A stretch of DNA of 64,000 bases, from positions 1,568,001-1,632,000 of the forward strand of contig OZ241917.1 in the NCBI GenBank assembly GCA_965203805.1. The letters are read 5' to 3'. This DNA is from Candidatus Latescibacterota bacterium (GTDB taxonomy: Bacteria > Latescibacterota > UBA2968 > GCA-2709665). The notes under the pieces are model-generated. The model ran no database searches, was not told the DNA's origin, and was given only the letters and a program-made list of their open reading frames with translations. Shown in pieces: positions 1 to 64,000 of this stretch (the first letter of the stretch is position 1; every line of letters begins with the position of its first letter). The translations under genes were made by a program, and so were the position numbers.

Positions 1-210
1 ATTCGCCGCGACGGGCTTCGAGACGAACTCTCCCTTGTCGCATGTAAGATCGGATTCCAACACAATGATGGTAATCCCAAAGGCCGAGCCGGAAGCCTTC
101 TGACAGTCCAGGCAATGACACGCATGCACAAAGAGAGGCGCGTTCAGAAGTCTGTAACGCACGTCTCCGCACCGGCAGCTACCGAAAAACATACGGTTCC
201 CGTTCACCAT
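1..210 (-). CDS. GFA/CENP-V family protein (3' end runs off window)
   Basis: Manual translation from ATG at 210: MVNGNRMFFGSCRCGDVRY...HACHCLDCQKASGSAF, giving the CxC...CHCxxCQK Zn motif. Confidence 0.85.
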   Translation of the reverse strand, partial: MVNGNRMFFGSCRCGDVRYRLLNAPLFVHACHCLDCQKASGSAFGITIIVLESDLTCDKGEFVSKPVAAN

Positions 211-497
211 ATCAACCGAAGGACTAAGGTTAATTATCCGAAAAAATCCATCGTTTCGTTGTGTAACAAGTTGTATTTAAATGGATTAAGCGATGCATAA
301 TACGAAAATCCATGAATAAATGCGGAATCTGATTGGTCCGGATAATGTTTCATGCGCTACAGGGGTGTGGATTCAACACAATATCCAAGAAACCTGAGCA
401 TTTCTCCTGCTCCTGGCTTTTTCCTGCATCAGGTCTTGATCCTGCTCTTGGTTTCCAATCCTGTTAATCCTGCAAAACCTGATCGGTTTGGGTTCTT

Positions 498-561
498 ATC
501 CTGTCTATCCTGCCTGCCTGTGCCGTGCCCGGCACGGCAGACAGGTCCATCCATGTAAGTT
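498..561. repeat. 64-bp repeat copy 1 (ATCCTG doublet plus GC palindrome)
   Basis: atcctgtctatcctgcctgcctgtgccgtgcccggcacggcagacaggtccatccatgtaagtt; one mismatch to 1769-1832. Confidence 0.9.
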
Positions 562-590
562 TGTGTCTTTGAATTGTAGAAACCAGGACA

Positions 591-1535
591 TTACCCCAAC
601 CGTTTCACCAGGCCGTAATCCACCACCTGCCGCACACGATATCCGGCGCCGAAATAGATCTCCTGCGCCGGATTGTTCAGTCCGGTATGAAGCGTATTGC
701 GTGCCACACCCCGTTTCTTGAACTCCGCGCACATCAGATTGAACAAAACCGTTCCGATCTTGCCGCGCCGATAGTCCGGATGCGTGCCAATTCCCGTAAA
801 GCCGCCGCTTCCATCCGTTCCTACCCGGACCGGTCCGGCGAATCCCACCACCGCGGGCCCGTCCGTCGCAACGAATACGGGATACGGCGGCTCACCCTCC
901 AGGCATCCCTTGACAGAAGCCTCCCAGCCACCGGGGAACAGTGCCTCCATGAACGCACCCAGCGCCTCGCGGTGTCCTTCTTCGCAAAATCCGAACAGGA
1001 TGCCTCGAGACCGGTTGTCTTCGATATAATCTTCCATTTCCTCCCGAAGTTCGAACTTGTCAAACGTCGTTTCCATAAACAGACTCACCGAACCGCGATT
1101 GCGGAATCCCTGATTCAGGAAAAACGTATAGGCCGGAGTCTTCATGTCGACGCCGGTCGCGAACGTGATCGGATTTCCCTTGTAACCGATCCGCAGTTCC
1201 GTACAGCCACGTCCCGCCAGGAATTTTCCCGCGGCATCCAGGAGCTTGCCTCCAATCCCCTGCTGCCGAGAGTCCGAATCGACCATCAACACGCTCAGGT
1301 AGCCCGTCTCTCCGAGACTGGGCGCGACTGCAAGCACGAACCCCACAACCCTGCCTTCAACCTTGGCTGTAAACGCACCCTCCGGATCAAAGTCCGCATG
1401 TGCCAGGACCCGCTGCCGGAACCCCGCAGCGTCCATCCGGAAATCGTATTTCCGGTCCGAAAACGCCCGCTGCCAGAGATCCATCACCGGCAACAGATCT
1501 TCGTCTTTCCAGGTAGCAATCGAAAAAGTGCTCAT
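591..1535 (-). CDS. Tandem-domain GNAT N-acetyltransferase
   Basis: Two acetyl-CoA motifs (RQQGIGGKL, HPDYRRGKIG); ORF is open to 1619, and the ATG at 1535 has an upstream GGTGGA. Confidence 0.85.
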   Translation of the reverse strand: MSTFSIATWKDEDLLPVMDLWQRAFSDRKYDFRMDAAGFRQRVLAHADFDPEGAFTAKVEGRVVGFVLAVAPSLGETGYLSVLMVDSDSRQQGIGGKLLDAAGKFLAGRGCTELRIGYKGNPITFATGVDMKTPAYTFFLNQGFRNRGSVSLFMETTFDKFELREEMEDYIEDNRSRGILFGFCEEGHREALGAFMEALFPGGWEASVKGCLEGEPPYPVFVATDGPAVVGFAGPVRVGTDGSGGFTGIGTHPDYRRGKIGTVLFNLMCAEFKKRGVARNTLHTGLNNPAQEIYFGAGYRVRQVVDYGLVKRLG

Positions 1536-1768
1536 ATCAAATTCCACCAATCCACTTAGTCCGAATGATTCATGAAAACCGGTGTATTTGTTGTATAATC
1601 GGTTGATGTTGAATAACATGAGCAGAATATATAGCGATAACCTGTAAGAGTCTGGAATCGGGTTGGCCGGCGTAATTGTGGGGTCTCAGGGTGGCAGGAA
1701 TGACGACGCGCGGTCCATGGTGAATCGATTCACTGCCGTTGCTCGTTTTGTCGCGCTTTTTGGTTTTC

Positions 1769-1832
1769 ATCCTGTCGATCCTGCCTGCCTGTGCCGTGCC
1801 CGGCACGGCAGACAGGTCCATCCATGTAAGTT
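1769..1832. repeat. 64-bp repeat copy 2
   Basis: Direct repeat of 498-561, just 3' of the RidA gene. Confidence 0.9.
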
Positions 1833-1854
1833 CCGTTTTTTTGAATTAGAGGGT

Positions 1855-2250
1855 TTAACTGCCGGGAAGGAAAGCGACGGCTTCGATCTCCACCAGGTAA
1901 TCCGGATGGGCGAGGCCGTTGACGAACAGCAGCGTGTTCGGGGGAAACGTGTCCGTGAAGAAGCGGTTGCGGACGCGGCGAAATGCGTCCAGGTGAGCGC
2001 GATCGGTCAGGTAGGTGGTCAGTTTGACGATGTCGTCCAGACTTCCTCCGAGTTCCTCGAGGATGGCCTGAAGATTCGCGTAGATCTGCTGTGTCTGCGC
2101 CTCAATGTCGCTTTGCCCGACCAGGTTGCCGTCCGGGTCGAGGGCGATCTGACCGGCGACGTAGACGGTGTCGCCTGCCTTCGCGACGTGTGAGTACCCC
2201 ACCCCCGCTGTCGAGTGGACACTTTCCGGGTGTATGATTTCACGTGCCAT
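1855..2250 (-). CDS. RidA/YjgF/UK114 family protein
   Basis: GYSHV..AGQIA..IVKLTTYL..LVEIEAVA; RBS GGAGG upstream. Confidence 0.92.
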   Translation of the reverse strand: MAREIIHPESVHSTAGVGYSHVAKAGDTVYVAGQIALDPDGNLVGQSDIEAQTQQIYANLQAILEELGGSLDDIVKLTTYLTDRAHLDAFRRVRNRFFTDTFPPNTLLFVNGLAHPDYLVEIEAVAFLPGS

Positions 2251-2342
2251 TCGACCCCACCTCCTTTGTAGTTGGTCGTGTTCGACTTCGAGGGCTACGT
2301 GCTCCTGGTGCGGACATTAAAACGCGCGCAGGTACCTGTCCA

Positions 2343-2753
2343 CTACGGTCTTCCCGTCAACTTTGCACCGATCCACGCCATAGGAATATAAGCGCCAACG
2401 AGATCCACGACGTAAAACAGGGCGGGGCCACCTATCGTGAACACGTTGACGATGCCGCCAATCAGGAAGAGTCCCCCAACTACCATCGCCGCTGCCATCC
2501 TGCAGCTTGCGGCGATAAGGGCGGCCAGCTAGGCGCCCACGAGGGACCCCAGCGCATGCGCCACCCACGGGAATATGAAGTGCCTGAATTCAAACAGGTG
2601 CATGGACGATTTGATGGAATCCACGTTGGTCACGTCGACACCTTCGGGAGGCGGAATGATTGCAGGTCCGATCATGACCACAATCACATTGGCGATGCTG
2701 CCCACCACGACACCGACGACGACGGCCAGGACGTTCTTCAGCTTGGACTTCAC
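2343..2753 (-). pseudogene. Small membrane protein with one in-frame TAG
   Basis: The hydrophobic frame continues past TAG at 2529-2531 (LAALIAAS...GAKLTGRP*) to 2343. Confidence 0.7.
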
Positions 2754-2873
2754 AAATCACCTCGCGAGTTAAGACTTCGTTTGGCGGGCGCCCACAAAGG
2801 ACGCCGCTCCAATGTTTGGGTGAGTCGATCGGGGCTGTGGAAGGACGTCGGGACATGTCGCCTGCCGCCCCTT

Positions 2874-3365
2874 TCAGCCTGCGAGACGAGGAAGCACGTT
2901 TTCCGCCTTCCCTGGCACGAATAAGTCTTCCGCGTGGAGGAACTCCGGTCGATCCGGAGACACCGAAACGACTTGCATTCCAGCGTCTCGAGCGTAACTG
3001 ATTAATCCATGTTCATCTCTTCCGAGCCCGACAGCCAGAACGACCCTGGCTTCCCCAAGCCACACCCATCCCCTCGCGCCTGGCTTGAAGTCGTCGGATT
3101 TCTTCAAGTGGACGTTCACAGACCCCGCCCTCTCGTGGAGCTTATCTCCATTGCCTGTAATAATGTGCCGGACGCGCCCTCTCTCCTCGAGGTCCGCCAG
3201 AGCCCGGTGCGCATCATTGGGTTCCGCCTGGATGAATGCAGCTTGAAATCTCGCAAGAATCCTTGCGAGTTCTCGAGGCCTTTCGATCATGATATCCGCC
3301 ACGGGACCGGGAAACGGTTCGTGCAGCGGGAAGTGCTGGTTAACGCCTTCGACGCGTCCGAACAA
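2874..3365 (-). pseudogene. N-terminally truncated Sir2/sirtuin-like protein
   Basis: AEPNDAHRAL..IITGNGDKLHERAGS present; N-terminal GAGIS motif absent. Confidence 0.6.
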
Positions 3366-3398
3366 CGCCGTTGACCGCTGCGCGCGGCGTGACCAAGT

Positions 3399-4211
3399 CT
3401 AGCCGAGATGTTTTTCCAGCCATTCGATGGCAAAGTCCGCCAGATTCCTCGCGTCGAACAGATAGGAGTCTGCGGCGCCAACCCGCCCCTCGGCATGGCG
3501 TCCCTGTGCCATATACTCTTTCGAAATGGACTGGAAATAATCTCCGTCGAGCCGGTCAGCGATTCCGTTGGATGTATCATACTGTTCGAACTCGATCCAT
3601 TCGCACCTGCCATTGCGCAGGATCGGCCATCGATAGCGCTCGGTTTTCTTGTTCGGCACGTCAGCAATATGCTCCGCGTGGTGAAGAATAGTCAGGCTAT
3701 CGAAGAGCGGCCCCAGCAGAAGAATCTTACCCCCAACGTCGCACAATTTCTCAAGAGGGGAACCCGCGCCATAGCCGAACTGCAACGGGTGGTCTGCCGT
3801 TATGCATTCCGCCTTTGCCCCGACTGCCGCAACTCGCGCCTCCGGATGGTCGCTGCAATGCGCCCCGGGCCATGTGCGCAGGTATTCGGTAAGGACGCTC
3901 CATCGGCGATTGGCTCGAGTCCGATACGGATCAAACGGTGGGCACTCTGCAAGATAGGCTTTCTGCAAGCCCTCCGGCCAATCGTCTATTTCGTTCAATG
4001 GCTCCTCACACTTGATGTACATCATCAAGGCCCCCGTTGAACCGAGCACTTCCAGCACTGCCCGAAGCACCATATCAGGCCCGCCGACGATCCAGCCGAC
4101 TGCCTTAACGGAAGCATGCAGCATCACCGTGTCACCTGAGGCAATCCCCAGTTTCGACAAATCAGATACCATTCTGCTTCGTGTGATTGCAGGTAGACCC
4201 GTTTTGACCAT
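3399..4211 (-). CDS. Aminoglycoside 3-N-acetyltransferase family (AAC(3)/YokD)
   Basis: LGIASGDTVMLHASVKAVGWIVGG, SDHPEA, YGAGSPL, TILHHAE motifs. Confidence 0.9.
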   Translation of the reverse strand: MVKTGLPAITRSRMVSDLSKLGIASGDTVMLHASVKAVGWIVGGPDMVLRAVLEVLGSTGALMMYIKCEEPLNEIDDWPEGLQKAYLAECPPFDPYRTRANRRWSVLTEYLRTWPGAHCSDHPEARVAAVGAKAECITADHPLQFGYGAGSPLEKLCDVGGKILLLGPLFDSLTILHHAEHIADVPNKKTERYRWPILRNGRCEWIEFEQYDTSNGIADRLDGDYFQSISKEYMAQGRHAEGRVGAADSYLFDARNLADFAIEWLEKHLG

Positions 4212-4359
4212 GCTGATTGTGTCCTGTGTCGGGGAAGACCTTGCTCTGAAGTTAACGGTGCGATCCTCCGAATCGAGAACCGATTGCGAGAGGGCAACGA
4301 TTCGCCGAACCGGACGTGAAGGTGTTAACAGCAGTAAAGTACCGACAAAGCTCCCCGGC

Positions 4360-5118
4360 CTACGACGATACCGTCCCGGCAATGAAGTCCCGAAGTTCAT
4401 CGAGGGTGAGGGCCCGTTTGGCTTTCCTGTGGATCATTCGGTGGCAATTACTACAGACGACCGCCATGTCTCGGCACGGATCGACTTCAAGTCCTTCATC
4501 AGGTGCCGCACTCAGCTCTTGCATGTGATGTACCTCCGCGAAATCACGCCCCCATTTGCCGTAAACATCCTCAAAGGCAAAACCACACACTTGGCACTTG
4601 TATCCATGAATTCGCAGCGCAGCAGACCGGAGTCGGGGGCTTCGTTCACGTCTTCGCGACACGACAGCTTTGGTATTCCCCTCAATGCCCACCGTTACCT
4701 TCTCGCAATCCGCATCGGACTCGGCCTGAAGATCGCTCAGCACGGACGACGGAATGGGTGTGACGTCCACAAGGTGGCGTACCGCTTCCCAGACCTCAGC
4801 GTCCGTACGCGCTTTCCACTGTTTCAGCACGCGAGCATCTCGTTTTGGAAGAGCCTTCGGTTGACCGCCGACCCGCCAGCCGCGACGTCCGGAGTCTAAG
4901 TGACTATCGAACTGATCACGCGAAGCCTTAAGGCTGTTGTGGAAGGACCGGAGACTTCGTCCGTCTCCAAGTGCGTCGAAGAACGACGCGTAGGCCACTG
5001 CCCAAGAGTCGGTTTCCATTTCCGCAGGAGGGAGCGGTTTTCCCGCGTCCACTTTTCGACCGCAGCGGGAGAGGAATAAAGCTGAGAGGATGAATTCTTC
5101 ACTTCGCTCGATTGACAT
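4360..5118 (-). CDS. HNH endonuclease (McrA-like C-terminus)
   Basis: ERSPRLR..CQVCGF..EVHH..CSNCHRMIH. Confidence 0.88.
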   Translation of the reverse strand: MSIERSEEFILSALFLSRCGRKVDAGKPLPPAEMETDSWAVAYASFFDALGDGRSLRSFHNSLKASRDQFDSHLDSGRRGWRVGGQPKALPKRDARVLKQWKARTDAEVWEAVRHLVDVTPIPSSVLSDLQAESDADCEKVTVGIEGNTKAVVSRRRERSPRLRSAALRIHGYKCQVCGFAFEDVYGKWGRDFAEVHHMQELSAAPDEGLEVDPCRDMAVVCSNCHRMIHRKAKRALTLDELRDFIAGTVSS

Positions 5119-5227
5119 CGGTTTGTCCCCGGGTTAGCAGAGTCGGTTTTCAGTTAAGTTTACAACCGGTCGTACCCGAACTGTGAAGCCCAATGTGCTA
5201 GAGTAATACGTCGTGCATCTGATGTAT

Positions 5228-6229
5228 CTAGAACGGAACGTCATCTGGACGTTTAATTCCACTTCCCTTATTCCCGTCTTCCTTATTGAAGACGAAGTCC
5301 ATACCGACCGCGAGATTGAGTATATCATCTCGATCCAAGAAAATCACCTGGCGTCGGTTATCGAGGTCAAGATGCTGCCCAAGCCAAGTTTTCGCCTGTT
5401 TCGTTATTTGTCCCGCAGAAATGATAAACACATGATCGACCAAGACACGCTTGTTGGTCTCTGGATCCCAGATGGGATAATGAAGGACCATTCGAACCTG
5501 ATTCAAGACTTCCGAGATATTCGTGTTTCCACTCCTTCCCGCAGAGTCCAATTTGCCTTTCTTAACTTGGGCAGAGAAGTACAAGTAATGGGTGGTTGGA
5601 AGCTGAAACTTCATCCACATGTCGTTTCCGAACTCTAAGGCTCTATCGGAGTGCCCACTGATCGAGATTCGAGAAAAACCCAACTGCGCGAAAATTGGCT
5701 GTAGAATCCCCTCGATGATCTGGTCTTCACTCAAATTGTCTAGGTGTCGACTGAGATCATCACGCCGTTCGACTTCTTGGGGCGTCCACTTCCTCGTCGA
5801 AGATTGCGGGACGGATGTAACTTGCGTTCCTGTGCTTCTAATGTGGCACTTCTTGTTCTCACCATAAAATACACTCAAGTCGTCTCGAGCCAGTGTGAGA
5901 TTGACATCGGCAAGCGCTCCATCTGGGTCTTTACCACTTTGCTTGAGATCTGCATAGTCTAACAACTCTTGGACAATTCTCGTAATCTGGGGTGAAGGGA
6001 GTTGTGGCTGTGGCGCCGGCAATCCGTTTAATTCGTCCAGTCGATCGACTACCCAGTTCTTTCTGGTCGATCCATCGTGCGAATATTCAAGTCCGCTGGC
6101 CTCGAAGAATTCAGTAAGGTAGGTACTCGATCTGTACGGAAAATTATCCCAAGCAAATCCTCCCATACCACCAGATGCACCACAGATCATCTCCGCAAGT
6201 GTCTGAATTGATCGCTTGGTAAGTTTCAA
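5228..6229 (-). CDS. PD-(D/E)xK restriction endonuclease-like protein
   Basis: EFGND...AQVKK Mrr-like motif in the C-half; distinct N-terminal domain. Confidence 0.65.
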   Translation of the reverse strand: MKLTKRSIQTLAEMICGASGGMGGFAWDNFPYRSSTYLTEFFEASGLEYSHDGSTRKNWVVDRLDELNGLPAPQPQLPSPQITRIVQELLDYADLKQSGKDPDGALADVNLTLARDDLSVFYGENKKCHIRSTGTQVTSVPQSSTRKWTPQEVERRDDLSRHLDNLSEDQIIEGILQPIFAQLGFSRISISGHSDRALEFGNDMWMKFQLPTTHYLYFSAQVKKGKLDSAGRSGNTNISEVLNQVRMVLHYPIWDPETNKRVLVDHVFIISAGQITKQAKTWLGQHLDLDNRRQVIFLDRDDILNLAVGMDFVFNKEDGNKGSGIKRPDDVPF

Positions 6230-6306
6230 GATACTGTCCTTTCACTTTCGATAATTTGTCAAACAAAGAGGAATCTCTTGGCCGCTTGCACAATTCCTTG
6301 AATGCT

Positions 6307-6373
6307 CGCTGACGCAGCCTCTTCGAACTTGGTGCAGGTCTTGGTTGCGTCGGATGGACAACCCAAGTTCGCA
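6307..6373 (-). repeat. attC-like site
   Basis: cgaacttgg...ccaagttcg palindrome between genes. Confidence 0.55.
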
Positions 6374-6407
6374 AGCAGATTGTAAGAAGGTCAGACGTCC
6401 CTATTAA

Positions 6408-7649
6408 CTATCGTGGAAACACCAATATTGCATCGCACCGACGGCGCTCCTTGCGCACGCCACCCCGGTGAATATCCGAGTAACTGTTCACCACCTCTCC
6501 CCGAACCACCATCGTACTGGATCCCCCTCCGTCCAGGTTATAGGCGTTGTGGGCCCCGAGGTCTGCAAGGAGATCCGTGAGTTCGGGAAGGGTCATCCCC
6601 ATAGCCAGACTCGGCTGACGACCATCCGCGACGATCAGCCAAAGCGTGTTCTTGTCTTTCGACATGCCGATCGCCGTCCTTGGATGTCTTCCATCATAGA
6701 ACCAGGGCTCAAAGGATTCGCTGCCGTAATCAGTAAACCGCTGACCGTTTCGAATCAGCAGTGTTCCAGCGCTCGTATAGCTGCAGTCTTCCAATGGAAG
6801 GGGGCTCTCCGGATTCTCGCGGGAGGTCAGCCGATAGATGATCTTTGTCTTTGAACCCAACCGGGCGTGCTGCTTTAACCAGTCGGCGTACTTGCCAGAC
6901 CCGGAAAGGATGTATCCGTTTGAGGGGATAAGGTTTGATCCCGCATTCACCTGGATGGCTGAAACCGTGTCCTCCCGTACGATTATCTCGACGCCATTCC
7001 GGTCGGTAAGAGTACTTCGGTTCCATTCAGGTGTATAGAGGATGAGGTCATTCTTATCGAGTTCCTCCTTTTCCTTACCATCTTTATCCCATCCACGGAC
7101 TTCGTTTCGTCTCCGGTTGATCCCGGTCACCTCGCTCTCTTCCCTCGCATCAATTGACGCCGTTATTTTTAGCAGAGGTTCCGCAACGATCATGGTCTGT
7201 CTGTCGTCCCTCGTGCAGATTCCAACGCTCCTGCGACCGGGCGTTCGTGGTTCGCTCAGGATCTTCCCATCCAGAACAAAGAATTCGCTTGGATCGCCGT
7301 GATAGATGTTCCATGCGTTGTTTGAAAAGGAGTATCCCGCATTTACGGCGACAAGAGCGTCGTATCTCCTTGCCATATCGCTTGTCGCCTCCTGCCCGAC
7401 GATCTGATTCATCGCCATGACCATCTTCAATCGGTACTTCCGCAGGTCTATTTCCGCGACGTGAATGTTTTGGGGAAGCCCCTCGCTGGTCGAGTCTGCG
7501 GAGATATGTGTCCGAACCAATCCAGAAGCGACCTCGGTCTCAATCTCCTCCACGCTGGTATTCAAAGGTGGATTCTCGTTCGCGCAGATTGTGAACCCGC
7601 TCAACAACAGTGCTGCCAACAACAGCTGGATGCGAATTCGCCCGTTCAT
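6408..7649 (-). CDS. Secreted phosphodiester glycosidase (NAGPA/DUF2233) family protein
   Basis: Signal peptide; VNAGY, HPRTAIG, VADGRQ, NLDGGGSS. Confidence 0.9.
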   Translation of the reverse strand: MNGRIRIQLLLAALLLSGFTICANENPPLNTSVEEIETEVASGLVRTHISADSTSEGLPQNIHVAEIDLRKYRLKMVMAMNQIVGQEATSDMARRYDALVAVNAGYSFSNNAWNIYHGDPSEFFVLDGKILSEPRTPGRRSVGICTRDDRQTMIVAEPLLKITASIDAREESEVTGINRRRNEVRGWDKDGKEKEELDKNDLILYTPEWNRSTLTDRNGVEIIVREDTVSAIQVNAGSNLIPSNGYILSGSGKYADWLKQHARLGSKTKIIYRLTSRENPESPLPLEDCSYTSAGTLLIRNGQRFTDYGSESFEPWFYDGRHPRTAIGMSKDKNTLWLIVADGRQPSLAMGMTLPELTDLLADLGAHNAYNLDGGGSSTMVVRGEVVNSYSDIHRGGVRKERRRCDAILVFPR

Positions 7650-7674
7650 CTCAATCTCCCAACTGAATGATCTG

Positions 7675-7737
7675 TGCCATAAATCGCCTGTGCTCGTTCG
7701 CCGCGGTTCAGGAGCAACAATCGTAGGAGTTATGACA
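7675..7737 (-). repeat. attC-like site
   Basis: gccataa...tgctc...gagca...gttatgac, directly 3' of the 7743 gene. Confidence 0.5.
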
Positions 7738-7742
7738 GGCGC

Positions 7743-8366
7743 CTATGCCCTTTGAAGCGTAACTTCACAGAACGGCTTCCCGCATGGGCTCGCAATATAC
7801 GTCGTGGAAACGTGCCTGAACCCACCATTCTGGTCTGCGATATACTTGAATGCGCCTGGCGTGTGAAGCGACATGATCGGCAGGACTGCCTCGAGAGAAG
7901 CCACCCCTGAACTCGCCATCTTTCCCTGCTCCGATTGTTGCTGCAAAAGTGCTACCAGATATCCCTTTGGGGTGAGATGCGCGGCAATAGACGCCAGGGT
8001 CGTCTCCAGATCCACGTATTCGAAAAACAAGGCGCCATAAGCCAAATCGAAACGGCCTGGTTCACTGAAGTCTTCCGGAAAACTGCATTCCTTCGTTCGC
8101 AACGCTGTAAGCATCTCAAGGCGTTTGCGTAGATATGCCAGATACTCTGGATTGACATCCACAGCCAGAATTTTTCTCAACTGCGACGCTCCTGTGTTCT
8201 CAAGGCCATTACCTATACCCGCACCCAGGTACAGAAGCGATTTCGGGTCGAACCGTACCAGGCAATCCTCAAGATGCTTCCGGATCATCTCGCCCTGGCG
8301 CACGGATTCATGTTCCATGTGCATCTTGTAGTCGGCAGCGGGAACAGTCAACCAGGGATTGATCAC
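7743..8366 (-). CDS. Class I SAM-dependent methyltransferase
   Basis: LYLGAGIGNG, AVDVN. Confidence 0.85.
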   Translation of the reverse strand: MINPWLTVPAADYKMHMEHESVRQGEMIRKHLEDCLVRFDPKSLLYLGAGIGNGLENTGASQLRKILAVDVNPEYLAYLRKRLEMLTALRTKECSFPEDFSEPGRFDLAYGALFFEYVDLETTLASIAAHLTPKGYLVALLQQQSEQGKMASSGVASLEAVLPIMSLHTPGAFKYIADQNGGFRHVSTTYIASPCGKPFCEVTLQRA

Positions 8367-8457
8367 AGTTCAACCCGATTATCGTGTGTATAGAATACCT
8401 GAGCCCACCAACTATCGAAATATCCAAAGCCGAGTGGATTGCCATTGCGCCGGAGTT

Positions 8458-8548
8458 GTTTAACGTTACGCCGGTTTCCAAACCTGCGAATATGGGTTGC
8501 CGAGGGCCAGGCGCCGGTGGGCGCGTAGCACGAATTGCCGCGTGGCAG
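8458..8548 (-). repeat. attC-like site (degenerate)
   Basis: gtttaacgttacgccggtttccaaacc...gggttgcc closely resembles the 46579 site. Confidence 0.55.
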
Positions 8549-8637
8549 GACGCGAAATACTTTGCGTCTGATTGAACGTAATTGGTTTCATTTGTACCCA
8601 ACCATTCGGTCGAGTGCATCCGAACAGGGGCGCGGTT

Positions 8638-9540
8638 TCAGGCGTTCGTAAGCGTTTCAAGGTCGCGAGACGCTTTCAGCAAAGCCTCCTGGACGTTCAG
8701 AAACTCAAGATACCCGGGTGGCATTGGATACCTGGCACTGTCAAACGACTGAAGTGGATCGACGATCTTCTGCCTTGCAAATGCGTAGAGAGCCTTTTGG
8801 TGGTCGGTCGCCACAGAAGCCCGGTCAAAGGGGATACCACAATGATTACGCCACAGTCGAGAATCAACGACATTAACCATCGCCTGAATTCGCGAATCTC
8901 GATTACCAAACTTCGAGTTCAGGTAATTGGACAATCTCTCGGCCTGCACGTGTGGTTTGCGCATGATGTCTTCGTACCCAACAAAAACCCGGTGCGCCGC
9001 GTCTTCGGTGTGGCGCAGGATCAGCGTCATCATGTGCTGCCAGCGCAGCAAATTCATCGCAACAAAAGAGACGCAAATTTTAACATTCTTTGGCATAATG
9101 AACTTTTGCCACGATATTGCGACGTCGAGAGGGTTGCGAATCGTGATGACATATACCGCCTCTCCCCAAATCTGTTTCCAAAAGGGTAAGAAATGGGCGA
9201 GCGCCGGGTCCTTCCAGAACCAGGGACCATCGTTCTGCATTTCTGAAATCAGTTCGCACGCTTTAGTTCGATACCCCCGATCAGTGGCTTTGCATTCCAT
9301 TCGTTGCTGGAAGTCAGCCTCCCACCACGTCGCCCCGGAAGCAAAATCCCCTAGATCAGCCAGAAAATCCCATAACGGCAGGTATTCCCAATATCCTCTG
9401 GGCGAATGTTCATCGGCAGCGTGCAACTTTTCGGAAGCGCCCGCATGCGCACCCCATGCATGCACCATCTCAGCAACCACGGATGTCCCGCTGCGCTCTA
9501 CACCAAGTACGATAATAGGATGGCTTTCAGAGCGGTTCAT
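8638..9540 (-). CDS. Sulfotransferase family protein
   Basis: VLGVERSGTS PAPS loop, WKDP, RNPLDVAISW. Confidence 0.88.
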   Translation of the reverse strand: MNRSESHPIIVLGVERSGTSVVAEMVHAWGAHAGASEKLHAADEHSPRGYWEYLPLWDFLADLGDFASGATWWEADFQQRMECKATDRGYRTKACELISEMQNDGPWFWKDPALAHFLPFWKQIWGEAVYVITIRNPLDVAISWQKFIMPKNVKICVSFVAMNLLRWQHMMTLILRHTEDAAHRVFVGYEDIMRKPHVQAERLSNYLNSKFGNRDSRIQAMVNVVDSRLWRNHCGIPFDRASVATDHQKALYAFARQKIVDPLQSFDSARYPMPPGYLEFLNVQEALLKASRDLETLTNA

Positions 9541-9668
9541 TTCGAGTGCCCTTTGAAACTTCCGCCAATGGCGCATTACGTTTGGCCGCGCCCGAATCGA
9601 GACGTGGTGACGCGCAGGCGTCACGGGGCTGAAGCCGGGAACGAGCGTGTCTGCTGAGGTCAGGGTCC

Positions 9669-10445
9669 TCAGACCGCAGTCAGCAAGATAGGCCGACCAT
9701 CGGTAATGACAACAGTATGCTCATAATGAGCCGAGAGAGATCCGTTTGAGGTTTTCATTGTCCAGCCGTCGCTGTCTTCAACGGCCCGGGCCGGGTTCTC
9801 GGCAATCAGTGGCTCGATCGTGATCACAAGCCCGTTCGTAAGCGGCGTCGAATCGAGCGGATTATAGGTGTTGGCAACGATGGGGTCTTCATGGATAACG
9901 CGACCGACTCCATGCCCCGTAAGCTCACTGACAACCCGGAATCCTTTTCGCGTCACTTCTTGCTCGACGGCACGGCCGATGCAATTGATCGGTTCGCCCG
10001 CACGGGCTACGGCCACCGCCTTCTCGAATGCCGTGCGGGCGCACCGGCACAATCCAACGGCTTTCGGGGAGCATGGAGGAATCGGGATGGTTATTGCTGC
10101 ATCCGCAATGTATCCGTTCAGTTCCGCGGTGACATCCAGGCTTACAATGTCACCCTTTTCGAGCACTCGATCACCCGGAATACCGTGGACGATCTCGTCA
10201 TTGACGCTGATAAGATTGACGCCGGGAAAACCGTAAAACAGCCGGGGCGCGGACGTTGCTCCGTACCGGTTGAGCACCAACTCGCCAGCGCGATCGACGT
10301 CCGCAGTGGTTACTCCGGCGCGAACGAAACCTGCCATTTCCCTCAACGTGGCGGCAACCACCTGCCCAGCCTTCGCAAGACCTTCGAAATCCTCAGGACG
10401 TTCTATCGACAACGACCCACTCCCTTTGAAGGGGATAACTCTCAA
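9669..10445 (-). CDS. map: Type I methionine aminopeptidase
   Basis: SVNDEIVHGIP, GHGVG..IHEDP, TIEP, SAHYEHT. Confidence 0.93.
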   Translation of the reverse strand: MRVIPFKGSGSLSIERPEDFEGLAKAGQVVAATLREMAGFVRAGVTTADVDRAGELVLNRYGATSAPRLFYGFPGVNLISVNDEIVHGIPGDRVLEKGDIVSLDVTAELNGYIADAAITIPIPPCSPKAVGLCRCARTAFEKAVAVARAGEPINCIGRAVEQEVTRKGFRVVSELTGHGVGRVIHEDPIVANTYNPLDSTPLTNGLVITIEPLIAENPARAVEDSDGWTMKTSNGSLSAHYEHTVVITDGRPILLTAV

Positions 10446-10497
10446 TGGTGACCGGTCTGAAGCAATAATGCGGCTTGTGGGACAAGGCTCGTGTTGC

Positions 10498-10575
10498 GTA
10501 TCAGGTTCCCACCATTCGCGAACCTGCCGGAGGGTTGCGCAGGTGGGTCGTCGCAGGCTAAGGGGGCTTTGGGCA
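10498..10575 (-). repeat. attC-like site (degenerate)
   Basis: gttcccaccattcgcgaacctgccg matches the family motif. Confidence 0.45.
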
Positions 10576-10649
10576 AGCTCAGGACTGGTTCCGCGCCGTA
10601 TCCTAAATGCACATACTATTCGACCATGCGAATCTCACGATCCGAATGG

Positions 10650-11480
10650 TCAGGGCTGTCTACCATCGACGTCTCTAAATCCGTACTCACGGGCCAAGTC
10701 GGGGACCTCAAGATATGGTCTCCCTTCGACCTTATTCATCACCTCCGGGTCGCCAGCCAACGCCGCTATCGCCCGGCCGGAGTATACTGGCGTAAACGTT
10801 TTCTCCAAACCTTCAGGTTTCGTGCTTTCGCCGGGTTCCCAGGTTCGCATGTATTGGTGTTCGTCGCCAAGCGACAACAGGATAACCACTATCCCGTTCT
10901 TCCGACATTCCTGCGCCATTCCATGTGTCATTCTGTATATCGCGGACTTGAATGTGTCATAGAAAAGATTCGGGTGGAATTTGCTGTCCGGATTGATCCC
11001 ACTGGTGGTGTTGACGATCAGACCGTGTCCCTGCTCCAGCATGATCGAAACTGCGCCCCGAGCAGCAGTCATATGGGATCTCAACCCGGCTCCGTGCATG
11101 AGTTCCCACTGTCGCATCGGTAGTTCCCAAAACCGTTTTCTCCTCCAGAATCCATCGTCCATTTCGTAGCCGCCCCAAGCGTTGTTCACCAGCAAATCCA
11201 GCCGTCCCTGTTCGCTATTTACTCGAACGAAGAGTTCATCAACCTGCTCGTCCATCGCGTGATCTACCCGGACTGGAATCCCGATCCCACCCCGTTGAGT
11301 CACCATTTCAGCCGTGTCTTCAATGGTTTCGTTGGGGATGTCCGTGGTCTGATTCCCTCGGATGCTGCGTCCCGTCACATATACAGTCGCGCCGGCTTCG
11401 CCGAGCGCAGTGGCAATGCCCTTCCCTCCTCCGCGACTTGCACCAGTCACCACGGCTACTCTGTTTGCCAAAGTCTTCAC
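10650..11480 (-). CDS. SDR family oxidoreductase
   Basis: TGASRGGG, LVNNAWGG, YxxxK (YDTFK). Confidence 0.9.
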   Translation of the reverse strand: MKTLANRVAVVTGASRGGGKGIATALGEAGATVYVTGRSIRGNQTTDIPNETIEDTAEMVTQRGGIGIPVRVDHAMDEQVDELFVRVNSEQGRLDLLVNNAWGGYEMDDGFWRRKRFWELPMRQWELMHGAGLRSHMTAARGAVSIMLEQGHGLIVNTTSGINPDSKFHPNLFYDTFKSAIYRMTHGMAQECRKNGIVVILLSLGDEHQYMRTWEPGESTKPEGLEKTFTPVYSGRAIAALAGDPEVMNKVEGRPYLEVPDLAREYGFRDVDGRQP

Positions 11481-11672
11481 TTTCCGCGTTTCCTGTCGCC
11501 TGGTTACATTGACTCACAACGCTCAAGATTACAGAAGCGGATTCGTCCGGGTCAATCTGTCATTCGTCCTCTTGGGCTTCCTGGAAGCAAAACCGCCGCT
11601 AGAACCAGGAAGAATGCAGCCGCCAACGATTTGTCGTCTGCGCACAGTTTGACAGGTAATAGAAATGGGAGA

Positions 11673-12881
11673 TCAGGCGCGCAGGCGCTCGAGGCATTCC
11701 TCATATGCTTCAAAGCGCTCGCCCTCGCGTTCCTCGGGATCGACTTTCTTGAGGAACAACGCACTGCCGGGCTTCGTGCCGGTGAATTCGCGGTGGCTCT
11801 TGATGTGCGCCGGGTCCTCACCGCTCCACTTGACCTCGCCGTCCTGCAGATACACGAAGTTTCCTCCGTGTTCGTCGATCATCGCCTGCATCCGATCGCG
11901 ATAGAACAGTCCCTGCTCGCAGGCCGTTTCCCTTACCGTTGCCATGACAGCAGGCGGATCTTCCTCTTCAGAGTCGAATTCGTTCAAGGGTCCCTCTACC
12001 TCACTCTTGAAGTCAATTTCGTCGAGATCGACCGTTCCGAATCCGCTCTGCGCGGCCACGAGCAGATGGTTGCGGTCGCGGCGGAATGGCGGCGTGGGCC
12101 AATCGGAAGCGGGATCGTGCCCCATCAGGCTGGCGCCCACGGCATCGGTGGCGATGATCTGGTCGCCCGCGATGAGGGCGTTGCACACGCGGCCCTCGCC
12201 GTCCCACTCACGACCCCATTGACCGGTCGTGGCGTCCACGATATTGAGACACGGGTTGGTAATGCGCGCCAGATCGGGGAGCACGTAGGACAGCCGGATT
12301 GCGTGGTGGAAATAGGTGCGCACGCGACCCTCTGGCGGAATCGTGGGTGTGAGGCCAAACAGGTTCTTGGTGCAAAGCGTGACCCCCATGAAGAGGTGGT
12401 TCTTCATCTTGGCGACGGAGACGACCTCGTCTGCCTCGCTGAAGCATCGGCTGAGCGTGTAGCGCTGGAACATACAGCCGCCGCCAGGAACGTCATACTC
12501 GGCGAAGGGGGGCAGGTTCGACTCCACGTACTCAACATCGAATTCATCGAGCAGCGGACGGTAGTTGAAGTAGTCCGTCACGGCACCATTCGCATCCCGG
12601 CAGAAGGTGTCCGCAGCGACGAGCGAGGCTGAGGTCCGCTCGCGCAGGAGCCGAAGGACGGCGCGGCAGACGGCATCGTCGACGAGCTCTCGGCGGCGGC
12701 CCTCGAAATGAGTCACATTCGTATGCCCCATATTGAACTTGAGCGCGACGCGGCCCGCCTTCTCCAGCTTCTCCCAGGAACGCTCCAGGGGGGCGGTTGC
12801 CCTTACAAGGTTCTCGTAGACCTCCTCGTCGGAGGCCCGGTGATCGCAATGGACTGCACGAACGCTGAAATCACGGTTCAT
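11673..12881 (-). CDS. DUF362 domain protein
   Basis: ALKFN, AKMKNH..GVTLCTKNLFG, ATDAV. Confidence 0.8.
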   Translation of the reverse strand: MNRDFSVRAVHCDHRASDEEVYENLVRATAPLERSWEKLEKAGRVALKFNMGHTNVTHFEGRRRELVDDAVCRAVLRLLRERTSASLVAADTFCRDANGAVTDYFNYRPLLDEFDVEYVESNLPPFAEYDVPGGGCMFQRYTLSRCFSEADEVVSVAKMKNHLFMGVTLCTKNLFGLTPTIPPEGRVRTYFHHAIRLSYVLPDLARITNPCLNIVDATTGQWGREWDGEGRVCNALIAGDQIIATDAVGASLMGHDPASDWPTPPFRRDRNHLLVAAQSGFGTVDLDEIDFKSEVEGPLNEFDSEEEDPPAVMATVRETACEQGLFYRDRMQAMIDEHGGNFVYLQDGEVKWSGEDPAHIKSHREFTGTKPGSALFLKKVDPEEREGERFEAYEECLERLRA

Positions 12882-12907
12882 CTCAATGTTCTCCTTGTGT
12901 AATTCCG

Positions 12908-12952
12908 GCCTGACGCAGGAAATGGCATAGGCCGCAACCCGTCGTTTCAGGC
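12908..12952 (-). repeat. Short attC-like remnant
   Basis: gcctgac...gtttcaggc inverted ends. Confidence 0.35.
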
Positions 12953-12972
12953 AGTCAACTTGGGTCTGCCGT

Positions 12973-13380
12973 CTAATCAAGAAGCTTCAACAAGGTGGTC
13001 CGGTCCCATCCTCCCGGCCCCGGACCCTGGTACGCGGCGAGGATGTCCAGCACCCTTACCATCGAGTGGAGTTTCAGATACCGCTCCTGATCGGCACTCA
13101 GCAATCCATAAGTCTGTAAGAAACACTCGGCCAGGTCTGGCGTATTGAGGAATATACTCAAAAAAAGGTCCCGTACGTCGGTGAATGCAGGTGCAAACGC
13201 GGTATTTCCAAAACCCAGCGCAGCCGTCAGGTTCCAAGTCGCCGGATCGACGTTGGTCCCGGAATTGCCGCATTTGAACAAACGGCCCGAGCCACCGGGA
13301 GAGAGATTTCATATTCGACGAATTTCTGATACGTGAGCAGAGGTTCTGGATGGTCATTTGATGACTGAGTCCATGAATTA
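12973..13380 (-). pseudogene. Degraded gene remnant (possibly phosphotransferase C-terminus)
   Basis: GFGNTAFAPAFTDVRDLF..FLQTYG fragment with no intact N-terminus. Confidence 0.4.
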
Positions 13381-13427
13381 ACGGCCTGGCAACCCGCCGT
13401 CGCATCGAGTTGGCTGATTCTCCCCTT

Positions 13428-13940
13428 TCAATCGATGGCATGAAGATTGTACCGATCAAACAGCATCCTGGTCTTCGGATTCCTCATCGCCCCGAGTACA
13501 GAGATTCCCACAACCTCTCCTCCCAGGCGTTCGATCAATCTGACGAGAGCCTTCGCCTGAGCCCCGGTTTCTATCACATCATCGACGACCAGAATTCGAT
13601 CACCCTCAGAAACAAGACTGCGATTCACCTCCAGTGCCTTCTTCGTTCCTGTATAGTCAACAAAGGAAATCTGAGCCACATATCGACGAAGCGTCGGAAG
13701 GGCGCCTCCCGTCCTTATCGGTATAAAACCCTTTCCCAGTTTGAGTGCCACCGCGCTGCCAAGCACGAAGCCCAATGCTTCCGGGCTCGCAACCTTCTCA
13801 AACTGCACCCCCCCAAATGGTCTGGCCAGATCTGTCACCAGATGTTGCAATACGGCGGGACTATTGCATAGGGGCGTAAGATCAACCTTGTTTCCCCGAA
13901 CCCTGCGATCTATATGACCTTTATAGTAGCTCCAATCCAT
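13428..13940 (-). CDS. Adenine phosphoribosyltransferase-like protein
   Basis: EALGF, ILVVDDVIETG PRPP motif. Confidence 0.85.
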   Translation of the reverse strand: MDWSYYKGHIDRRVRGNKVDLTPLCNSPAVLQHLVTDLARPFGGVQFEKVASPEALGFVLGSAVALKLGKGFIPIRTGGALPTLRRYVAQISFVDYTGTKKALEVNRSLVSEGDRILVVDDVIETGAQAKALVRLIERLGGEVVGISVLGAMRNPKTRMLFDRYNLHAID

Positions 13941-13959
13941 TGTTAAACCCGGCGGGAAA

Positions 13960-14021
13960 GTTGCCCCACTTTGCGTTGGTAAATTGGCTAGATGCCGCAG
14001 CACAAATCCGATGTGTTGGGC
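13960..14021 (-). repeat. attC-like site (degenerate)
   Basis: gttgcc...ccgcagcacaa...gttgggc; R'' GCCCAAC nearly complements GTTCGGC at the cassette start (14609). Confidence 0.5.
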
Positions 14022-14032
14022 CTCGGGCCGTT

Positions 14033-14587
14033 CTATCTGTCAAACGGTAAGTACAGCCTACACCGGCACCCCAGGGTCGCCAGCCCTTTCTCGTAGATCT
14101 CCTCGCATAGAGCGACTTTTCCGTCCATGTACGACTGGCGGTCATTATCGTGGGCTTCAGCGAGTTGCCATTTCAGATTGCTGAGCTTTCGAGCGTATTC
14201 GGGACTTAGTCTGAGGAAATCCCTGAAGACAAGATGCCTCTTCAAGGCTTCACCATACTTGTCACAAACGTACGTATGGTGGGCGGGCAAAGATTCCTTC
14301 AACCCGCTATCCGCCAGATCAAAGGCGTCTCTTCCTGGAATGCCCTGATCTCCTTCATGGAAATACCCGATCTCTGCGAGCCGATCCTTCGTGCACTCAA
14401 AATCCCGTGGCTCAATGACAATGTCAACGTCAATGATTGGCTTGGCGGTCATTGCGACGACAGACGTGCTGCCGACATGCTCGATGCTGCAATATCTTCC
14501 GGACAAGACAGAGTCAAAACGTTGCCGCAACGCTTCGAACCACGAGGGCCAGATCGGATCATAGCGCCTTACCAACGTAACGGACAT
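14033..14587 (-). CDS. GrpB family protein
   Basis: YDPIWP, IEHVGSTSV, AKPIIDVD, FRDFLR, Y..GK. Confidence 0.92.
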   Translation of the reverse strand: MSVTLVRRYDPIWPSWFEALRQRFDSVLSGRYCSIEHVGSTSVVAMTAKPIIDVDIVIEPRDFECTKDRLAEIGYFHEGDQGIPGRDAFDLADSGLKESLPAHHTYVCDKYGEALKRHLVFRDFLRLSPEYARKLSNLKWQLAEAHDNDRQSYMDGKVALCEEIYEKGLATLGCRCRLYLPFDR

Positions 14588-14608
14588 GATTCAATTGACC
14601 TGCTTTGT

Positions 14609-14708
14609 GCCGAACGTATCGCCGTGTCCGAACCGCGCAGCGGTTTGCGAAGGACCGAATGTCCTGCCGACTGAGAGATACGATTTTCGAGGCTGCGAGA
14701 GGTTCGCG
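14609..14708 (-). repeat. attC-like site
   Basis: gccgaacgtatcgccgtgtccgaaccgcgcagc...gctgcgagaggttcgcg. Confidence 0.65.
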
Positions 14709-14712
14709 TCCC

Positions 14713-15525
14713 TCATGTTCGATATTCCAAAAGCAGCTTCTCACACGATGCATCCTTCTCCGGGTTACGTTGTTTACGTGCAACGCCCCAGAAGTGTTTA
14801 ACCATCTTGGAGGAAAGGATAAAATGCAGCCCATGAGTCTTCATGACTTGCGTCGTAATTCCCATCGTGTCGTACACTTTTCCTCCTCCGCTTTCCTCGA
14901 AGTCGACGCAAGAGAACCCAATCTCACGAGCCGTCAGCAAGAAAGCTTCTGTGTTCTTGATTAGACAGCACGACGGATGCATACGGTCGCCCAGGACGGC
15001 GGGCATGGGAAGGTGCTCAAGAGCTTTCCCTGGCTGGACGTCTTCAATATCGTCCTCCATCATGACGTTGATGAACTTTTCCGCACCACCCTCGTCAAGG
15101 GAGCCCCACGGCACCTCAGTTTCCCCGTCTTCTGTGAATCTGGCCTGAATAGCCCAAACATCGTCTCCCGCTTTAGCTAACTCGCTTGCCATCGTTGTCA
15201 CAGTCTCATCCTGGACAAAGACAATATCGGCATCCAAAAAGAGGAAATAATCACAGTCCTGATGCGAAAAAACAAAGTCACGGAGATTCTCACCGTGATT
15301 GTTGCCAGGTGTGTTACTGTCCCACTTTGTTTGCACGATTGGGATCTTCTTGTCCTCAGCGAGAGCCCTCAATTGCCGCATCTCATCGGTCGAATTGTTG
15401 TCCAGAATCGTCAGGCGAATCCCCTCAAGATCACTGTGTGTCGCGTACAGCGATCTCAGCAAAAGTTCAACAAAACAAGATGTGTCCTGGTTGATCGTTA
15501 CTGCCTCTATGTGGCGAATAGGCAT
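14713..15525 (-). CDS. Glycosyltransferase family 2-like protein
   Basis: ILDNNSTD, FLFLDAD. Confidence 0.8.
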   Translation of the reverse strand: MPIRHIEAVTINQDTSCFVELLLRSLYATHSDLEGIRLTILDNNSTDEMRQLRALAEDKKIPIVQTKWDSNTPGNNHGENLRDFVFSHQDCDYFLFLDADIVFVQDETVTTMASELAKAGDDVWAIQARFTEDGETEVPWGSLDEGGAEKFINVMMEDDIEDVQPGKALEHLPMPAVLGDRMHPSCCLIKNTEAFLLTAREIGFSCVDFEESGGGKVYDTMGITTQVMKTHGLHFILSSKMVKHFWGVARKQRNPEKDASCEKLLLEYRT

Positions 15526-15844
15526 CTGATATCTTACTCCACTTTAGTTTGGTTTACTCCTCGATCCCACCCACAAAGAGAGCGTTCAGCATAGGGGGCA
15601 GCGAATAAGTCTCTTTCCCTTGAGAGAGATTGAACGGCTTTGAAAATGCCTTCGCGTGTCGTACTTGCTCCTTTGCTTTCCACTTCGCCAACGACTGGAA
15701 GTTTGAAACTGAGCACAAATACACTGGCGAGTACGAAGTGTCTCTGGCACATCGTAATTGGTCCTCCTATGCTCACGATTGCTTTGTACTCCCCGTTAAA
15801 TGCCTGTGGCCGGTCTGGATCTCATAAGAGACAGTAAGGGGAGA

Positions 15845-16630
15845 TCAGCGCCGGGTTTCATCCGCCTTTCCGAAGCCACCGTATAGAGCAAACAGACCTT
15901 TCTTCCAAAGCACGTCAACTCTATCAAACCCTACATTTGCAAGCAGCGAAAGATGATGGGGAATATCCAACGGAGAGTCTTCTATCAAAGAGTTCTTCAG
16001 GATCGGATCAACGCTGTCCTCCGGAAAGTTTCGTCGAAGCAACTCAGCCCAATCCTCGAATCCAAGCATAGTCAGTTCCGCTTTTGAGCCGTGAACGTGA
16101 TCAAGACACAGAAAACAGCCGCCTGGTTTGATCCAACTGCAAATCCGCACGTATAGACCCTCGTATTCCGATTCCATCCTGCCGTGACACAGCGCATACG
16201 ACGAGACCACACAGTCGAACGAATCGTCTTCGAAATGTAAAGCATCATCCGTGAACAAGTCCCCGACAACGGTTCTGAACCCGGCACCGGTTTCCGTCAG
16301 TTGTCTCGCTGCTTCCGCAAGAAGCTTTTCAGATACATCCACCAGCGTAAGCCGGCTTTGGGGAAACCGGCCCAAAACAAGCTTCGAGAGCCTGCCCGTT
16401 CCAGCTCCCAGGTCCAGAACGGAAGGGGCGTGGGGAACATGGGCGGCCATAGTTCGCAGCATGAGTTCGTGCGTGTACTTGAAGTCGTGCGACACCTTGC
16501 TCGCATTCGGGAAGAAACCGGCAGGGTCGGCCACATCCCGAAAATGCTGGTTAACCTGCTCCCGCGGCTCCTTGATGTCGATCCCTTGATCCAGCATATC
16601 CCGAATCTCTGAAAACGCACAATCGTCCAT
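15845..16630 (-). CDS. Class I SAM-dependent methyltransferase
   Basis: VLDLGAGTG, FDCVVSSYALCH, KPGG. Confidence 0.9.
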   Translation of the reverse strand: MDDCAFSEIRDMLDQGIDIKEPREQVNQHFRDVADPAGFFPNASKVSHDFKYTHELMLRTMAAHVPHAPSVLDLGAGTGRLSKLVLGRFPQSRLTLVDVSEKLLAEAARQLTETGAGFRTVVGDLFTDDALHFEDDSFDCVVSSYALCHGRMESEYEGLYVRICSWIKPGGCFLCLDHVHGSKAELTMLGFEDWAELLRRNFPEDSVDPILKNSLIEDSPLDIPHHLSLLANVGFDRVDVLWKKGLFALYGGFGKADETRR

Positions 16631-16813
16631 TCCAGATCTCCACAGTGTCTCTACGCTTCTGTTGTGTTCCCGCTTTTCTGCATGCTCAGTTCTAACGCCG
16701 ACCGGTCCCATAACATTCTCGGCACCCCCGAAGCCCGAGGGTGCCGTGTCAATCGGTGAGGGGATTTGTCAGTTTAGCCAAGGGTCAGGAACCAGACATT
16801 GCCCTTGGTTTTT

Positions 16814-17119
16814 TCATTCATCTCCTGCCAGTGCTTCTGACCAACGCCTGGCCATTGCCCTCAATTCTTCCTCATGGTCGGGCCAATCGTGAAGCGTGGC
16901 TGGATCAAAGTCAGCACCATTGGGCCAGACGAGTGTATGGACCTCGGAATCGATACGCACCTGATTAAAGAGCACTTCATCCATCAGAGGTCCGAACAAC
17001 TCGCCCTCAAGAACTGGACGAAAATCGATTTCCTGTATCGTTTTATCGTTGAATCTGACATTGATCCGATGAGGCCCAACGATCTCAAATTCAATGACTT
17101 CATAGATCGAATGACTCAT
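16814..17119 (-). CDS. DUF2442 domain protein (putative antitoxin)
   Basis: VRFND..IDF..F..L.D..F.QV..TLVWPNGADFDP. Confidence 0.88.
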   Translation of the reverse strand: MSHSIYEVIEFEIVGPHRINVRFNDKTIQEIDFRPVLEGELFGPLMDEVLFNQVRIDSEVHTLVWPNGADFDPATLHDWPDHEEELRAMARRWSEALAGDE

Positions 17120-17130
17120 TCAATTCTCCC

Positions 17131-17400
17131 TTAATGTAGCGGATCGATCGGCAAGGGCGGATGCCCGGATTGGAGCCGATCCCAATCTACAAGTAGCTCA
17201 TCCTGGTGTAACTCCGCCCAGGCTTCGACGAATCGTCGTTGCCGGCGTGGCAAAGTCCCTGCGATCAATTCAACAGTATCCACAGCGTAAACGGCCACTT
17301 CATCTTGATAGTAGGCGTGAAAATGAGGCCGATGGTGCTGTGTTCTCGGTTCGGCAAACATGCGAATGATGATTCCGAAAAACCGAGAAATCTCAGGCAC
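17131..17400 (-). CDS. DUF4160 domain protein (putative toxin)
   Basis: MPEISRFFGIIIRM..HRPHFHAYY..WAELHQDEL..W. Confidence 0.9.
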   Translation of the reverse strand: MPEISRFFGIIIRMFAEPRTQHHRPHFHAYYQDEVAVYAVDTVELIAGTLPRRQRRFVEAWAELHQDELLVDWDRLQSGHPPLPIDPLH

Positions 17401-17445
17401 TTTTCTTCCTTGCGATATGGATTCTATCGATATAATCCCACAGGA

Positions 17446-17474
17446 AGTATACCGAATTCTGCGAGGGTAGGCAA
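17446..17474 (-). promoter_or_regulatory. Sigma70-type promoter of the DUF4160/DUF2442 pair
   Basis: TTGCCT-17 bp-TATACT on the minus strand. Confidence 0.7.
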
Positions 17475-17690
17475 AACCCGAATTTGGAGAGGTGGGCGTC
17501 TGCTGTTGCACATGCGAGCTTGACCAATATGCCCGTCAAATCTCCATGTTGGCGAGCGTCCTCAAAGACTGCGAAACCGCGAAGAAAGTTAGGCGAGGGG
17601 CTGTTGCCTCAAGCCGCGGACACGGTGCTACCAGTGTACGATGCTTCGGTTGGGCGCACGGTATGCATCGGGTCGGCTGATTGTCGCCTC

Positions 17691-18668
17691 TCAGGCTATG
17701 CCTTCGATTGCAGCCTCACCCATACGAATCGCCGTATCCGGAAGCGCGAGAATCCGGTCTTCCAGGGCCCAGATCCTCCGATTAGATGACTTCGGCCCCC
17801 ACTTCCGGTGGAGCTGGCAGAGGCGCCTGGCATAATAGGCGGCAAATATGAACGGGAGTGCGGTACGTTCATCATCTGAAGGAGGTCGGACTGAGAAGTA
17901 TCCCTCCACGAACCGCTGCGTCTCCTCATCGGTCAGCTGTCGACCCACGGTCCCCATCAGCCATTGCATCCGGACCATCACGACGTCTTCGAGCGCCGGA
18001 GCAAAGTGTGCCGAATTGAAGTCGGTGAACCGGACTTCACCCGTTGGGGAAGCAATCGTGTTCCAGCTTCGCACGTCTCCTCTACAGAAGAGCCACCGGA
18101 CGTCCATCGTTCTCGGCGTGTCATTCAACTGTGCTCGAAGCCGAGTGACGGCATCCGCCATGATCGAGGAAAACGTCGCCCTCTCGCAATACTCGAGAGC
18201 CTCGGAAATGTACGTCCGCGCATCTTTGATTTCTGATCTACAGGCAGAAAAGTCTTCGCTCGCATCGTGAACCCGTGCGAGCGCCTCCCCCACGTCGCGG
18301 AGCGTGTCGACGCGGTCGACGACCTCTCCTTCCAGGAAGCGCTCGACCGAAATCACCAGGTCTCGAACGGACTTGCAGGCGCGTCCATCCGTGGTTGGCC
18401 GAATGTCGGGGCACGGCGCGCCGCGACCGGCAAGATGGCGAACGAACGCCACGATGGTTTTGGGATGGGTCGCGCAGTCCCACCCCGGATTTACACGGAA
18501 CACAACGCGTCCGTCCCGCAAGCTGTCGCAAAAGAAGACACACCGCGAATTCGCCCTGCGGACGCTGGTTACTTCCAGGTCCCAGAATCGCTTGCAGAGA
18601 TCCGTGATTTCCCCCTGATCGGGCAGCGGGCCCGTTTCATCTCTGGATCTGGGATAGCGTGTTTCCAT
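17691..18668 (-). CDS. APH/homoserine kinase II-like phosphotransferase
   Basis: ALARVH, RGDVRSWN, FTDFN. Confidence 0.75.
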   Translation of the reverse strand: METRYPRSRDETGPLPDQGEITDLCKRFWDLEVTSVRRANSRCVFFCDSLRDGRVVFRVNPGWDCATHPKTIVAFVRHLAGRGAPCPDIRPTTDGRACKSVRDLVISVERFLEGEVVDRVDTLRDVGEALARVHDASEDFSACRSEIKDARTYISEALEYCERATFSSIMADAVTRLRAQLNDTPRTMDVRWLFCRGDVRSWNTIASPTGEVRFTDFNSAHFAPALEDVVMVRMQWLMGTVGRQLTDEETQRFVEGYFSVRPPSDDERTALPFIFAAYYARRLCQLHRKWGPKSSNRRIWALEDRILALPDTAIRMGEAAIEGIA

Positions 18669-18699
18669 TGGCTTTCCGGCTCGGGAAAAGTTCTCCGTA

Positions 18700-18768
18700 C
18701 TTACGCACCCGAGCAGCGGGTTAACCGTAACCCCGCACGGGCCGTGGCCGAGGGCGCTCGTGTCAGGC
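18700..18768 (-). repeat. attC-like site
   Basis: gccgtgg..gctcgtgtcaggc matches the R''/L'' side of the 34940 and 58395 sites. Confidence 0.5.
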
Positions 18769-18798
18769 GTCTGGCTCGGCAAGGGCAGGGTGGTGGCG

Positions 18799-19330
18799 CT
18801 AGAAACGCTCCTTGTCAAGTCGGTCAACAGTCTCGGCAAGGAAATGAAACCCGACCTCTCGAGGATAACTTCCAAGCCAGTCTCCCGTCACAAATTCAAA
18901 CGCCCAATCGTCTGTGTTCAGCACACCCATGCACCCCTCGTGGACTACCGGCTTCTGTGATCGCCGCGCATCGCTGACGACACTTGCGACCTGCACGCAC
19001 ATTGTGTCATACACCCGCCGTGGTGCGACGGGGTGGTGGAAATGGCCAAACACATGAAATGCAGGTTTTCGTTTCTTCAGGAAGCTCAGCATCGCATCAG
19101 GACCCGGCGCCAAGCCTTCGGATTCGGCGCCGACTCCGAATCCTCCTTCGTGGGAGACCAGGACATCGACAGCATCCTCTGAACGAGAATCGAGCCCGCT
19201 GGGATCCCCCGCTTCACAGAATCCAACCCGTACGTCCCGATCGTGATGGACGAATCCGTCGGGTACGTACTCGAAGATACCGTGCGGATCGATAGGCTGT
19301 GGATGTCCAAGTCCTTTTTCATCTAATGTT
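18799..19330 (-). pseudogene. Metallophosphoesterase, C-terminal part (IS-interrupted)
   Basis: VLVSHE, VFGHFH; rejoins 21154-21473 in frame. Confidence 0.85.
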
Positions 19331-21153
19331 GAGTCCCCTCCGAGAAGGGGGTTCAGGAAGATTTCGTGTGTAGGTGTCAGTGTTGTGTATTGAGAGGTCG
19401 CGTTGCGTGGTGAAAGTGCATCGGGTTGCGGCCCATCAACACAGAGGCGGTTTACGAGGTTGCTCGCGTGGTTTTGGGGCAAGGATATGCATAAAAAAGT
19501 CGCATCTTATGCGGGGAGCATCGTGGGTGAGGTGAGGTAATTCTGGATCCGAACGAGATTGACCCATAAGCCACGACAGTGCGCCCACAGCTGATGTGGC
19601 ATCAATCCACGATAGCGAGTTTTGCCGTTTCGGGTGTAATAGCTCAACTGGAAGAGGCTGGCTTCGACGTTATTGCGTCGGTTTCTGATGTGTTCAGGCA
19701 GGGCTTCACTCTGTTTGCGTTTGATGTAGTTGTCGATGGCCTGTTCTTTAAAGTATCGGGGTTTGCCATCCATGATGAGTTTGTATTTCCCCGGTTTGTA
19801 TTCTTGGGCAAGCTGCACGGCTTGGGTATTTCGATCCATGACTTCGACGCCTTCTCTTGTTCGTCGATAAATGAAACGCCCTGGGGTTCCTTGCAGGCCA
19901 CTGTAATAGAATTGCTTGTCGTGTTCGTTTGCGTACTCGGCGTTGGATTGATCATTATAGGCCCCATCCATCGACACGTCTCGAACCTGCCCTACCACGT
20001 GCTGTGTGCGCCCTACGGCCGCTTGCACAAACGCGTTGTCGGGCGCTGTCGCGGATTTGACGTCAATGTCCGTGATCAAATTGAGGCCCTCCTCACCGCA
20101 GGTCTCGGTGAGGTTCACACTGTATCCTTTCACCTTCGCTTCCCCTTTCTTACGAAAGGCCGCATCTTCGTCATCGGGGGACTGCAAGGAGGATGCGGAG
20201 ATCTCATCAGGCGGCTTGGGAAGCACCTGTTTGGAGGAGGATAAAACCGAATACTGGTCTCCAAAAACACGCGCCATCACACCATAGTGATCGCTGTCTT
20301 TCTCGGTATAGATCGCTTGAAGCCTGCTCAATAACACACCGTATTCCTGTAGCTTCTCACCTTTTTCAGCACGGGTGAGACGGTAGACAACCTGATGGGG
20401 CTTCACCTTGAGCATTCCGTCCAGAACCTGCCGGTGTTTTCCTGATAATCGCCGCTTCCGGGCCTCGTCCAACGATCCCCAGAACCGTTGTAAACAACCC
20501 ACCACCAACTGCAACCGACAACATAGCGCAATGTTCGAGCCGATTAACTTACTGTCCATTCGGATTTGCTGACCCAGCACACCAAAGGCGTCGGCCTGCG
20601 TCTTCGTTAAGCTGCTAAAGGTCTCGCCAACCAGATCCCGACCGGTTTTCAGTTGATACGCATACAAGGACTGTTTGAACAGATAATACGTCGACTCCAC
20701 AGGCGCCTCATCAGACAGATTCATCAACCCCAATGCCCGCATCGCCAGGATATTGAACCGACATTGCTCGAACAGTTGTGCATCGCTCCACCCGAAGCCC
20801 TCCTTCAAGACCATCATCGCCGCCAACTGACGAATCGGGGCATTGGGACGGCCTATGTCGGGATCAAACAACACGGAAAACACATCCTCGTCGATCTCTG
20901 ACGTGATGTGCTGGTAAAACAGATTATGCCACGACTTCGGATCATTCAACTGCGCCTGCTTCCGCTGTGTGAAATGCGACTCGAAATTCGAAAACAGATC
21001 CGGTTGACTGCACGACGCACTCGGCTTATACATCTGTCCTCTCCCACGCTCTCTACAATTGTAATTCTCAATACTTCATCCTTGCTGACTTTTCACACTT
21101 CGAATTTAGTACTTTCACCAGCATAAGTAAATGCGACTTTTCGGAGTGGACTC
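19331..21153 (-). mobile_element. Insertion sequence (IS5/IS1182-like), 1823 bp
   Basis: Terminal IRs GAGTCCCCTCCGAGAAG / CTTTTCGGAGTGGACTC; 6-bp target duplication AATGTT at 19325-19330 and 21154-21159. Confidence 0.92.
19507..21033 (-). CDS. DDE transposase
   Basis: GRPNAP..GWSD (DUF772-like), RMDSK, MDGAY, RNNVEAS. Confidence 0.92.
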   Translation of the reverse strand: MYKPSASCSQPDLFSNFESHFTQRKQAQLNDPKSWHNLFYQHITSEIDEDVFSVLFDPDIGRPNAPIRQLAAMMVLKEGFGWSDAQLFEQCRFNILAMRALGLMNLSDEAPVESTYYLFKQSLYAYQLKTGRDLVGETFSSLTKTQADAFGVLGQQIRMDSKLIGSNIALCCRLQLVVGCLQRFWGSLDEARKRRLSGKHRQVLDGMLKVKPHQVVYRLTRAEKGEKLQEYGVLLSRLQAIYTEKDSDHYGVMARVFGDQYSVLSSSKQVLPKPPDEISASSLQSPDDEDAAFRKKGEAKVKGYSVNLTETCGEEGLNLITDIDVKSATAPDNAFVQAAVGRTQHVVGQVRDVSMDGAYNDQSNAEYANEHDKQFYYSGLQGTPGRFIYRRTREGVEVMDRNTQAVQLAQEYKPGKYKLIMDGKPRYFKEQAIDNYIKRKQSEALPEHIRNRRNNVEASLFQLSYYTRNGKTRYRGLMPHQLWAHCRGLWVNLVRIQNYLTSPTMLPA

Positions 21154-21473
21154 AATGTTTGGAGCGCTGCGAATTCGTCGTGGTTCCCAGCCGTAACCAG
21201 AATGGGCCGAGTCAGATGCTCACGGACCCTGTCTGGTAGAGTCGCATCAACATCATCCAGGAGGATCAGCTTAGCCAGGTCATAGACGGCAGGATCCCAC
21301 GCTTCGAACCTGTCAAATGGCACGTCTCCGGTCCTGGGGTCCGGAAAAACTCCCAGGTCACCTACTTGCACCACAAGATCGAACGGTTTTCCCCTTTCGG
21401 ATTGCCAGACCAGCAGGACTGAAAGGGCGTGACAAGCTCGTCCGTGTACATCACCAATGAATGCAATCTGCAT
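21154..21473 (-). pseudogene. Metallophosphoesterase, N-terminal part (IS-interrupted)
   Basis: GDVHG, QVGDLG, GNHD motifs. Confidence 0.88.
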
Positions 21474-21498
21474 GGGGTTCTCGTTCCAGCAAGTTTGC

Positions 21499-21563
21499 GC
21501 CCGACGTTCCTGCTGGCTGTGAACCTGCCGAAGCGCAGCGTAGAAAGGTTGGCAAAAAGGTTG
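21499..21563 (-). repeat. attC-like site (degenerate)
   Basis: gcccgacgttcctgctggctgtgaacctgccg family motif. Confidence 0.45.
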
Positions 21564-21566
21564 CCT

Positions 21567-22565
21567 CTAGCCTTCTGCGCCACGCCCGTAGACCGTGCGA
21601 ATCACGTCCTCGATGTCGGGCTCCTGGACGGACACGTCGCGCACCCTGTAGTGGGCCGAAAGCTCCGCGATGAGTGCCGACGCAGACACCTGGCTCCTCG
21701 AAAAGCGGATGCGGACGACGTTGTTCCGACGTTCGAGAATCTCTGCGTGGGGATGCGAGAAGCCACTCAGCGGCTCTCCGGCGCCGGGATCGCACTCGAC
21801 GATAAGGTAACGGTGCGGGGTGATCGAGTCGACGAGCGCCGCCAGTGGTCCGTCTTCGATGATGCGTCCCTGGTTGATGATGATGAGTCGCTCGCAGAGC
21901 TCCTCCACGTCGTCCAGGTCGTGCGTGGTGAGCAGCACGGTGGTGCGCCGGCGCCGGTTGATGTCGCGGATGAATGCCCGGATCGCGGCCTTCACCTCGA
22001 TGTCCATGCCTATCGTGGGCTCGTCGAGAAACAGGATATCCGGCGCGTGCAGCATGGAACCGGCCAACTCCCCGCGCATGCGTTGCCCCAGGGACAACTG
22101 CCGCACCGGTGTGTCGAGGAGGTCCCCGATGCCGAGGACCTCGCAGAGTTCTGCCAGGCTACGCTCGAAGTCGTCGTCGGCAATGCGGTAGATCCGCTTG
22201 AAAAGTTCGTAGGATTCGCCCAGGCGAAGGTCCCAGTTCAGTTGGCTACGCTGACCGAACACGGCGCCGATTCGCTGTACGACCGCCCGCCGTTGCCTCT
22301 GGGGCGACAGGCCGACGACGGAGACGCGCCCGGACGTGGGATACAGGATGCCGGAGAGCATCTTGATCGTCGTTGACTTCCCCGCGCCGTTGGGACCGAT
22401 GAATCCGACCAGCTCGCCCGGCTGAATCGCAAAGCTCACGTCGCGCACCGCGTGCACCTCACGCCGGTCGGGCCGAAACAAGCCCTTCACCGCACCGGCC
22501 AGCCCCTTTTCCTTCCCGGTCACGCGGAAGGTCTTACAAACCCTCTCTAACTCTATATGTGACAT
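21567..22565 (-). CDS. ABC transporter ATP-binding protein
   Basis: GPNGAGKS, LSLGQ, FLDEPT. Confidence 0.95.
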   Translation of the reverse strand: MSHIELERVCKTFRVTGKEKGLAGAVKGLFRPDRREVHAVRDVSFAIQPGELVGFIGPNGAGKSTTIKMLSGILYPTSGRVSVVGLSPQRQRRAVVQRIGAVFGQRSQLNWDLRLGESYELFKRIYRIADDDFERSLAELCEVLGIGDLLDTPVRQLSLGQRMRGELAGSMLHAPDILFLDEPTIGMDIEVKAAIRAFIRDINRRRRTTVLLTTHDLDDVEELCERLIIINQGRIIEDGPLAALVDSITPHRYLIVECDPGAGEPLSGFSHPHAEILERRNNVVRIRFSRSQVSASALIAELSAHYRVRDVSVQEPDIEDVIRTVYGRGAEG

Positions 22566-22568
22566 GGT

Positions 22569-23384
22569 CTACGACCCCGCGCTTTCGTAGCGGCGAAGGC
22601 CGGCGGCAAAGACGGCCAGCGCCAGGGCGAACATGGCGACACCCACTGCGGGGGTCCACAGTGCCACGTCGAGGGGCAGAGACGTGTTCGCACTCTGGCC
22701 GAGGAAGTCGCATGCGGGGTAGAACCCGATGAAGCCGAGGGGCAGTACGAAGGTCAATAGCGCCTGCAGGGGCCACGGGTACACGGTCAGTGGGTAGAAG
22801 GTGCCGCGCGCCATCAGTTCCATGCTGGCGTCCACGAGTGGCTGGCTTCGCATGGTCCAGAACGCGATGGAGCTGATGAGGGTGAGGTAGGACCAGTAGA
22901 TCAGGGTCCCGCCAGCAATGACGAGGAGCACCTCGGCGACGTGCAGCGGTGTCCAGACAAACCCGGACAACCGGGCCCCGTAGAGGAAGTATCCCGCGCC
23001 GATGCCCAGATGCACGAGGCCGACCACGTTGATGCGGTGGCAGGAAAAGTGGAATGTGATCTCCAGAGGTCTGAGAAGCATCAGGTCGAACTCGCCGCGC
23101 GTGACAAAGCGATCGATCTGCCGCGACTGAAATGACAGGATGGACATGACGCCACGGCTCATCAGGCTCAGCCCATACAGAAAAGCGAGCTGCGGGAAGG
23201 TCCATCCCGAAAGCGGCTGGAACCGGTCGACCAACACCTTGAGGGCAACGCCAATCCAGATGTAGTTGAAGCCCAGTCCAAGGCAGATGCTCAGCAGCGA
23301 GAACGGATACTCCAACGCCCGCTGAATCGACAAACGGCCATACAAGGCTCCAACGGACAAGTGATGACGCACGTTTGCGATCAT
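22569..23384 (-). CDS. ABC-2 type permease (DUF990-like)
   Basis: GWT, GEFDLMLLRP, YPLTVYP. Confidence 0.88.
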   Translation of the reverse strand: MIANVRHHLSVGALYGRLSIQRALEYPFSLLSICLGLGFNYIWIGVALKVLVDRFQPLSGWTFPQLAFLYGLSLMSRGVMSILSFQSRQIDRFVTRGEFDLMLLRPLEITFHFSCHRINVVGLVHLGIGAGYFLYGARLSGFVWTPLHVAEVLLVIAGGTLIYWSYLTLISSIAFWTMRSQPLVDASMELMARGTFYPLTVYPWPLQALLTFVLPLGFIGFYPACDFLGQSANTSLPLDVALWTPAVGVAMFALALAVFAAGLRRYESAGS

Positions 23385-23392
23385 GGGCCTAC

Positions 23393-24184
23393 CTATCCTC
23401 CCTGCACGAAGACCCGCCGCTGGGCGCGCGTCCAGACGAGACCCGCGAGCAGGGCGAAGACCACGACCCAGAGCGCCTGCACGGAGAGGATGTGGACGAC
23501 CTCTGCGGAAGAAACGCGACCAATGTAGATCTCCAACGGCGCCTGGAACATGTACTGGAAGGGCATCCACCGCGACGCATCGGCGATGAAGTCGGGGAAA
23601 AGCCACATGGGCACCAATCGTCCCGACAGGGCGAAGACGAGGCTGGTCTTTACTGCACTCACGTCCCCAAAGTCGGTGACCCAAAAGGCCGTCATGCCAA
23701 CGAGGACGCTAAGCAGCCACAACAGCAGGAAGCTAAGCGCGCAGCTCGGCAGAAACAACAACCACGCTCCCATCCCCGCCGGCAGCGGGGGAGCCACAAA
23801 GAGGAGCGAGATGGCCAGCAGGGGCAGGGCGAACTGCGTGACTGCCGCCAGCGAACGCCCCACGTCTTCGGTCAACCAGTACCAGATCAGATTTACGGGC
23901 CGGATCAGATCGAGCGCGATCTCACCTGCGCGTATCTTGCTGAAGAGCACGTTGTCGATGCTGACAATGAAGCATGCATTCATCAACACGGCGACGACGG
24001 CATAGGTGACCATCTGCGCCTCGGTGACCCCGGCGACCTGGTCGATACCGCGAAACGCGGTGCGCCAGAGGAAGACGGAGCCGAGGAGGAAGAACAGGTT
24101 CCGTCCAATGGAGGACAGATACTCGAAGCGGTAGGCCAGCGCGTTGAGCAGCTGGAGCTTCAGCAAGTAGGGGTAAAGGTTCAT
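23393..24184 (-). CDS. ABC-2 type permease (DUF990-like)
   Basis: AYRF, IRAGEIALDLIRP, LSGRLVP. Confidence 0.88.
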   Translation of the reverse strand: MNLYPYLLKLQLLNALAYRFEYLSSIGRNLFFLLGSVFLWRTAFRGIDQVAGVTEAQMVTYAVVAVLMNACFIVSIDNVLFSKIRAGEIALDLIRPVNLIWYWLTEDVGRSLAAVTQFALPLLAISLLFVAPPLPAGMGAWLLFLPSCALSFLLLWLLSVLVGMTAFWVTDFGDVSAVKTSLVFALSGRLVPMWLFPDFIADASRWMPFQYMFQAPLEIYIGRVSSAEVVHILSVQALWVVVFALLAGLVWTRAQRRVFVQGG

Positions 24185-24290
24185 GGACGGTTAATTTTCT
24201 GTCCCGGAAACCGGTTGCGTGAATTCAGCTGAGCATTATCCGGTAAGTGCGGAACGACAAACGTGCCCCCGTCGTCTCCCGGGCAGCCAC

Positions 24291-24899
24291 TCACAGGATC
24301 TCCCTGCCGAAGTCGGCGTAGGTCCCCGCGGCCGAAAGCCTGATCGGGGCGTTGATTCCGTCCAGTTCGGTTGCCACGGAATCCAGCGCTGCGAAATCGG
24401 GGATGGTCCACACGGCCAGGCCGCCCGGTTCGGGAGCCAGCATCCCGATTCTCTGGACAAGGAGATTGAGGGTGAACTCAGGATGCTGCTTTGCGCGGCT
24501 CTCGTAGAAGCCTCTGACGGAATTCCCGGTGTCGCGGGCAGCGAAAAATTCCGCGTAGTAGGTGCCGTTGCGGGCTGGAACCGGTTCGAGCAATGGAGTG
24601 TAGCACCCGGCCACGTCGATCCGCGCGACCTGAAAGAACGCCTGTTCCAGGTCGTCCGCCTCGCCGCTGCGAAAGATCCGGTCCCACGCGTCGATCCTGT
24701 CGAGGCCTGCGTTCCGCGTGTGCCAGACCGTCATGTATCCCGGTTCGGGCCCCAATCGCCACGTGCGGCCGACAGACAGGACCAACTCGTCCTCATACCC
24801 GCTGTCCCATCCCTCCTGGCCCTGTGCGGCCTGAGCGCGAAACGTCTCCGGATCGACGCCCGGCAGACGGCTGATGTACTCGATGTAAACAAGCCCCAT
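24291..24899 (-). CDS. Hypothetical protein
   Basis: 202-aa ORF with RBS, directly downstream of the Gfo/Idh/MocA gene. Confidence 0.75.
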   Translation of the reverse strand: MGLVYIEYISRLPGVDPETFRAQAAQGQEGWDSGYEDELVLSVGRTWRLGPEPGYMTVWHTRNAGLDRIDAWDRIFRSGEADDLEQAFFQVARIDVAGCYTPLLEPVPARNGTYYAEFFAARDTGNSVRGFYESRAKQHPEFTLNLLVQRIGMLAPEPGGLAVWTIPDFAALDSVATELDGINAPIRLSAAGTYADFGREIL

Positions 24900-24920
24900 T
24901 TCGTTTCTTGTCCTTCTGTC

Positions 24921-25982
24921 TCACGGACCAGCCACAGCGACCTCTTTCCCGGTCGCCGCCGAGGCATAGAGCGCATCCATGAGCCGCTGAATTCGCACGA
25001 TCTCCCCACCCGAAACGGGAGAAGCATCACCCTGACGGACGGCACGCAGGAATTCGACGATCAGCGACCTCATATCGTAGTCGCCGGGCTTCAACGCGAG
25101 GGTCTCCTCACGCCACGAACGTCCGTCGTCGGTCCAGATTCGAAGTGGTGAAATAGACGCTGCACCGCGGTCTCCGAGAAAAGTCCAGCCTTCGTGACTA
25201 TCGGAGGGCGCCTGAAGAAAATTCGCTTCCACGGTCAGGATGGTATTGCCGGACAGCCGAATGAAGCCGCCGCCGTAGTCCTCGAAATCCGGATCGAGCG
25301 ACGCAGAATCGATGTCGCCTCGCACGGAACCTGCAGCCATCGGGTAACTGGAGACCCGCTGATGGCAGAATGCGCTGGCTGTCAGCGGCTCGGGGTTGCC
25401 GAGCAGCCACAGCACGAGGTCGAGGTTGTGAATCGTCCAGTGTGCGAGAGCGCCGCCGCCGCACGACCCGCGCGAGCGGTGCGCCATCGCCGGCAGTCCG
25501 CGGGCACACCCTCCCCACGTTCGAACGGCGTGTACGTGACCGAGTACGCCGTCTGCGATCCGGTCTCTCAGGTACCGGGACTCGTCCCAGGTCCGGTACT
25601 GGAAGCAGATGCTCAGCAGTCGATCGTTTGATTCGGCGGCATGAACCATGTCCCGTGCCTCGTCCGCAGTCATCGCAACGGGCTTTTCGCACAGGACGTG
25701 ACACCCCGCCTCAAGGCACATCACCGCGAGAGATCGATGGCTAGAGGGCAGCGTGGCGATGCTCACGACGTCGGGCCTGGTCCTTTCGAGCATCTCTTCC
25801 GCATCCAGAAATCCGGCGACTTCAAACTGCTTTTCGGCCCCCGCCACCCGCTGGGGCTCCAGATCGCACACGCCCACGAGCGAACAGACTCCGGCATCTT
25901 CCGCCTCCTTGTAGGCCGGGAGATGTTGCGCGGTTGCGATCTGGCCGCACCCGATCACCGCGACTTGAGTGTCCTGTCTCAT
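24921..25982 (-). CDS. Gfo/Idh/MocA oxidoreductase
   Basis: VIGCGQIA, HVLCEKP, GGGAL..H. Confidence 0.92.
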   Translation of the reverse strand: MRQDTQVAVIGCGQIATAQHLPAYKEAEDAGVCSLVGVCDLEPQRVAGAEKQFEVAGFLDAEEMLERTRPDVVSIATLPSSHRSLAVMCLEAGCHVLCEKPVAMTADEARDMVHAAESNDRLLSICFQYRTWDESRYLRDRIADGVLGHVHAVRTWGGCARGLPAMAHRSRGSCGGGALAHWTIHNLDLVLWLLGNPEPLTASAFCHQRVSSYPMAAGSVRGDIDSASLDPDFEDYGGGFIRLSGNTILTVEANFLQAPSDSHEGWTFLGDRGAASISPLRIWTDDGRSWREETLALKPGDYDMRSLIVEFLRAVRQGDASPVSGGEIVRIQRLMDALYASAATGKEVAVAGP

Positions 25983-26196
25983 AAGACCCTGGATACCTGG
26001 CCGTCAAGTCTCCACACCGGAGACACTGCCCATCGTCAACCCTTCGACTATCGCCCCGGGAAGGTTGAAGCCCGTGTGCGTTTGGCATGGCGCAAAGCGT
26101 TTTCCGGTCGATGAACCCCGAAGGGCTGCCCGCCAGGGCTCAGCGATCCATGCCGCGCGGGATTAAGCGGTTGTTTGGGGTTGTGCGGGAGTCCGG

Positions 26197-26775
26197 TCAA
26201 ATCTCCCAACCTGACTCATATGTACGGCCTTTGAGGCGTTCGGCAAGTTCGACAAATACTGTCAACGACTTCTCTAATCTTGAAGTTGACGACTGATCCA
26301 GTTCAGTGTCCGACACCCAGTTTGCTTCGTGCACGTATACATTGTACGGACTCACGATGCATTTGAAGTCGAGAATCATCGAGATGGCCAGCGACGTAAA
26401 CGCCGTATAGCTGTGCGGCACACCACCCGAATTGACAAACATCACTACCTTGTCATAGAAAGCGCCTCTAAGCGATCCGCCGGGTGGCGTAGAGCCTGTA
26501 TACTCGACGAATTTCTTGAGCTCGGAGCAACACGCCCAGTTGTAGACCGGACTGGCCAATATTACCGCATCAGATGCCGCAACGATCCTGTGGCACGACT
26601 GGTACACCTCGGACGAATAGATCTCGTCGTCGTCGAAATTCGGCGGATCCAGTTGTCGAAGATCGATGAAATCAACCCGGATGCCCGTGTCCTCCAGCGC
26701 GGTCCGACACATAATGGCCAGCACCCTGCTTCGACTAACGGCATTGAGACTGCTGCTGACGACCGAAATCCTCAT
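26197..26775 (-). CDS. NADPH-dependent FMN reductase
   Basis: SSSL..SRSR, ASPVYN..ELK. Confidence 0.88.
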   Translation of the reverse strand: MRISVVSSSLNAVSRSRVLAIMCRTALEDTGIRVDFIDLRQLDPPNFDDDEIYSSEVYQSCHRIVAASDAVILASPVYNWACCSELKKFVEYTGSTPPGGSLRGAFYDKVVMFVNSGGVPHSYTAFTSLAISMILDFKCIVSPYNVYVHEANWVSDTELDQSSTSRLEKSLTVFVELAERLKGRTYESGWEI

Positions 26776-26917
26776 CTGAACCTTTCCTCAGAGTCGGAAC
26801 GCATCTGGCGCCCGGCTTCCCACCGGAATCCGAACGCCGAGACCTGACGAGGGGCAGCCGCGGGATATGGCGACACTGACGCGACGGCGCGATCCCGACC
26901 GTAACAGGAGGATTGCA

Positions 26918-27358
26918 CTACTTGGCCGCCTCCATTGACGCTACCAGCAAGTCAATTTTGTCGTCGTAGTTGGCAACGAGATCAGGAAGTGAACTGACGT
27001 CGGCCCAAAAAAAATCGAATGGATGGATGACGGTTCCGTCCTCCGCATGTTCTCCGTGGCGCCATGTTTCATCCGTCGGCCCTTCCACCGACAGATGAAA
27101 GAACCAGCGAACCTGAAGTTCATTGCTCCCGCAGTCCCGCATGTCCCGGGTATCCCGGCCCAGGAAACGCACATATCCGATCCCGGCCAAACCCGTCTCC
27201 TCCCTTGCCTCGCGCATCGCAGCATCCCGAGGACTCTCTCCGGGCTCAATCGTTCCCGCAGGCACCTGAATACCCGCATCGGGCGCCCCGGGTTGCGTAA
27301 AGAGGAGCAGCCGGCTGCCGCTGGTGATATAGGCGTAGGCTCTGTCGCGGGTTTTCAT
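26918..27358 (-). CDS. NUDIX hydrolase
   Basis: Nudix box GTIEPGESPRDAAMREAREETG. Confidence 0.92.
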   Translation of the reverse strand: MKTRDRAYAYITSGSRLLLFTQPGAPDAGIQVPAGTIEPGESPRDAAMREAREETGLAGIGYVRFLGRDTRDMRDCGSNELQVRWFFHLSVEGPTDETWRHGEHAEDGTVIHPFDFFWADVSSLPDLVANYDDKIDLLVASMEAAK

Positions 27359-27645
27359 TGCAATCTGGAAACTGATGGGAGTTCGATGTATTTTTCACCT
27401 GTCCTGCGATATTTCAATGCCTTCCTTCTTCCGACTGCTTTATCTCTCATCGATTCCGGCTTCCTTCTCAGTGTGGCGCAATCTGGCTTCAAGTTCTGCA
27501 AGGAACCCGTATTCATAAAGACGCGCTGAGAATCCGCCACAGTCACTCAAACTGGAGTTACCGCTGAGGTAATACGTATGGACTACCTTGGCTGAATTCC
27601 TCTGTCTTTCAGTTTAATTTCAGACGGAGACGTCAAAGCCGTCGC

Positions 27646-28764
27646 CTAATCCTTCAGGATGCGCTCGCCGCCATCCACAACATTTGAGAATATCTCCAGG
27701 AACTTTTCCGCCCTAGCCAGTCTCTTCCGCGCGTCATCGCTTGGTTTACTATCTGGATACTTTGACAGAAACTTCGTCATTTGGCGAAGTTCGAATCGGA
27801 ATCTGGCAATGTCGTCCCCGTTAAATTCATAAGGGGCCTGGTAGTAAGTCAGGAGCCGGAAGTAGGCCATGGGTGCCACCTCCGACGCAGGATATTCTGT
27901 GACGATACGTCGAAGCACCTCCCGGGCCTCATCAGGTTTCGGGACTCCCAAGGATGCTTTCGGAGGGAAGTATTTCCACAGGTCCTCAACAGCCGTCGCG
28001 TAATCAAAGTAGACTTGCGGCGTCTCCTCAGCCTCAACCCGTTGATCGGCCCTTTGGAATTTCTGCTGTGCCTCAATCAGTCTATCCAAAACTTGGATCG
28101 ACCAGCTAAGACCGCGAAATCCCCTGAAATATCCCTCGGTTATGGCGGATCCATGCGTGTACGTCGTAAACAGCATGACACTCTTTGTGGATCCAACTGC
28201 ATCAATTGCGTCTTCACCGAACTTCTCCATGATTTTCAGCAGCACCCGCTTCGCCCCTCGATAGTCCCTCTTGCCTGCGAGGAGCTTCGCGTTGAAGAAT
28301 AGACCGTATGGACTGTACAAGTTCAAGGGCGGCTCAGATGCCCTTTGGTAAGCCTCATTCGCTCTCATGTCTGTACTACCGCTAACTATTACATATGAGT
28401 GCCCGGCCAGGAGGTATAGCCAGGTCCTCGCAATCGGATTCGCCTCCTCTAAGGCCTCCAACGAAAGAAGGCTGGCGCTCCGTTTCAAGATCCTCTTTCT
28501 ATAAAGCCGGTACCCATCGAGTGTTGCCGGCAGTGCCCTTGAAGGTATCTCGACAGGGCGCTCGCGATAATACGTCCGGAATCGAACGTCAAGGTAGATG
28601 GGTTGTCCGGCTCGCAAGCGCACGGTTTCACCGGTGTGAAGGGTTACGTCTACATCTACCACTATTGGAACATGACGATGACCCATGGCGAAGCCATTGG
28701 CCTCGGCGTCCGATGCCATAAACAACGCGGCCAACAGGGCCCATAGATGTCTGGTAAATTTCAT
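27646..28764 (-). CDS. Exported hypothetical protein with TPR/BamD-like helices
   Basis: Signal peptide; IVTEYPASEVA and FLSKYPDS motifs. Confidence 0.7.
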   Translation of the reverse strand: MKFTRHLWALLAALFMASDAEANGFAMGHRHVPIVVDVDVTLHTGETVRLRAGQPIYLDVRFRTYYRERPVEIPSRALPATLDGYRLYRKRILKRSASLLSLEALEEANPIARTWLYLLAGHSYVIVSGSTDMRANEAYQRASEPPLNLYSPYGLFFNAKLLAGKRDYRGAKRVLLKIMEKFGEDAIDAVGSTKSVMLFTTYTHGSAITEGYFRGFRGLSWSIQVLDRLIEAQQKFQRADQRVEAEETPQVYFDYATAVEDLWKYFPPKASLGVPKPDEAREVLRRIVTEYPASEVAPMAYFRLLTYYQAPYEFNGDDIARFRFELRQMTKFLSKYPDSKPSDDARKRLARAEKFLEIFSNVVDGGERILKD

Positions 28765-28928
28765 ACAGGTCTCGGATTCACGTTTTGCATACAATCACAA
28801 AGAGGAAGAGGACGTCCTCGCACTATTTCTCGCCAATTATGCGGCGGGTATGCGGTGTTGACTGGAACGCACACTGTGCTTGGAGGCCCATGGCGTAAAC
28901 CCGCTAGCTGGCCGCCGGCTTCACGGCG

Positions 28929-29012
28929 GCCCAATCTTCCCGCCGTACCCGAACTGCCGCAGGCGGTTGACAAGGGTGCGGATGCACCGAGCCGCGCACG
29001 GACGCGTCAGGC
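28929..29012 (-). repeat. attC-like site
   Basis: Minus strand GCCTGAC..CCGTGCGCG...CGGGTACGG..ATTGGGC; TGA of the upstream ORF lies in R''. Confidence 0.7.
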
Positions 29013-29165
29013 GATTGCCGCGTCGAGGAAATAGAGTTTGGATTCTGCTCCGATTTCGGCGACGGCTTCCTTTATGTCGTCACGATCCTTTCGACTCAGG
29101 AAGTCCTTTGCCTGCTTTTTCAGGTGCTCGAGGTTGGGATTGGAGGGAAGAAGGACGCGTCTCAT
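29007..29165 (-). pseudogene. Internally deleted gene remnant
   Basis: LPSNPNLEHLKKQAKDFL, an N-terminal motif usually on larger (often ankyrin) proteins, joined to a short tail. Confidence 0.55.
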
Positions 29166-29229
29166 GGGAACCCTCTTTCGTTGATGCCTGTTGTCAGAGA
29201 TCCAGCCGGAGTGCCCGTGGACACGTCTG

Positions 29230-30288
29230 TCACAGTCGTATCCAATCCTTAAGGTTTGCATGCTCAAATATCATCTCGTTCTGCAATTGCAGATCCTGTC
29301 CCAGGCCGGCGTCGAGGGCTTTCTCATACATGGCGATGGCGATCCCTATGTCGACGTAGGCCAGGCCAACCGCATTAAAGTAGATTCTTTCGTCGTCGTC
29401 TTCCCTTCCCGGCTTCGAGCCGCACACCAATTCCCCGAGATTCGCATACACGTCGCTATCCGTCAGCATGCCCTCCTTGTACATGCGGCTGAGCGTCTGT
29501 GTTCTGTGTTTCACGGTCTCCCAGTCGTCGCAGACGATCTTGTCGCACTGTTTCGCCACGTTGTATTCATCTTCCCAGCCGCCAATATGACTGTAGAAAG
29601 CGCCGGGTTTCATCCATTCTGCCTTGAGCAGCGGCGCCTGTGCGCTTGTTGCCGTGACGATGATATCCGCTCCGTTAACGGCGCGTTCGAGGACTGAATT
29701 CGCGACCGAAAAATCCATGCCGGGAAGGATCGCAGACATTTCCCGTGCGAACAGTTCTTCCTCAGCACCCAGTTTCGCGGCCACACGACATGTGGTCAGA
29801 GATGGTATGGCGGCCTTCATTGCGATCAGGTGCATCTTTGCCTGTTCACCGGCGCCGATAAATCCAATCGATGTTGCGTCCTGCCGCGCCAGATACCTGG
29901 CAGCCAGCGCGCCGATGCTTCCAACTCGAATGTTGGAACATAGCGTACCTTCCATGAACGCAATCGGAAATCCATGGACAATCTCGGACAAAATGATCAC
30001 CGCTGAAAGATTCTGAATCCCATGGATGACCGGATTCGGCGGAAAGACCGACACCCACTTCATCCCGCATATCCTCTTATCCTTGAACGTCGCCGGCAGG
30101 CAATTTATCCTCTCCTGGGTTTCATCGTTGAAGATCTGCACGATCTTGTCAGGAAACAGAACGTCTCCTTTATCGAAGGCACGAATTGCCGATTCGGCAG
30201 CGTCCATCGCCATCCGGATATCCAGGCACCCGGCGGCAAGGAGATCTTCCTGTGAAAGGAAACGGCAATGAATGTCATGACGTGGCAT
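29230..30288 (-). CDS. Ornithine cyclodeaminase/mu-crystallin family protein
   Basis: GMKWVSVFP, IGAGEQA, IVTATSA, AVGLAYVD. Confidence 0.92.
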   Translation of the reverse strand: MPRHDIHCRFLSQEDLLAAGCLDIRMAMDAAESAIRAFDKGDVLFPDKIVQIFNDETQERINCLPATFKDKRICGMKWVSVFPPNPVIHGIQNLSAVIILSEIVHGFPIAFMEGTLCSNIRVGSIGALAARYLARQDATSIGFIGAGEQAKMHLIAMKAAIPSLTTCRVAAKLGAEEELFAREMSAILPGMDFSVANSVLERAVNGADIIVTATSAQAPLLKAEWMKPGAFYSHIGGWEDEYNVAKQCDKIVCDDWETVKHRTQTLSRMYKEGMLTDSDVYANLGELVCGSKPGREDDDERIYFNAVGLAYVDIGIAIAMYEKALDAGLGQDLQLQNEMIFEHANLKDWIRL

Positions 30289-30325
30289 TGAGGGTCCTTC
30301 CGAATGTAAGATGTTTACACTTCTC

Positions 30326-30670
30326 TCATTGTCGTGCGTCTGGCGCCAAAACACCGGCAAGTGTTTCTGTCGCCCACTGATTGATACTCTTTCCACTTAC
30401 TTCAGCAGCCATCGCGATCGCTGCGTGAACCTCTGGAGGAATGCGCAACATCAGTTTGCCGGAATACGGCTTTTGAGGGGATCTGTTGAGCTTTTCACAG
30501 GTTTCTAGATAGTCGTCAACCGATTCTTCAAAAGCATAACGCAGTTCCTCAACCGATTCGCCGTGAAAGCCTACCACATCATTGATCCCTGCAATGTGAC
30601 CAATGAAGCAGCCATCTTCATCACTATAGTCAATCCGAGCCGCATATCCTCTATGGGTCATCGTGTTCAT
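30326..30670 (-). CDS. hicB: HicB antitoxin
   Basis: GYAARI..FEESVDDYL..YSGKLMLRIPPEVH..SINQW. Confidence 0.93.
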   Translation of the reverse strand: MNTMTHRGYAARIDYSDEDGCFIGHIAGINDVVGFHGESVEELRYAFEESVDDYLETCEKLNRSPQKPYSGKLMLRIPPEVHAAIAMAAEVSGKSINQWATETLAGVLAPDARQ

Positions 30671-30921
30671 GGAGTAACTCCTGCCCGTTGTAGAAAACGT
30701 CTGGCATCACGCACTTGATAGACTCTTGCCTCTCTGTGAGGGTGAGGACGGTGAAAAGTAGCGACGACACCATTGAGCGCAAACCGCACCCGCGAACCTC
30801 TGCCTTCAATTGATTCAGCTCCAATTGCCTTGAATAAAGCTTCAATACGCCTCCACTCCAGTCCCGCAGGAACTGGCGTTTTGAAGATATCAGCCAGAGT
30901 ATCCCGGTGCCGTTTGTTCAC
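30667..30921 (-). CDS. hicA: HicA toxin
   Basis: EGRGSRVRF..FHRPHP..YQV; ATGA overlap with hicB. Confidence 0.93.
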   Translation of the reverse strand: MNKRHRDTLADIFKTPVPAGLEWRRIEALFKAIGAESIEGRGSRVRFALNGVVATFHRPHPHREARVYQVRDARRFLQRAGVTP

Positions 30922-30927
30922 GGGTCA

Positions 30928-30956
30928 ATGATATCACAATCTGATATCATTTGCAA
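30928..30956 (-). promoter_or_regulatory. hicAB promoter with paired TGATATCA operator
   Basis: TTGCAA-17 bp-TATCAT; TGATATCA at 30929-30936 and 30942-30949. Confidence 0.75.
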
Positions 30957-31019
30957 GGGATTTGTGGAGATGTCAGTGAACGCCATCAATGTGTCAGTCT
31001 GTGTTAGATACACACCGGG

Positions 31020-31175
31020 TTGGGCATGCCGCTCCGAACCAGCGTCATCGTCGATTCGATCACGGTCAGCATCGTCACCTCCCCCTTGGGACCCAATCCC
31101 GCAACCGTCCGGAAATTTCTCAACGCCTGCCGTGTGGCGTCGCTTAGTTCACTGTCCACCAGCCCGGGACGATTC
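31020..31175 (-). pseudogene. Peptidoglycan-binding domain remnant
   Basis: Manual translation PGLVDSELSDATRQALRNFRTVAGLGPKGEV; no start codon. Confidence 0.45.
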
Positions 31176-31180
31176 CCCCC

Positions 31181-31678
31181 TCACTCATCAGCGCGGTCGT
31201 CCTTCTTCTCGTGGCGTAATGTGCGTTCAAGTTCTGCCAGGAATCCGCTCTCACTAATAAATCCTGAAAATCCTCCGTATTCGCTCAAGTCTGAACAGGC
31301 TGTCAGAATTGAATTTGCCGCCATATCACTGGATATCTTCGCTTTAATCCCATTCAAATAAGATTCAAGATCCGGACGGTCCTGCAAAGCGCCTAACGCT
31401 CTGGGCCTGATTCCGGCGATTTCACGTTCCACGTCAATTCGCCATCCCTTATGCTTGAGAAATGACCGAAACGCGATTTCCTCGGCCTTTTCCAGATGAC
31501 CATCGATATAGAGCGTCATCACCGCAGCTTCAAGAAAGGCCAATTGTTCATCTGTCGTAAGCTTTCGCGGATCGATAATTGAGCGCATTCTGGAACTGAA
31601 GAGCTTAAAGAGAGTGCCTACGAGGATTGGTGCAAGAATGAAAATAGCTATCACTGCAATTGAGTCATCTGAGAACAT
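31181..31678 (-). CDS. Hypothetical membrane-anchored protein (TerB-like motif)
   Basis: N-terminal TM; IDGHLEKAEE and SESGFL motifs. Confidence 0.6.
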   Translation of the reverse strand: MFSDDSIAVIAIFILAPILVGTLFKLFSSRMRSIIDPRKLTTDEQLAFLEAAVMTLYIDGHLEKAEEIAFRSFLKHKGWRIDVEREIAGIRPRALGALQDRPDLESYLNGIKAKISSDMAANSILTACSDLSEYGGFSGFISESGFLAELERTLRHEKKDDRADE

Positions 31679-31729
31679 CGATCCCCCTGCAACACCTGTT
31701 TGTCCTCTTTGTCTGACGTTCGGCGAACA

Positions 31730-31789
31730 TACCAACGGCAAGTCGGGTGGGGGCCCGGACGGCCCGAGCCGCAAGTGCTGCCGTTACCC
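31730..31789 (-). repeat. attC-like site
   Basis: aacggca...tgccgtt palindrome with inner cggg/cccg stem. Confidence 0.45.
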
Positions 31790-31883
31790 GACGCCGGGAC
31801 GATCGTGCTGCTTTCCCTGACGACAAGGAGGCCGCAAACCAGCGACATCCTCAATTCGAATGAGGCTCCCGTTTCACTTTGCT

Positions 31884-32510
31884 TCACTTCATCAGAAAGT
31901 TCCTGCCATACTGATACGCGGTCTCGAGATTTCTTGCCCTGTTGCTCGATGTTGCAAAGTGATCCGCCATACCAGGGAGGAGCGCGAACTCACAATGCTT
32001 CACACCCGCGTCAGGGCGGAGGCGATCATGGGTGTATAACCGCCTCATGGCTTCAGCAATTCCAGTCTCTTCCATACCCTCCAGAGTATTCCCCACCGGA
32101 CAGAGAACGAGAGCCCTTTCGACTGAAAGTCGCGGAAACGGATAGGTCTCCCTCGCGAATTGGTATTCGTAGGCGTATCCGCAGACCCAAACCCGGTCGA
32201 ACCATCCCTTCAGCTTTGCCGGACAATCGCTCCACCAGACGGGAAAGACAAAGGCCAGGCCGTCTGCCCTGCCGATCTTGCTGTGTTCCGCCTGCACCTC
32301 CGATGGTACGGGGAGAGTGGAGCGATTGCCCTGAACGTTCATCTCGCGAATGTACTCATCCGGACTCATTTCGCATTTGAAGTCCATTTCATACAAATCG
32401 CCGATCTCGTATGTATGCCCTCCGTCGTCGAGTCCTCGACACAACTCGCCCAGGACCTCTCCGGTAAAAGACGTCCTCGCAGGATGCGCGAAGACGACGT
32501 ATGCATGCAT
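31884..32510 (-). CDS. NAD(P)H:quinone oxidoreductase (flavodoxin-2 fold)
   Basis: AHP..SF, DLY, FPVWW..PAKLKGWFDRV. Confidence 0.9.
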   Translation of the reverse strand: MHAYVVFAHPARTSFTGEVLGELCRGLDDGGHTYEIGDLYEMDFKCEMSPDEYIREMNVQGNRSTLPVPSEVQAEHSKIGRADGLAFVFPVWWSDCPAKLKGWFDRVWVCGYAYEYQFARETYPFPRLSVERALVLCPVGNTLEGMEETGIAEAMRRLYTHDRLRPDAGVKHCEFALLPGMADHFATSSNRARNLETAYQYGRNFLMK

Positions 32511-32519
32511 AAACGACCT

Positions 32520-32580
32520 CCGAAGGGGATGCCAATTCCAGGTCGCGACCACCGCCGCAACGCAAAACGCGCTGTTTTCG
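32520..32580 (-). repeat. Partial attC-like site
   Basis: gccgcaacgcaaaacgcgctgtt resembles gccgcagcgcaagacgggctgtt at 42323. Confidence 0.5.
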
Positions 32581-32593
32581 AAAGGAGATTCAA

Positions 32594-33361
32594 CTAAGCA
32601 TGCGCCGTCACGATTGGCTGAAAAAAGCCAGACCTTTCAGGTTCATGCCAGGCGATTTTCGTAAATCCTGCGGACTCCAGGGCGAGAGTGACCTCTTTGC
32701 GCCGAATTGCCCGGTAGCGAGTCCGAATCTCTCTTACCTGCCATCCACTCGGTGTCCGGGTCATTATGAAAAGCCTGACTAAATAGGTATCTGATTTCCT
32801 GGACCAGTCCCAGACCTGAAACGTTATGACCTCGCGCTCCGATATACCCTGGACGTTCGCGCCCATAAACGACGGTCGTTCCGCGAGCAGCCGATCGTAA
32901 TCGCGGATACTGGCAATGAACAGTCCATTACTCGTCAGTGTGCGCCCAATGCTCCGGAGACCGAGAGTCAAGTCTTCATCAGTCAAGAGGTGGGGTAATG
33001 AGTTGTCACAATTTATAACTACGTCGAATTTGTGTGCGAAGGCACATTCCACCTCGCGAACATCGGCGACGGCGAATTCAATCTTCAGCCCCCGGTCAGC
33101 TGCTTCTGATTTCGCCCTGGCAATCGCCTTCGGGCTTAGATCTGACGCGAAGACTTCGTATCCTCGCTGCGCCAGGCCAATTGCCTGAGTGCCTATTCCG
33201 CATGAGCAGTCCAGGACACGCGATGGATTTACTGACGATTCGTATCGAATTATCCGATCCAGTACACACGACTGCCGTTCGATTGCAGATTCCCACTTTG
33301 CGTAAACGTGATGGTAGTCAGCTGCTAACTCATCATAAAAACGTCTGACGTCGTCGCTCAA
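32594..33361 (-). CDS. Class I SAM-dependent methyltransferase
   Basis: VLDCSCGIGTQ, SDLS, DNSLPHL. Confidence 0.92.
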   Translation of the reverse strand: MSDDVRRFYDELAADYHHVYAKWESAIERQSCVLDRIIRYESSVNPSRVLDCSCGIGTQAIGLAQRGYEVFASDLSPKAIARAKSEAADRGLKIEFAVADVREVECAFAHKFDVVINCDNSLPHLLTDEDLTLGLRSIGRTLTSNGLFIASIRDYDRLLAERPSFMGANVQGISEREVITFQVWDWSRKSDTYLVRLFIMTRTPSGWQVREIRTRYRAIRRKEVTLALESAGFTKIAWHEPERSGFFQPIVTAHA

Positions 33362-33391
33362 CGTTAGTAACTCCCTTGAATGAGTCTATTT

Positions 33392-33480
33392 CCAAAACCG
33401 TCCCACGGGTTGCGAAACTGCCGTAGGTAAGTCACGTCGGAGGCGCGAACCCGCCGGAGCCGCAGTGTGGCGTGTTAGCA
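33392..33480 (-). repeat. attC-like site
   Basis: ccaaaac-14 nt-cgaaactgccgtagg...gccgcagtgtggcgtgttagca. Confidence 0.65.
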
Positions 33481-33527
33481 GAATACCGTTTTCACCAGCC
33501 TCTTTCGCTCGGCGACGATGGCGCGGA

Positions 33528-34304
33528 TCAACTGCGTCTCATACCTGACATGCCCTGCAGTTGATCTTCGATCCATTCCATCCACTCAACCAGATATGAC
33601 AGATATTCCTCTACTTCCCTCTCACTCGGTTTGATCGGATGAACATAGATTTCAGAAGTTCTCCTCAGAAATCCTCGCCAATCCGGTGAGGCTTCTTCCA
33701 GCAGCGGAAGAACCACGGACCCCTTGAGGGAATACCCTCCCCCGCTTGCCATGAGGAGATACCCGCCGCCCAGTACGGCCAGGCGTCCGAGCTTACGGAG
33801 GCGCAACGAGGGCTCGTCAGGAAGGGAGAAGTCGGTTGTATTCTCCTCCTGCAATCCCGCTGCATATCGGACAAGTTCCCGGGGGTCGCGGAACGCGCCG
33901 ACGGGATCGGGGGGTGGAATCTCCATCCCTTTGATCAGGTCCTCTCCCCAGACGAGCGTTGCGTCGTAGGAAAGACGCGTTGCGACCTCGGATATCCTGT
34001 CAACAGATCGCGGTCGCACAAGCCCATGAAGTGAGCGGAATTCCTCTCGAAGGGATGCCTCAGATTTCCGCAACCGGAACCTGTCCGCATCGGAGACGGC
34101 GTCCAGGATAAACGGATGCAGGTCAAGATCGGAAACTCCGGGTACAGCTTCATTCCGATGAACACTTCCCCACACATAGACCGAGACAAGCCGCTCTGCG
34201 AATACTTCGAAATACACCGAGACGTGGCCCACGACGGCGTCTCTGAAGAAGGCATCCGTGATGGAGTCGAGATTGATGTACCTGCTGTCGCCAGCGACAT
34301 TCAT
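33528..34304 (-). CDS. Nucleotidyltransferase domain protein
   Basis: VYVWGSV..SDLD; ATGA overlap with the upstream gene. Confidence 0.8.
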   Translation of the reverse strand: MNVAGDSRYINLDSITDAFFRDAVVGHVSVYFEVFAERLVSVYVWGSVHRNEAVPGVSDLDLHPFILDAVSDADRFRLRKSEASLREEFRSLHGLVRPRSVDRISEVATRLSYDATLVWGEDLIKGMEIPPPDPVGAFRDPRELVRYAAGLQEENTTDFSLPDEPSLRLRKLGRLAVLGGGYLLMASGGGYSLKGSVVLPLLEEASPDWRGFLRRTSEIYVHPIKPSEREVEEYLSYLVEWMEWIEDQLQGMSGMRRS

Positions 34305-34909
34305 CTTCCCATCATGTCCGGTTGAGGAAGTCCAAGTTCCTGAATCGTCCACTCAAGACCTGTAATTAGCTGCGCCCTCTGCAGTTTGCGAACCAACGGT
34401 GTATGAGGCAGGTCCGGCAACCCTGCACGCGAAGCGAAATAACCCGTAACATACGACGCCATGTGACCCGCGTCCGCAAGGATATCCCGTGGCGGCGGTC
34501 CACCCTCGTGGCGAAGGCCCGGCAGCCAAAAGGCAATGTCGAGGTCAGGATTGCCGGAGCAGGCGTTGTTCCAGTCGATCAATACAGCCCGGTCGGCACG
34601 AAAGCAGATATTGTCGCTTCTCACGTCAAGATGGACAAGCGCCTTGCCTTCCGGTTCAACGCTATTGTGCGCCTCCAGGAGGGTGGGTAGACACTCTGTC
34701 AACCACGATTCGCTTGCAACGCGTGTCGACAGGAAGGCCTCGGGGTGCGCCGCAACGTCGTGCCAACCTCTATGGGCAAAGACCTCACGATATTCCGGCA
34801 CACTCGCATGGCTCCCATGTATCATTAACGGAGCGTTGACGAACAATTGCGTCACTTCCCGGACGGAGAGCGGCTGCCAATGGCTAAATGGAATCTCGGG
34901 AGTGGTCAT
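34301..34909 (-). CDS. Chimeric ANT-N-terminus/APH-C-terminus ORF
   Basis: First ~27 aa match 46697-47305; remainder matches the C-half of 42373-43239. Confidence 0.75.
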   Translation of the reverse strand: MTTPEIPFSHWQPLSVREVTQLFVNAPLMIHGSHASVPEYREVFAHRGWHDVAAHPEAFLSTRVASESWLTECLPTLLEAHNSVEPEGKALVHLDVRSDNICFRADRAVLIDWNNACSGNPDLDIAFWLPGLRHEGGPPPRDILADAGHMASYVTGYFASRAGLPDLPHTPLVRKLQRAQLITGLEWTIQELGLPQPDMMGR

Positions 34910-34939
34910 ACAGTTCGCGTTCTGCGCACAAACGACGTC

Positions 34940-34991
34940 CGCTAACGGTCCGAAGGCCGGATGGCCGGAGTCGTGGTTGCTCGTGTTATGC
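34940..34991 (-). repeat. attC-like site (internally shortened)
   Basis: R'' GCATAAC contains the TAA stop of the 34986 gene; R' GTTAGCG. Confidence 0.75.
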
Positions 34992-36029
34992 GAAGGTGAG
35001 TTTGCTGGATACGCTAGCAGGCTCCTTTGACATCACGTCACCCCAAATCGATGCTATTTGGTCCAACCAAACCTCCAAGTCCGACTTCGTCAGATTCTCA
35101 TTGAGAAGCCACGAAGCAGTCTCGCCTGCACGAACACCATACCACGTATACGCGTACAAGGCGTCGCGTTTATCATCGAGCTCGTTGACATCTTCACCCA
35201 CAGCCAAACGGGACGGATACGACATAAGGTGCCGCTCCACAACGTGAGTCGGGGCCTCCGAGAATCTTGTCTCAACCTGATCCGAGGCAAGAGAGAATAA
35301 ACCCACAAGTTCCTCCATAATTCGCTGCTCATGATACTCTTGAGCCAGTCTGCAGAACCGAGTGAACACCCTACCAAATGATCGGTCCCCCTGTCCCCAC
35401 CTCTCCATGAGAAAAGGAATGAACACACGTCCAAGTTCCTGAATGGTGATGCTCGCCCCGATAAGATCATCGGAGTCCAGTTCGGACTGGAATCTCCGGA
35501 CAAGCCGGGTCGTGCGTTTGGTGCGCTCGATTTGGCGCGCATGTACGACTCGTTCGTCAAATCGACCAGTCGTGAGCAGATCAGCAAGCGCCGAGGTATC
35601 GCAGCCCGCTGAGGCATACACTGGCTTTCCAAGATGGCTCTTGTCAGTTGCGTGAAAGGTCCTATCATCTGCCATCAGCTCTGCAAGATGGCGCTTGCCT
35701 TGAATCAGGTCTTCCGCCTCCGCCGCCGTAAAGTGAAGACGACCCGCGTCGACCGACGTTGCCCACCTGTCTCGTGACCACTCTCGCGTGATTGCCAGGG
35801 ACAGGTCGTCTATTCTGTTGGGAAGGTTTTCATCTGCATCTTTAGCTATCACATAAATCAGATCAATATCAGAGATCGGCCAGGCTGTTCCTCGTCCGAC
35901 GCTTCCTCCGAGTATCACACCCGCAAGGCCAGAAACAGAAGCGATCCGTTCGATTGCTTCGGAGGTTCTGTCTTGGAGAATCTGCTTCCAGTTCGCCAAG
36001 TACTCTTGAAAGAGATCAGCTTTGAACAA
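34986..36029 (-). CDS. Nucleotidyltransferase domain protein
   Basis: ILGGSVGRG..SDIDL. Confidence 0.78.
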   Translation of the reverse strand: MFKADLFQEYLANWKQILQDRTSEAIERIASVSGLAGVILGGSVGRGTAWPISDIDLIYVIAKDADENLPNRIDDLSLAITREWSRDRWATSVDAGRLHFTAAEAEDLIQGKRHLAELMADDRTFHATDKSHLGKPVYASAGCDTSALADLLTTGRFDERVVHARQIERTKRTTRLVRRFQSELDSDDLIGASITIQELGRVFIPFLMERWGQGDRSFGRVFTRFCRLAQEYHEQRIMEELVGLFSLASDQVETRFSEAPTHVVERHLMSYPSRLAVGEDVNELDDKRDALYAYTWYGVRAGETASWLLNENLTKSDLEVWLDQIASIWGDVMSKEPASVSSKLTFA

Positions 36030-36040
36030 ACGAACTCACT

Positions 36041-36056
36041 TTCGCATAACGTTTCC
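36041..36056 (-). repeat. Isolated R' core of a deleted attC
   Basis: GTTATGCGAA, the exact complement of TTCGCATAAC at the far end of the same cassette. Confidence 0.65.
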
Positions 36057-36123
36057 GGCAGGCGACCATTATTGGCGAAGCCAATCACGACTATCCGGCG
36101 CGGGGGCAACCTGGCCCGGGGTT

Positions 36124-36897
36124 CTATGTTCTCCTGAGTAAGATGATCGGACGGTTGATCTTCCCATCGCCGCTTAGTGGAGTTGAGAGATCCCATTCAT
36201 TCCACCATCCGAGAAACTTGAAGTCGGAGCGCGCAGAAATGAAGAATAGAAACTCTTGAGAGAAGATCACTCGCTTGACAGATGTTCCTTCAACTTTATT
36301 GACCTCTCCGTCCTTTAGAACCTCGAGGCATTCGGTATCCTCGTAGAGTTGCTCTACTCTGTCCAAAACTCGCGAAGCGAAACTGACCTTCACGACGACA
36401 CCATTCTTCTCGACTTCCCAGAAATTCTCACTGGAATCCTGATTATCGAACCTGACGCACCAATCAAGCAGATAAAGACCTCCTGGCCTCAATGTCCTGG
36501 CGACTGCGTCGAAATGTGAGACAAGCTCCTCGCTGCTCTTCACAAAAAGAGAGCCGAGCATCACGAAGGCGAAATCAACAGTCTGGTCGATCTGAAAGTC
36601 GACCAGGTTCGCCTTCAGAAACTGCGCGTAAGCTCCCCTTTTCCTGGCTTTCTCCTTCGAATACGTGAGCATCTCGTCATTGATGTCGATTCCTATGAAA
36701 TTGTAGCCTCTCCTTGTAAGCTCTTCCATGTGGGTGCTGTTGCCGCATCCGATTTCGAGGAAGGCTTTGACAGGGACCTCTGCAAAGCGACGGGCGGCCT
36801 CTTCCAGAACGTCTACCTCCCGCGGAATATCGCGGAAAGAGAACGCGATCTCATTGTACTCGGGAAGTTGGTAGATGTTATTCAAGGTTTTCCCCAT
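36124..36897 (-). CDS. Class I SAM-dependent methyltransferase (paralog of 58515-59321)
   Basis: LEIGCGNS, GIDI, LRPGG. Confidence 0.9.
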   Translation of the reverse strand: MGKTLNNIYQLPEYNEIAFSFRDIPREVDVLEEAARRFAEVPVKAFLEIGCGNSTHMEELTRRGYNFIGIDINDEMLTYSKEKARKRGAYAQFLKANLVDFQIDQTVDFAFVMLGSLFVKSSEELVSHFDAVARTLRPGGLYLLDWCVRFDNQDSSENFWEVEKNGVVVKVSFASRVLDRVEQLYEDTECLEVLKDGEVNKVEGTSVKRVIFSQEFLFFISARSDFKFLGWWNEWDLSTPLSGDGKINRPIILLRRT

Positions 36898-37069
36898 ATT
36901 GACTTGAGTCACTTGCGGGTAACGTTTGAATCTCTTGACTTCGGATTTCCATGATACATCAGGTCACTGGACGTGAAGGAAAAAAATGTCCTTTCGGGCG
37001 ACTTTTTCGGCTCGTTTCGGAAGGTCTCGTCGCAGCACCGCGTTGCTGTTATTGTCGCATTGAGGTTAA

Positions 37070-38029
37070 TTATGAAACGGCTCTTGATGTCTCGGAGAGC
37101 TCATTTCTTCCAATCGTGCCTATCGAACCAAGCATCGAGCCGATCATCACCAGAAGGGCGCCTACCAGACTGAGGCTGTTGAGTCCTTCTGGCTTAAGGA
37201 TATCCGGAAGCATCGGGGCGAAAAAGGCCATACCTGCTACTGTGATAAGGGGCGTCGTAGCAAGGACAACGCCGACTCTGGATGCCTCGATGTGGTCAAG
37301 TGCTTCTGCAAAACTCAGATAGGATATGAGTGTAATCAGCGCGCAAAGAGTAAGCAATGCAGATTGGAACCGACTCAATTGGAACAACTCAGTGGGATGC
37401 GAAAATGAGAAAAAGATCAGTGAGCCTGCCAGATAGATGAGAAACAAAATTGACTCCGAAGGAACAGACTTCAGCAATTGCTTCTGAGATAGGGCGTATA
37501 CGGCCCAGGACGCGGCGGCGGCAATCGTGATCAGAATCCCGGGTAATAGTGAACCGGCGCCAGAGAAGATTTCTGAATACCGCTGATTAAAGAACAAAAT
37601 CAATCCGATGATCAATGTGACGAGTCCAAGACCTTGTAACGTGCTGAAAGATTCCCGGAAGATGGCAAGACTGCCTATCAACAGGAACATGGGCGCTGCT
37701 TGAATGACCACCTGAACCGTGCTGGGTGAGACAAATTCCAATCCCCATAGGTAGAGTGCGAAATTTCCACACAATCCTGTAACTGCAAGAAACAGAAGTA
37801 GAATCTTGAAACCTCGGAGTCTAAAAGCTTGAGCAAACCCATTCTTCCGGGCAACGACTATAGCCAACAATAGGGCGGCTACACCGAAGCGGAACCATGT
37901 AATCGTGATCACATCCAGACTGCTCAACAAGCCTTTCAGGACAATGGGCAATACTCCGAATAGAAGTGCTGTCAAGATGGACAGCATGAATCCAAATTGC
38001 CAGTGACCGGTAGGTGTATGGGTATTCAT
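37070..38029 (-). CDS. DMT/EamA family transporter
   Basis: About 10 hydrophobic segments; WFRF, WAVYALSQK. Confidence 0.9.
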   Translation of the reverse strand: MNTHTPTGHWQFGFMLSILTALLFGVLPIVLKGLLSSLDVITITWFRFGVAALLLAIVVARKNGFAQAFRLRGFKILLLFLAVTGLCGNFALYLWGLEFVSPSTVQVVIQAAPMFLLIGSLAIFRESFSTLQGLGLVTLIIGLILFFNQRYSEIFSGAGSLLPGILITIAAAASWAVYALSQKQLLKSVPSESILFLIYLAGSLIFFSFSHPTELFQLSRFQSALLTLCALITLISYLSFAEALDHIEASRVGVVLATTPLITVAGMAFFAPMLPDILKPEGLNSLSLVGALLVMIGSMLGSIGTIGRNELSETSRAVS

Positions 38030-38115
38030 CCTACAGTTCCGATTTGGTGCCATTGAGTTCTATGCCCGATTTGCCAGTGTGATGTAGTAAGGTTCTTGCG
38101 CCGCCGGCGTGTAAC

Positions 38116-39558
38116 TCACGTACCATTCAATCCCGCAAGATATTCGGCGATTTCCTTATGTCCCGCGTACCGTGCCCAGTCTTCCGGCGTGGCGTCGTGT
38201 CGATGATCTCTGATGTTCACGTCGATCCCTTTACGAACGAGATACACCACCTGTTCCATGCGGCCGGCGAAGGCGCATTCGTGCAGGATGCTGGCAGGCT
38301 CGTGGGTACTCCATCTCGTATTGATATTCGCGCCGTGATCCAGGAGATAGTCCGCGATTTGATAATTGCCGTTCTGCACCGCCCATGCCAACGCCCTGTC
38401 GACGATCTCCTGAACGCCGGCCAATGGTGTTTCTCCGGGTGGACAGACATACAGGGATGGATCACCCAACCGCGGATAGCCGTTGGTGAACCTCTTTGCG
38501 ACAGCGTCCATGTTGCCCAGACCGGCAGCGTGGGGCAGATCGTCAGGCACGGACCAGATCTGCGACAGGGCCGGAACATAGTCGGCATTCCCGTATTCGA
38601 TAGCATAGAGGATGGCGCGCGACGCCGGCGGTTCAGCCACCGTGGCGATGGCCGCGCCGCACGTGATCACGGCTTCGATCACCGGCAGCTTTCCATGGGA
38701 GCATGCCGCGACTGCAAGCAATTTCTCCTGCGTCTCGAGATATCGGGGTCCGAGTAGAAAGGGTTCGGTGGCGAGCAGATCGCGAATGGAATCCGCGTCT
38801 CCGTCGTCCAATGCAGCCAACAGCCGCAATTCCACGGCCCGGCGCCAGATCAGACCGGGATCGTCGTCCGCCTCCCTGTAGGAAAGCGTTTGTCTTCCCC
38901 CCTCAGGCCCCTTCTCCAGCAGGAAATCGATAAAGGCCGTTTTCCCCCGCCAGGCGTCCACGCGAGTTCCTAGATCGTCGTCGAACTGAAGGCAACGATC
39001 CATCAGGAAGTGCGCGACGTCGTGATGACCCAACCGGCAGGCATAGAGGAACGCATCGGCAACGATCAGCCGTTCATCCGCTGGATCGGGCCAATCCGCC
39101 TCAGCGCCGGTGTAACCGGTGCGCAGTTCCGGCTCCGGGCGTCCGACGTCGTGCAGGCCGCCGGCGGGGTCGAAACATTCCCGCACCCCATCGAGATCGC
39201 CCCTCGCGGTCAACGTTCGAAGGTTTTCCGGCAGTACGCCCTTCCCGTCAAACAGCGCCAGCATGCCGTGGGCGCCGGTGTCGATTGCCCTCAAGTACAC
39301 CCGGGGATGCATAACCGCGCCAGCGTCGAGCAGAAGGCGGGCACAGTCGGGCCGGTTGTAGACGCATTCATTCTCGGCGCCGGGAAAGTTGGCATACGAA
39401 ATGACGGCGTAGAGCAGAACGCCGCACTCGTCGTCCGGATTGTTCCACGTGAGCAGACCCGGGTGCTCCGCAACGAGACTCTCCAGGCGAGCGCTATCGT
39501 TGTCGTGGATGGCCTTCTCGGCTGCTTCTACAGCCCACTTCAACTCAGGAGCGGACAT
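38116..39558 (-). CDS. Ankyrin-repeat protein
   Basis: LLDAGA, LLDHGANIN, LHECAFAG, KGIDVNIRD..TPEDWA. Confidence 0.85.
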   Translation of the reverse strand: MSAPELKWAVEAAEKAIHDNDSARLESLVAEHPGLLTWNNPDDECGVLLYAVISYANFPGAENECVYNRPDCARLLLDAGAVMHPRVYLRAIDTGAHGMLALFDGKGVLPENLRTLTARGDLDGVRECFDPAGGLHDVGRPEPELRTGYTGAEADWPDPADERLIVADAFLYACRLGHHDVAHFLMDRCLQFDDDLGTRVDAWRGKTAFIDFLLEKGPEGGRQTLSYREADDDPGLIWRRAVELRLLAALDDGDADSIRDLLATEPFLLGPRYLETQEKLLAVAACSHGKLPVIEAVITCGAAIATVAEPPASRAILYAIEYGNADYVPALSQIWSVPDDLPHAAGLGNMDAVAKRFTNGYPRLGDPSLYVCPPGETPLAGVQEIVDRALAWAVQNGNYQIADYLLDHGANINTRWSTHEPASILHECAFAGRMEQVVYLVRKGIDVNIRDHRHDATPEDWARYAGHKEIAEYLAGLNGT

Positions 39559-39573
39559 CGGTATTTCTGTCTC

Positions 39574-40524
39574 CTACATGAGATGGCGAAACGCATCCCT
39601 GGCACGCTGGAGCCTGGTTGTATCATCAACCAGACGGGCCAACCTGTGGAAACCATAGAGCGTTTTAATCCGGTGAGTCAGCCTTGCGCGATCCCTCCTT
39701 AGAGTGCCGCATTCCCAATAGACGGGGGTGCAGGGATCTTCTTCAGCCGGCGCTTCCGTCCCCAGTTCGTCCTCGACGTTCGGCAGGGTTCTCCACAGGC
39801 GGACATGACGATGGTGGGCCTCAAGTCCTTTCTGCGCCAGGTCAGCGTAGCCACACTCAGACAGATCGATCAGCGAAGCGGCATGGTTGATAACGTGCCA
39901 CAATCCCCCGTATCCCTGTCTCCGTTCGGCAGCTGTCTCAAGAAGCTCATCCAACACCGCTTCGATCATGCCCTCCAGATTGGAATACGGCGGAAAATCC
40001 GAATGTTCCGGCAACGTGATCATGTCGCCGTCAATCCGACCTTTTTCCCTCCCGTAGTAGCCGCTTCCAGCAGATGCCCGGTCAAAGCCCCCGATCAATC
40101 TGCATATGCCATCGATGATAGACGATGTTGCGTGCATGGGGTATTCCTGGAGCGCCCTAATGGAAAGAGAGGCGAAGATCACGTTGTGACCTGAGGAGCG
40201 TGTTTCTCCGATGTTTCTAGAGAGGACATGGGCGATGCGGTCAATCTGATCTACCTGCACGGCTTCGTCCGGATACGGCAGAAACAGTTCCGACGTTGTG
40301 ATGGATCCGCCCTCGCCCGGGTCGAATACCGACTCACCATTGAGGACACGATCCAGTTCCTTCTCTATACCCGCATGAACCTTCCTGTCCAATTCACTGT
40401 GTACCTTACTGAAGAGATAGCCAGCGACGAGAGTTGCGCCCAAATGTCCTGTCATGGTATCCACAAGGTGGGCTCGGCTCAGTCCCAACAGCCCTTTTTC
40501 CAGATACTCAGGTCTAACCGCCAT
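39574..40524 (-). CDS. Hypothetical protein (His-motif, likely helical)
   Basis: 316-aa ORF with RBS; GHLG, GHNVIF, HRIK motifs. Confidence 0.75.
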   Translation of the reverse strand: MAVRPEYLEKGLLGLSRAHLVDTMTGHLGATLVAGYLFSKVHSELDRKVHAGIEKELDRVLNGESVFDPGEGGSITTSELFLPYPDEAVQVDQIDRIAHVLSRNIGETRSSGHNVIFASLSIRALQEYPMHATSSIIDGICRLIGGFDRASAGSGYYGREKGRIDGDMITLPEHSDFPPYSNLEGMIEAVLDELLETAAERRQGYGGLWHVINHAASLIDLSECGYADLAQKGLEAHHRHVRLWRTLPNVEDELGTEAPAEEDPCTPVYWECGTLRRDRARLTHRIKTLYGFHRLARLVDDTTRLQRARDAFRHLM

Positions 40525-40628
40525 ATGTCTTCTCCACGCCTTGACTCAGTGAGTCAGGCAACTCCCAAATGGCTTTCCGTCGCATCTTGAAACAGATACC
40601 CATTGATAGCGAGACAGCGGGACGTCGG

Positions 40629-41381
40629 CTATTGCCGTTCGTAGAGGGAATCAATCGGGAGATAGCCGGAATTAACCGGCAGAGCGCGCTCGACGATCCG
40701 GCCTCGCTGAACCTGAAGCGACCAGGCTCCGGATTCGGCATCGGCGGAGATGACCCTGTACCCGTCAGGCGTGAACGCGACGGCGCAGTCATTGTCGATG
40801 GCGAGGCCGTTTCCACCCTTTCGCTTTAACATATCGTGGAAATCCTGCCTCCTGGGTACGCCAGCTGTATCTCCGTTGTAGTGAGGACACGCCAGACCGC
40901 GCAGAAGTCCCATGCCGGTGACGGCTATGTAGCGCCAGTCGTCGGGGCTGTAGAAGGATATCGAGTCGCTGTGCCCGCGGTCGAACCAGCAGATCGCTCC
41001 TGCGCTCACGCCGCAGAGGACCGCGCCGTCTGTATGAGCCGCCCTGAGCAAGGCGTCGACACCAAGCCGCCGCCATCGGCGCATCATCTTGAGCGTGTTT
41101 CCACCACCGACGTAGATGATGTCGGCCCAGGCGATCTTTTCGGCTATGGACTCCGTCGATGGCGGTTGGCCAAGCAGGTAGAGCACATCGGTGTCGCACC
41201 CGTAGCTCTCTCGATACGCTCTGTCGAATGCTTCCCAGTACTCGACCGAATCGCTGCTTGCCGTCGGGATGAACAGGGTGTTTGGGTTTGATGATCCCGA
41301 CAGCTTGATGATTTCCACGTCGATGGGCCGGGTTGCCAGGGTGCTGATGTCTCCGCCACCTATTGCGACGATGCTTCCCAT
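40629..41381 (-). CDS. Peptidase S51 (dipeptidase E-like)
   Basis: FIPTAS, VGGGNT, GVSAGA, PHY. Confidence 0.92.
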   Translation of the reverse strand: MGSIVAIGGGDISTLATRPIDVEIIKLSGSSNPNTLFIPTASSDSVEYWEAFDRAYRESYGCDTDVLYLLGQPPSTESIAEKIAWADIIYVGGGNTLKMMRRWRRLGVDALLRAAHTDGAVLCGVSAGAICWFDRGHSDSISFYSPDDWRYIAVTGMGLLRGLACPHYNGDTAGVPRRQDFHDMLKRKGGNGLAIDNDCAVAFTPDGYRVISADAESGAWSLQVQRGRIVERALPVNSGYLPIDSLYERQ

Positions 41382-41436
41382 CACATGACCCCGTTGGTAG
41401 TCAATCTGTGAGCAGCGCGAGACCTGCGGACCACAT

Positions 41437-42207
41437 TTATGCGGCAAGCGAATCGTAATTCTCTTTCAGCCACGTGTTTTCTTCTTTCAGTTCCGCAAGA
41501 TCCCCACGTTGGTAGAAGATAGACCACGGGAGGAGTCCTCGGCTCCCCAGAGTCTCGGTCCTGCGGTACTCTTCCAATTGCAGATCGTTCAGGGTGTCCA
41601 GGATTGCGCTGGTATCCGTGCCGTATGTGTCAGAAAGTACAGCTAACCTGGACCTGAGATCCGGCTTATCGGAAAACCCGACTTTACTCCAGTGCGCTTC
41701 GCCTCGGAGAGGCACCGCATACCAGGCAAACTGACTGACATCGCTGAGGGGATCACCCGGCTCGGCAAAGTCCCAGTCGATTATTCCTTTCAATTTTCGC
41801 CCTTCCCAGACAGTATTCCAGGGTCCAAGATCCCCGTGCCGGATGATCATCCCGGGTCGCCAGGCTACATTGGGAACAACCCATTCGGCATCCCCGGACG
41901 GCTCGAAATCCCTCACTGCATTGTGATATCGGGACAGATAAAGCGCGACCTCGGCAAGGCCCTTTTTCTCGAGCATCACCTCCGGCCATGGTCGCCGGGC
42001 AACCTCTCCAGGGATAAACGAAAGCACCTCGCGTCCGAGTTCGTCGAATCCGAGGACACGAGGAACTCCTGAAAAGCCAACCGCCTCCAGGTAACGCAGC
42101 AGGGCATGCACGGCCGGCGTCCACCTGTGGACAGGTCTGCGCACGGTATCTCCAATCCGCACAACGGGATTGACACAACCCTGGTCGGATTCGCCCTCTT
42201 GCATCAT
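41437..42207 (-). CDS. APH-family phosphotransferase (paralog of 49563-50333)
   Basis: HGDLGPWN, IIDWDFA. Confidence 0.88.
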   Translation of the reverse strand: MMQEGESDQGCVNPVVRIGDTVRRPVHRWTPAVHALLRYLEAVGFSGVPRVLGFDELGREVLSFIPGEVARRPWPEVMLEKKGLAEVALYLSRYHNAVRDFEPSGDAEWVVPNVAWRPGMIIRHGDLGPWNTVWEGRKLKGIIDWDFAEPGDPLSDVSQFAWYAVPLRGEAHWSKVGFSDKPDLRSRLAVLSDTYGTDTSAILDTLNDLQLEEYRRTETLGSRGLLPWSIFYQRGDLAELKEENTWLKENYDSLAA

Positions 42208-42259
42208 CGTCAGATTCTCCCAATCCTGATTTGATTGCCCTCTTGTTTGGCCTCATGTC

Positions 42260-42349
42260 TCGCTACGATATGCCAGTTTGCGAACCGCCAAGGTGGCTGC
42301 CGACAGCCTGATCGGCAACGGCGCCGCAGCGCAAGACGGGCTGTTAGCA
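42260..42349 (-). repeat. attC-like site
   Basis: Minus: TGCTAAC AGCCC GTCTTGCG...GTTGCCGA..TCGGCAGC...CGCAAAC..GTAGC; L''/L' pair with one extrahelical base. Confidence 0.75.
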
Positions 42350-42372
42350 GACGTCGCCAGTAGCATTCATCG

Positions 42373-43239
42373 TCACATCAGATCCGGTTCAGGGAGTCCA
42401 AGTTCCTTGACCGTCCACTGAAGACCTGTAATGAGCTGCGCCTGCTGCAGTTTGCGAACCAACGGCGCGTGGGGCAGATCCGGCAACCCTGCACGCGAAG
42501 CGAAATACCCCGTAACGTACGACGCCAGGCGACCGGCGTCCGGAAGAATATCCTGTGGAGACGGTCCACCCTCGTGGCGAAGGCCGGGCAGCCAGAAAGC
42601 AATGTCGAGATCGGGATTGCCGGAGCAGGCGTTGTTCCAGTCGATTAGAACGGCCCGGTCGTCACGAAAGCAGATGTTGTCGCTTCTCACGTCAAGGTGG
42701 ACAAGCGCATTGCCTTCAGGTTCAACTCTATCGTGCGCCTCCAGGAGGGTGGGCAGACACTTTGTCAACCACGATTCGCTTGCGACGCGTATCGACAGGA
42801 AGGCCTCCGGGTGCGACGCGACTTCGTGCCATCCGCGATGCGTGAAGATGTCCTGATATTCGGGCACACTCGCCTGGCTCCCGTGTATCGCTGCCAGACT
42901 GTCAAGAACCCTATCGACGCGAGAAGCCGTCCAGGGCGGTGGCCACGCGTTCCCGGTCAGGTCCTCCAATATCAATAGAGGAGGTTCCTCCTCATCATAG
43001 GCCAATACGGCCGCCATGAAATCGCCGGAAAGCTGGCGGTAGACCAGAATCTCGGAATACAGCCACGCGCTGGTGCGCCGGTCCGTAGCGCACTTTGCAA
43101 ATGCCGTGTTGCCGTCCCGGAATCTTACGATTCTCCGGCAGGCGTTTGTGTAACCTCCCTGAACCGGTAACAGCCGGTCCACTTCCCGTCCGGTCAGGTC
43201 CGCTATTCGCGATTCAAGTACTTCGCAGCTATAATCCAT
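42373..43239 (-). CDS. APH-family phosphotransferase
   Basis: AFAK, HLDVRSDN, LIDWN. Confidence 0.85.
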   Translation of the reverse strand: MDYSCEVLESRIADLTGREVDRLLPVQGGYTNACRRIVRFRDGNTAFAKCATDRRTSAWLYSEILVYRQLSGDFMAAVLAYDEEEPPLLILEDLTGNAWPPPWTASRVDRVLDSLAAIHGSQASVPEYQDIFTHRGWHEVASHPEAFLSIRVASESWLTKCLPTLLEAHDRVEPEGNALVHLDVRSDNICFRDDRAVLIDWNNACSGNPDLDIAFWLPGLRHEGGPSPQDILPDAGRLASYVTGYFASRAGLPDLPHAPLVRKLQQAQLITGLQWTVKELGLPEPDLM

Positions 43240-43392
43240 GGCCCGCCTGAAGGAGATAACAGACAACGTCGCACCGTATTGCGTACCTCGAAGGCGATTG
43301 AAGAAGACCAGCGCGTCATCCGTCAAGCTGAGGACAGGTCTTACCGCAAAGCGGAAGCCGGTTGTCAGTCGGTAAACGGGTTTTCGCGGGGC

Positions 43393-44013
43393 CTACCGGC
43401 AGGTCTTCGATAGCGGCTGGTCCTCAGACACCGTGACATATCTCCACGGAATTGTGATCCCCTTGTCCTTTCTGATCGCCTGAATTCCCGGCGCGACGTG
43501 CCCGCCGCGGTAATCCGAAACAGGAACCAGGGAGTGGACAGTCGCACGTACGACTTCGTGCCCCGTTCGACAGTCGTATCCGAGATCCAACGCCGGACGC
43601 CGGCGCCTGGTTACATGCTTGCACTCGAAACCGTGAGCGTGGTCGACGACATACAGACCGGGAAAATCAGACGGCACCTCTATCCGAAGCAGGTAGTCGC
43701 CCACGACCTGTCGTACCATTTCAAGTGGCAGATCGCCGAAATGTGACCCGCTAAGCCATTTCGGGTCTGGCACCAGCAAGCCCTCAACAAAGAAACATCC
43801 CTCGAATTCCGGCGTCAGATCGGTCGCGAGAACCGGAAGCCTTGCCCGCAGGCCTCCCGAGTCCATAATCTCGTCGAGTTTGTTCCGGTGGGTGTAGTGA
43901 TAGAATACGACATTGCCCGTATCGGATTTCTCGATCCTGGCAGGATCTCCTCTGTACCCGAGGTCGGCCAGGAACATCCCCCTGCTCGTGAGAAAGGTCT
44001 CGCAGATTCTCAT
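43393..44013 (-). CDS. Hypothetical protein (possible ADP-ribosyltransferase fold)
   Basis: FYHYTH..LDEIMDSGGLRA motif. Confidence 0.65.
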   Translation of the reverse strand: MRICETFLTSRGMFLADLGYRGDPARIEKSDTGNVVFYHYTHRNKLDEIMDSGGLRARLPVLATDLTPEFEGCFFVEGLLVPDPKWLSGSHFGDLPLEMVRQVVGDYLLRIEVPSDFPGLYVVDHAHGFECKHVTRRRRPALDLGYDCRTGHEVVRATVHSLVPVSDYRGGHVAPGIQAIRKDKGITIPWRYVTVSEDQPLSKTCR

Positions 44014-44066
44014 GATGCCAAACCGGAATTTCAGAGTTACAAGAGATGGAAACGCCGGTGTATTGC

Positions 44067-44969
44067 TCAGTTCGGCGCTTGCGCAAAAGACGCAACGGAT
44101 GATGTGTACGCATGACCTCCCGCCAGCCTTCGTTTCTCAATACAACGACGAAGTTCGTCAGACTCCCAGTTCCCGCCCTCGGCCTCCTCACGCCACTTCA
44201 TATTGTATATTTCTCGCTTGCAGACGTCCAGGTGCTTTGGGGTCAGCGTGAGCCACGTCTTCCCTGAAGTGACACTTCCGAAGCCGTTGAAGCAAGGGGA
44301 GTGCATGTAGAGCAAGTTCTTCGCCAGGTACGTCAGATAGTCTTCCGAACTGTACCTGGCTCCATTGTAACTCAACTCGTCGTTGCAGAAAACGGGCTTA
44401 TGTCGGCAGAGTCGGTCCCTGGTCTCCCACGGGCTCAGGATCAGTCCTTCGGAGTCACAAAGAAACGCATTGTACGATGGGTCAACCATCACCCACTTCG
44501 AGAGAGAAGCACACCAGACCACGGTAACCAGATGATTGTCATAGTCGTATGGATTCAGGGGATTCAGAGATGCGATTCGGCTCCGCATTCCCAGAGACAG
44601 GCAGGCCTCAGTCAGCACAATAGACAGCATGAAGCAGTTGATGCCACAGTCCTCACCCTTTCCGAACGAATACCTCAAGAGTCCCAATGCGTTCATGGGC
44701 AGGGACTTGCAGACTTCGGGCCGCGATTTGGTGATGTCGCCTCGGTGGAATACGCCTTCAGACATCCACCGCATTAAATTAAGGACCCTGGACCATTCGT
44801 CTCCACTTCCGGCAACCTGGTCAAACCCGTATGCTTCGCGCAGCCGCTCGAGCTCAGGATGTGAGACCTCGTATTGGAAGCCTGGCGCCGACTCGTCCGG
44901 TAACGAATCAAACTCGTCAAACAAGCGTAAAAGCCCGCAGTTTAGCCTGAACTGGTAATTCATCGTCAC
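44067..44969 (-). CDS. Transglutaminase-like domain protein
   Basis: C (NCF), H (NHL), D (WVMVDPS) triad. Confidence 0.85.
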   Translation of the reverse strand: MTMNYQFRLNCGLLRLFDEFDSLPDESAPGFQYEVSHPELERLREAYGFDQVAGSGDEWSRVLNLMRWMSEGVFHRGDITKSRPEVCKSLPMNALGLLRYSFGKGEDCGINCFMLSIVLTEACLSLGMRSRIASLNPLNPYDYDNHLVTVVWCASLSKWVMVDPSYNAFLCDSEGLILSPWETRDRLCRHKPVFCNDELSYNGARYSSEDYLTYLAKNLLYMHSPCFNGFGSVTSGKTWLTLTPKHLDVCKREIYNMKWREEAEGGNWESDELRRCIEKRRLAGGHAYTSSVASFAQAPN

Positions 44970-45003
44970 TGCCTCAAGTTATGTTGATTCTCTCTTCCCA
45001 CTT

Positions 45004-45107
45004 TATAAATCGTTCATCCGTTACCGAACCCCGGGAGCACAGCGAAGTGGGTTGCCGGAGCCCAAGCCGCCACCGGCCCCGCAGCGCAACACCGTGCTTT
45101 TAGACGG
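45004..45107 (-). repeat. attC-like site
   Basis: R'' CCGTCTAA contains the stop of the 45100 gene and complements TTAGACGG at the cassette start (46577-46584). Confidence 0.7.
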
Positions 45108-46548
45108 TGTCGCCCCCTGCATTCAGATGCTGATCAGCAAATCTTTGGTAGACATCAGAGTCCGGTTTGCTCGCGCTGTGGAGCCAATTCACTGATGTCG
45201 CCATCATATAGGGACGCCACATTGGACTTACGATTCCGTAATTTTGGAATATCGCGACTGGGAACTTGTAGTCGTGTGCGTCAGGGTTGGCCTTTCTCTG
45301 GACAAGCTGACGCGATCTGCGCAAAAACGTGTCCAGGCCAAACGCCTTCTTGCCATATGTGAACGCCAACTTCTCCGCTTCTTCAATTCCAGACCTGTCC
45401 TCTATCTGTTGCCTCATCTCTCGACTTGGGAGCAGCGAGAACACTTCCTCCGTCGCGTCCTCACTCGATTCAATGCCTTCCTTCGGGGCAAGGTCCGTAA
45501 TCTTCCTGTCCCGCAAATTCCCGTGTTCGTGCTCAATGCCAATAAAGTTCGCGACCCATCCCACCGCTTGCAACAGAACGAAGAGCCGAGTCGTCTGACT
45601 CACAGTATCCTCGAACGCATAGTGCATCGCGTTGGCTACGGTATTCGAATGCAATGGACGCGTGTTAATGCCTCCGGATCCTGCGTATCCCCCCTGTTTA
45701 TGTCGGTGCATGAACTCACCAGCCGAAAGGAAGACTGCGTCCCAGACTGCTCCGGCAGGCACCCCAGAATCGACTATCTGACGGTACGCCATATCAGTGG
45801 CGCGATCCATCTCGCCAGCGCGAATCTCCGAAAGCAACTCCAAAGTCGAGGTCTCATCGAAGCCTGCTCTCACCCAATCTGGCGCCAAACTCGAAGCCCT
45901 CGTGGCTCGTTCCATGTTCTCTCGGTATGGTTGCGAATCCAAGTCCCCAACGCGAGACATCAGATCCGATACGATGAATCGAAGGATTGGCTCAGAGTAG
46001 TGCCATCCCACGGTTTGGAGACTTCGCCAACAATTAGCGACAGCTATGATCTTGTGGCCGATGAAGCCCCATTCCTTCGCCCCATAGTGCCAGAGTTCCT
46101 CGATAATGTCACGCGGGCTCCACGACCTACTCAGCCCAATCAGGGATCGCTCGGCTCGCCCTTGATCCCAGGAGTCCATCGCTTCTCTGAATTCCAGCAA
46201 TGCTTTATCGCCCGTTGGGTATACGCCTTCCAGAGCGTCACGTGGCGGCTTTGCGTAATTCTCTTGAGCCCTCTTCAGGCTGTCGAGACCCCAAAAGACA
46301 GGGATGAGTCGGTCTGCCCCAACTGAATCCAGGCTCATCTGATGAGCGGAATAAACCAGATACACTTCGTGATGCGTGCCTTCACAGGAACTGGCGGCAA
46401 CCAGTAGGGCTGCAAGTGCCTGCCTGTACGTGAGCCCCTTTCTGAATTCGTCGGCAAGCATCTCAACCGCTCCTTCACGCGGCACATCTATCATTCGCTT
46501 GACAATGGGCTGAAGAGCCTCGCTCAGCTCTGTATGTCGTAGCGTCAT
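45100..46548 (-). CDS. Hypothetical protein (His-motif helical repeats)
   Basis: 482-aa ORF with GAGG RBS; GHK, LHSNT, AHDYKF motifs. Confidence 0.78.
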   Translation of the reverse strand: MTLRHTELSEALQPIVKRMIDVPREGAVEMLADEFRKGLTYRQALAALLVAASSCEGTHHEVYLVYSAHQMSLDSVGADRLIPVFWGLDSLKRAQENYAKPPRDALEGVYPTGDKALLEFREAMDSWDQGRAERSLIGLSRSWSPRDIIEELWHYGAKEWGFIGHKIIAVANCWRSLQTVGWHYSEPILRFIVSDLMSRVGDLDSQPYRENMERATRASSLAPDWVRAGFDETSTLELLSEIRAGEMDRATDMAYRQIVDSGVPAGAVWDAVFLSAGEFMHRHKQGGYAGSGGINTRPLHSNTVANAMHYAFEDTVSQTTRLFVLLQAVGWVANFIGIEHEHGNLRDRKITDLAPKEGIESSEDATEEVFSLLPSREMRQQIEDRSGIEEAEKLAFTYGKKAFGLDTFLRRSRQLVQRKANPDAHDYKFPVAIFQNYGIVSPMWRPYMMATSVNWLHSASKPDSDVYQRFADQHLNAGGDTV

Positions 46549-46578
46549 GGGTTCACCTCATACCTATTGGGCGATGCC

Positions 46579-46669
46579 GTCTAACGTTTCGCCGGTTTGC
46601 GAACCGTGAAGTTGGTTGCCCAAGGCAAAGGCGGCGGTAGCCGTCGCAGCACAGACCGTGCTGTTGCAT
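46579..46669 (-). repeat. attC-like site
   Basis: Minus: ATGCAAC AGCAC GGTCTGTG...CGCAAACC GGCGAAAC GTTAGAC. Confidence 0.75.
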
Positions 46670-46696
46670 CTCGGTCGGGCCTTACAATGCAGACCA

Positions 46697-47305
46697 CTAT
46701 TTCGACAGAAGCCTTTGCCAGCGATGACCTTCGGGATACAAGACCTCCAGCCCGGCTCCCAACCATCTCTTTGCCTCGGCGGACATCAGCGGCAGGCACG
46801 TCTGAAAGTCCAGGTCATCTTTCGAACGAGGGTTCCTGGCTTTGTACAGAAGTTGGACCTCGATCCGTATACAGGGAACACTCCTGTATGCAACGATCAA
46901 TTCTCGTCGTGGCCCGCCAATCCGTCTGCTGCGCTTGCTGAACCACCTGTCGCCTTCGCTTTCAGTCAACATGATCTGAAGCTGCCATGCCTGTATGCCG
47001 GTATGGCCCCAGATGTCATGTATCCCGTAAGGCAAGTATTCTGATTCGGCCCATGGTCGCAATGAACCGGGTGGATCGGCCGCGTACAGATGCCAATCCG
47101 AGAGCCAACGATGTACGTCGATTTGCTGATCGCGAAACACGATGACGTCGATATCACCGTGGTCCCGGACACGCTTTCCCACGAACTGCTCAACCGCATA
47201 GCCACCGGCGAGTCCCCACAGGAAAGGAGCGCCAGCGAACAATTGCGTCAGTTCCTGGACGGACAACGGTTGCCACTGGCTAAACGGAATCTCAGGAGTG
47301 GTCAT
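46697..47305 (-). CDS. Nucleotidyltransferase (aminoglycoside 2''-adenylyltransferase-like family)
   Basis: AGGYAVE..RDHGDIDV, LLYKA..KD..DF. Confidence 0.85.
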   Translation of the reverse strand: MTTPEIPFSQWQPLSVQELTQLFAGAPFLWGLAGGYAVEQFVGKRVRDHGDIDVIVFRDQQIDVHRWLSDWHLYAADPPGSLRPWAESEYLPYGIHDIWGHTGIQAWQLQIMLTESEGDRWFSKRSRRIGGPRRELIVAYRSVPCIRIEVQLLYKARNPRSKDDLDFQTCLPLMSAEAKRWLGAGLEVLYPEGHRWQRLLSK

Positions 47306-47453
47306 ACAGTTCGCATTCTGCGCACAAACGGCGTCCGCTAACGCGCGAGCATTGCGGACGCAGCACCTCGTCAATCAGTGTATGAGATTCCAGGCACCCA
47401 GTCAACGAATCTCGCAGGGCCGTTTGGGTGAAGTGACGAAAAAGCTGAGAATC

Positions 47454-49268
47454 TTACAGATCTTCATTCGGCATCTGTGGATGTTGTGCAGGAAAGAGCA
47501 CATCCATTAGGGCTGCCGCGTCACCACTAAGCAACATGCCCGACCGTTCGGCAATTTCATCGGGTGCTTCTTTTCCAATGATGATTTGTGCGAACTCATG
47601 ACCACTTTCAATGGTGTGATCTGCTTTGCCGCCAGGCTGCACAGAGACTTCACTGTTGTCGATGGATAGAATTGCAGACTGATCCGGGATGGAAATCCGA
47701 AATGTGCCCATGAAATCTCTGAGATTCGATTTCCGTAAACGTCGGGATAATTCAGGCGCGATCTTACTCAGCGTCGTCTCAAGGTTGATGATGCGAATCT
47801 GGTTCCCCGTACGACCATTGTGGTTTTTTACTTGATAAAGATGAGGCAACTGCCGCACACGCTGTGCAAGCGCGCTGTGCCAGGGAAGCCGGACAAATGC
47901 CGCCCGGGGTGCGTCGTATTGCCGAGCAAGCTGTCCGACAACCCGCAAAACCATTCCTGGATCACCGGCTGAATCCGTATGACGCAATTCGCGCCCATTG
48001 TGTTCTTCCTTTTTATTCGGGCCATCGTAGAGATAACCCACCGTACGGCCGGTTTTGTCTTTGAAAATGTACGCTGTCCAGGGATCGTCGTCTTCCGGCG
48101 GGCATTTGCCTTTCCGATACGTCGGGCGGACGGTCGTGCCGGTCAATCCGTCGTGCCATCGATTGTGAAGTTCGGCCAGGTCTGTGCGCCCGTGAATCAC
48201 GTTGACATGTACTTCCTCCAGCTCTATTTCCGGTGCTGCTTCGGGCAGGTGCTCGGTGTCGATATAATACGTCTCCTCATCGGGCCAGGCAAGCACGTAG
48301 CCGAAACTCGCAAAGTGATCAAGCGGTTCGGTACGCGTACACGACATATCGTAGCCATGGGCATACAAGGCGTCCAGCGCCGCCTGAAGTGTTTCCGTAT
48401 AGATCCGCTCATCCCGAAAATCGGGATGTACGGTCGGCAGATTGATGCCCCCGGTCCGGACCGTTGCGCTGCCGATGCGCATCGACAGATCGTAAATGCC
48501 TGCGTGTGCGACGACCTCACCATCCATCGTTCCGACCCGCGACGTCCGCCAGTCGTAGTGACTGTGTGCGATGCGTCCGGCGCGACACTGACGGCCGATG
48601 GCGTTCCAGCGCTTGTCCAGCAACTTATAGATACCTTCGCTATGATTCGTTTTATCAGGCGCCAGGACTTCTCGCACTCGGTCAATGAACCGATTGTCCC
48701 GCGAAGGCCGGTTCACATACATATCGTCCTTCACCATATCGAATAGCCTTTCCTTGAGCCGTTTCCGCGCCGACCGCAGCCGGTTCTTCACGACGTCGAC
48801 TGACACGTCCAGAAACATGGCCACTTCCCGCTGTGAATAATCCGAGATGTAGAACAAAGACACGGCCTGACGCTCGGTTTCGGGCAACGTGTTGATTGCT
48901 TTTCGCATAAAATCCCGCATCTCGTTCTCTTCTGTTGTCCGATCCGGATGCTTGTCTTCCGATGCGATCTCGACAAGCCGCTCCATCGATACGATCTCGA
49001 CCTTCTTTCCCCGACGCGTCATCCGATCGCAATATTTGAACACGATCTTGCGCAACAGGGCAGGAAAAGCGAAGACATCGTACACGCGCTCCAGAATCAC
49101 CCAGGCCTCTGTAAACGCCTCCTGCGCCGCGTCCTGCGCCAGGTGAAAATCCCTCAACAACGCGAATCCGTATCCCACGGCGAGATCCTGGAAGTGCGCC
49201 ACAATCTGCTCGTATGCCTTCAGATCTCCTTGCTTTGCGCGCTCGAATATCGGCTTCAGTGTCTCCAT
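47454..49268 (-). CDS. ECF sigma factor fused to Eis-like GNAT and SCP2-like domains
   Basis: AQDAAQEAF (sigma2), YSQREVA..VKNRLRSAR (sigma4), GGINLPTVHPDFR (GNAT). Confidence 0.88.
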   Translation of the reverse strand: METLKPIFERAKQGDLKAYEQIVAHFQDLAVGYGFALLRDFHLAQDAAQEAFTEAWVILERVYDVFAFPALLRKIVFKYCDRMTRRGKKVEIVSMERLVEIASEDKHPDRTTEENEMRDFMRKAINTLPETERQAVSLFYISDYSQREVAMFLDVSVDVVKNRLRSARKRLKERLFDMVKDDMYVNRPSRDNRFIDRVREVLAPDKTNHSEGIYKLLDKRWNAIGRQCRAGRIAHSHYDWRTSRVGTMDGEVVAHAGIYDLSMRIGSATVRTGGINLPTVHPDFRDERIYTETLQAALDALYAHGYDMSCTRTEPLDHFASFGYVLAWPDEETYYIDTEHLPEAAPEIELEEVHVNVIHGRTDLAELHNRWHDGLTGTTVRPTYRKGKCPPEDDDPWTAYIFKDKTGRTVGYLYDGPNKKEEHNGRELRHTDSAGDPGMVLRVVGQLARQYDAPRAAFVRLPWHSALAQRVRQLPHLYQVKNHNGRTGNQIRIINLETTLSKIAPELSRRLRKSNLRDFMGTFRISIPDQSAILSIDNSEVSVQPGGKADHTIESGHEFAQIIIGKEAPDEIAERSGMLLSGDAAALMDVLFPAQHPQMPNEDL

Positions 49269-49562
49269 CTCGCTCCTCTGATTATGAAGGCCTTCACCGA
49301 TAATATCCCAATTGAGGTGGATTTGGTGTACTCATTCTGAGTTTTTTATTTTCTTAGAGAAACAAGAACAACTCAAGATATTAATAAACAACGATTTATA
49401 AAATCCAAGACATGAATGCGAGAGCGCGAGACAGTCCTATACGAAGAAATTCGGCCTGCTTGTGAAAGTCTTGAGACGGGTAGTCGGAAAGGAATGAAAG
49501 GGGGGATTCTTGTAGGCTGGGTTATCGGGGATTATTGTCGGGGCCTGCTATGCATACTACAT

Positions 49563-50333
49563 TCATACGGCAAGCGAATCGTAATTCTCATTAAGCCACG
49601 TGTTTTCTTCTTCCAGTTGCGCAAGGTCCCCACGCTGGTAGAAGATCGACCAGGGGAGGAGTCCCTGCCTGCCCAGAGTCTCGGTCCTCCGGTACTCTTC
49701 CAGTTGCAGGTCGTTCAAGGTGTCCAGAATCGCGTTGGCGTCCGTGCCAAACGTGTCAGAAACGACTGCCAACCTGGACCTGAAATCAGGCTCTTCGGAA
49801 AATCCGGCCTCTCTCCAGTGGTCTTCACCTCGGAGAGGCACCGCGTACCAGGCAAACTGGCTGACATCGCAGAGAGGATCACCCGGTTCAGCGAAGTCCC
49901 AGTCGATTACTCCTTTAAGGGACCGCCCTTCCCAGACAGTATTCCAGGGTCCAAGATCCCCGTGTCGGATGGTCATCCCCGGTCGCCAGGTCACATTGGG
50001 AACAACCCATTCAGCATCCTCTGGCGGCTCGAAATCCCTCACTGCATCGTGATATCCGGACAGGAATCGTGCGACCTCAGCCAGGCCCTCTTCCTCAAGC
50101 ATCACGTCCGGCCATGGTCGCCGGGCAACCTCTCCAGGTACAAACGAAAGTACCTCGCGCCCGAGTTCGTCGAATCCGAGGACACGAGGTACTCCTGTAA
50201 AGCCAACCGACTCCAGGTAGCGCAGCAAGGAATGGACGGCCGGAGTCCACCGATGGACAGGTCGGCGCACGGTGTCCCCAATCCGAACAACGGGATTGAC
50301 ACAACCCTGGTCGGATTCGCCCTCTTGCATCAT
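49563..50333 (-). CDS. APH-family phosphotransferase (paralog of 41437-42207)
   Basis: Same length, and colinear with the 41437 copy. Confidence 0.88.
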   Translation of the reverse strand: MMQEGESDQGCVNPVVRIGDTVRRPVHRWTPAVHSLLRYLESVGFTGVPRVLGFDELGREVLSFVPGEVARRPWPDVMLEEEGLAEVARFLSGYHDAVRDFEPPEDAEWVVPNVTWRPGMTIRHGDLGPWNTVWEGRSLKGVIDWDFAEPGDPLCDVSQFAWYAVPLRGEDHWREAGFSEEPDFRSRLAVVSDTFGTDANAILDTLNDLQLEEYRRTETLGRQGLLPWSIFYQRGDLAQLEEENTWLNENYDSLAV

Positions 50334-50372
50334 CGTCAGATCCTCCCGAGCCTGATAAGTGATTACCGCCCT

Positions 50373-51500
50373 TCAGACCGGTGTTCCGCGCCAGAAATCG
50401 TTGTACGCCGCCAGCGGCCCGTCCCCGTGCGGCCCGGTAGCCAGATCCAGCCCCCCGAAGAGATATACGGAATCGCCCCCCACTGCCATAACGGGGATTC
50501 GCCTGACACCGGGACGTTCGGCGCCGGCAGAGTAATCCTTCGCACCGTTGTGTGGATACAGACAGTCCCACCGGCCGGCACGAAGATCGTACTGCCACAG
50601 ATCGTTCAGCTGGGGGTGCTCCCCTTCCCCTCCTGCATATCCTCCGAACAGATACAGGTGATCTCCGATCACAGCGTATCCCAGCCCGTACCGGGGGGAA
50701 GGCCGCGCAACATCATCCGCCCGGTTCTCCTGAATGCAGGTCCAGGCGCCTCTGTCGGGATCGTATTCCCACAGATCGTTGAAGAACTCCGGCGCTCGCC
50801 CCTGACTATCCCGACCGCCCCACAGGTAGAGCCTGCCGTTCCAGCCGACAAGCACGGGACAGTATCGTTTCGGCGGCCAACCGTCGAGACCGTTCGATGC
50901 AGGCCCCAGGTACTCCCATTTCCCGGCCGGCGGTTTGCAGGTCCACAGCTGGGCGTGCGTCATCGCGCCATGTCCCCCCATCAGATACAGGGAATCACTC
51001 AGAGCGACCGCCCCCATGCCGCCCGACCCGGCGGGACGATGCCCATCCGCCGTTATCCCTGATGCGCGCCCGTCGTCGGGCTCTATCAGCTCCCACGAGG
51101 CTCTTTTCGGATCGTAGGCCCAGAGATCGTTCAGCTTGATCGCCCCCTTGCCGGGGCCCCGCACTGAGGACCCGCCGAAGAGATAAAGCCTGCCGTTCAC
51201 GGGCAGCCAGGTCGTGAGCTTCCGGGTGCACGGTCTGGTATCGGACGGTCTGAACCCGATCCGCCCATCGTGGTCTTCCAACCGCGTCCACCGGCCTCGA
51301 CCCGGGTCGTAGCGCCACAGGTCGTTCATCGAGCCCTGGACGGAGAGATCTCCAGGTCCTTTCGGCCGGCCGTACATCACTTTTATCCCCCCGAACAGGT
51401 AGACGCATCCATCGTAGCTCGACATGCCGCCGAACACCGCCCGCCTGCAGGGTACATCCTCCACCTGCTCCTGGTCGGGATGCAGCAGTTCCCACTTCAT
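50373..51500 (-). CDS. Kelch-repeat beta-propeller protein (copy 1)
   Basis: Repeated YLFGG...NDLWxYD units. Confidence 0.9.
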   Translation of the reverse strand: MKWELLHPDQEQVEDVPCRRAVFGGMSSYDGCVYLFGGIKVMYGRPKGPGDLSVQGSMNDLWRYDPGRGRWTRLEDHDGRIGFRPSDTRPCTRKLTTWLPVNGRLYLFGGSSVRGPGKGAIKLNDLWAYDPKRASWELIEPDDGRASGITADGHRPAGSGGMGAVALSDSLYLMGGHGAMTHAQLWTCKPPAGKWEYLGPASNGLDGWPPKRYCPVLVGWNGRLYLWGGRDSQGRAPEFFNDLWEYDPDRGAWTCIQENRADDVARPSPRYGLGYAVIGDHLYLFGGYAGGEGEHPQLNDLWQYDLRAGRWDCLYPHNGAKDYSAGAERPGVRRIPVMAVGGDSVYLFGGLDLATGPHGDGPLAAYNDFWRGTPV

Positions 51501-51624
51501 CGCGGACCTCCGAACGGCCTGACTTGCGATCCTGCGGAGAAAGTTCGGCAACTTCCATTCGTAGCCGATCCCCGAGTCGGCGAAGCGACGAATCCCGCAG
51601 ATAAGTCCCGCAACGGGCGCATGC

Positions 51625-53001
51625 CTACCTGCTGAACGCGTCGGGCCTGCTGGATTCCGAGGGCCAGTACCCGTCGCGGCTCGGGTGCCAGCGCTTGCCG
51701 CACAGGTCGGAGATCACGCTCCATTCGGGGGCGCTCAGATCAGGGTCCGGCTGGAACAGGAAGCGCTGCAGGCCGGCCCGCTCGGAGGCGGTCAGGATGC
51801 CGTGCAGGTCGCGGGCGGTCATGGGCTCGCCCCCGTGCGGACGGCGCCCCGTCGACACCCAGGCGATCACCTTGTTCACATCCCCGATGGCCTCCAGCGC
51901 TCGGCGCGTCTCGTTGTACACCAGCTCCGAGAAGAACTCCTCGGGGAACCCCAGTTCCATGTCCGCCAGGGTCTGCACCCCGGGAAGCTCCAGCCCCAGG
52001 AAGGCCTTGACCACGGCGAAGCCGTCTGCCTCCAACAGGGTCGGGTTCCAGTCCAGGACCTGCTGCACCCAGCGGGCCATGGTGCCGTAGAGGCCGTCAT
52101 TCCCGCGGTGCCAGAAGTAGTGCTTGGGGAAGACGTAGTCGAAGTACTCCGCCATCTCGCCAAATTCGTGCCCGGTCAGTGACGAGAAAGCGGCGGTGCG
52201 CGGAATGCCCCCCAGCTCCACCTTCCCTCCCACTCTCTGCACCTGCGCGTGCACGGCGCGCATGAACCCCCGCGCCGCTTCGCGGCGGGCGCGCAGCCAG
52301 TACAGGGCATCCTCGTTCAGGTCGAACAGGTTCAGTGCCCCCAGCATGCCGCCGGACGCGTGGTAGCGCACCAGATCCGGAGTCAGGTTGTGGAAACGCT
52401 CGTTCAGGTGCGCCATGCCGCGGGCGACGCGCTCCACATCGGCGCCGATGGCTTCCAGGCGGTGCCGCATGCGACCGTCCAGTTCCAGTAGGGCCTGACC
52501 CCGATGGAAGGCAAGTTCGTAGAAGGTCTCACCGGGCTGGTCCAGGATGACGCCGTGGGCCTGGGGATAGGCACTGGCCAGGTCGTGCACCCCGGCGGCC
52601 ACCTCGATGGCCCCGAAAGGGTCCTCCTCCTCGGCTAGGCCGCTGGTGGTACCCTGGCCCCGCTGGTAGAGCAGCCGGAGCCCGTCTCTGGAGTCGAAGA
52701 TCATGATGTGCCAGCCCCGGGAGGCGGCGTTGTCGAGGAGTGCGTGGAGCTGCTTCTCCCTCTCGGGGGTGCGGGCCGTTTCCGGGGGCGGCTTGATGCC
52801 GAACGCGGCGTACACCTTTGGGTCCGCCGCAAACGAGGGGGTGAGGGTGTCCCCCCACAACGGCATGCCGGCCTCGTTCCTGAGCCACATCCGTCCCACC
52901 ACGATGCCGCCCACCCCTCCCGCCTCCCACGCGTCGAAGATGCGCGGGTAGTCGTCCAGCCAGCGCTCCAGGGGATTGTGCACGAAGATCCAGGGTACCA
53001 T
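51625..53001 (-). CDS. Hypothetical protein (paralog of 61764-63077)
   Basis: 458-aa high-GC ORF; shared FPKHYxWHRG and WVSTGRRPHGG motifs. Confidence 0.8.
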   Translation of the reverse strand: MVPWIFVHNPLERWLDDYPRIFDAWEAGGVGGIVVGRMWLRNEAGMPLWGDTLTPSFAADPKVYAAFGIKPPPETARTPEREKQLHALLDNAASRGWHIMIFDSRDGLRLLYQRGQGTTSGLAEEEDPFGAIEVAAGVHDLASAYPQAHGVILDQPGETFYELAFHRGQALLELDGRMRHRLEAIGADVERVARGMAHLNERFHNLTPDLVRYHASGGMLGALNLFDLNEDALYWLRARREAARGFMRAVHAQVQRVGGKVELGGIPRTAAFSSLTGHEFGEMAEYFDYVFPKHYFWHRGNDGLYGTMARWVQQVLDWNPTLLEADGFAVVKAFLGLELPGVQTLADMELGFPEEFFSELVYNETRRALEAIGDVNKVIAWVSTGRRPHGGEPMTARDLHGILTASERAGLQRFLFQPDPDLSAPEWSVISDLCGKRWHPSRDGYWPSESSRPDAFSR

Positions 53002-53126
53002 CGCGTCACCTCTCTCTGGGGTTACCCCAGTTTAGTGGACCGTTCCTTAACTGCACATTCAATGAGCATCCACAGCCACTTCGGTCTTCGCATGCAACTA
53101 CGGAATCTTCTTTAAGAAATGCCCTG

Positions 53127-54254
53127 TCAGGCCGGTGTACCGCGCCAGAAATCGTTGTACGCCGCCAGCGGCCCGTCCCCGTGCGGCCCGGTAGCCAGGT
53201 CCAGCCCACCGAAGAGATATACGGAATCGCCCCCCACTGTCATAACGGGGATTCGCTTGACACCGGGACGTTCGGCGCCGGCAGAGTAATCCTTCGCACC
53301 GTTGTGTGGATACAGACAGTCCCACCGGCCGGCACGAAGATCGTACTGCCACAGATCGTTCAGCTGGGGGTGCTCCCCTTCCCCTCCTGCATATCCTCCG
53401 AACAGATACAGGCAATCTCCGATCACAGCGTATCCCAGCCCGTACCGGGGGGAAGGCCGCGCAACATCATCCGCCCGGTTCTCCTGAATGCAGGTCCAGG
53501 CGCCTCCTTCGGGATCGTATTCCCACAGATCGTTGAAGAACTCCGGCGCTCGCCCCTGACTGTCCCGACCGCCCCACAGGTAGAGCCTGCCGTTCCAGGC
53601 GACAAGCACGGGACAGTATCGTTTCGGCGGCCAACCGTCGCGCCCGTTCGACGCAGGCCCCAGGTACTCCCATTTCCCGGCCGGCGCCTTGTAGGTCCAC
53701 AACTGGGCGTGCGTCATCGCGCCATGTCCCCCCATCAGATACAGGGAATCGCCCAGAGCGACCGCCCCCATCCCGCCGTACCCGGCGGGGCGATGCCCAT
53801 CCGCCACAATTCCTGATGCGCGCCCGTCGTCGGGCTCCAACAGCTCCCACGAGGCTGTCTTCGGATCGTAGGCCCAGAGATCGTTCAGCTTGATCTCCCC
53901 CTTGCCGGGGCCCCGCACCGAGGACCCGCCGAAAAGATAAAGCCTGCCGTTCGCGGGCAGCCAGGTCGTGAGCTTCCGGGTGCACGGTCTGGTATCGGAC
54001 GGTCTGAACCCGATCCGCCCGTTGTGGTCTTCCAACCGCGTCCACCGGCCTCGACCCGGGTCGTAGCGCCAAAGGTCGTTCAAAGAACCCTGGACGGAAA
54101 GATCTCCAGGTCCTTTCGGCCGGCCGTACATCACTTTTATCCCGCCGAACAGGTAGACGCATCCATCGTAGCTCAACATCCCGCCGAAGGCCGCCCGCCT
54201 GCAGGGTACATCCTCGGTTTGCTCCCGGTCCGGATGCAACAGTTCCCAATTCAT
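53127..54254 (-). CDS. Kelch-repeat beta-propeller protein (copy 2)
   Basis: Near-identical to 50373-51500. Confidence 0.9.
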   Translation of the reverse strand: MNWELLHPDREQTEDVPCRRAAFGGMLSYDGCVYLFGGIKVMYGRPKGPGDLSVQGSLNDLWRYDPGRGRWTRLEDHNGRIGFRPSDTRPCTRKLTTWLPANGRLYLFGGSSVRGPGKGEIKLNDLWAYDPKTASWELLEPDDGRASGIVADGHRPAGYGGMGAVALGDSLYLMGGHGAMTHAQLWTYKAPAGKWEYLGPASNGRDGWPPKRYCPVLVAWNGRLYLWGGRDSQGRAPEFFNDLWEYDPEGGAWTCIQENRADDVARPSPRYGLGYAVIGDCLYLFGGYAGGEGEHPQLNDLWQYDLRAGRWDCLYPHNGAKDYSAGAERPGVKRIPVMTVGGDSVYLFGGLDLATGPHGDGPLAAYNDFWRGTPA

Positions 54255-54375
54255 AGCGGACCTCCGTGCGGCATGACGTGCGATCCTGCGGAGAAAGTTC
54301 GGCGAATTCCATTGGTTGCAAGAAAATTCCGATACAGTTTATTCGCCGAGGATGATTGCTGCCCCCCAAACGGCT

Positions 54376-55833
54376 TCAGGACGCATAAAGAGCAAACAGC
54401 CTGGCGCGGTCCAGGTACACTTTGACCTTCATCCCTCCGCTTGCCTGTGAGACCATCTTCTCTTCGAGCCCACCCTCTCTATCCCCGACCGCGCCTGTCG
54501 GATCGCTTTTCCATTGTACCCGGTACTCTGTTTCGTTCGCCGAGAAGGGTATGCAGTCTTCTTTGCCAAAACCCGGCACGACCCGGTCAAACGGATCGAC
54601 GATCTCCACTCGCAGCGACCCGCCGGTCGCATCGGCGTTGATCCACAATGCATTGGGTTCGATACTCAGCGGGACCGTGGTCACGACCCCGTGCGCCTCC
54701 GTCTTCAGACAGACCAGCCGGTCCTTTTCGATCTTTGCCAGATTGATTCCCCGCCGGGATTCCTCGCCGTAGCGCGTCCCCTCGCCGTGCAGTTCGTTCG
54801 AGCAGCTGTGATAGATCCAAATCTCGTCGTCACGGACAAAGGGGGCATGAGACGGATAGACACTTCCACTGTCGTGGCTGCCGCGGGAGCCGCATACCAG
54901 AATCGGTTCGCGGTTGCCCGCCCGATGCCAGGTCCGGCCGTTCTTCGAGTAGGTCAGCTGAATGTCCATCCGGTTCATCCATTCGGGCATCCAATCTTCG
55001 ATCCGGTTCCGGGCGATCCACCCCTCGTGGAGCGTGTGAAACACGGACAGGAAGCCGATACGAAAGTCGCGATACGCCAGCGAACTCATGCCGTAAAACT
55101 CCTGGTCCTGCGGCGGGTCGTGCTCGTCGGGTGCGACGATGATCTTTCGCGGGGTCCAGTTTTCGAAATCATCGCTTTCGGCCATGCAAATGATGCGCAC
55201 GTTAGGCCGGCCCCGCAGATAAACGACGTAGCGGTGAATCTTCGCATCCCAATAAGCGACCAGGTGGGTATCCGAACCCTGTGGAATGACCGGGTTGAGC
55301 CAGCGCTGGGGCACGTCCCAATGAATCCCGTCGGCAGAATACGCCACACATACCGGCTGAACAATACCGGCGAATATCATGTCTCCGCTCTGGAACATGA
55401 AGAGCATCTTGTAGCGCCTGGCCGGGTCTGTTTCGATAGGGTCTTTCATGACCCCTGTCCCGGCCCCCCACCGCAGAAAGGGAAAGACCAGGTTATTCTC
55501 TTTGCTGCCGCCATCCTCAACGAGGTTGAGAACGGGTTTTTCCCAGTGGATGCCGTCCCTGGACACGGCGTAGGCCAGTCCGTCCGCCGCTTCGCCGCGC
55601 GCTTCGCTCAATCTTCGGCTCACGCCGTACCACATCTTGAAGGTATCTTCGTCGTCATCGTACAGGACGTTGACGTAGCCCCCGATCAGCCACTCCTCTT
55701 CCCAGGCCCGATCCTTCTCAATCAACGGTTGTTGCGAAACTTTCTTTGGGGGTACGACCCCTCGCACGACGCTGTCGAGACTTTCGACAAACGTATTGTC
55801 AATGAATAGGTAGGCCGCTTTCTCGTCCGTCAT
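54376..55833 (-). CDS. Glycoside hydrolase-like five-bladed beta-propeller protein
   Basis: Asp-box-like SRDGIHW, SADGIHW, SDDFENW, SKNGRTW; INADA. Confidence 0.75.
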   Translation of the reverse strand: MTDEKAAYLFIDNTFVESLDSVVRGVVPPKKVSQQPLIEKDRAWEEEWLIGGYVNVLYDDDEDTFKMWYGVSRRLSEARGEAADGLAYAVSRDGIHWEKPVLNLVEDGGSKENNLVFPFLRWGAGTGVMKDPIETDPARRYKMLFMFQSGDMIFAGIVQPVCVAYSADGIHWDVPQRWLNPVIPQGSDTHLVAYWDAKIHRYVVYLRGRPNVRIICMAESDDFENWTPRKIIVAPDEHDPPQDQEFYGMSSLAYRDFRIGFLSVFHTLHEGWIARNRIEDWMPEWMNRMDIQLTYSKNGRTWHRAGNREPILVCGSRGSHDSGSVYPSHAPFVRDDEIWIYHSCSNELHGEGTRYGEESRRGINLAKIEKDRLVCLKTEAHGVVTTVPLSIEPNALWINADATGGSLRVEIVDPFDRVVPGFGKEDCIPFSANETEYRVQWKSDPTGAVGDREGGLEEKMVSQASGGMKVKVYLDRARLFALYAS

Positions 55834-56011
55834 TGGTCTCTCCGTGTATTGAATGACTCCCTGATCTGCGCGAACGAGCAAAGCTTACAATGAGACCGAG
55901 AGGTGAATCCATACGCCGTGAAGCGACCGGGATGGAGTGACTCTTGTCTCTTGTGCGCAATTTTCCGGGTGGGGGCGTTGGGTTGAGGCCGATTCCTCGC
56001 GCTTGCACAAC

Positions 56012-56887
56012 CTATATCTCAACAGTCGAAAGCTCGTCAGGACGCACAATACAACCGCTATATCCATTCCCTTGGTAGCCCCGGCGGAGCCTGCCGACGA
56101 TGTCCTCGCTGCGCGGCGAACCGCAGTGGATGACCACGATCCTAGATATTCCAGCTTCATTAGCGATGTCAACCACCTCTGAGATGTCCGCGCTGACGCC
56201 CCGGATCGGATGCGACGCATCTTCGTCATTCTCTTTGAAATTGCGCATAGAGAGCCCCGTAACGAATGTATCAACCCCCCTGGCCAATGGCCTCAGTTCG
56301 GGACAGTCCGCTGCATCGCACAGGAAGAGCACGCTGCCGCTATCCGTATCGATCCGGTACGCCAGCTCGGTCAGGTAAGGCTCGACATGAGGAACCTGTA
56401 CAGCCGTCGCCTTCCAACCTTTCCCCTCGACAACCGCTCCTGAACTGATGTCGGATACATCGACCTTCATGCCCGGCCGGGGAAGCGTTCCGCCCCTCCC
56501 CACGTGCCCGTGGTGGCTGATGTGGTGTTCTCGACGCGCAACGATGTCGGGAAGGAAGGCGCCGTCCTTGCCAAAAAGGCGATCGACGAATTCAACAGTC
56601 GGAGGCGGACCAAAGACTCTGAGGGGAGGAAGATCGCCGGGGTCGAGATCGAACCGTAACAAGGCAAAGCACGGGAAATCAACGATATGATCCGAATGAT
56701 GGTGAGTCAGGAAAATCGAATTCACCTGTGTAGGGCTCACTCCCATGCGTGCCATCTTGTAGGTTGTGGCGGGACCGCAATCAACCATGATACGATCGTC
56801 ACCGATCTCGAGAATGCAGGAACACCCGTAGCGTTCACCCATACGGCTGGGACGCGGACCACCGTTTCCGAGAATGTGTAGCTTCAT
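56012..56887 (-). CDS. MBL-fold metallo-hydrolase (RNase Z/AtsA-like)
   Basis: VDCG, THHHSDH. Confidence 0.88.
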   Translation of the reverse strand: MKLHILGNGGPRPSRMGERYGCSCILEIGDDRIMVDCGPATTYKMARMGVSPTQVNSIFLTHHHSDHIVDFPCFALLRFDLDPGDLPPLRVFGPPPTVEFVDRLFGKDGAFLPDIVARREHHISHHGHVGRGGTLPRPGMKVDVSDISSGAVVEGKGWKATAVQVPHVEPYLTELAYRIDTDSGSVLFLCDAADCPELRPLARGVDTFVTGLSMRNFKENDEDASHPIRGVSADISEVVDIANEAGISRIVVIHCGSPRSEDIVGRLRRGYQGNGYSGCIVRPDELSTVEI

Positions 56888-56988
56888 TTGACCGTCACCG
56901 GGTAGCCTTTCACTTATTGTGCACTCATATTGGTCTTCTGGCCGCCAACTCTTGCTTATGACGATCAAGTCTCCCCGTTTCCCGCCTC

Positions 56989-58329
56989 TCAGCCTGCTTC
57001 GCGACGTTGACCCAGACGTAGAGCCCAGGGATCACCCAGCCGGTCAATAACCGCTGTTTCGCTCAAGCCTGAATGCTTCACCACCCAATTCAATTCCTCC
57101 TCGAGTGTGATCTCGAATCCGCCAGGATCGTCCGTGCAGATCGCAAGATCCACCTCTGATTCAAGGAATCTGTGAATCGGGTGGGCGCCGGGGTGCGGGA
57201 TGCCACCGATACGAAGATTTGAGGTCGGGCAACACTCGATCGCCGTTCCCAACCGTGCCAATTCGTCCAGCACGTACTCCTGGCGCGCGTGAATATTGGA
57301 GATTCTCGGCCTGTCATAGTGTGAGCGCACGACTTCACCAGGATCCATCGTTTCCAGACAGCGCCTCTCGGATTTCAGTTCGTTTTCATTGACGACAACA
57401 CCGTATTTGGACAGTTCCTCGGCTCTCTCCAGGTCATAGGCAATCTGATCGAGACGTTCCTCTACCGATTCCCGTTCATGCGCACCAGGGCGCCTTGCAA
57501 GTGCTGTACGAGCGTCCAGGCCCAACGCGATCGCGTGACCCAATCTTCTGACGCCCAATTCGGCTACTTCGTGACACCACCGGATTGCGCCCTCAAGCGA
57601 CTTGTCAAAGTATTGTTCGCCAACGTGATATACGACATCAAGAGCCTGATCCGGTCGCGCTTTATTGTCAGCCTCCAGCTGAGTCAACAACGGGGCCACA
57701 TGCTTTGGTGGATTCCCTTCCTCAACGCTCGCGAAATCAACGCCCACGAGCGTATCCACCAGCTCCGGATGTTTCTCAAGCAAATCACGGGTGAGTCTAT
57801 ATGCATCCTCGGCAGCATGGCGCGGTATGCTCACAATGTACCTGGCCGTAAACGATGCGTCGCTGGCCGCTTGAAGAGCCCTGGCACAGAAGGGATGCCA
57901 GAACATGAACCCGTCCATTCCGCTGCCGCAACGATATTCGACGTATCGATAGCCTTCCGTCTTGTGGCGAGCGAGCATGTGCCGAAGGAGGTCACCCTCA
58001 CGATCAAGCTCGCGGAGATGACTCCACACCCGCAAAAAGAATCCGTTCTTCGCCTCCCACTTCCCGAAATCTCCACCATCCTCGACGGTGTACACGTAAG
58101 CCCGCCGGAGTTCTTCAAGTCCTGCGGCATCGTTTACAGCCCCATCGAATATCCCAATCGGATCCAATGAGGTCTCATACAGCTCATTATAGCGATCTAG
58201 AAAGCCTTCCTCGTTCCAATTGACATCGGTGTAAACGTCCTTCCCGAGATCAAAGAAGTCCTGCGTCGTGTATGCACCCAGTATGTGAAGATGTAGATCT
58301 GTTGTGCTCAGATCCTTCAAAGAGGGCAT
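56989..58329 (-). CDS. Adenosine/AMP deaminase family protein
   Basis: DLHLH, HVGE, RLGHA, CPTSN, TDDPG. Confidence 0.88.
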   Translation of the reverse strand: MPSLKDLSTTDLHLHILGAYTTQDFFDLGKDVYTDVNWNEEGFLDRYNELYETSLDPIGIFDGAVNDAAGLEELRRAYVYTVEDGGDFGKWEAKNGFFLRVWSHLRELDREGDLLRHMLARHKTEGYRYVEYRCGSGMDGFMFWHPFCARALQAASDASFTARYIVSIPRHAAEDAYRLTRDLLEKHPELVDTLVGVDFASVEEGNPPKHVAPLLTQLEADNKARPDQALDVVYHVGEQYFDKSLEGAIRWCHEVAELGVRRLGHAIALGLDARTALARRPGAHERESVEERLDQIAYDLERAEELSKYGVVVNENELKSERRCLETMDPGEVVRSHYDRPRISNIHARQEYVLDELARLGTAIECCPTSNLRIGGIPHPGAHPIHRFLESEVDLAICTDDPGGFEITLEEELNWVVKHSGLSETAVIDRLGDPWALRLGQRREAG

Positions 58330-58394
58330 CAGATGCCTCCTTGCCAGCGATGGGAATGGCGCGGAACGTCGTGAATCGAGCGAATTCCCCTGTC

Positions 58395-58481
58395 AGATGA
58401 CGTTCCCTGCACCCGCGAACCTGCCGCAGGCCGGCTGGGCGAAGGGCTGAATGGCCGGAACCGTGGGTGCTCGTATTACCG
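58395..58481 (-). repeat. attC-like site
   Basis: Minus: CGGTAAT ACGA GCACCCACG...CGCGGGTGC AGGGAAC GTCATCT. Confidence 0.65.
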
Positions 58482-58514
58482 GCAGGCGATTATTGTCGGC
58501 GAAGCCAGTCACGG

Positions 58515-59321
58515 CTATCCACCGCCGGGGCAACCTGGCCCGGGTTTCTCTGTTCTTCTGAGCAAGATGATCGGACGGTTGATCTTCCCATCGCCGCTCA
58601 GTGGTGATGAGAAATCCCAGTCATTCCACCATCCGAGAAACTTGAAGTCGGAGCGCGCAGAAATGAAAGATAGAAACTCCTGAGGGAAGATCACTCGCCT
58701 GACAGACGCTCCCTGAACTTTCTCGACCTCTCCGTCCTTTAGGACCTCGAGGCATTCGGTATCCTCGTAGAGTTGTTCTAATTTGTCCAGAACCCGTGAA
58801 GCGAAACTGGCCTTCACGACGACACCGTTCTTTTCAACTTCCCAGTCGTCCACGCTGGAGTCCTGATTATCAAACTTGACGCACCAATCAAGCAGATAAA
58901 GACCGCCTGGCCTCAATGTTCTGGCGACGGCGTCGAAATGTGAGACAAGCTCATCGCTGCTCTTTACAAAAAGAGAGCCGAGCATCACGAAGGCGAAATC
59001 AACAGTCTTGTCGATCTGGAAGTCGACCATGTTCGCCTTCAAAAACTGCGCGTAAACTCCCCTCTTCCTGGCTTTCTCCTTCGAATACGTCAGCATCTCG
59101 TCACTGATGTCGATTCCTATAAAATCGTAGCCTCTGCCTGTCAGCTCTTCCATGTGGGGGCTGTTGCCGCATCCGATCTCAAGGAAGGTTTTGACAGGGA
59201 TCTCTGCAAAGCGACGGGCGGCCTCTTCCAGAACGTCTACCTCCCGCGGAATATCGCGGAAAGAGAACGCAATCTCGTAAACCTCGGGGAGTTGGTAGAT
59301 GCTATTCAAAGTTCTGCCCAC
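58515..59321 (-). CDS. Class I SAM-dependent methyltransferase (paralog of 36124-36897)
   Basis: LEIGCGNS; colinear with the 36124 copy. Confidence 0.9.
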   Translation of the reverse strand: MGRTLNSIYQLPEVYEIAFSFRDIPREVDVLEEAARRFAEIPVKTFLEIGCGNSPHMEELTGRGYDFIGIDISDEMLTYSKEKARKRGVYAQFLKANMVDFQIDKTVDFAFVMLGSLFVKSSDELVSHFDAVARTLRPGGLYLLDWCVKFDNQDSSVDDWEVEKNGVVVKASFASRVLDKLEQLYEDTECLEVLKDGEVEKVQGASVRRVIFPQEFLSFISARSDFKFLGWWNDWDFSSPLSGDGKINRPIILLRRTEKPGPGCPGGG

Positions 59322-59324
59322 ACC

Positions 59325-60011
59325 TCAATCCTCTTTACTGCTTTCCGTTTGCATTTCTGCCAGCAAACGACCGAGATCGGGATACTCTCTGCGCGCGAAC
59401 TGTCGAATCTCTTCCAATGGAGGAATTGACGTGGGCTTCTCCTTTGGAAGTGCCTTTAAGGCCGGCGGAATCCGGTCGGGGAAGGTTGCCAGGTGAAACC
59501 CTGTTCGATTCTGCGCGAAATCAGTGAGAAGTTTACTGTCCTTAAACCTGGAATGTACAGGAAAGAGATACATGGCATCAACCCGGAATGGACCGAAAAT
59601 CCGTGCAACTGCTCCATCTGAAGGATCTACCGCCGATGATATTGAAAAAAGCCGCTGCAGGACTTCCTGTCCATGTTCACCTTGTACATAGACGCGTCTG
59701 AGCGGGACCTCAGAACTATCTTGCGAGATGGCTGTGACGACCAGGAGCCCATATCCATTCAAACGGTGAAACTCCTTACTATCCTTTGGAAACGCAATGT
59801 CGTGAAACCCGGCCCTCGCGGCCACAGCTCCATATTTCTTGTAACGTAGCGCGGATTCTTTAATGATTCTGTCCATCCGCGCACTACTCACAGGCTCAGA
59901 AGAGTACCGGGTCCGCTCTCGAACGTGGAAAAAGTCTTCAGCCTCTGTCCAGCCAAAGTCAGGGATAAACACCATCACGACTGCCAGTATTGCCAATGAT
60001 CGTCTCATCAA
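59325..60011 (-). CDS. Exported hypothetical protein
   Basis: Signal-peptide-like N-terminus; 228 aa. Confidence 0.7.
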   Translation of the reverse strand: MMRRSLAILAVVMVFIPDFGWTEAEDFFHVRERTRYSSEPVSSARMDRIIKESALRYKKYGAVAARAGFHDIAFPKDSKEFHRLNGYGLLVVTAISQDSSEVPLRRVYVQGEHGQEVLQRLFSISSAVDPSDGAVARIFGPFRVDAMYLFPVHSRFKDSKLLTDFAQNRTGFHLATFPDRIPPALKALPKEKPTSIPPLEEIRQFARREYPDLGRLLAEMQTESSKED

Positions 60012-60144
60012 ATGTACCCTGCCTTATTGTCGAGTAACGTAGTCAGTTGGAGTGAGGAACTGGAGCCATCGATTCGTGCTTCCCACTCAAGCTTTTCGTC
60101 CGTAACGGGAGGAGTCGCGCGAAAGAAACTCAATTGAAACAGCA

Positions 60145-60795
60145 CTAAGTCTGCATCAGTTCATGGATCAGCGGCGGGACCTGGCGGATATCGGTCAGTT
60201 GCCGGAATGCGCCGGTAAAGTCCAGGCCGTGCGTGAGGCCCTGCGGTATGACGATGCAGCGCAGCCCGGCCGCCAGTGCGGCGCGCAGCCCGCGGTCCGA
60301 GTCTTCGACAACGACGCATTCTGCAGCGCTGAGCCCGTTCTTCCGCATGGCCGTGAGGTAGGGCTCGGGGTCCGGCTTGGAATGCCGGTAGTCTTCGCGC
60401 AGGAGCGTGAAATCAACGCAGTCCAGCAGGCCGGTGTCGGCGTGGATGATCTCAAAGTGCTCCCGCCGCGAGCTGGTGACAATGCCCATGCGTACCGTGC
60501 CGTGGAGTTGGCGAAGCACGTGGCGGGCGCCCTTGATGACGGGTACGCCGACGCGCAACAGTTCAGTGTAGCGGGCGTTGCGCCAGATGCGGGCGGCCTC
60601 CAGCGCCTGTTCGTCTATGCCGTGTTCGGCGGCAATTCTGGTAAGGCCATCGCTGGCCTTGAGGAAGAACTCGATGAAACGGGCTTCGCTCAGGCGCACG
60701 CCGAGGGGTTCCAGGGTTTCGCGGCAGGCCTGGAAGTACAGGCCTTCGGTGTCAACCAGGACGCCGTCGTTGTCCCAGAGAATGGCTTTCAGCAT
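60145..60795 (-). CDS. HAD family hydrolase
   Basis: DNDGVLVD, KPDP, VEDS. Confidence 0.93.
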   Translation of the reverse strand: MLKAILWDNDGVLVDTEGLYFQACRETLEPLGVRLSEARFIEFFLKASDGLTRIAAEHGIDEQALEAARIWRNARYTELLRVGVPVIKGARHVLRQLHGTVRMGIVTSSRREHFEIIHADTGLLDCVDFTLLREDYRHSKPDPEPYLTAMRKNGLSAAECVVVEDSDRGLRAALAAGLRCIVIPQGLTHGLDFTGAFRQLTDIRQVPPLIHELMQT

Positions 60796-60822
60796 CGCGC
60801 CTTATATCCTTTCCGCTGCTTC

Positions 60823-60888
60823 GCATAACGGCCAGTTTGCCGCCGGCAGTCCCATCGCGTCGAAGCCTGTCACGGGCAGACGTAAAGC
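60823..60888 (-). repeat. attC-like site (degenerate)
   Basis: gcataacggccagtttgcc...ggcagacgtaaagc. Confidence 0.5.
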
Positions 60889-60910
60889 GCACACCATCTG
60901 GCCTCTGATT

Positions 60911-61672
60911 CTACATGACCGGCCTGAATCTGGTCTGAAGAATCCTTTGGGCCGACAACTCGCCAAATGGCGCACCACAACCCCTGACATCCTCCACAAC
61001 CTTGTGGTAGTCGTAACTCAATCTGTGATTCTCCACATGCCATTCCCGCCCGTCCCACCACACGCTGGCATATCCGACTCGATGATCCCCATCAAATGGA
61101 AACCCGACGGAATCAATGATGCTGTACCGCTGACCGCAAGGAACGCCATAGGCCGCATAGTGCAGGTGTCCCGCCAGAATCAGATTGGCCTTCGCATCCC
61201 CGAGCAGTGTCCTGGCTTCCTCTTCCGGCGTAACGGTCAGAATCCTGAACGGATCCTGATCAGGTTGAAGAACCAGGAAACCGGCCACATCAGCAGGCGT
61301 TGCGTGGACAATGAGAAGATCATCCTCCGGAGACTGCCCACCGGGCGGGGTTATCCGGTGCTCAAAGGGCAGATTCTTCAGATAGCTCAACCCATCTGTT
61401 CCCAGCTTCTCTCTTACCCAGTCCAGTCTTTCCTCGGAAACCTGTTCATCGAAGACCAACTGGTCCGCGTTCCCGTAAATCGTGGGAACGCCCAGATTTC
61501 GTATCGCGTCAAGACTCTCGGCCGGGTGGGGTCCGTTCAGCACCAGGTCGCCGGCGACCACCAGACGATCATAGGGTTGGCGTTGCAGATCCTCAAGAAC
61601 CGCGTTGAGTGCAGCGACGTTGCCGTGAATATCCGCAATGACCGCAACGGAATATGACAGGGGATCGTTCAT
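60911..61672 (-). CDS. Metallophosphoesterase family protein
   Basis: DIHGN, GDLV, GNAD, GHLH. Confidence 0.9.
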   Translation of the reverse strand: MNDPLSYSVAVIADIHGNVAALNAVLEDLQRQPYDRLVVAGDLVLNGPHPAESLDAIRNLGVPTIYGNADQLVFDEQVSEERLDWVREKLGTDGLSYLKNLPFEHRITPPGGQSPEDDLLIVHATPADVAGFLVLQPDQDPFRILTVTPEEEARTLLGDAKANLILAGHLHYAAYGVPCGQRYSIIDSVGFPFDGDHRVGYASVWWDGREWHVENHRLSYDYHKVVEDVRGCGAPFGELSAQRILQTRFRPVM

Positions 61673-61763
61673 TTCACATCTCCAGGATGGGACAAGGCGC
61701 TGTCGAAGCAGGCCATCGTTCGCGCCCGCGGGAAACCCTCCCGCGACGAGTCGAGGTTCCCGC

Positions 61764-63077
61764 TCATATTCGGCCCCCTTCGGGTACCTCGCGTCCGCCG
61801 TCCCAGACGCCCGGCCCTTCGGTCGCCGACGGCCAGTACCCGTCGGCGTCTTCATCCCATTGATTTCCGCACATCGACGAGATGATGGTCCATTCCGCCG
61901 CCCCGAAATCCGGCTCGGGATGGTACAGGAAGCGCTTCAACCCCGCCTCCCGCGAAGCATTCAGGATGCCGTAGAGATCGCGCGCCTGCATCGGGTCGCC
62001 GCCGTGGGGACGGCGCCCGGTGGACACCCAGGCGATCACCTTGTCGGGATCACCTACGGCCGCCAGGGCCCGCCGGGTCTCGTTGTAGACCACCCTGGAG
62101 AAGAATTCGTCGGGGAAACCCATCTCCATGTCCATCAGCGAGTTGACGCCGGGCAGCTCGATGCCCAACAGCGCCTTCACGACGGCGAAACACTCCGCCT
62201 CGCTCAGGGACGGGTTCCACTTTCGCAACCGTCGTACCCAGCGGGATATGGTTCCGTACATGCCGTCCATACCGCGGTGCCAATAATAGTGTTTCGGAAA
62301 GATATAGTCGAAGTACTCCGCCATCTGACAGTAATTCTGTCCGGTGAGCGATGACCACGCCGGGGCCCGCGGGATACCGCCCAGCTCCACCTTGCGATCG
62401 ACGGCGTCGACCTGTTGCCGCATGTACTGCCAGTCGAAGCGAGAGCGCTCCTGCCGCTTGCGCAGCCAGTAGAGCACGTCCTCGTTGACGTCGAACAGGA
62501 GCATTGCCCCCAGCATCCCGCCGTCGGCGTGGTACCGCACCATTTCCGGCGTCAGATTGTGCAAACGCTCCCGGAAGTGGGTGATGCCGCGCTGGATTCG
62601 ATCCAACTCGGCGCCGACCTGGGCGAAGCGGGCCTCCTCGCCCGGACGGATCTCCAGGAGCTGGCCCCCATGGTGGAATGCCAGCTCGTAGTGGTTTTCG
62701 CCCGGACCGTCGACAATGACGCCGTGCACCTGTGGAAAGGCGTTCATCTGGTCCTGCACGTGAGCGGTCGGGCCGCCCCCGGCGAATATCAGTATTCGCC
62801 AGCCTCGTTCCGCGGCGTTGTCCAGCATTGCGTGCAGCTTCTTCTCTTTTAAGACGTCGCGCGGACGCTGCTCCGGGACTTCCGCCCCCAGGGCCTCGTA
62901 CACCTTCGGGTCGGGCGCCCACGCCGGAATGGTGGTGCCACCGTCCTGGAGGAACGTCATGCGGCCGACGGCCAGACCGCGCACGCCGCCATCCTCCCAG
63001 GCGTCGAACCGCTCCTCGAACCCGTCGAGCCAGTGTTCGAACGGGCTGTCACTGCAGGTGAATACCCAGAGTTTCAT
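61764..63077 (-). CDS. Hypothetical protein (paralog of 51625-53001)
   Basis: 437-aa ORF with strong RBS AAGGAGG. Confidence 0.8.
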   Translation of the reverse strand: MKLWVFTCSDSPFEHWLDGFEERFDAWEDGGVRGLAVGRMTFLQDGGTTIPAWAPDPKVYEALGAEVPEQRPRDVLKEKKLHAMLDNAAERGWRILIFAGGGPTAHVQDQMNAFPQVHGVIVDGPGENHYELAFHHGGQLLEIRPGEEARFAQVGAELDRIQRGITHFRERLHNLTPEMVRYHADGGMLGAMLLFDVNEDVLYWLRKRQERSRFDWQYMRQQVDAVDRKVELGGIPRAPAWSSLTGQNYCQMAEYFDYIFPKHYYWHRGMDGMYGTISRWVRRLRKWNPSLSEAECFAVVKALLGIELPGVNSLMDMEMGFPDEFFSRVVYNETRRALAAVGDPDKVIAWVSTGRRPHGGDPMQARDLYGILNASREAGLKRFLYHPEPDFGAAEWTIISSMCGNQWDEDADGYWPSATEGPGVWDGGREVPEGGRI

Positions 63078-63240
63078 TTTCCCCTCCTTTGGGGTGGCAG
63101 CGGCGATTTCCGTTCACGGCCTCGTCGTGCACGAATCGCGAATGCGGTTGCGCGAAGGGCGCATGTCCGGAGCCGGGCACGGGCATGTCATCTGACTTGC
63201 CGGCCTCGGACTCTGTGGGGCTTCCCAGGCGCCAGGATAC

Positions 63241-64000
63241 CTAAACTTTCGTCTCCACGAGTGCGCCAACATCGTCGTCACCAAACAGCCATCCGGTGTC
63301 ATCGTTTCCAAAGCGCTCGTTGATCTCGTGCGCGTTGGGAAGCAATGCGTAGGTTTCGGGCGTATTTATCTTCGACTTGCGAGGGTCAAGGTGCCAGTCA
63401 AGCTTGTCAACATCAGGCAACTCTAGCCCCAGAAAGTTGAAGATACCTTTGGCAACGACGTGACTCTTCTTGATGTCTCCAGTGTACAGCTCCTCATAGG
63501 ACACCTTCAAGGTACTGCCTCGTGGACGCTGCTCTATCACGTTACTGTAATAGTCTCTGAGTTCCGTCGCGTATTCGAGACCGTCCGCGATCTTCTTCAA
63601 GGAAACTGGCTTCAGATTCCGGTAGATTCGCCTGGTTTTCTCGTTCAAGTCTGAAATCTGCCAGACCTTCGTTTGTTCGGCTATGCATCCGGAGACTTCG
63701 GCTCGCAGCAGATTAGCCCTTTGAAGGAAAAGGACCGTGGCGTCAGGAGAAAGCAACAGATGGGTGTATAACTTTTTTGGAAGTTGGTAGCTGAGGATCT
63801 TTATCCCGTTGTACCTGGCGAAGAGATCTTCAAGGGCTTTCTCAAGCGACGGAACGTCCTCCATGAAATCCACGTAGTTCCTCTCGCCGGGATTTTCCCT
63901 CGCATATCCATGCCAAAAGGGCTCGAGAGCGAAATTCAAGCGAGGATGTGTCTGAAGAACGCGATACAGCGTCGTACTGCCGCTTCGGCCGTGCGCAAAG
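63241..64000 (-). CDS. Stf0-like sulfotransferase (5' end outside window)
   Basis: Frame is open to the window edge: FAHGRSGSTTL..EPF; LQRANLL, VSYEEL. Confidence 0.8.
   Translation of the reverse strand, partial: FAHGRSGSTTLYRVLQTHPRLNFALEPFWHGYARENPGERNYVDFMEDVPSLEKALEDLFARYNGIKILSYQLPKKLYTHLLLSPDATVLFLQRANLLRAEVSGCIAEQTKVWQISDLNEKTRRIYRNLKPVSLKKIADGLEYATELRDYYSNVIEQRPRGSTLKVSYEELYTGDIKKSHVVAKGIFNFLGLELPDVDKLDWHLDPRKSKINTPETYALLPNAHEINERFGNDDTGWLFGDDDVGALVETKV

Follow-up and report, generated by a model that had tools for sequence, protein, structure and literature searches.

The window, i.e. the whole stretch of 64,000 nucleotides analysed here, carries a long run of minus-strand genes separated by related palindromes, and the question it raises is whether this run was assembled by cassette capture and, if so, by what enzyme. 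We consider it likely that the window makes up the older, promoter-distal part of a sedentary integron-type array of ~116 kb that has lost its recombinase and attI in this genome; in relatives, homologous arrays are headed by a recombinase that lacks the IntI-specific insertion.

Extent and gene content of the array

The whole array runs from window position 4249 to 119,881 (C1:1,572,249–1,687,881 in the genome); its left edge may extend a few kb beyond the window, and on the right it continues ~56 kb past the window's end. Forty-seven of the 67 minus-strand window ORFs had a Pfam family match (73 ORFs searched, E ≤ 1e-4), as against none of the six long plus-strand ORFs, four of which overlap a minus-strand ORF with a match, in agreement with a preliminary description of this DNA that saw no credible plus-strand gene. 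The minus-strand gene bias extends outside the array, so that co-orientation alone is weak evidence. The cassette content found in the Pfam scan of the window was typical of chromosomal integrons:

1..64000, minus strand: distal, probably older, part of the cassette array (repeat scans; synteny in 5/5 congeners searched)
3399..4400, minus strand: AAC(3)-like acetyltransferase cassette (PF02522)
16814..17511, minus strand: DUF4160/DUF2442 gene pair (PF13711 and PF10387)
17691–18875, 34301–34909, 41437–42207, 42373–43326 and 49563–50333, minus strand: APH-family genes (PF01636)
19507..21033, minus strand: insertion-sequence transposase within the array (PF05598, DUF772 transposase domain)
30326..30921, minus strand: HicA/HicB toxin–antitoxin cassette (PF07927 and PF05534)
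46697–47374, minus strand: ANT(2'')-like gene (PF10706)

We take the DUF4160/DUF2442 pair to be toxin–antitoxin-like. Small-molecule-modifying enzymes are numerous in the window, the AAC(3)-like gene being one of many, and paralogous cassette copies (D1–D5) share 85–97% identity. The locus is thus, as in classical integrons, a co-oriented array of gene-plus-site cassettes, and its earlier reading as a sedentary array of unrelated accessory cassettes that include toxin–antitoxin pairs is supported. The mean spacing is ~2.5 kb per detected site, with site-free gaps of 7–12 kb in the window (21.6–28.9, 35–42.3 and 46.7–58.4 kb); since this exceeds the spacing of classical cassettes, either many sites have been lost or escaped detection, or non-cassette DNA is interspersed. 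The tested stretch occurs in runs labelled as sponge, coral and marine metagenomes.

A family of attC-like sites at one locus

Eleven seed spacers were used to build an nhmmer profile, which found 45 matches genome-wide at E ≤ 10; the 26 with E < 0.2 (15 of them non-seed) all lay on the minus strand within C1:1,574,296–1,670,518, and the 12 matches far from the locus all had E ≥ 0.34. Covariance model R1, whose genome scan scored the best 150 of 7207 first-look candidates, gave at least 28 matches at E ≤ 1, 27 of them within 1,567,627–1,678,966 and all 27 on the minus strand. A further model, R2, run on the window with filters off, returned 20 matches at E ≤ 5; the 15 with E < 0.5 were all on the minus strand, and only three of these belonged to its training set. 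Over the next 60 kb beyond the window's right end, R2 found another 28 matches, again without one on the plus strand. The sole plus-strand matches in the array scans of the two models were one for R1 at E 0.57 and three for R2 at E 1.3–2.2. The family is therefore restricted to one locus of the 5.87-Mb genome, and it is present in 29 of 41 genomes of the order. The preliminary description had proposed such a covariance-model rescan as a check on its lineage-specific site family, which stands, and the seven sites that it considered clearest were all recovered (46579, 42260, 33392, 28929 and 58395 by R2, 14609 partially, and 8458 by nhmmer only).

The window contains 19 sites, 10 of them at E < 0.01, out of 47 listed for the array; all are on the minus strand, and 35 array sites reach E < 0.01 with R2. 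Those of the window are as follows, with the position used in the preliminary description, where there was one, after 'cf.':

4249..4329, minus strand: attC-like site between an HNH gene and the AAC(3)-like gene (R2 E 2.2e-4; R1 E 6.3e-5)
6303..6432, minus strand: weak attC-like site, seed (nhmmer E 0.12 only; missed by R1 and R2)
8457..8547, minus strand: attC-like site, cf. 8458 (nhmmer E 6.3e-4, non-seed; missed by R1 and R2)
9572..9654, minus strand: weak attC-like site (R2 E 0.14; R1 E 0.099)
10497..10620, minus strand: attC-like site with a long variable centre (nhmmer E 1e-4, seed; R2 E 3)
14607..14697, minus strand: attC-like site, cf. 14609 (nhmmer E 2.3e-5, seed; R2 partial, E 0.18)
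16707..16753, minus strand: short attC-like site, 47 nt (R2 E 7.4e-6)
17550..17632, minus strand: attC-like site (R2 E 6.6e-5)
18682..18767, minus strand: attC-like site (R2 E 0.042)
21498..21641, minus strand: degenerate attC-like site (nhmmer E 1.6e-4, seed; R2 E 0.42)
28928..29011, minus strand: attC-like site, cf. 28929 (R2 E 9.2e-10, training set)
31710..31788, minus strand: attC-like site (R2 E 1.3e-4)
33391..33479, minus strand: attC-like site, cf. 33392 (R2 E 3.1e-4)
34911..34990, minus strand: attC-like site (R2 E 4.3e-4)
42259..42348, minus strand: attC-like site, R' core degenerate, cf. 42260 (R2 E 0.014; nhmmer E 6.7e-5, seed)
45003..45104, minus strand: attC-like site, R' core degenerate (nhmmer E 8.5e-4, seed)
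46578..46668, minus strand: attC-like site, GTTA core intact, cf. 46579 (R2 E 1.4e-7, outside the training set)
58394..58480, minus strand: attC-like site, cf. 58395 (R2 E 3.7e-13, training set)
63110..63192, minus strand: attC-like site (R2 E 2.7e-14, training set)

Architecture and fold of the sites

The plan of the sites is an R'' box ending in TAAC, an imperfect palindrome and an R' box starting with GTTA (80–145 nt in all), which matches the R''–R' attC architecture first ascribed to them. A long imperfect stem and two inner hairpins form a three-way junction in the inner part, with a single-base bulge on the 5' arm and 5–6 nt unpaired ahead of R'. The sites, called with our own models and not with IntegronFinder, thus display the boxes, paired arms, unpaired spacer and extrahelical base of attC. 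A GGTTCG motif is fixed 14 nt before GTTA: the start-to-start distance from GTTCG to GTT is 19 nt (14 nt between the motifs) in 13 of the 17 array sites with both motifs exact, so that the conserved 14-nt spacing noticed earlier also holds.

In a MAFFT alignment of 10 sites, 89.8% of the cells pair, against 32–39% with partners slid, and 13 of 26 pairs have changes on both sides; these values were reached in none of 500 shuffles. In an alignment of 69 sites from eight genomes, which is model-fitted, 94.8% pair, against 29–42% when slid, with compensatory changes in 21 of 25 pairs, and the TAAC/GTTA box hardly varies in any of its four pairs. This covariation supports the three-way-junction fold. 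Folded as single strands, four of five window sites are no better than shuffled sequences (z −0.09 to +0.52; the fifth has z −2.57), and three promoter-proximal sites outside the window reach z −3.8 to −4.5. Structural support therefore comes from covariation and not from folding energy. The distal sites in the window are decaying, many having mutated GTT cores, and five sites at window 99–103 kb are very well preserved (R2 85–90 bits).

Absence of an integrase from this genome

No integron integrase was found in the genome with the TIGR02249 profile (best score 93 bits, cut-off 265), nor any integrase remnant with tblastn. Only three tyrosine recombinases pass the PF00589 cut-off, two of them Xer-like and the third ~205 kb from the array. 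The array head holds neither recombinase nor attI, a conserved PG-binding/PolB flank adjoining it at ~window 119,900. The array had been expected to run past position 64,000 and to have its intI and attI there; it does run on, to ~119,900, but neither element was found. Canonical IntI was absent from all 15 genomes of the genus (this one included) and present (464 bits) in two of 41 relatives, one of the same family and one of the same order. The array is CALIN-like, with 35 sites at R2 E < 0.01 and no integrase anywhere in the genome, a label that rests here on our own site models, CALINs being defined with the IntegronFinder attC model. Most integrase-less attC clusters have no recognisable intI remnant nearby, according to PMC4889954.

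Cassette junctions shared with congeners

In congener G013, a stretch of 2751 nt that comes immediately after a tyrosine recombinase and a palindrome is 97.8% identical to this genome, and its first matching base is the G of GTTA in the R' box of the site at window 91,410–91,506. The first cassette of congener G011 likewise has the G of GTTA as its first base; it has counterparts here at window 117,134 and, in the R' of a site, at 79,424 (80% over 814 nt). Sequences left of both junctions are unrelated, and both cassettes lie behind a repeat here and behind an attI-like site beside the recombinase in the congeners. Such an exact start of homology at the G of GTTA is the mark of integron-type insertion. 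All five congeners searched keep the distal block in synteny (79–88% identity), and the flank at the array head is syntenic with G011, where the recombinase sits. Only two contig joints with both ends inside sites were seen, in other samples (short sides of 28 and 38 nt), and these could be assembly artefacts at repeats.

The recombinase heading arrays in relatives

The recombinase, or fragments of it, immediately precedes the first site, in the same orientation, in G011/G013, G008, G003, G015, G038 and G017. It is not a canonical IntI and was unforeseen in the preliminary description. Same-genus copies are 5'-truncated or fragments, none being intact next to a long array within the genus. Against TIGR02249 the array-head recombinase scores 195–241 bits (cut-off 265), and its alignments to this profile and to PDB 2a3v fall into two pieces that skip model positions 179–234 and chain residues 177–244, respectively. 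Multiple alignment A4 also shows the gap: the IntI-specific insertion of ~41 residues is absent, and an extra N-terminal domain is present. The spacing from GKGxKDR to HxLRH is 100–101 residues in 7 of 15 canonical IntI rows and 58–62 residues in 11 of 19 rows of the recombinase family and five of seven IS91-associated integrases, counting rows where both motifs matched the patterns. A structural search returned 2a3v first (E 1.3e-15), which makes the Vibrio integron integrase the closest solved relative, and XerA next. An IntI with its specific insertion, as in classical integrons, was thus found neither in this genome nor at the array heads of relatives.

In the surroundings of 80 metagenome-contig loci that encode this family, R2 gave 22 matches at E ≤ 1, in 15 loci; all 22 were on the recombinase strand and 21 lay downstream, despite 287,685 nt having been searched upstream and 166,748 nt downstream. 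Where at least 2 kb was available downstream, 11 of 24 loci had a match. A GTTA core follows the recombinase stop within ~250 nt in 14/14 loci examined, preceded in most, as judged by eye, by a short lineage-specific palindrome, and the two together form a candidate attI. Homologues at 55–65% identity carry the source labels Dehalococcoidia, Clostridia and Peptococcaceae, which include groups reported without complete integrons.

The array-head recombinases are 43–50% identical to integrases of IS91-family elements; the latter form a clade of their own (support 100), although the tree does not separate the two cleanly. G020 has six copies of such a 283-aa integrase, all with a Y2/IS91 transposase as partner, and the three copies examined are co-oriented with arrays and lie at or inside them. 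The Y2/HUH transposase that accompanies the integrase in IS91-family elements is present in G020 and absent from the window and from beside the array-head recombinases of G011, G013, G016, G038 and G017.

Origin of the array

Cassettes, each of one or a few minus-strand genes plus an 80–145-nt recombination site, would have entered singly at the array head, through site-specific recombination inside the GTTA core; the receiving attI-like site would have adjoined the PG-binding/PolB flank. Insertion there would place new cassettes at high coordinates, where sites are well preserved (window 99–103 kb), and old ones in the window with its many mutated GTT cores. The recombinase family heading the relatives' arrays would be the catalyst, its substrate probably the single-stranded, folded sites. 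Recombinase and attI would later have been lost in this genome, and the array would now store accessory genes as an immobile orphan, the equivalent of a CALIN.

We think it unlikely that a canonical IntI, later lost, built a classical array (CALIN) here and that the insertion-less recombinase is incidental, either a relative of IS91 integrases or a passenger with a tendency to land in arrays. Canonical IntI does occur in the family and the order, and large CALINs (up to 114 attC sites) as well as intI loss are documented in Cury et al. (2016, PMC4889954); yet congeners from a genus with IntI in 0/15 genomes differ by cassettes at GTTA beside the insertion-less recombinase. The G020 copies and the identity to IS91 integrases would suit an incidental recombinase, against which stands the GTTA site after its stop in 14/14 loci, with no need of an IS91 transposase. 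R2 gave 22 matches in 541 kb around the insertion-less family, against two in a 722-kb control around canonical IntI and other recombinases, one of these beside a recombinase without the insertion. In G017, the canonical intI is convergent with two sites 19–23 kb away, whose upstream neighbour is an insertion-less recombinase.

It is scarcely credible that the repeats are palindromes of the ordinary intergenic kind, such as REP-like elements, terminators or small-RNA genes, within a strand-biased region. The sites do lie downstream of genes as GC-rich palindromes, the strand bias does reach beyond the array, and window copies mostly fold like shuffled sequence; but REP/BIME elements occur in many copies genome-wide in both orientations, as does a true dispersed palindrome of this genome (window 487–561; 13 copies, both strands), whereas the sites keep to one locus and one strand, their boxes hardly vary, homology between genomes begins exactly at the G of GTTA, and a search of Rfam gave no match at E ≤ 1. 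It is also very improbable that the array is still mobilized in trans by host XerC/XerD-type recombinases or the enzyme of a mobile element. Such enzymes exist here (two Xer-type and one other tyrosine recombinase), the sites at window 99–103 kb and the two contig joints could be read in this way, and trans-mobilization of CALIN cassettes has been proposed (PMC4889954); against this, the distal block is stable across five congeners, the joints are short-sided and come from contigs only, and mutated GTT cores are expected in the absence of selection for recombination.

For this genome alone, loss of the recombinase from an integron-type array leaves a fairly ordinary object: a large store of cassettes in decay, many of them coding for small-molecule-modifying enzymes. 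The wider significance lies in the enzyme. The defining feature of integrons is an integrase with an extra helix that recognizes the extrahelical bases of the folded attC; the insertion is held to be essential for this, and survey tools detect integrons through its signature. Here, an array with exact GTTA junctions is tied to a recombinase lacking that signature in several genomes and 15 metagenome contigs, which makes it a concrete candidate both for a second system of cassette capture and for the source of some orphan arrays. The sequence comparisons point to a distinct integron-like lineage, and no description of such an insertion-less array system was found in the literature searched. Whether it is a separate and widespread one, with a recombinase that lacks the insertion, has the extra N-terminal domain and is co-oriented with the cassettes, a simple attI (palindrome plus GTTA) and three-way-junction attC-like sites, we judge to be evenly balanced; if so, this second system would account for some of the 'orphan' CALINs, and cassettes could be recombined without the insertion.

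Comparison with known systems

Xer recombinases share the simple tyrosine-recombinase fold, a similar length and the lack of an insertion with the array-head recombinase, XerA being its second-best structural and profile match, but Xer uses a single dif site per replicon and not arrays of hairpin-forming, cassette-flanking sites; the host XerC is a separate gene, ~34% identical. The integrases of IS91-family elements also combine PF13495 and PF00589 without an insertion and occur at or inside arrays in G020 and G017, but are shorter (~283 aa), lack the N-terminal domain, are multi-copy and are always followed by the transposase. In the inverted-integrase integrons of the Treponema group the integrase is likewise transcribed with the cassettes, as noted in PMC4889954; those integrases are recognized by the IntI-specific profile, unlike the present family, which lacks that region. 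The locus resembles CALINs, as characterized by Cury et al. (2016, PMC4889954), in being an attC-type array with an integrase neither nearby nor elsewhere in the genome, except that the missing enzyme seems not to be a canonical IntI and that our own models replace the defining attC model.

The locus also resembles sedentary chromosomal integrons, such as the Vibrio cholerae superintegron with its VCR-type attC sites: both have a single chromosomal locus with a co-oriented cassette array of >100 kb, homogeneous lineage-specific sites with AAC/GTT ends and a branched, variable centre, toxin–antitoxin and paralogous cassettes, and, here by our reading, insertion at the integrase-proximal end within the GTT core. 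In contrast to those integrons, conservation extends past the boxes (GGTTCG), detected sites are more widely spaced, and the integrase, missing from this genome, is in relatives co-oriented with the cassettes, devoid of the insertion and equipped with an extra N-terminal domain.

Gene content of the window

The genome is a single contig (C1) of 5.87 Mb, with the window at C1:1,568,001–1,632,000; window positions above 64,000 continue to its right. From about position 2,900 onwards the minus strand carries every family-supported gene. When 73 ORFs were scanned against Pfam (E ≤ 1e-4), matches were obtained for 47 of the 67 minus-strand ORFs versus none of the six long plus-strand ORFs, four of which overlap Pfam-matching minus-strand ORFs. 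This bears out the preliminary description, which had seen no credible plus-strand gene and a set of unrelated accessory genes. The window indeed encodes unrelated accessory functions (listed below), several of its genes have paralogous copies (85–97% identity), and its GC content ranges from 0.49 to 0.65 in 2-kb steps.

Accessory genes of the window
GNAT and AAC(3)-like acetyltransferases; five APH-family kinases; an ANT(2'')-like protein
Methyltransferases, NUDIX and HAD proteins, metallophosphoesterases; Kelch and ankyrin proteins
A HicAB pair; a DUF4160/DUF2442 pair; one transposase

ECF-type sigma-factor regions were found as cassettes in two fusions, one to a GNAT domain (window 47454–49268) and one to long ankyrin repeats (L007:9827–12106, in a locus to the right of the window). 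The same locus holds a 522-aa cassette protein (L007:6993–8561; window 110,993–112,561, minus strand) in which a reverse-transcriptase-like motif was recognized by eye; this cassette may encode a defence-type reverse transcriptase. At the opposite end, a 75-nt palindromic repeat (window 487–561 and 1758–1832, 95% identity), unrelated to the attC-like family, has 13 dispersed copies on both strands of the genome, and congeners contain short matches to it; its appearance is that of a small REP- or MITE-like family.

A local, one-stranded family of attC-like sites

The attC-like repeats between the minus-strand cassettes (hereafter sites) run from an R'' box ending in TAAC to an R' box starting with GTTA. 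An nhmmer profile built from 11 spacers chosen by eye was used to search the whole genome and gave 45 matches at E ≤ 10. All 26 matches with E < 0.2, of which 15 were non-seeds, fell on the minus strand within C1:1,574,296–1,670,518, and the 12 matches far from the locus all had E ≥ 0.34. A covariance model of the family, R1, was applied to the 164 kb surrounding the window and returned 39 matches at E ≤ 10, of which 38 are minus-strand. A genome-wide run returned 28 matches at E ≤ 1; 27 of these lie within C1:1,567,627–1,678,966, every one on the minus strand. Because R1 scored only 150 of 7207 first-look candidates in this run, the exhaustive nhmmer search is the better genome-wide control. 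A further covariance model, R2, built from 69 sites (three from the window) and run with filters off, yielded 15 minus-strand matches at E < 0.5 in the window and none below E 1.3 on the plus strand; the adjoining 60 kb added 28 matches, again without a plus-strand one. By all three rescans, the site family first proposed by eye is real, local and one-stranded.

The site list comprises 47 sites from window 4249 to 119,881, including four detected by nhmmer only, and 35 have R2 E < 0.01. The window has stretches of 7–12 kb with no detected site, and the GTT cores of many of its sites are mutated. A crude regular expression (GTT, 9–13 nt, CGAAC) was rejected as useless, with 687 matches on the plus strand and 646 on the minus strand of the genome.

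Site architecture and folding

The best copies lie outside the window, at 99–103 kb, and when aligned display a box ending in TAAC, a long arm, two inner hairpins, a return arm, an unpaired G(G/A)GAAC and a box starting with GTTA. This order of parts is the attC architecture. The fixed spacing already remarked upon between the core and CGAAC was recovered in 13 of 17 exact-motif sites, GTTCG starting 19 nt before GTT with 14 nt between them. Folded as single-stranded DNA, three well-preserved sites gave z-scores of −3.8 to −4.5 (0 of 200 shuffles as good). Five window sites gave one z-score of −2.57 and four of −0.09 to +0.52; since these four fold no better than shuffled sequence, the window copies are unsupported by energy alone.

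RNAalifold predicted no pairs in a first MAFFT alignment of 21 sites because the variable centres were misaligned, and the structure was therefore taken from one minimum-energy fold. In a 10-site MAFFT alignment, with the fold of one site and the TAAC/GTTA pairs as the structure, pairing holds for 89.8% of cells compared with 32–39% with slid partners, both-side changes occur in 13 of 26 pairs, and 0 of 500 shuffles reach the observed values. Across 69 sites from eight genomes, in an alignment fitted to the model, 94.8% pair compared with 29–42% when slid, with compensatory changes in 21 of 25 pairs. Covariation counts such as those of both alignments are inflated by related copies. Covariation in these alignments does support the predicted structure of the sites, which no Rfam family matches.

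The array head lacks an integrase in this genome

An intI gene had been expected beyond position 64,000. On that side, at the high-coordinate array head, we found two further cassettes (NUDIX and FtsX-type permease), each followed by a degenerate site, after which the array gives way directly to genes for a PG-binding protein and a family-B polymerase. The TIGR02249 model reached at most 93 bits over this genome (cut-off 265), and tblastn with the relatives' integrases found no remnant in it. Three proteins alone clear the PF00589 cut-off: the first also meets the one set for XerC, the second is Xer-like and carried by every relative, and the third lies ~205 kb away. The expected integrase is thus missing, both from the end of the array and from the genome. 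The N-terminal 53 residues of the recombinase ORF of the congener G013 match window 31,535–31,693; the match reflects a cassette gene joined on by an over-long ORF call, not an integrase remnant.

A tyrosine recombinase at array heads in relatives

Of 41 genomes from the order, 29 have the site family, and within the genus it is found in 13 of the 14 genomes besides this one. All five congeners searched show synteny with the distal block of the window (79–88% identity), so the array must be old and fixed in position.

At array heads in relatives stands a tyrosine recombinase with PF13495 and PF00589 domains. It scores 210–219 with the XerA/integron-integrase model (cut-off 220) and 195–241 with TIGR02249 (cut-off 265), in a two-piece alignment omitting positions 179–234. 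Among solved structures, the Vibrio integron integrase 2a3v is closest to it in both sequence and fold, with chain residues 177–244 skipped, and XerA ranks second. The same gap appears in our recombinase alignment (A4). Where both catalytic-domain motifs were matched, they are spaced by 58–62 residues in 11 of 19 array-head family rows, compared with 100–101 residues in 7 of 15 canonical IntI rows. Intact members of the family are 340–395 aa long and possess an extra N-terminal beta-rich domain, for which a full-length fold search returned no identification. In this genus the copies are 5'-truncated or fragments, those of G008, G003 and G015 lying just upstream of the first site and co-oriented with it. 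Array-head enzymes share 43–50% identity with IS91-linked integrases and about 35% with canonical IntI, which occurs in 2 of the 41 relatives. A quick tree recovered clades for canonical IntI (support 98) and IS91-linked integrases (support 100), with the array-head family as an unresolved grade. Judged from these sequence comparisons, the array-head recombinase is not a canonical IntI.

Association of recombinase and sites in metagenomes

Eighty metagenome loci encoding the recombinase family (39–55% identical to the query) were scanned with R2, giving 22 matches at E ≤ 1 in 15 loci. All 22 lay on the recombinase strand and 21 downstream of the gene, even though upstream sequence (287,685 nt) exceeds downstream sequence (166,748 nt) in these loci. 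Twenty-four loci extend 2 kb or more past the gene, and 11 of these have matches; the first match usually lies 0.6–1.5 kb beyond the recombinase gene. Control loci came from a contig search with an alignment headed by canonical IntI and encoded mostly canonical integron integrases, plus more distant recombinases at 29–36% identity; the 722 kb around these genes contained two R2 matches, one beside a recombinase without the IntI-specific insertion. A GTTA core lay within about 250 nt downstream of the recombinase stop codon in 14 of 14 loci inspected, preceded in most by a short palindrome. In the relative G017, two sites have a recombinase without insertion as their upstream neighbour; a canonical intI lies 19–23 kb from them, in convergent orientation.

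Cassette junctions in relatives

The congener G011 has, in order, the shared PG-binding/polymerase flank, the tyrosine recombinase, a palindrome, GTTA, the first cassette and its site. The decisive evidence comes from two junctions. In G011 the first cassette has its start at the G of GTTA and finds matches in this genome at window 117,134 and at 79,424, of which the second is the R' of a site. Downstream of GTTA, G013 is 97.8% identical to this genome over 2751 nt, the match beginning at the G of the R' GTTA (site at window 91,410–91,506). Sequences left of both junctions are unrelated to this genome. To find one cassette behind an attI-like site in one genome and an attC-like site in another, joined within GTTA, is the signature of integron-type insertion. 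Contigs mapped from other samples included two joints that fall inside sites at both ends, but have short sides; only contigs were used, and uncovered parts are uninformative.

A cassette encoding a GHL6-type glycosyl hydrolase (757 aa; window 88,667–91,417, in locus L006) is 97.8% identical to the G013 array-head query by blastn, and a second copy outside the array (C1:3,517,553–3,519,999) is 97.3% identical to the same query. In G013 a DDE transposase is inserted at a spot matching this cassette. The segment L006:14000–19600 is present in part in runs labelled sponge, coral and marine metagenomes (10 coded studies). Its depth peaks at sites, and many contigs continue into unlike sequence at site borders, which would be expected were the same sites to flank other cassettes elsewhere.

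IS91-linked integrases

In the relative G020 there are six copies of a 283-aa integrase that belongs to the same broad family as the array-head recombinase, and every copy has a Y2/IS91 transposase as its partner. The three examined in context are as follows.

IS91-family units of G020 (283-aa integrase and Y2/Zn-IS91 transposase), co-oriented, at the head of or inside arrays
L102:11431–13479
L103:6020–8068
L104:10743–12791

The sites contain GTTC/GAAC, which is the IS91 target, and IS91-family elements may therefore home to them. In G017 an IS91-linked integrase immediately follows the canonical intI, and the pair occurs twice (C1:2,493,564–2,495,712 of that genome, locus L010, and C1:2,158,606–2,160,397), which suggests that it moves or duplicates together.

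Comparison with known integrons

In the library covered, full-text searching showed no paper linking a recombinase without insertion to attC-type arrays, and such papers may exist outside it; the IntegronFinder supplementary tables may already list arrays of this lineage. The passages of Cury et al. (2016; PMC4889954) on such arrays define the CALIN, a cluster of attC sites lacking an integron integrase, with examples of up to 114 sites, and report no nearby intI pseudogene for 95% of CALINs; integrons with an inverted integrase are also described there, and Firmicutes are reported to have no complete ones. The preliminary super-integron reading holds in kind, in that the cassette array is sedentary and has a site family of its own; its integrase part falls, the array being an orphan. 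Considered together with its relatives, this array most likely belongs to an integron-like lineage with an atypical integrase.
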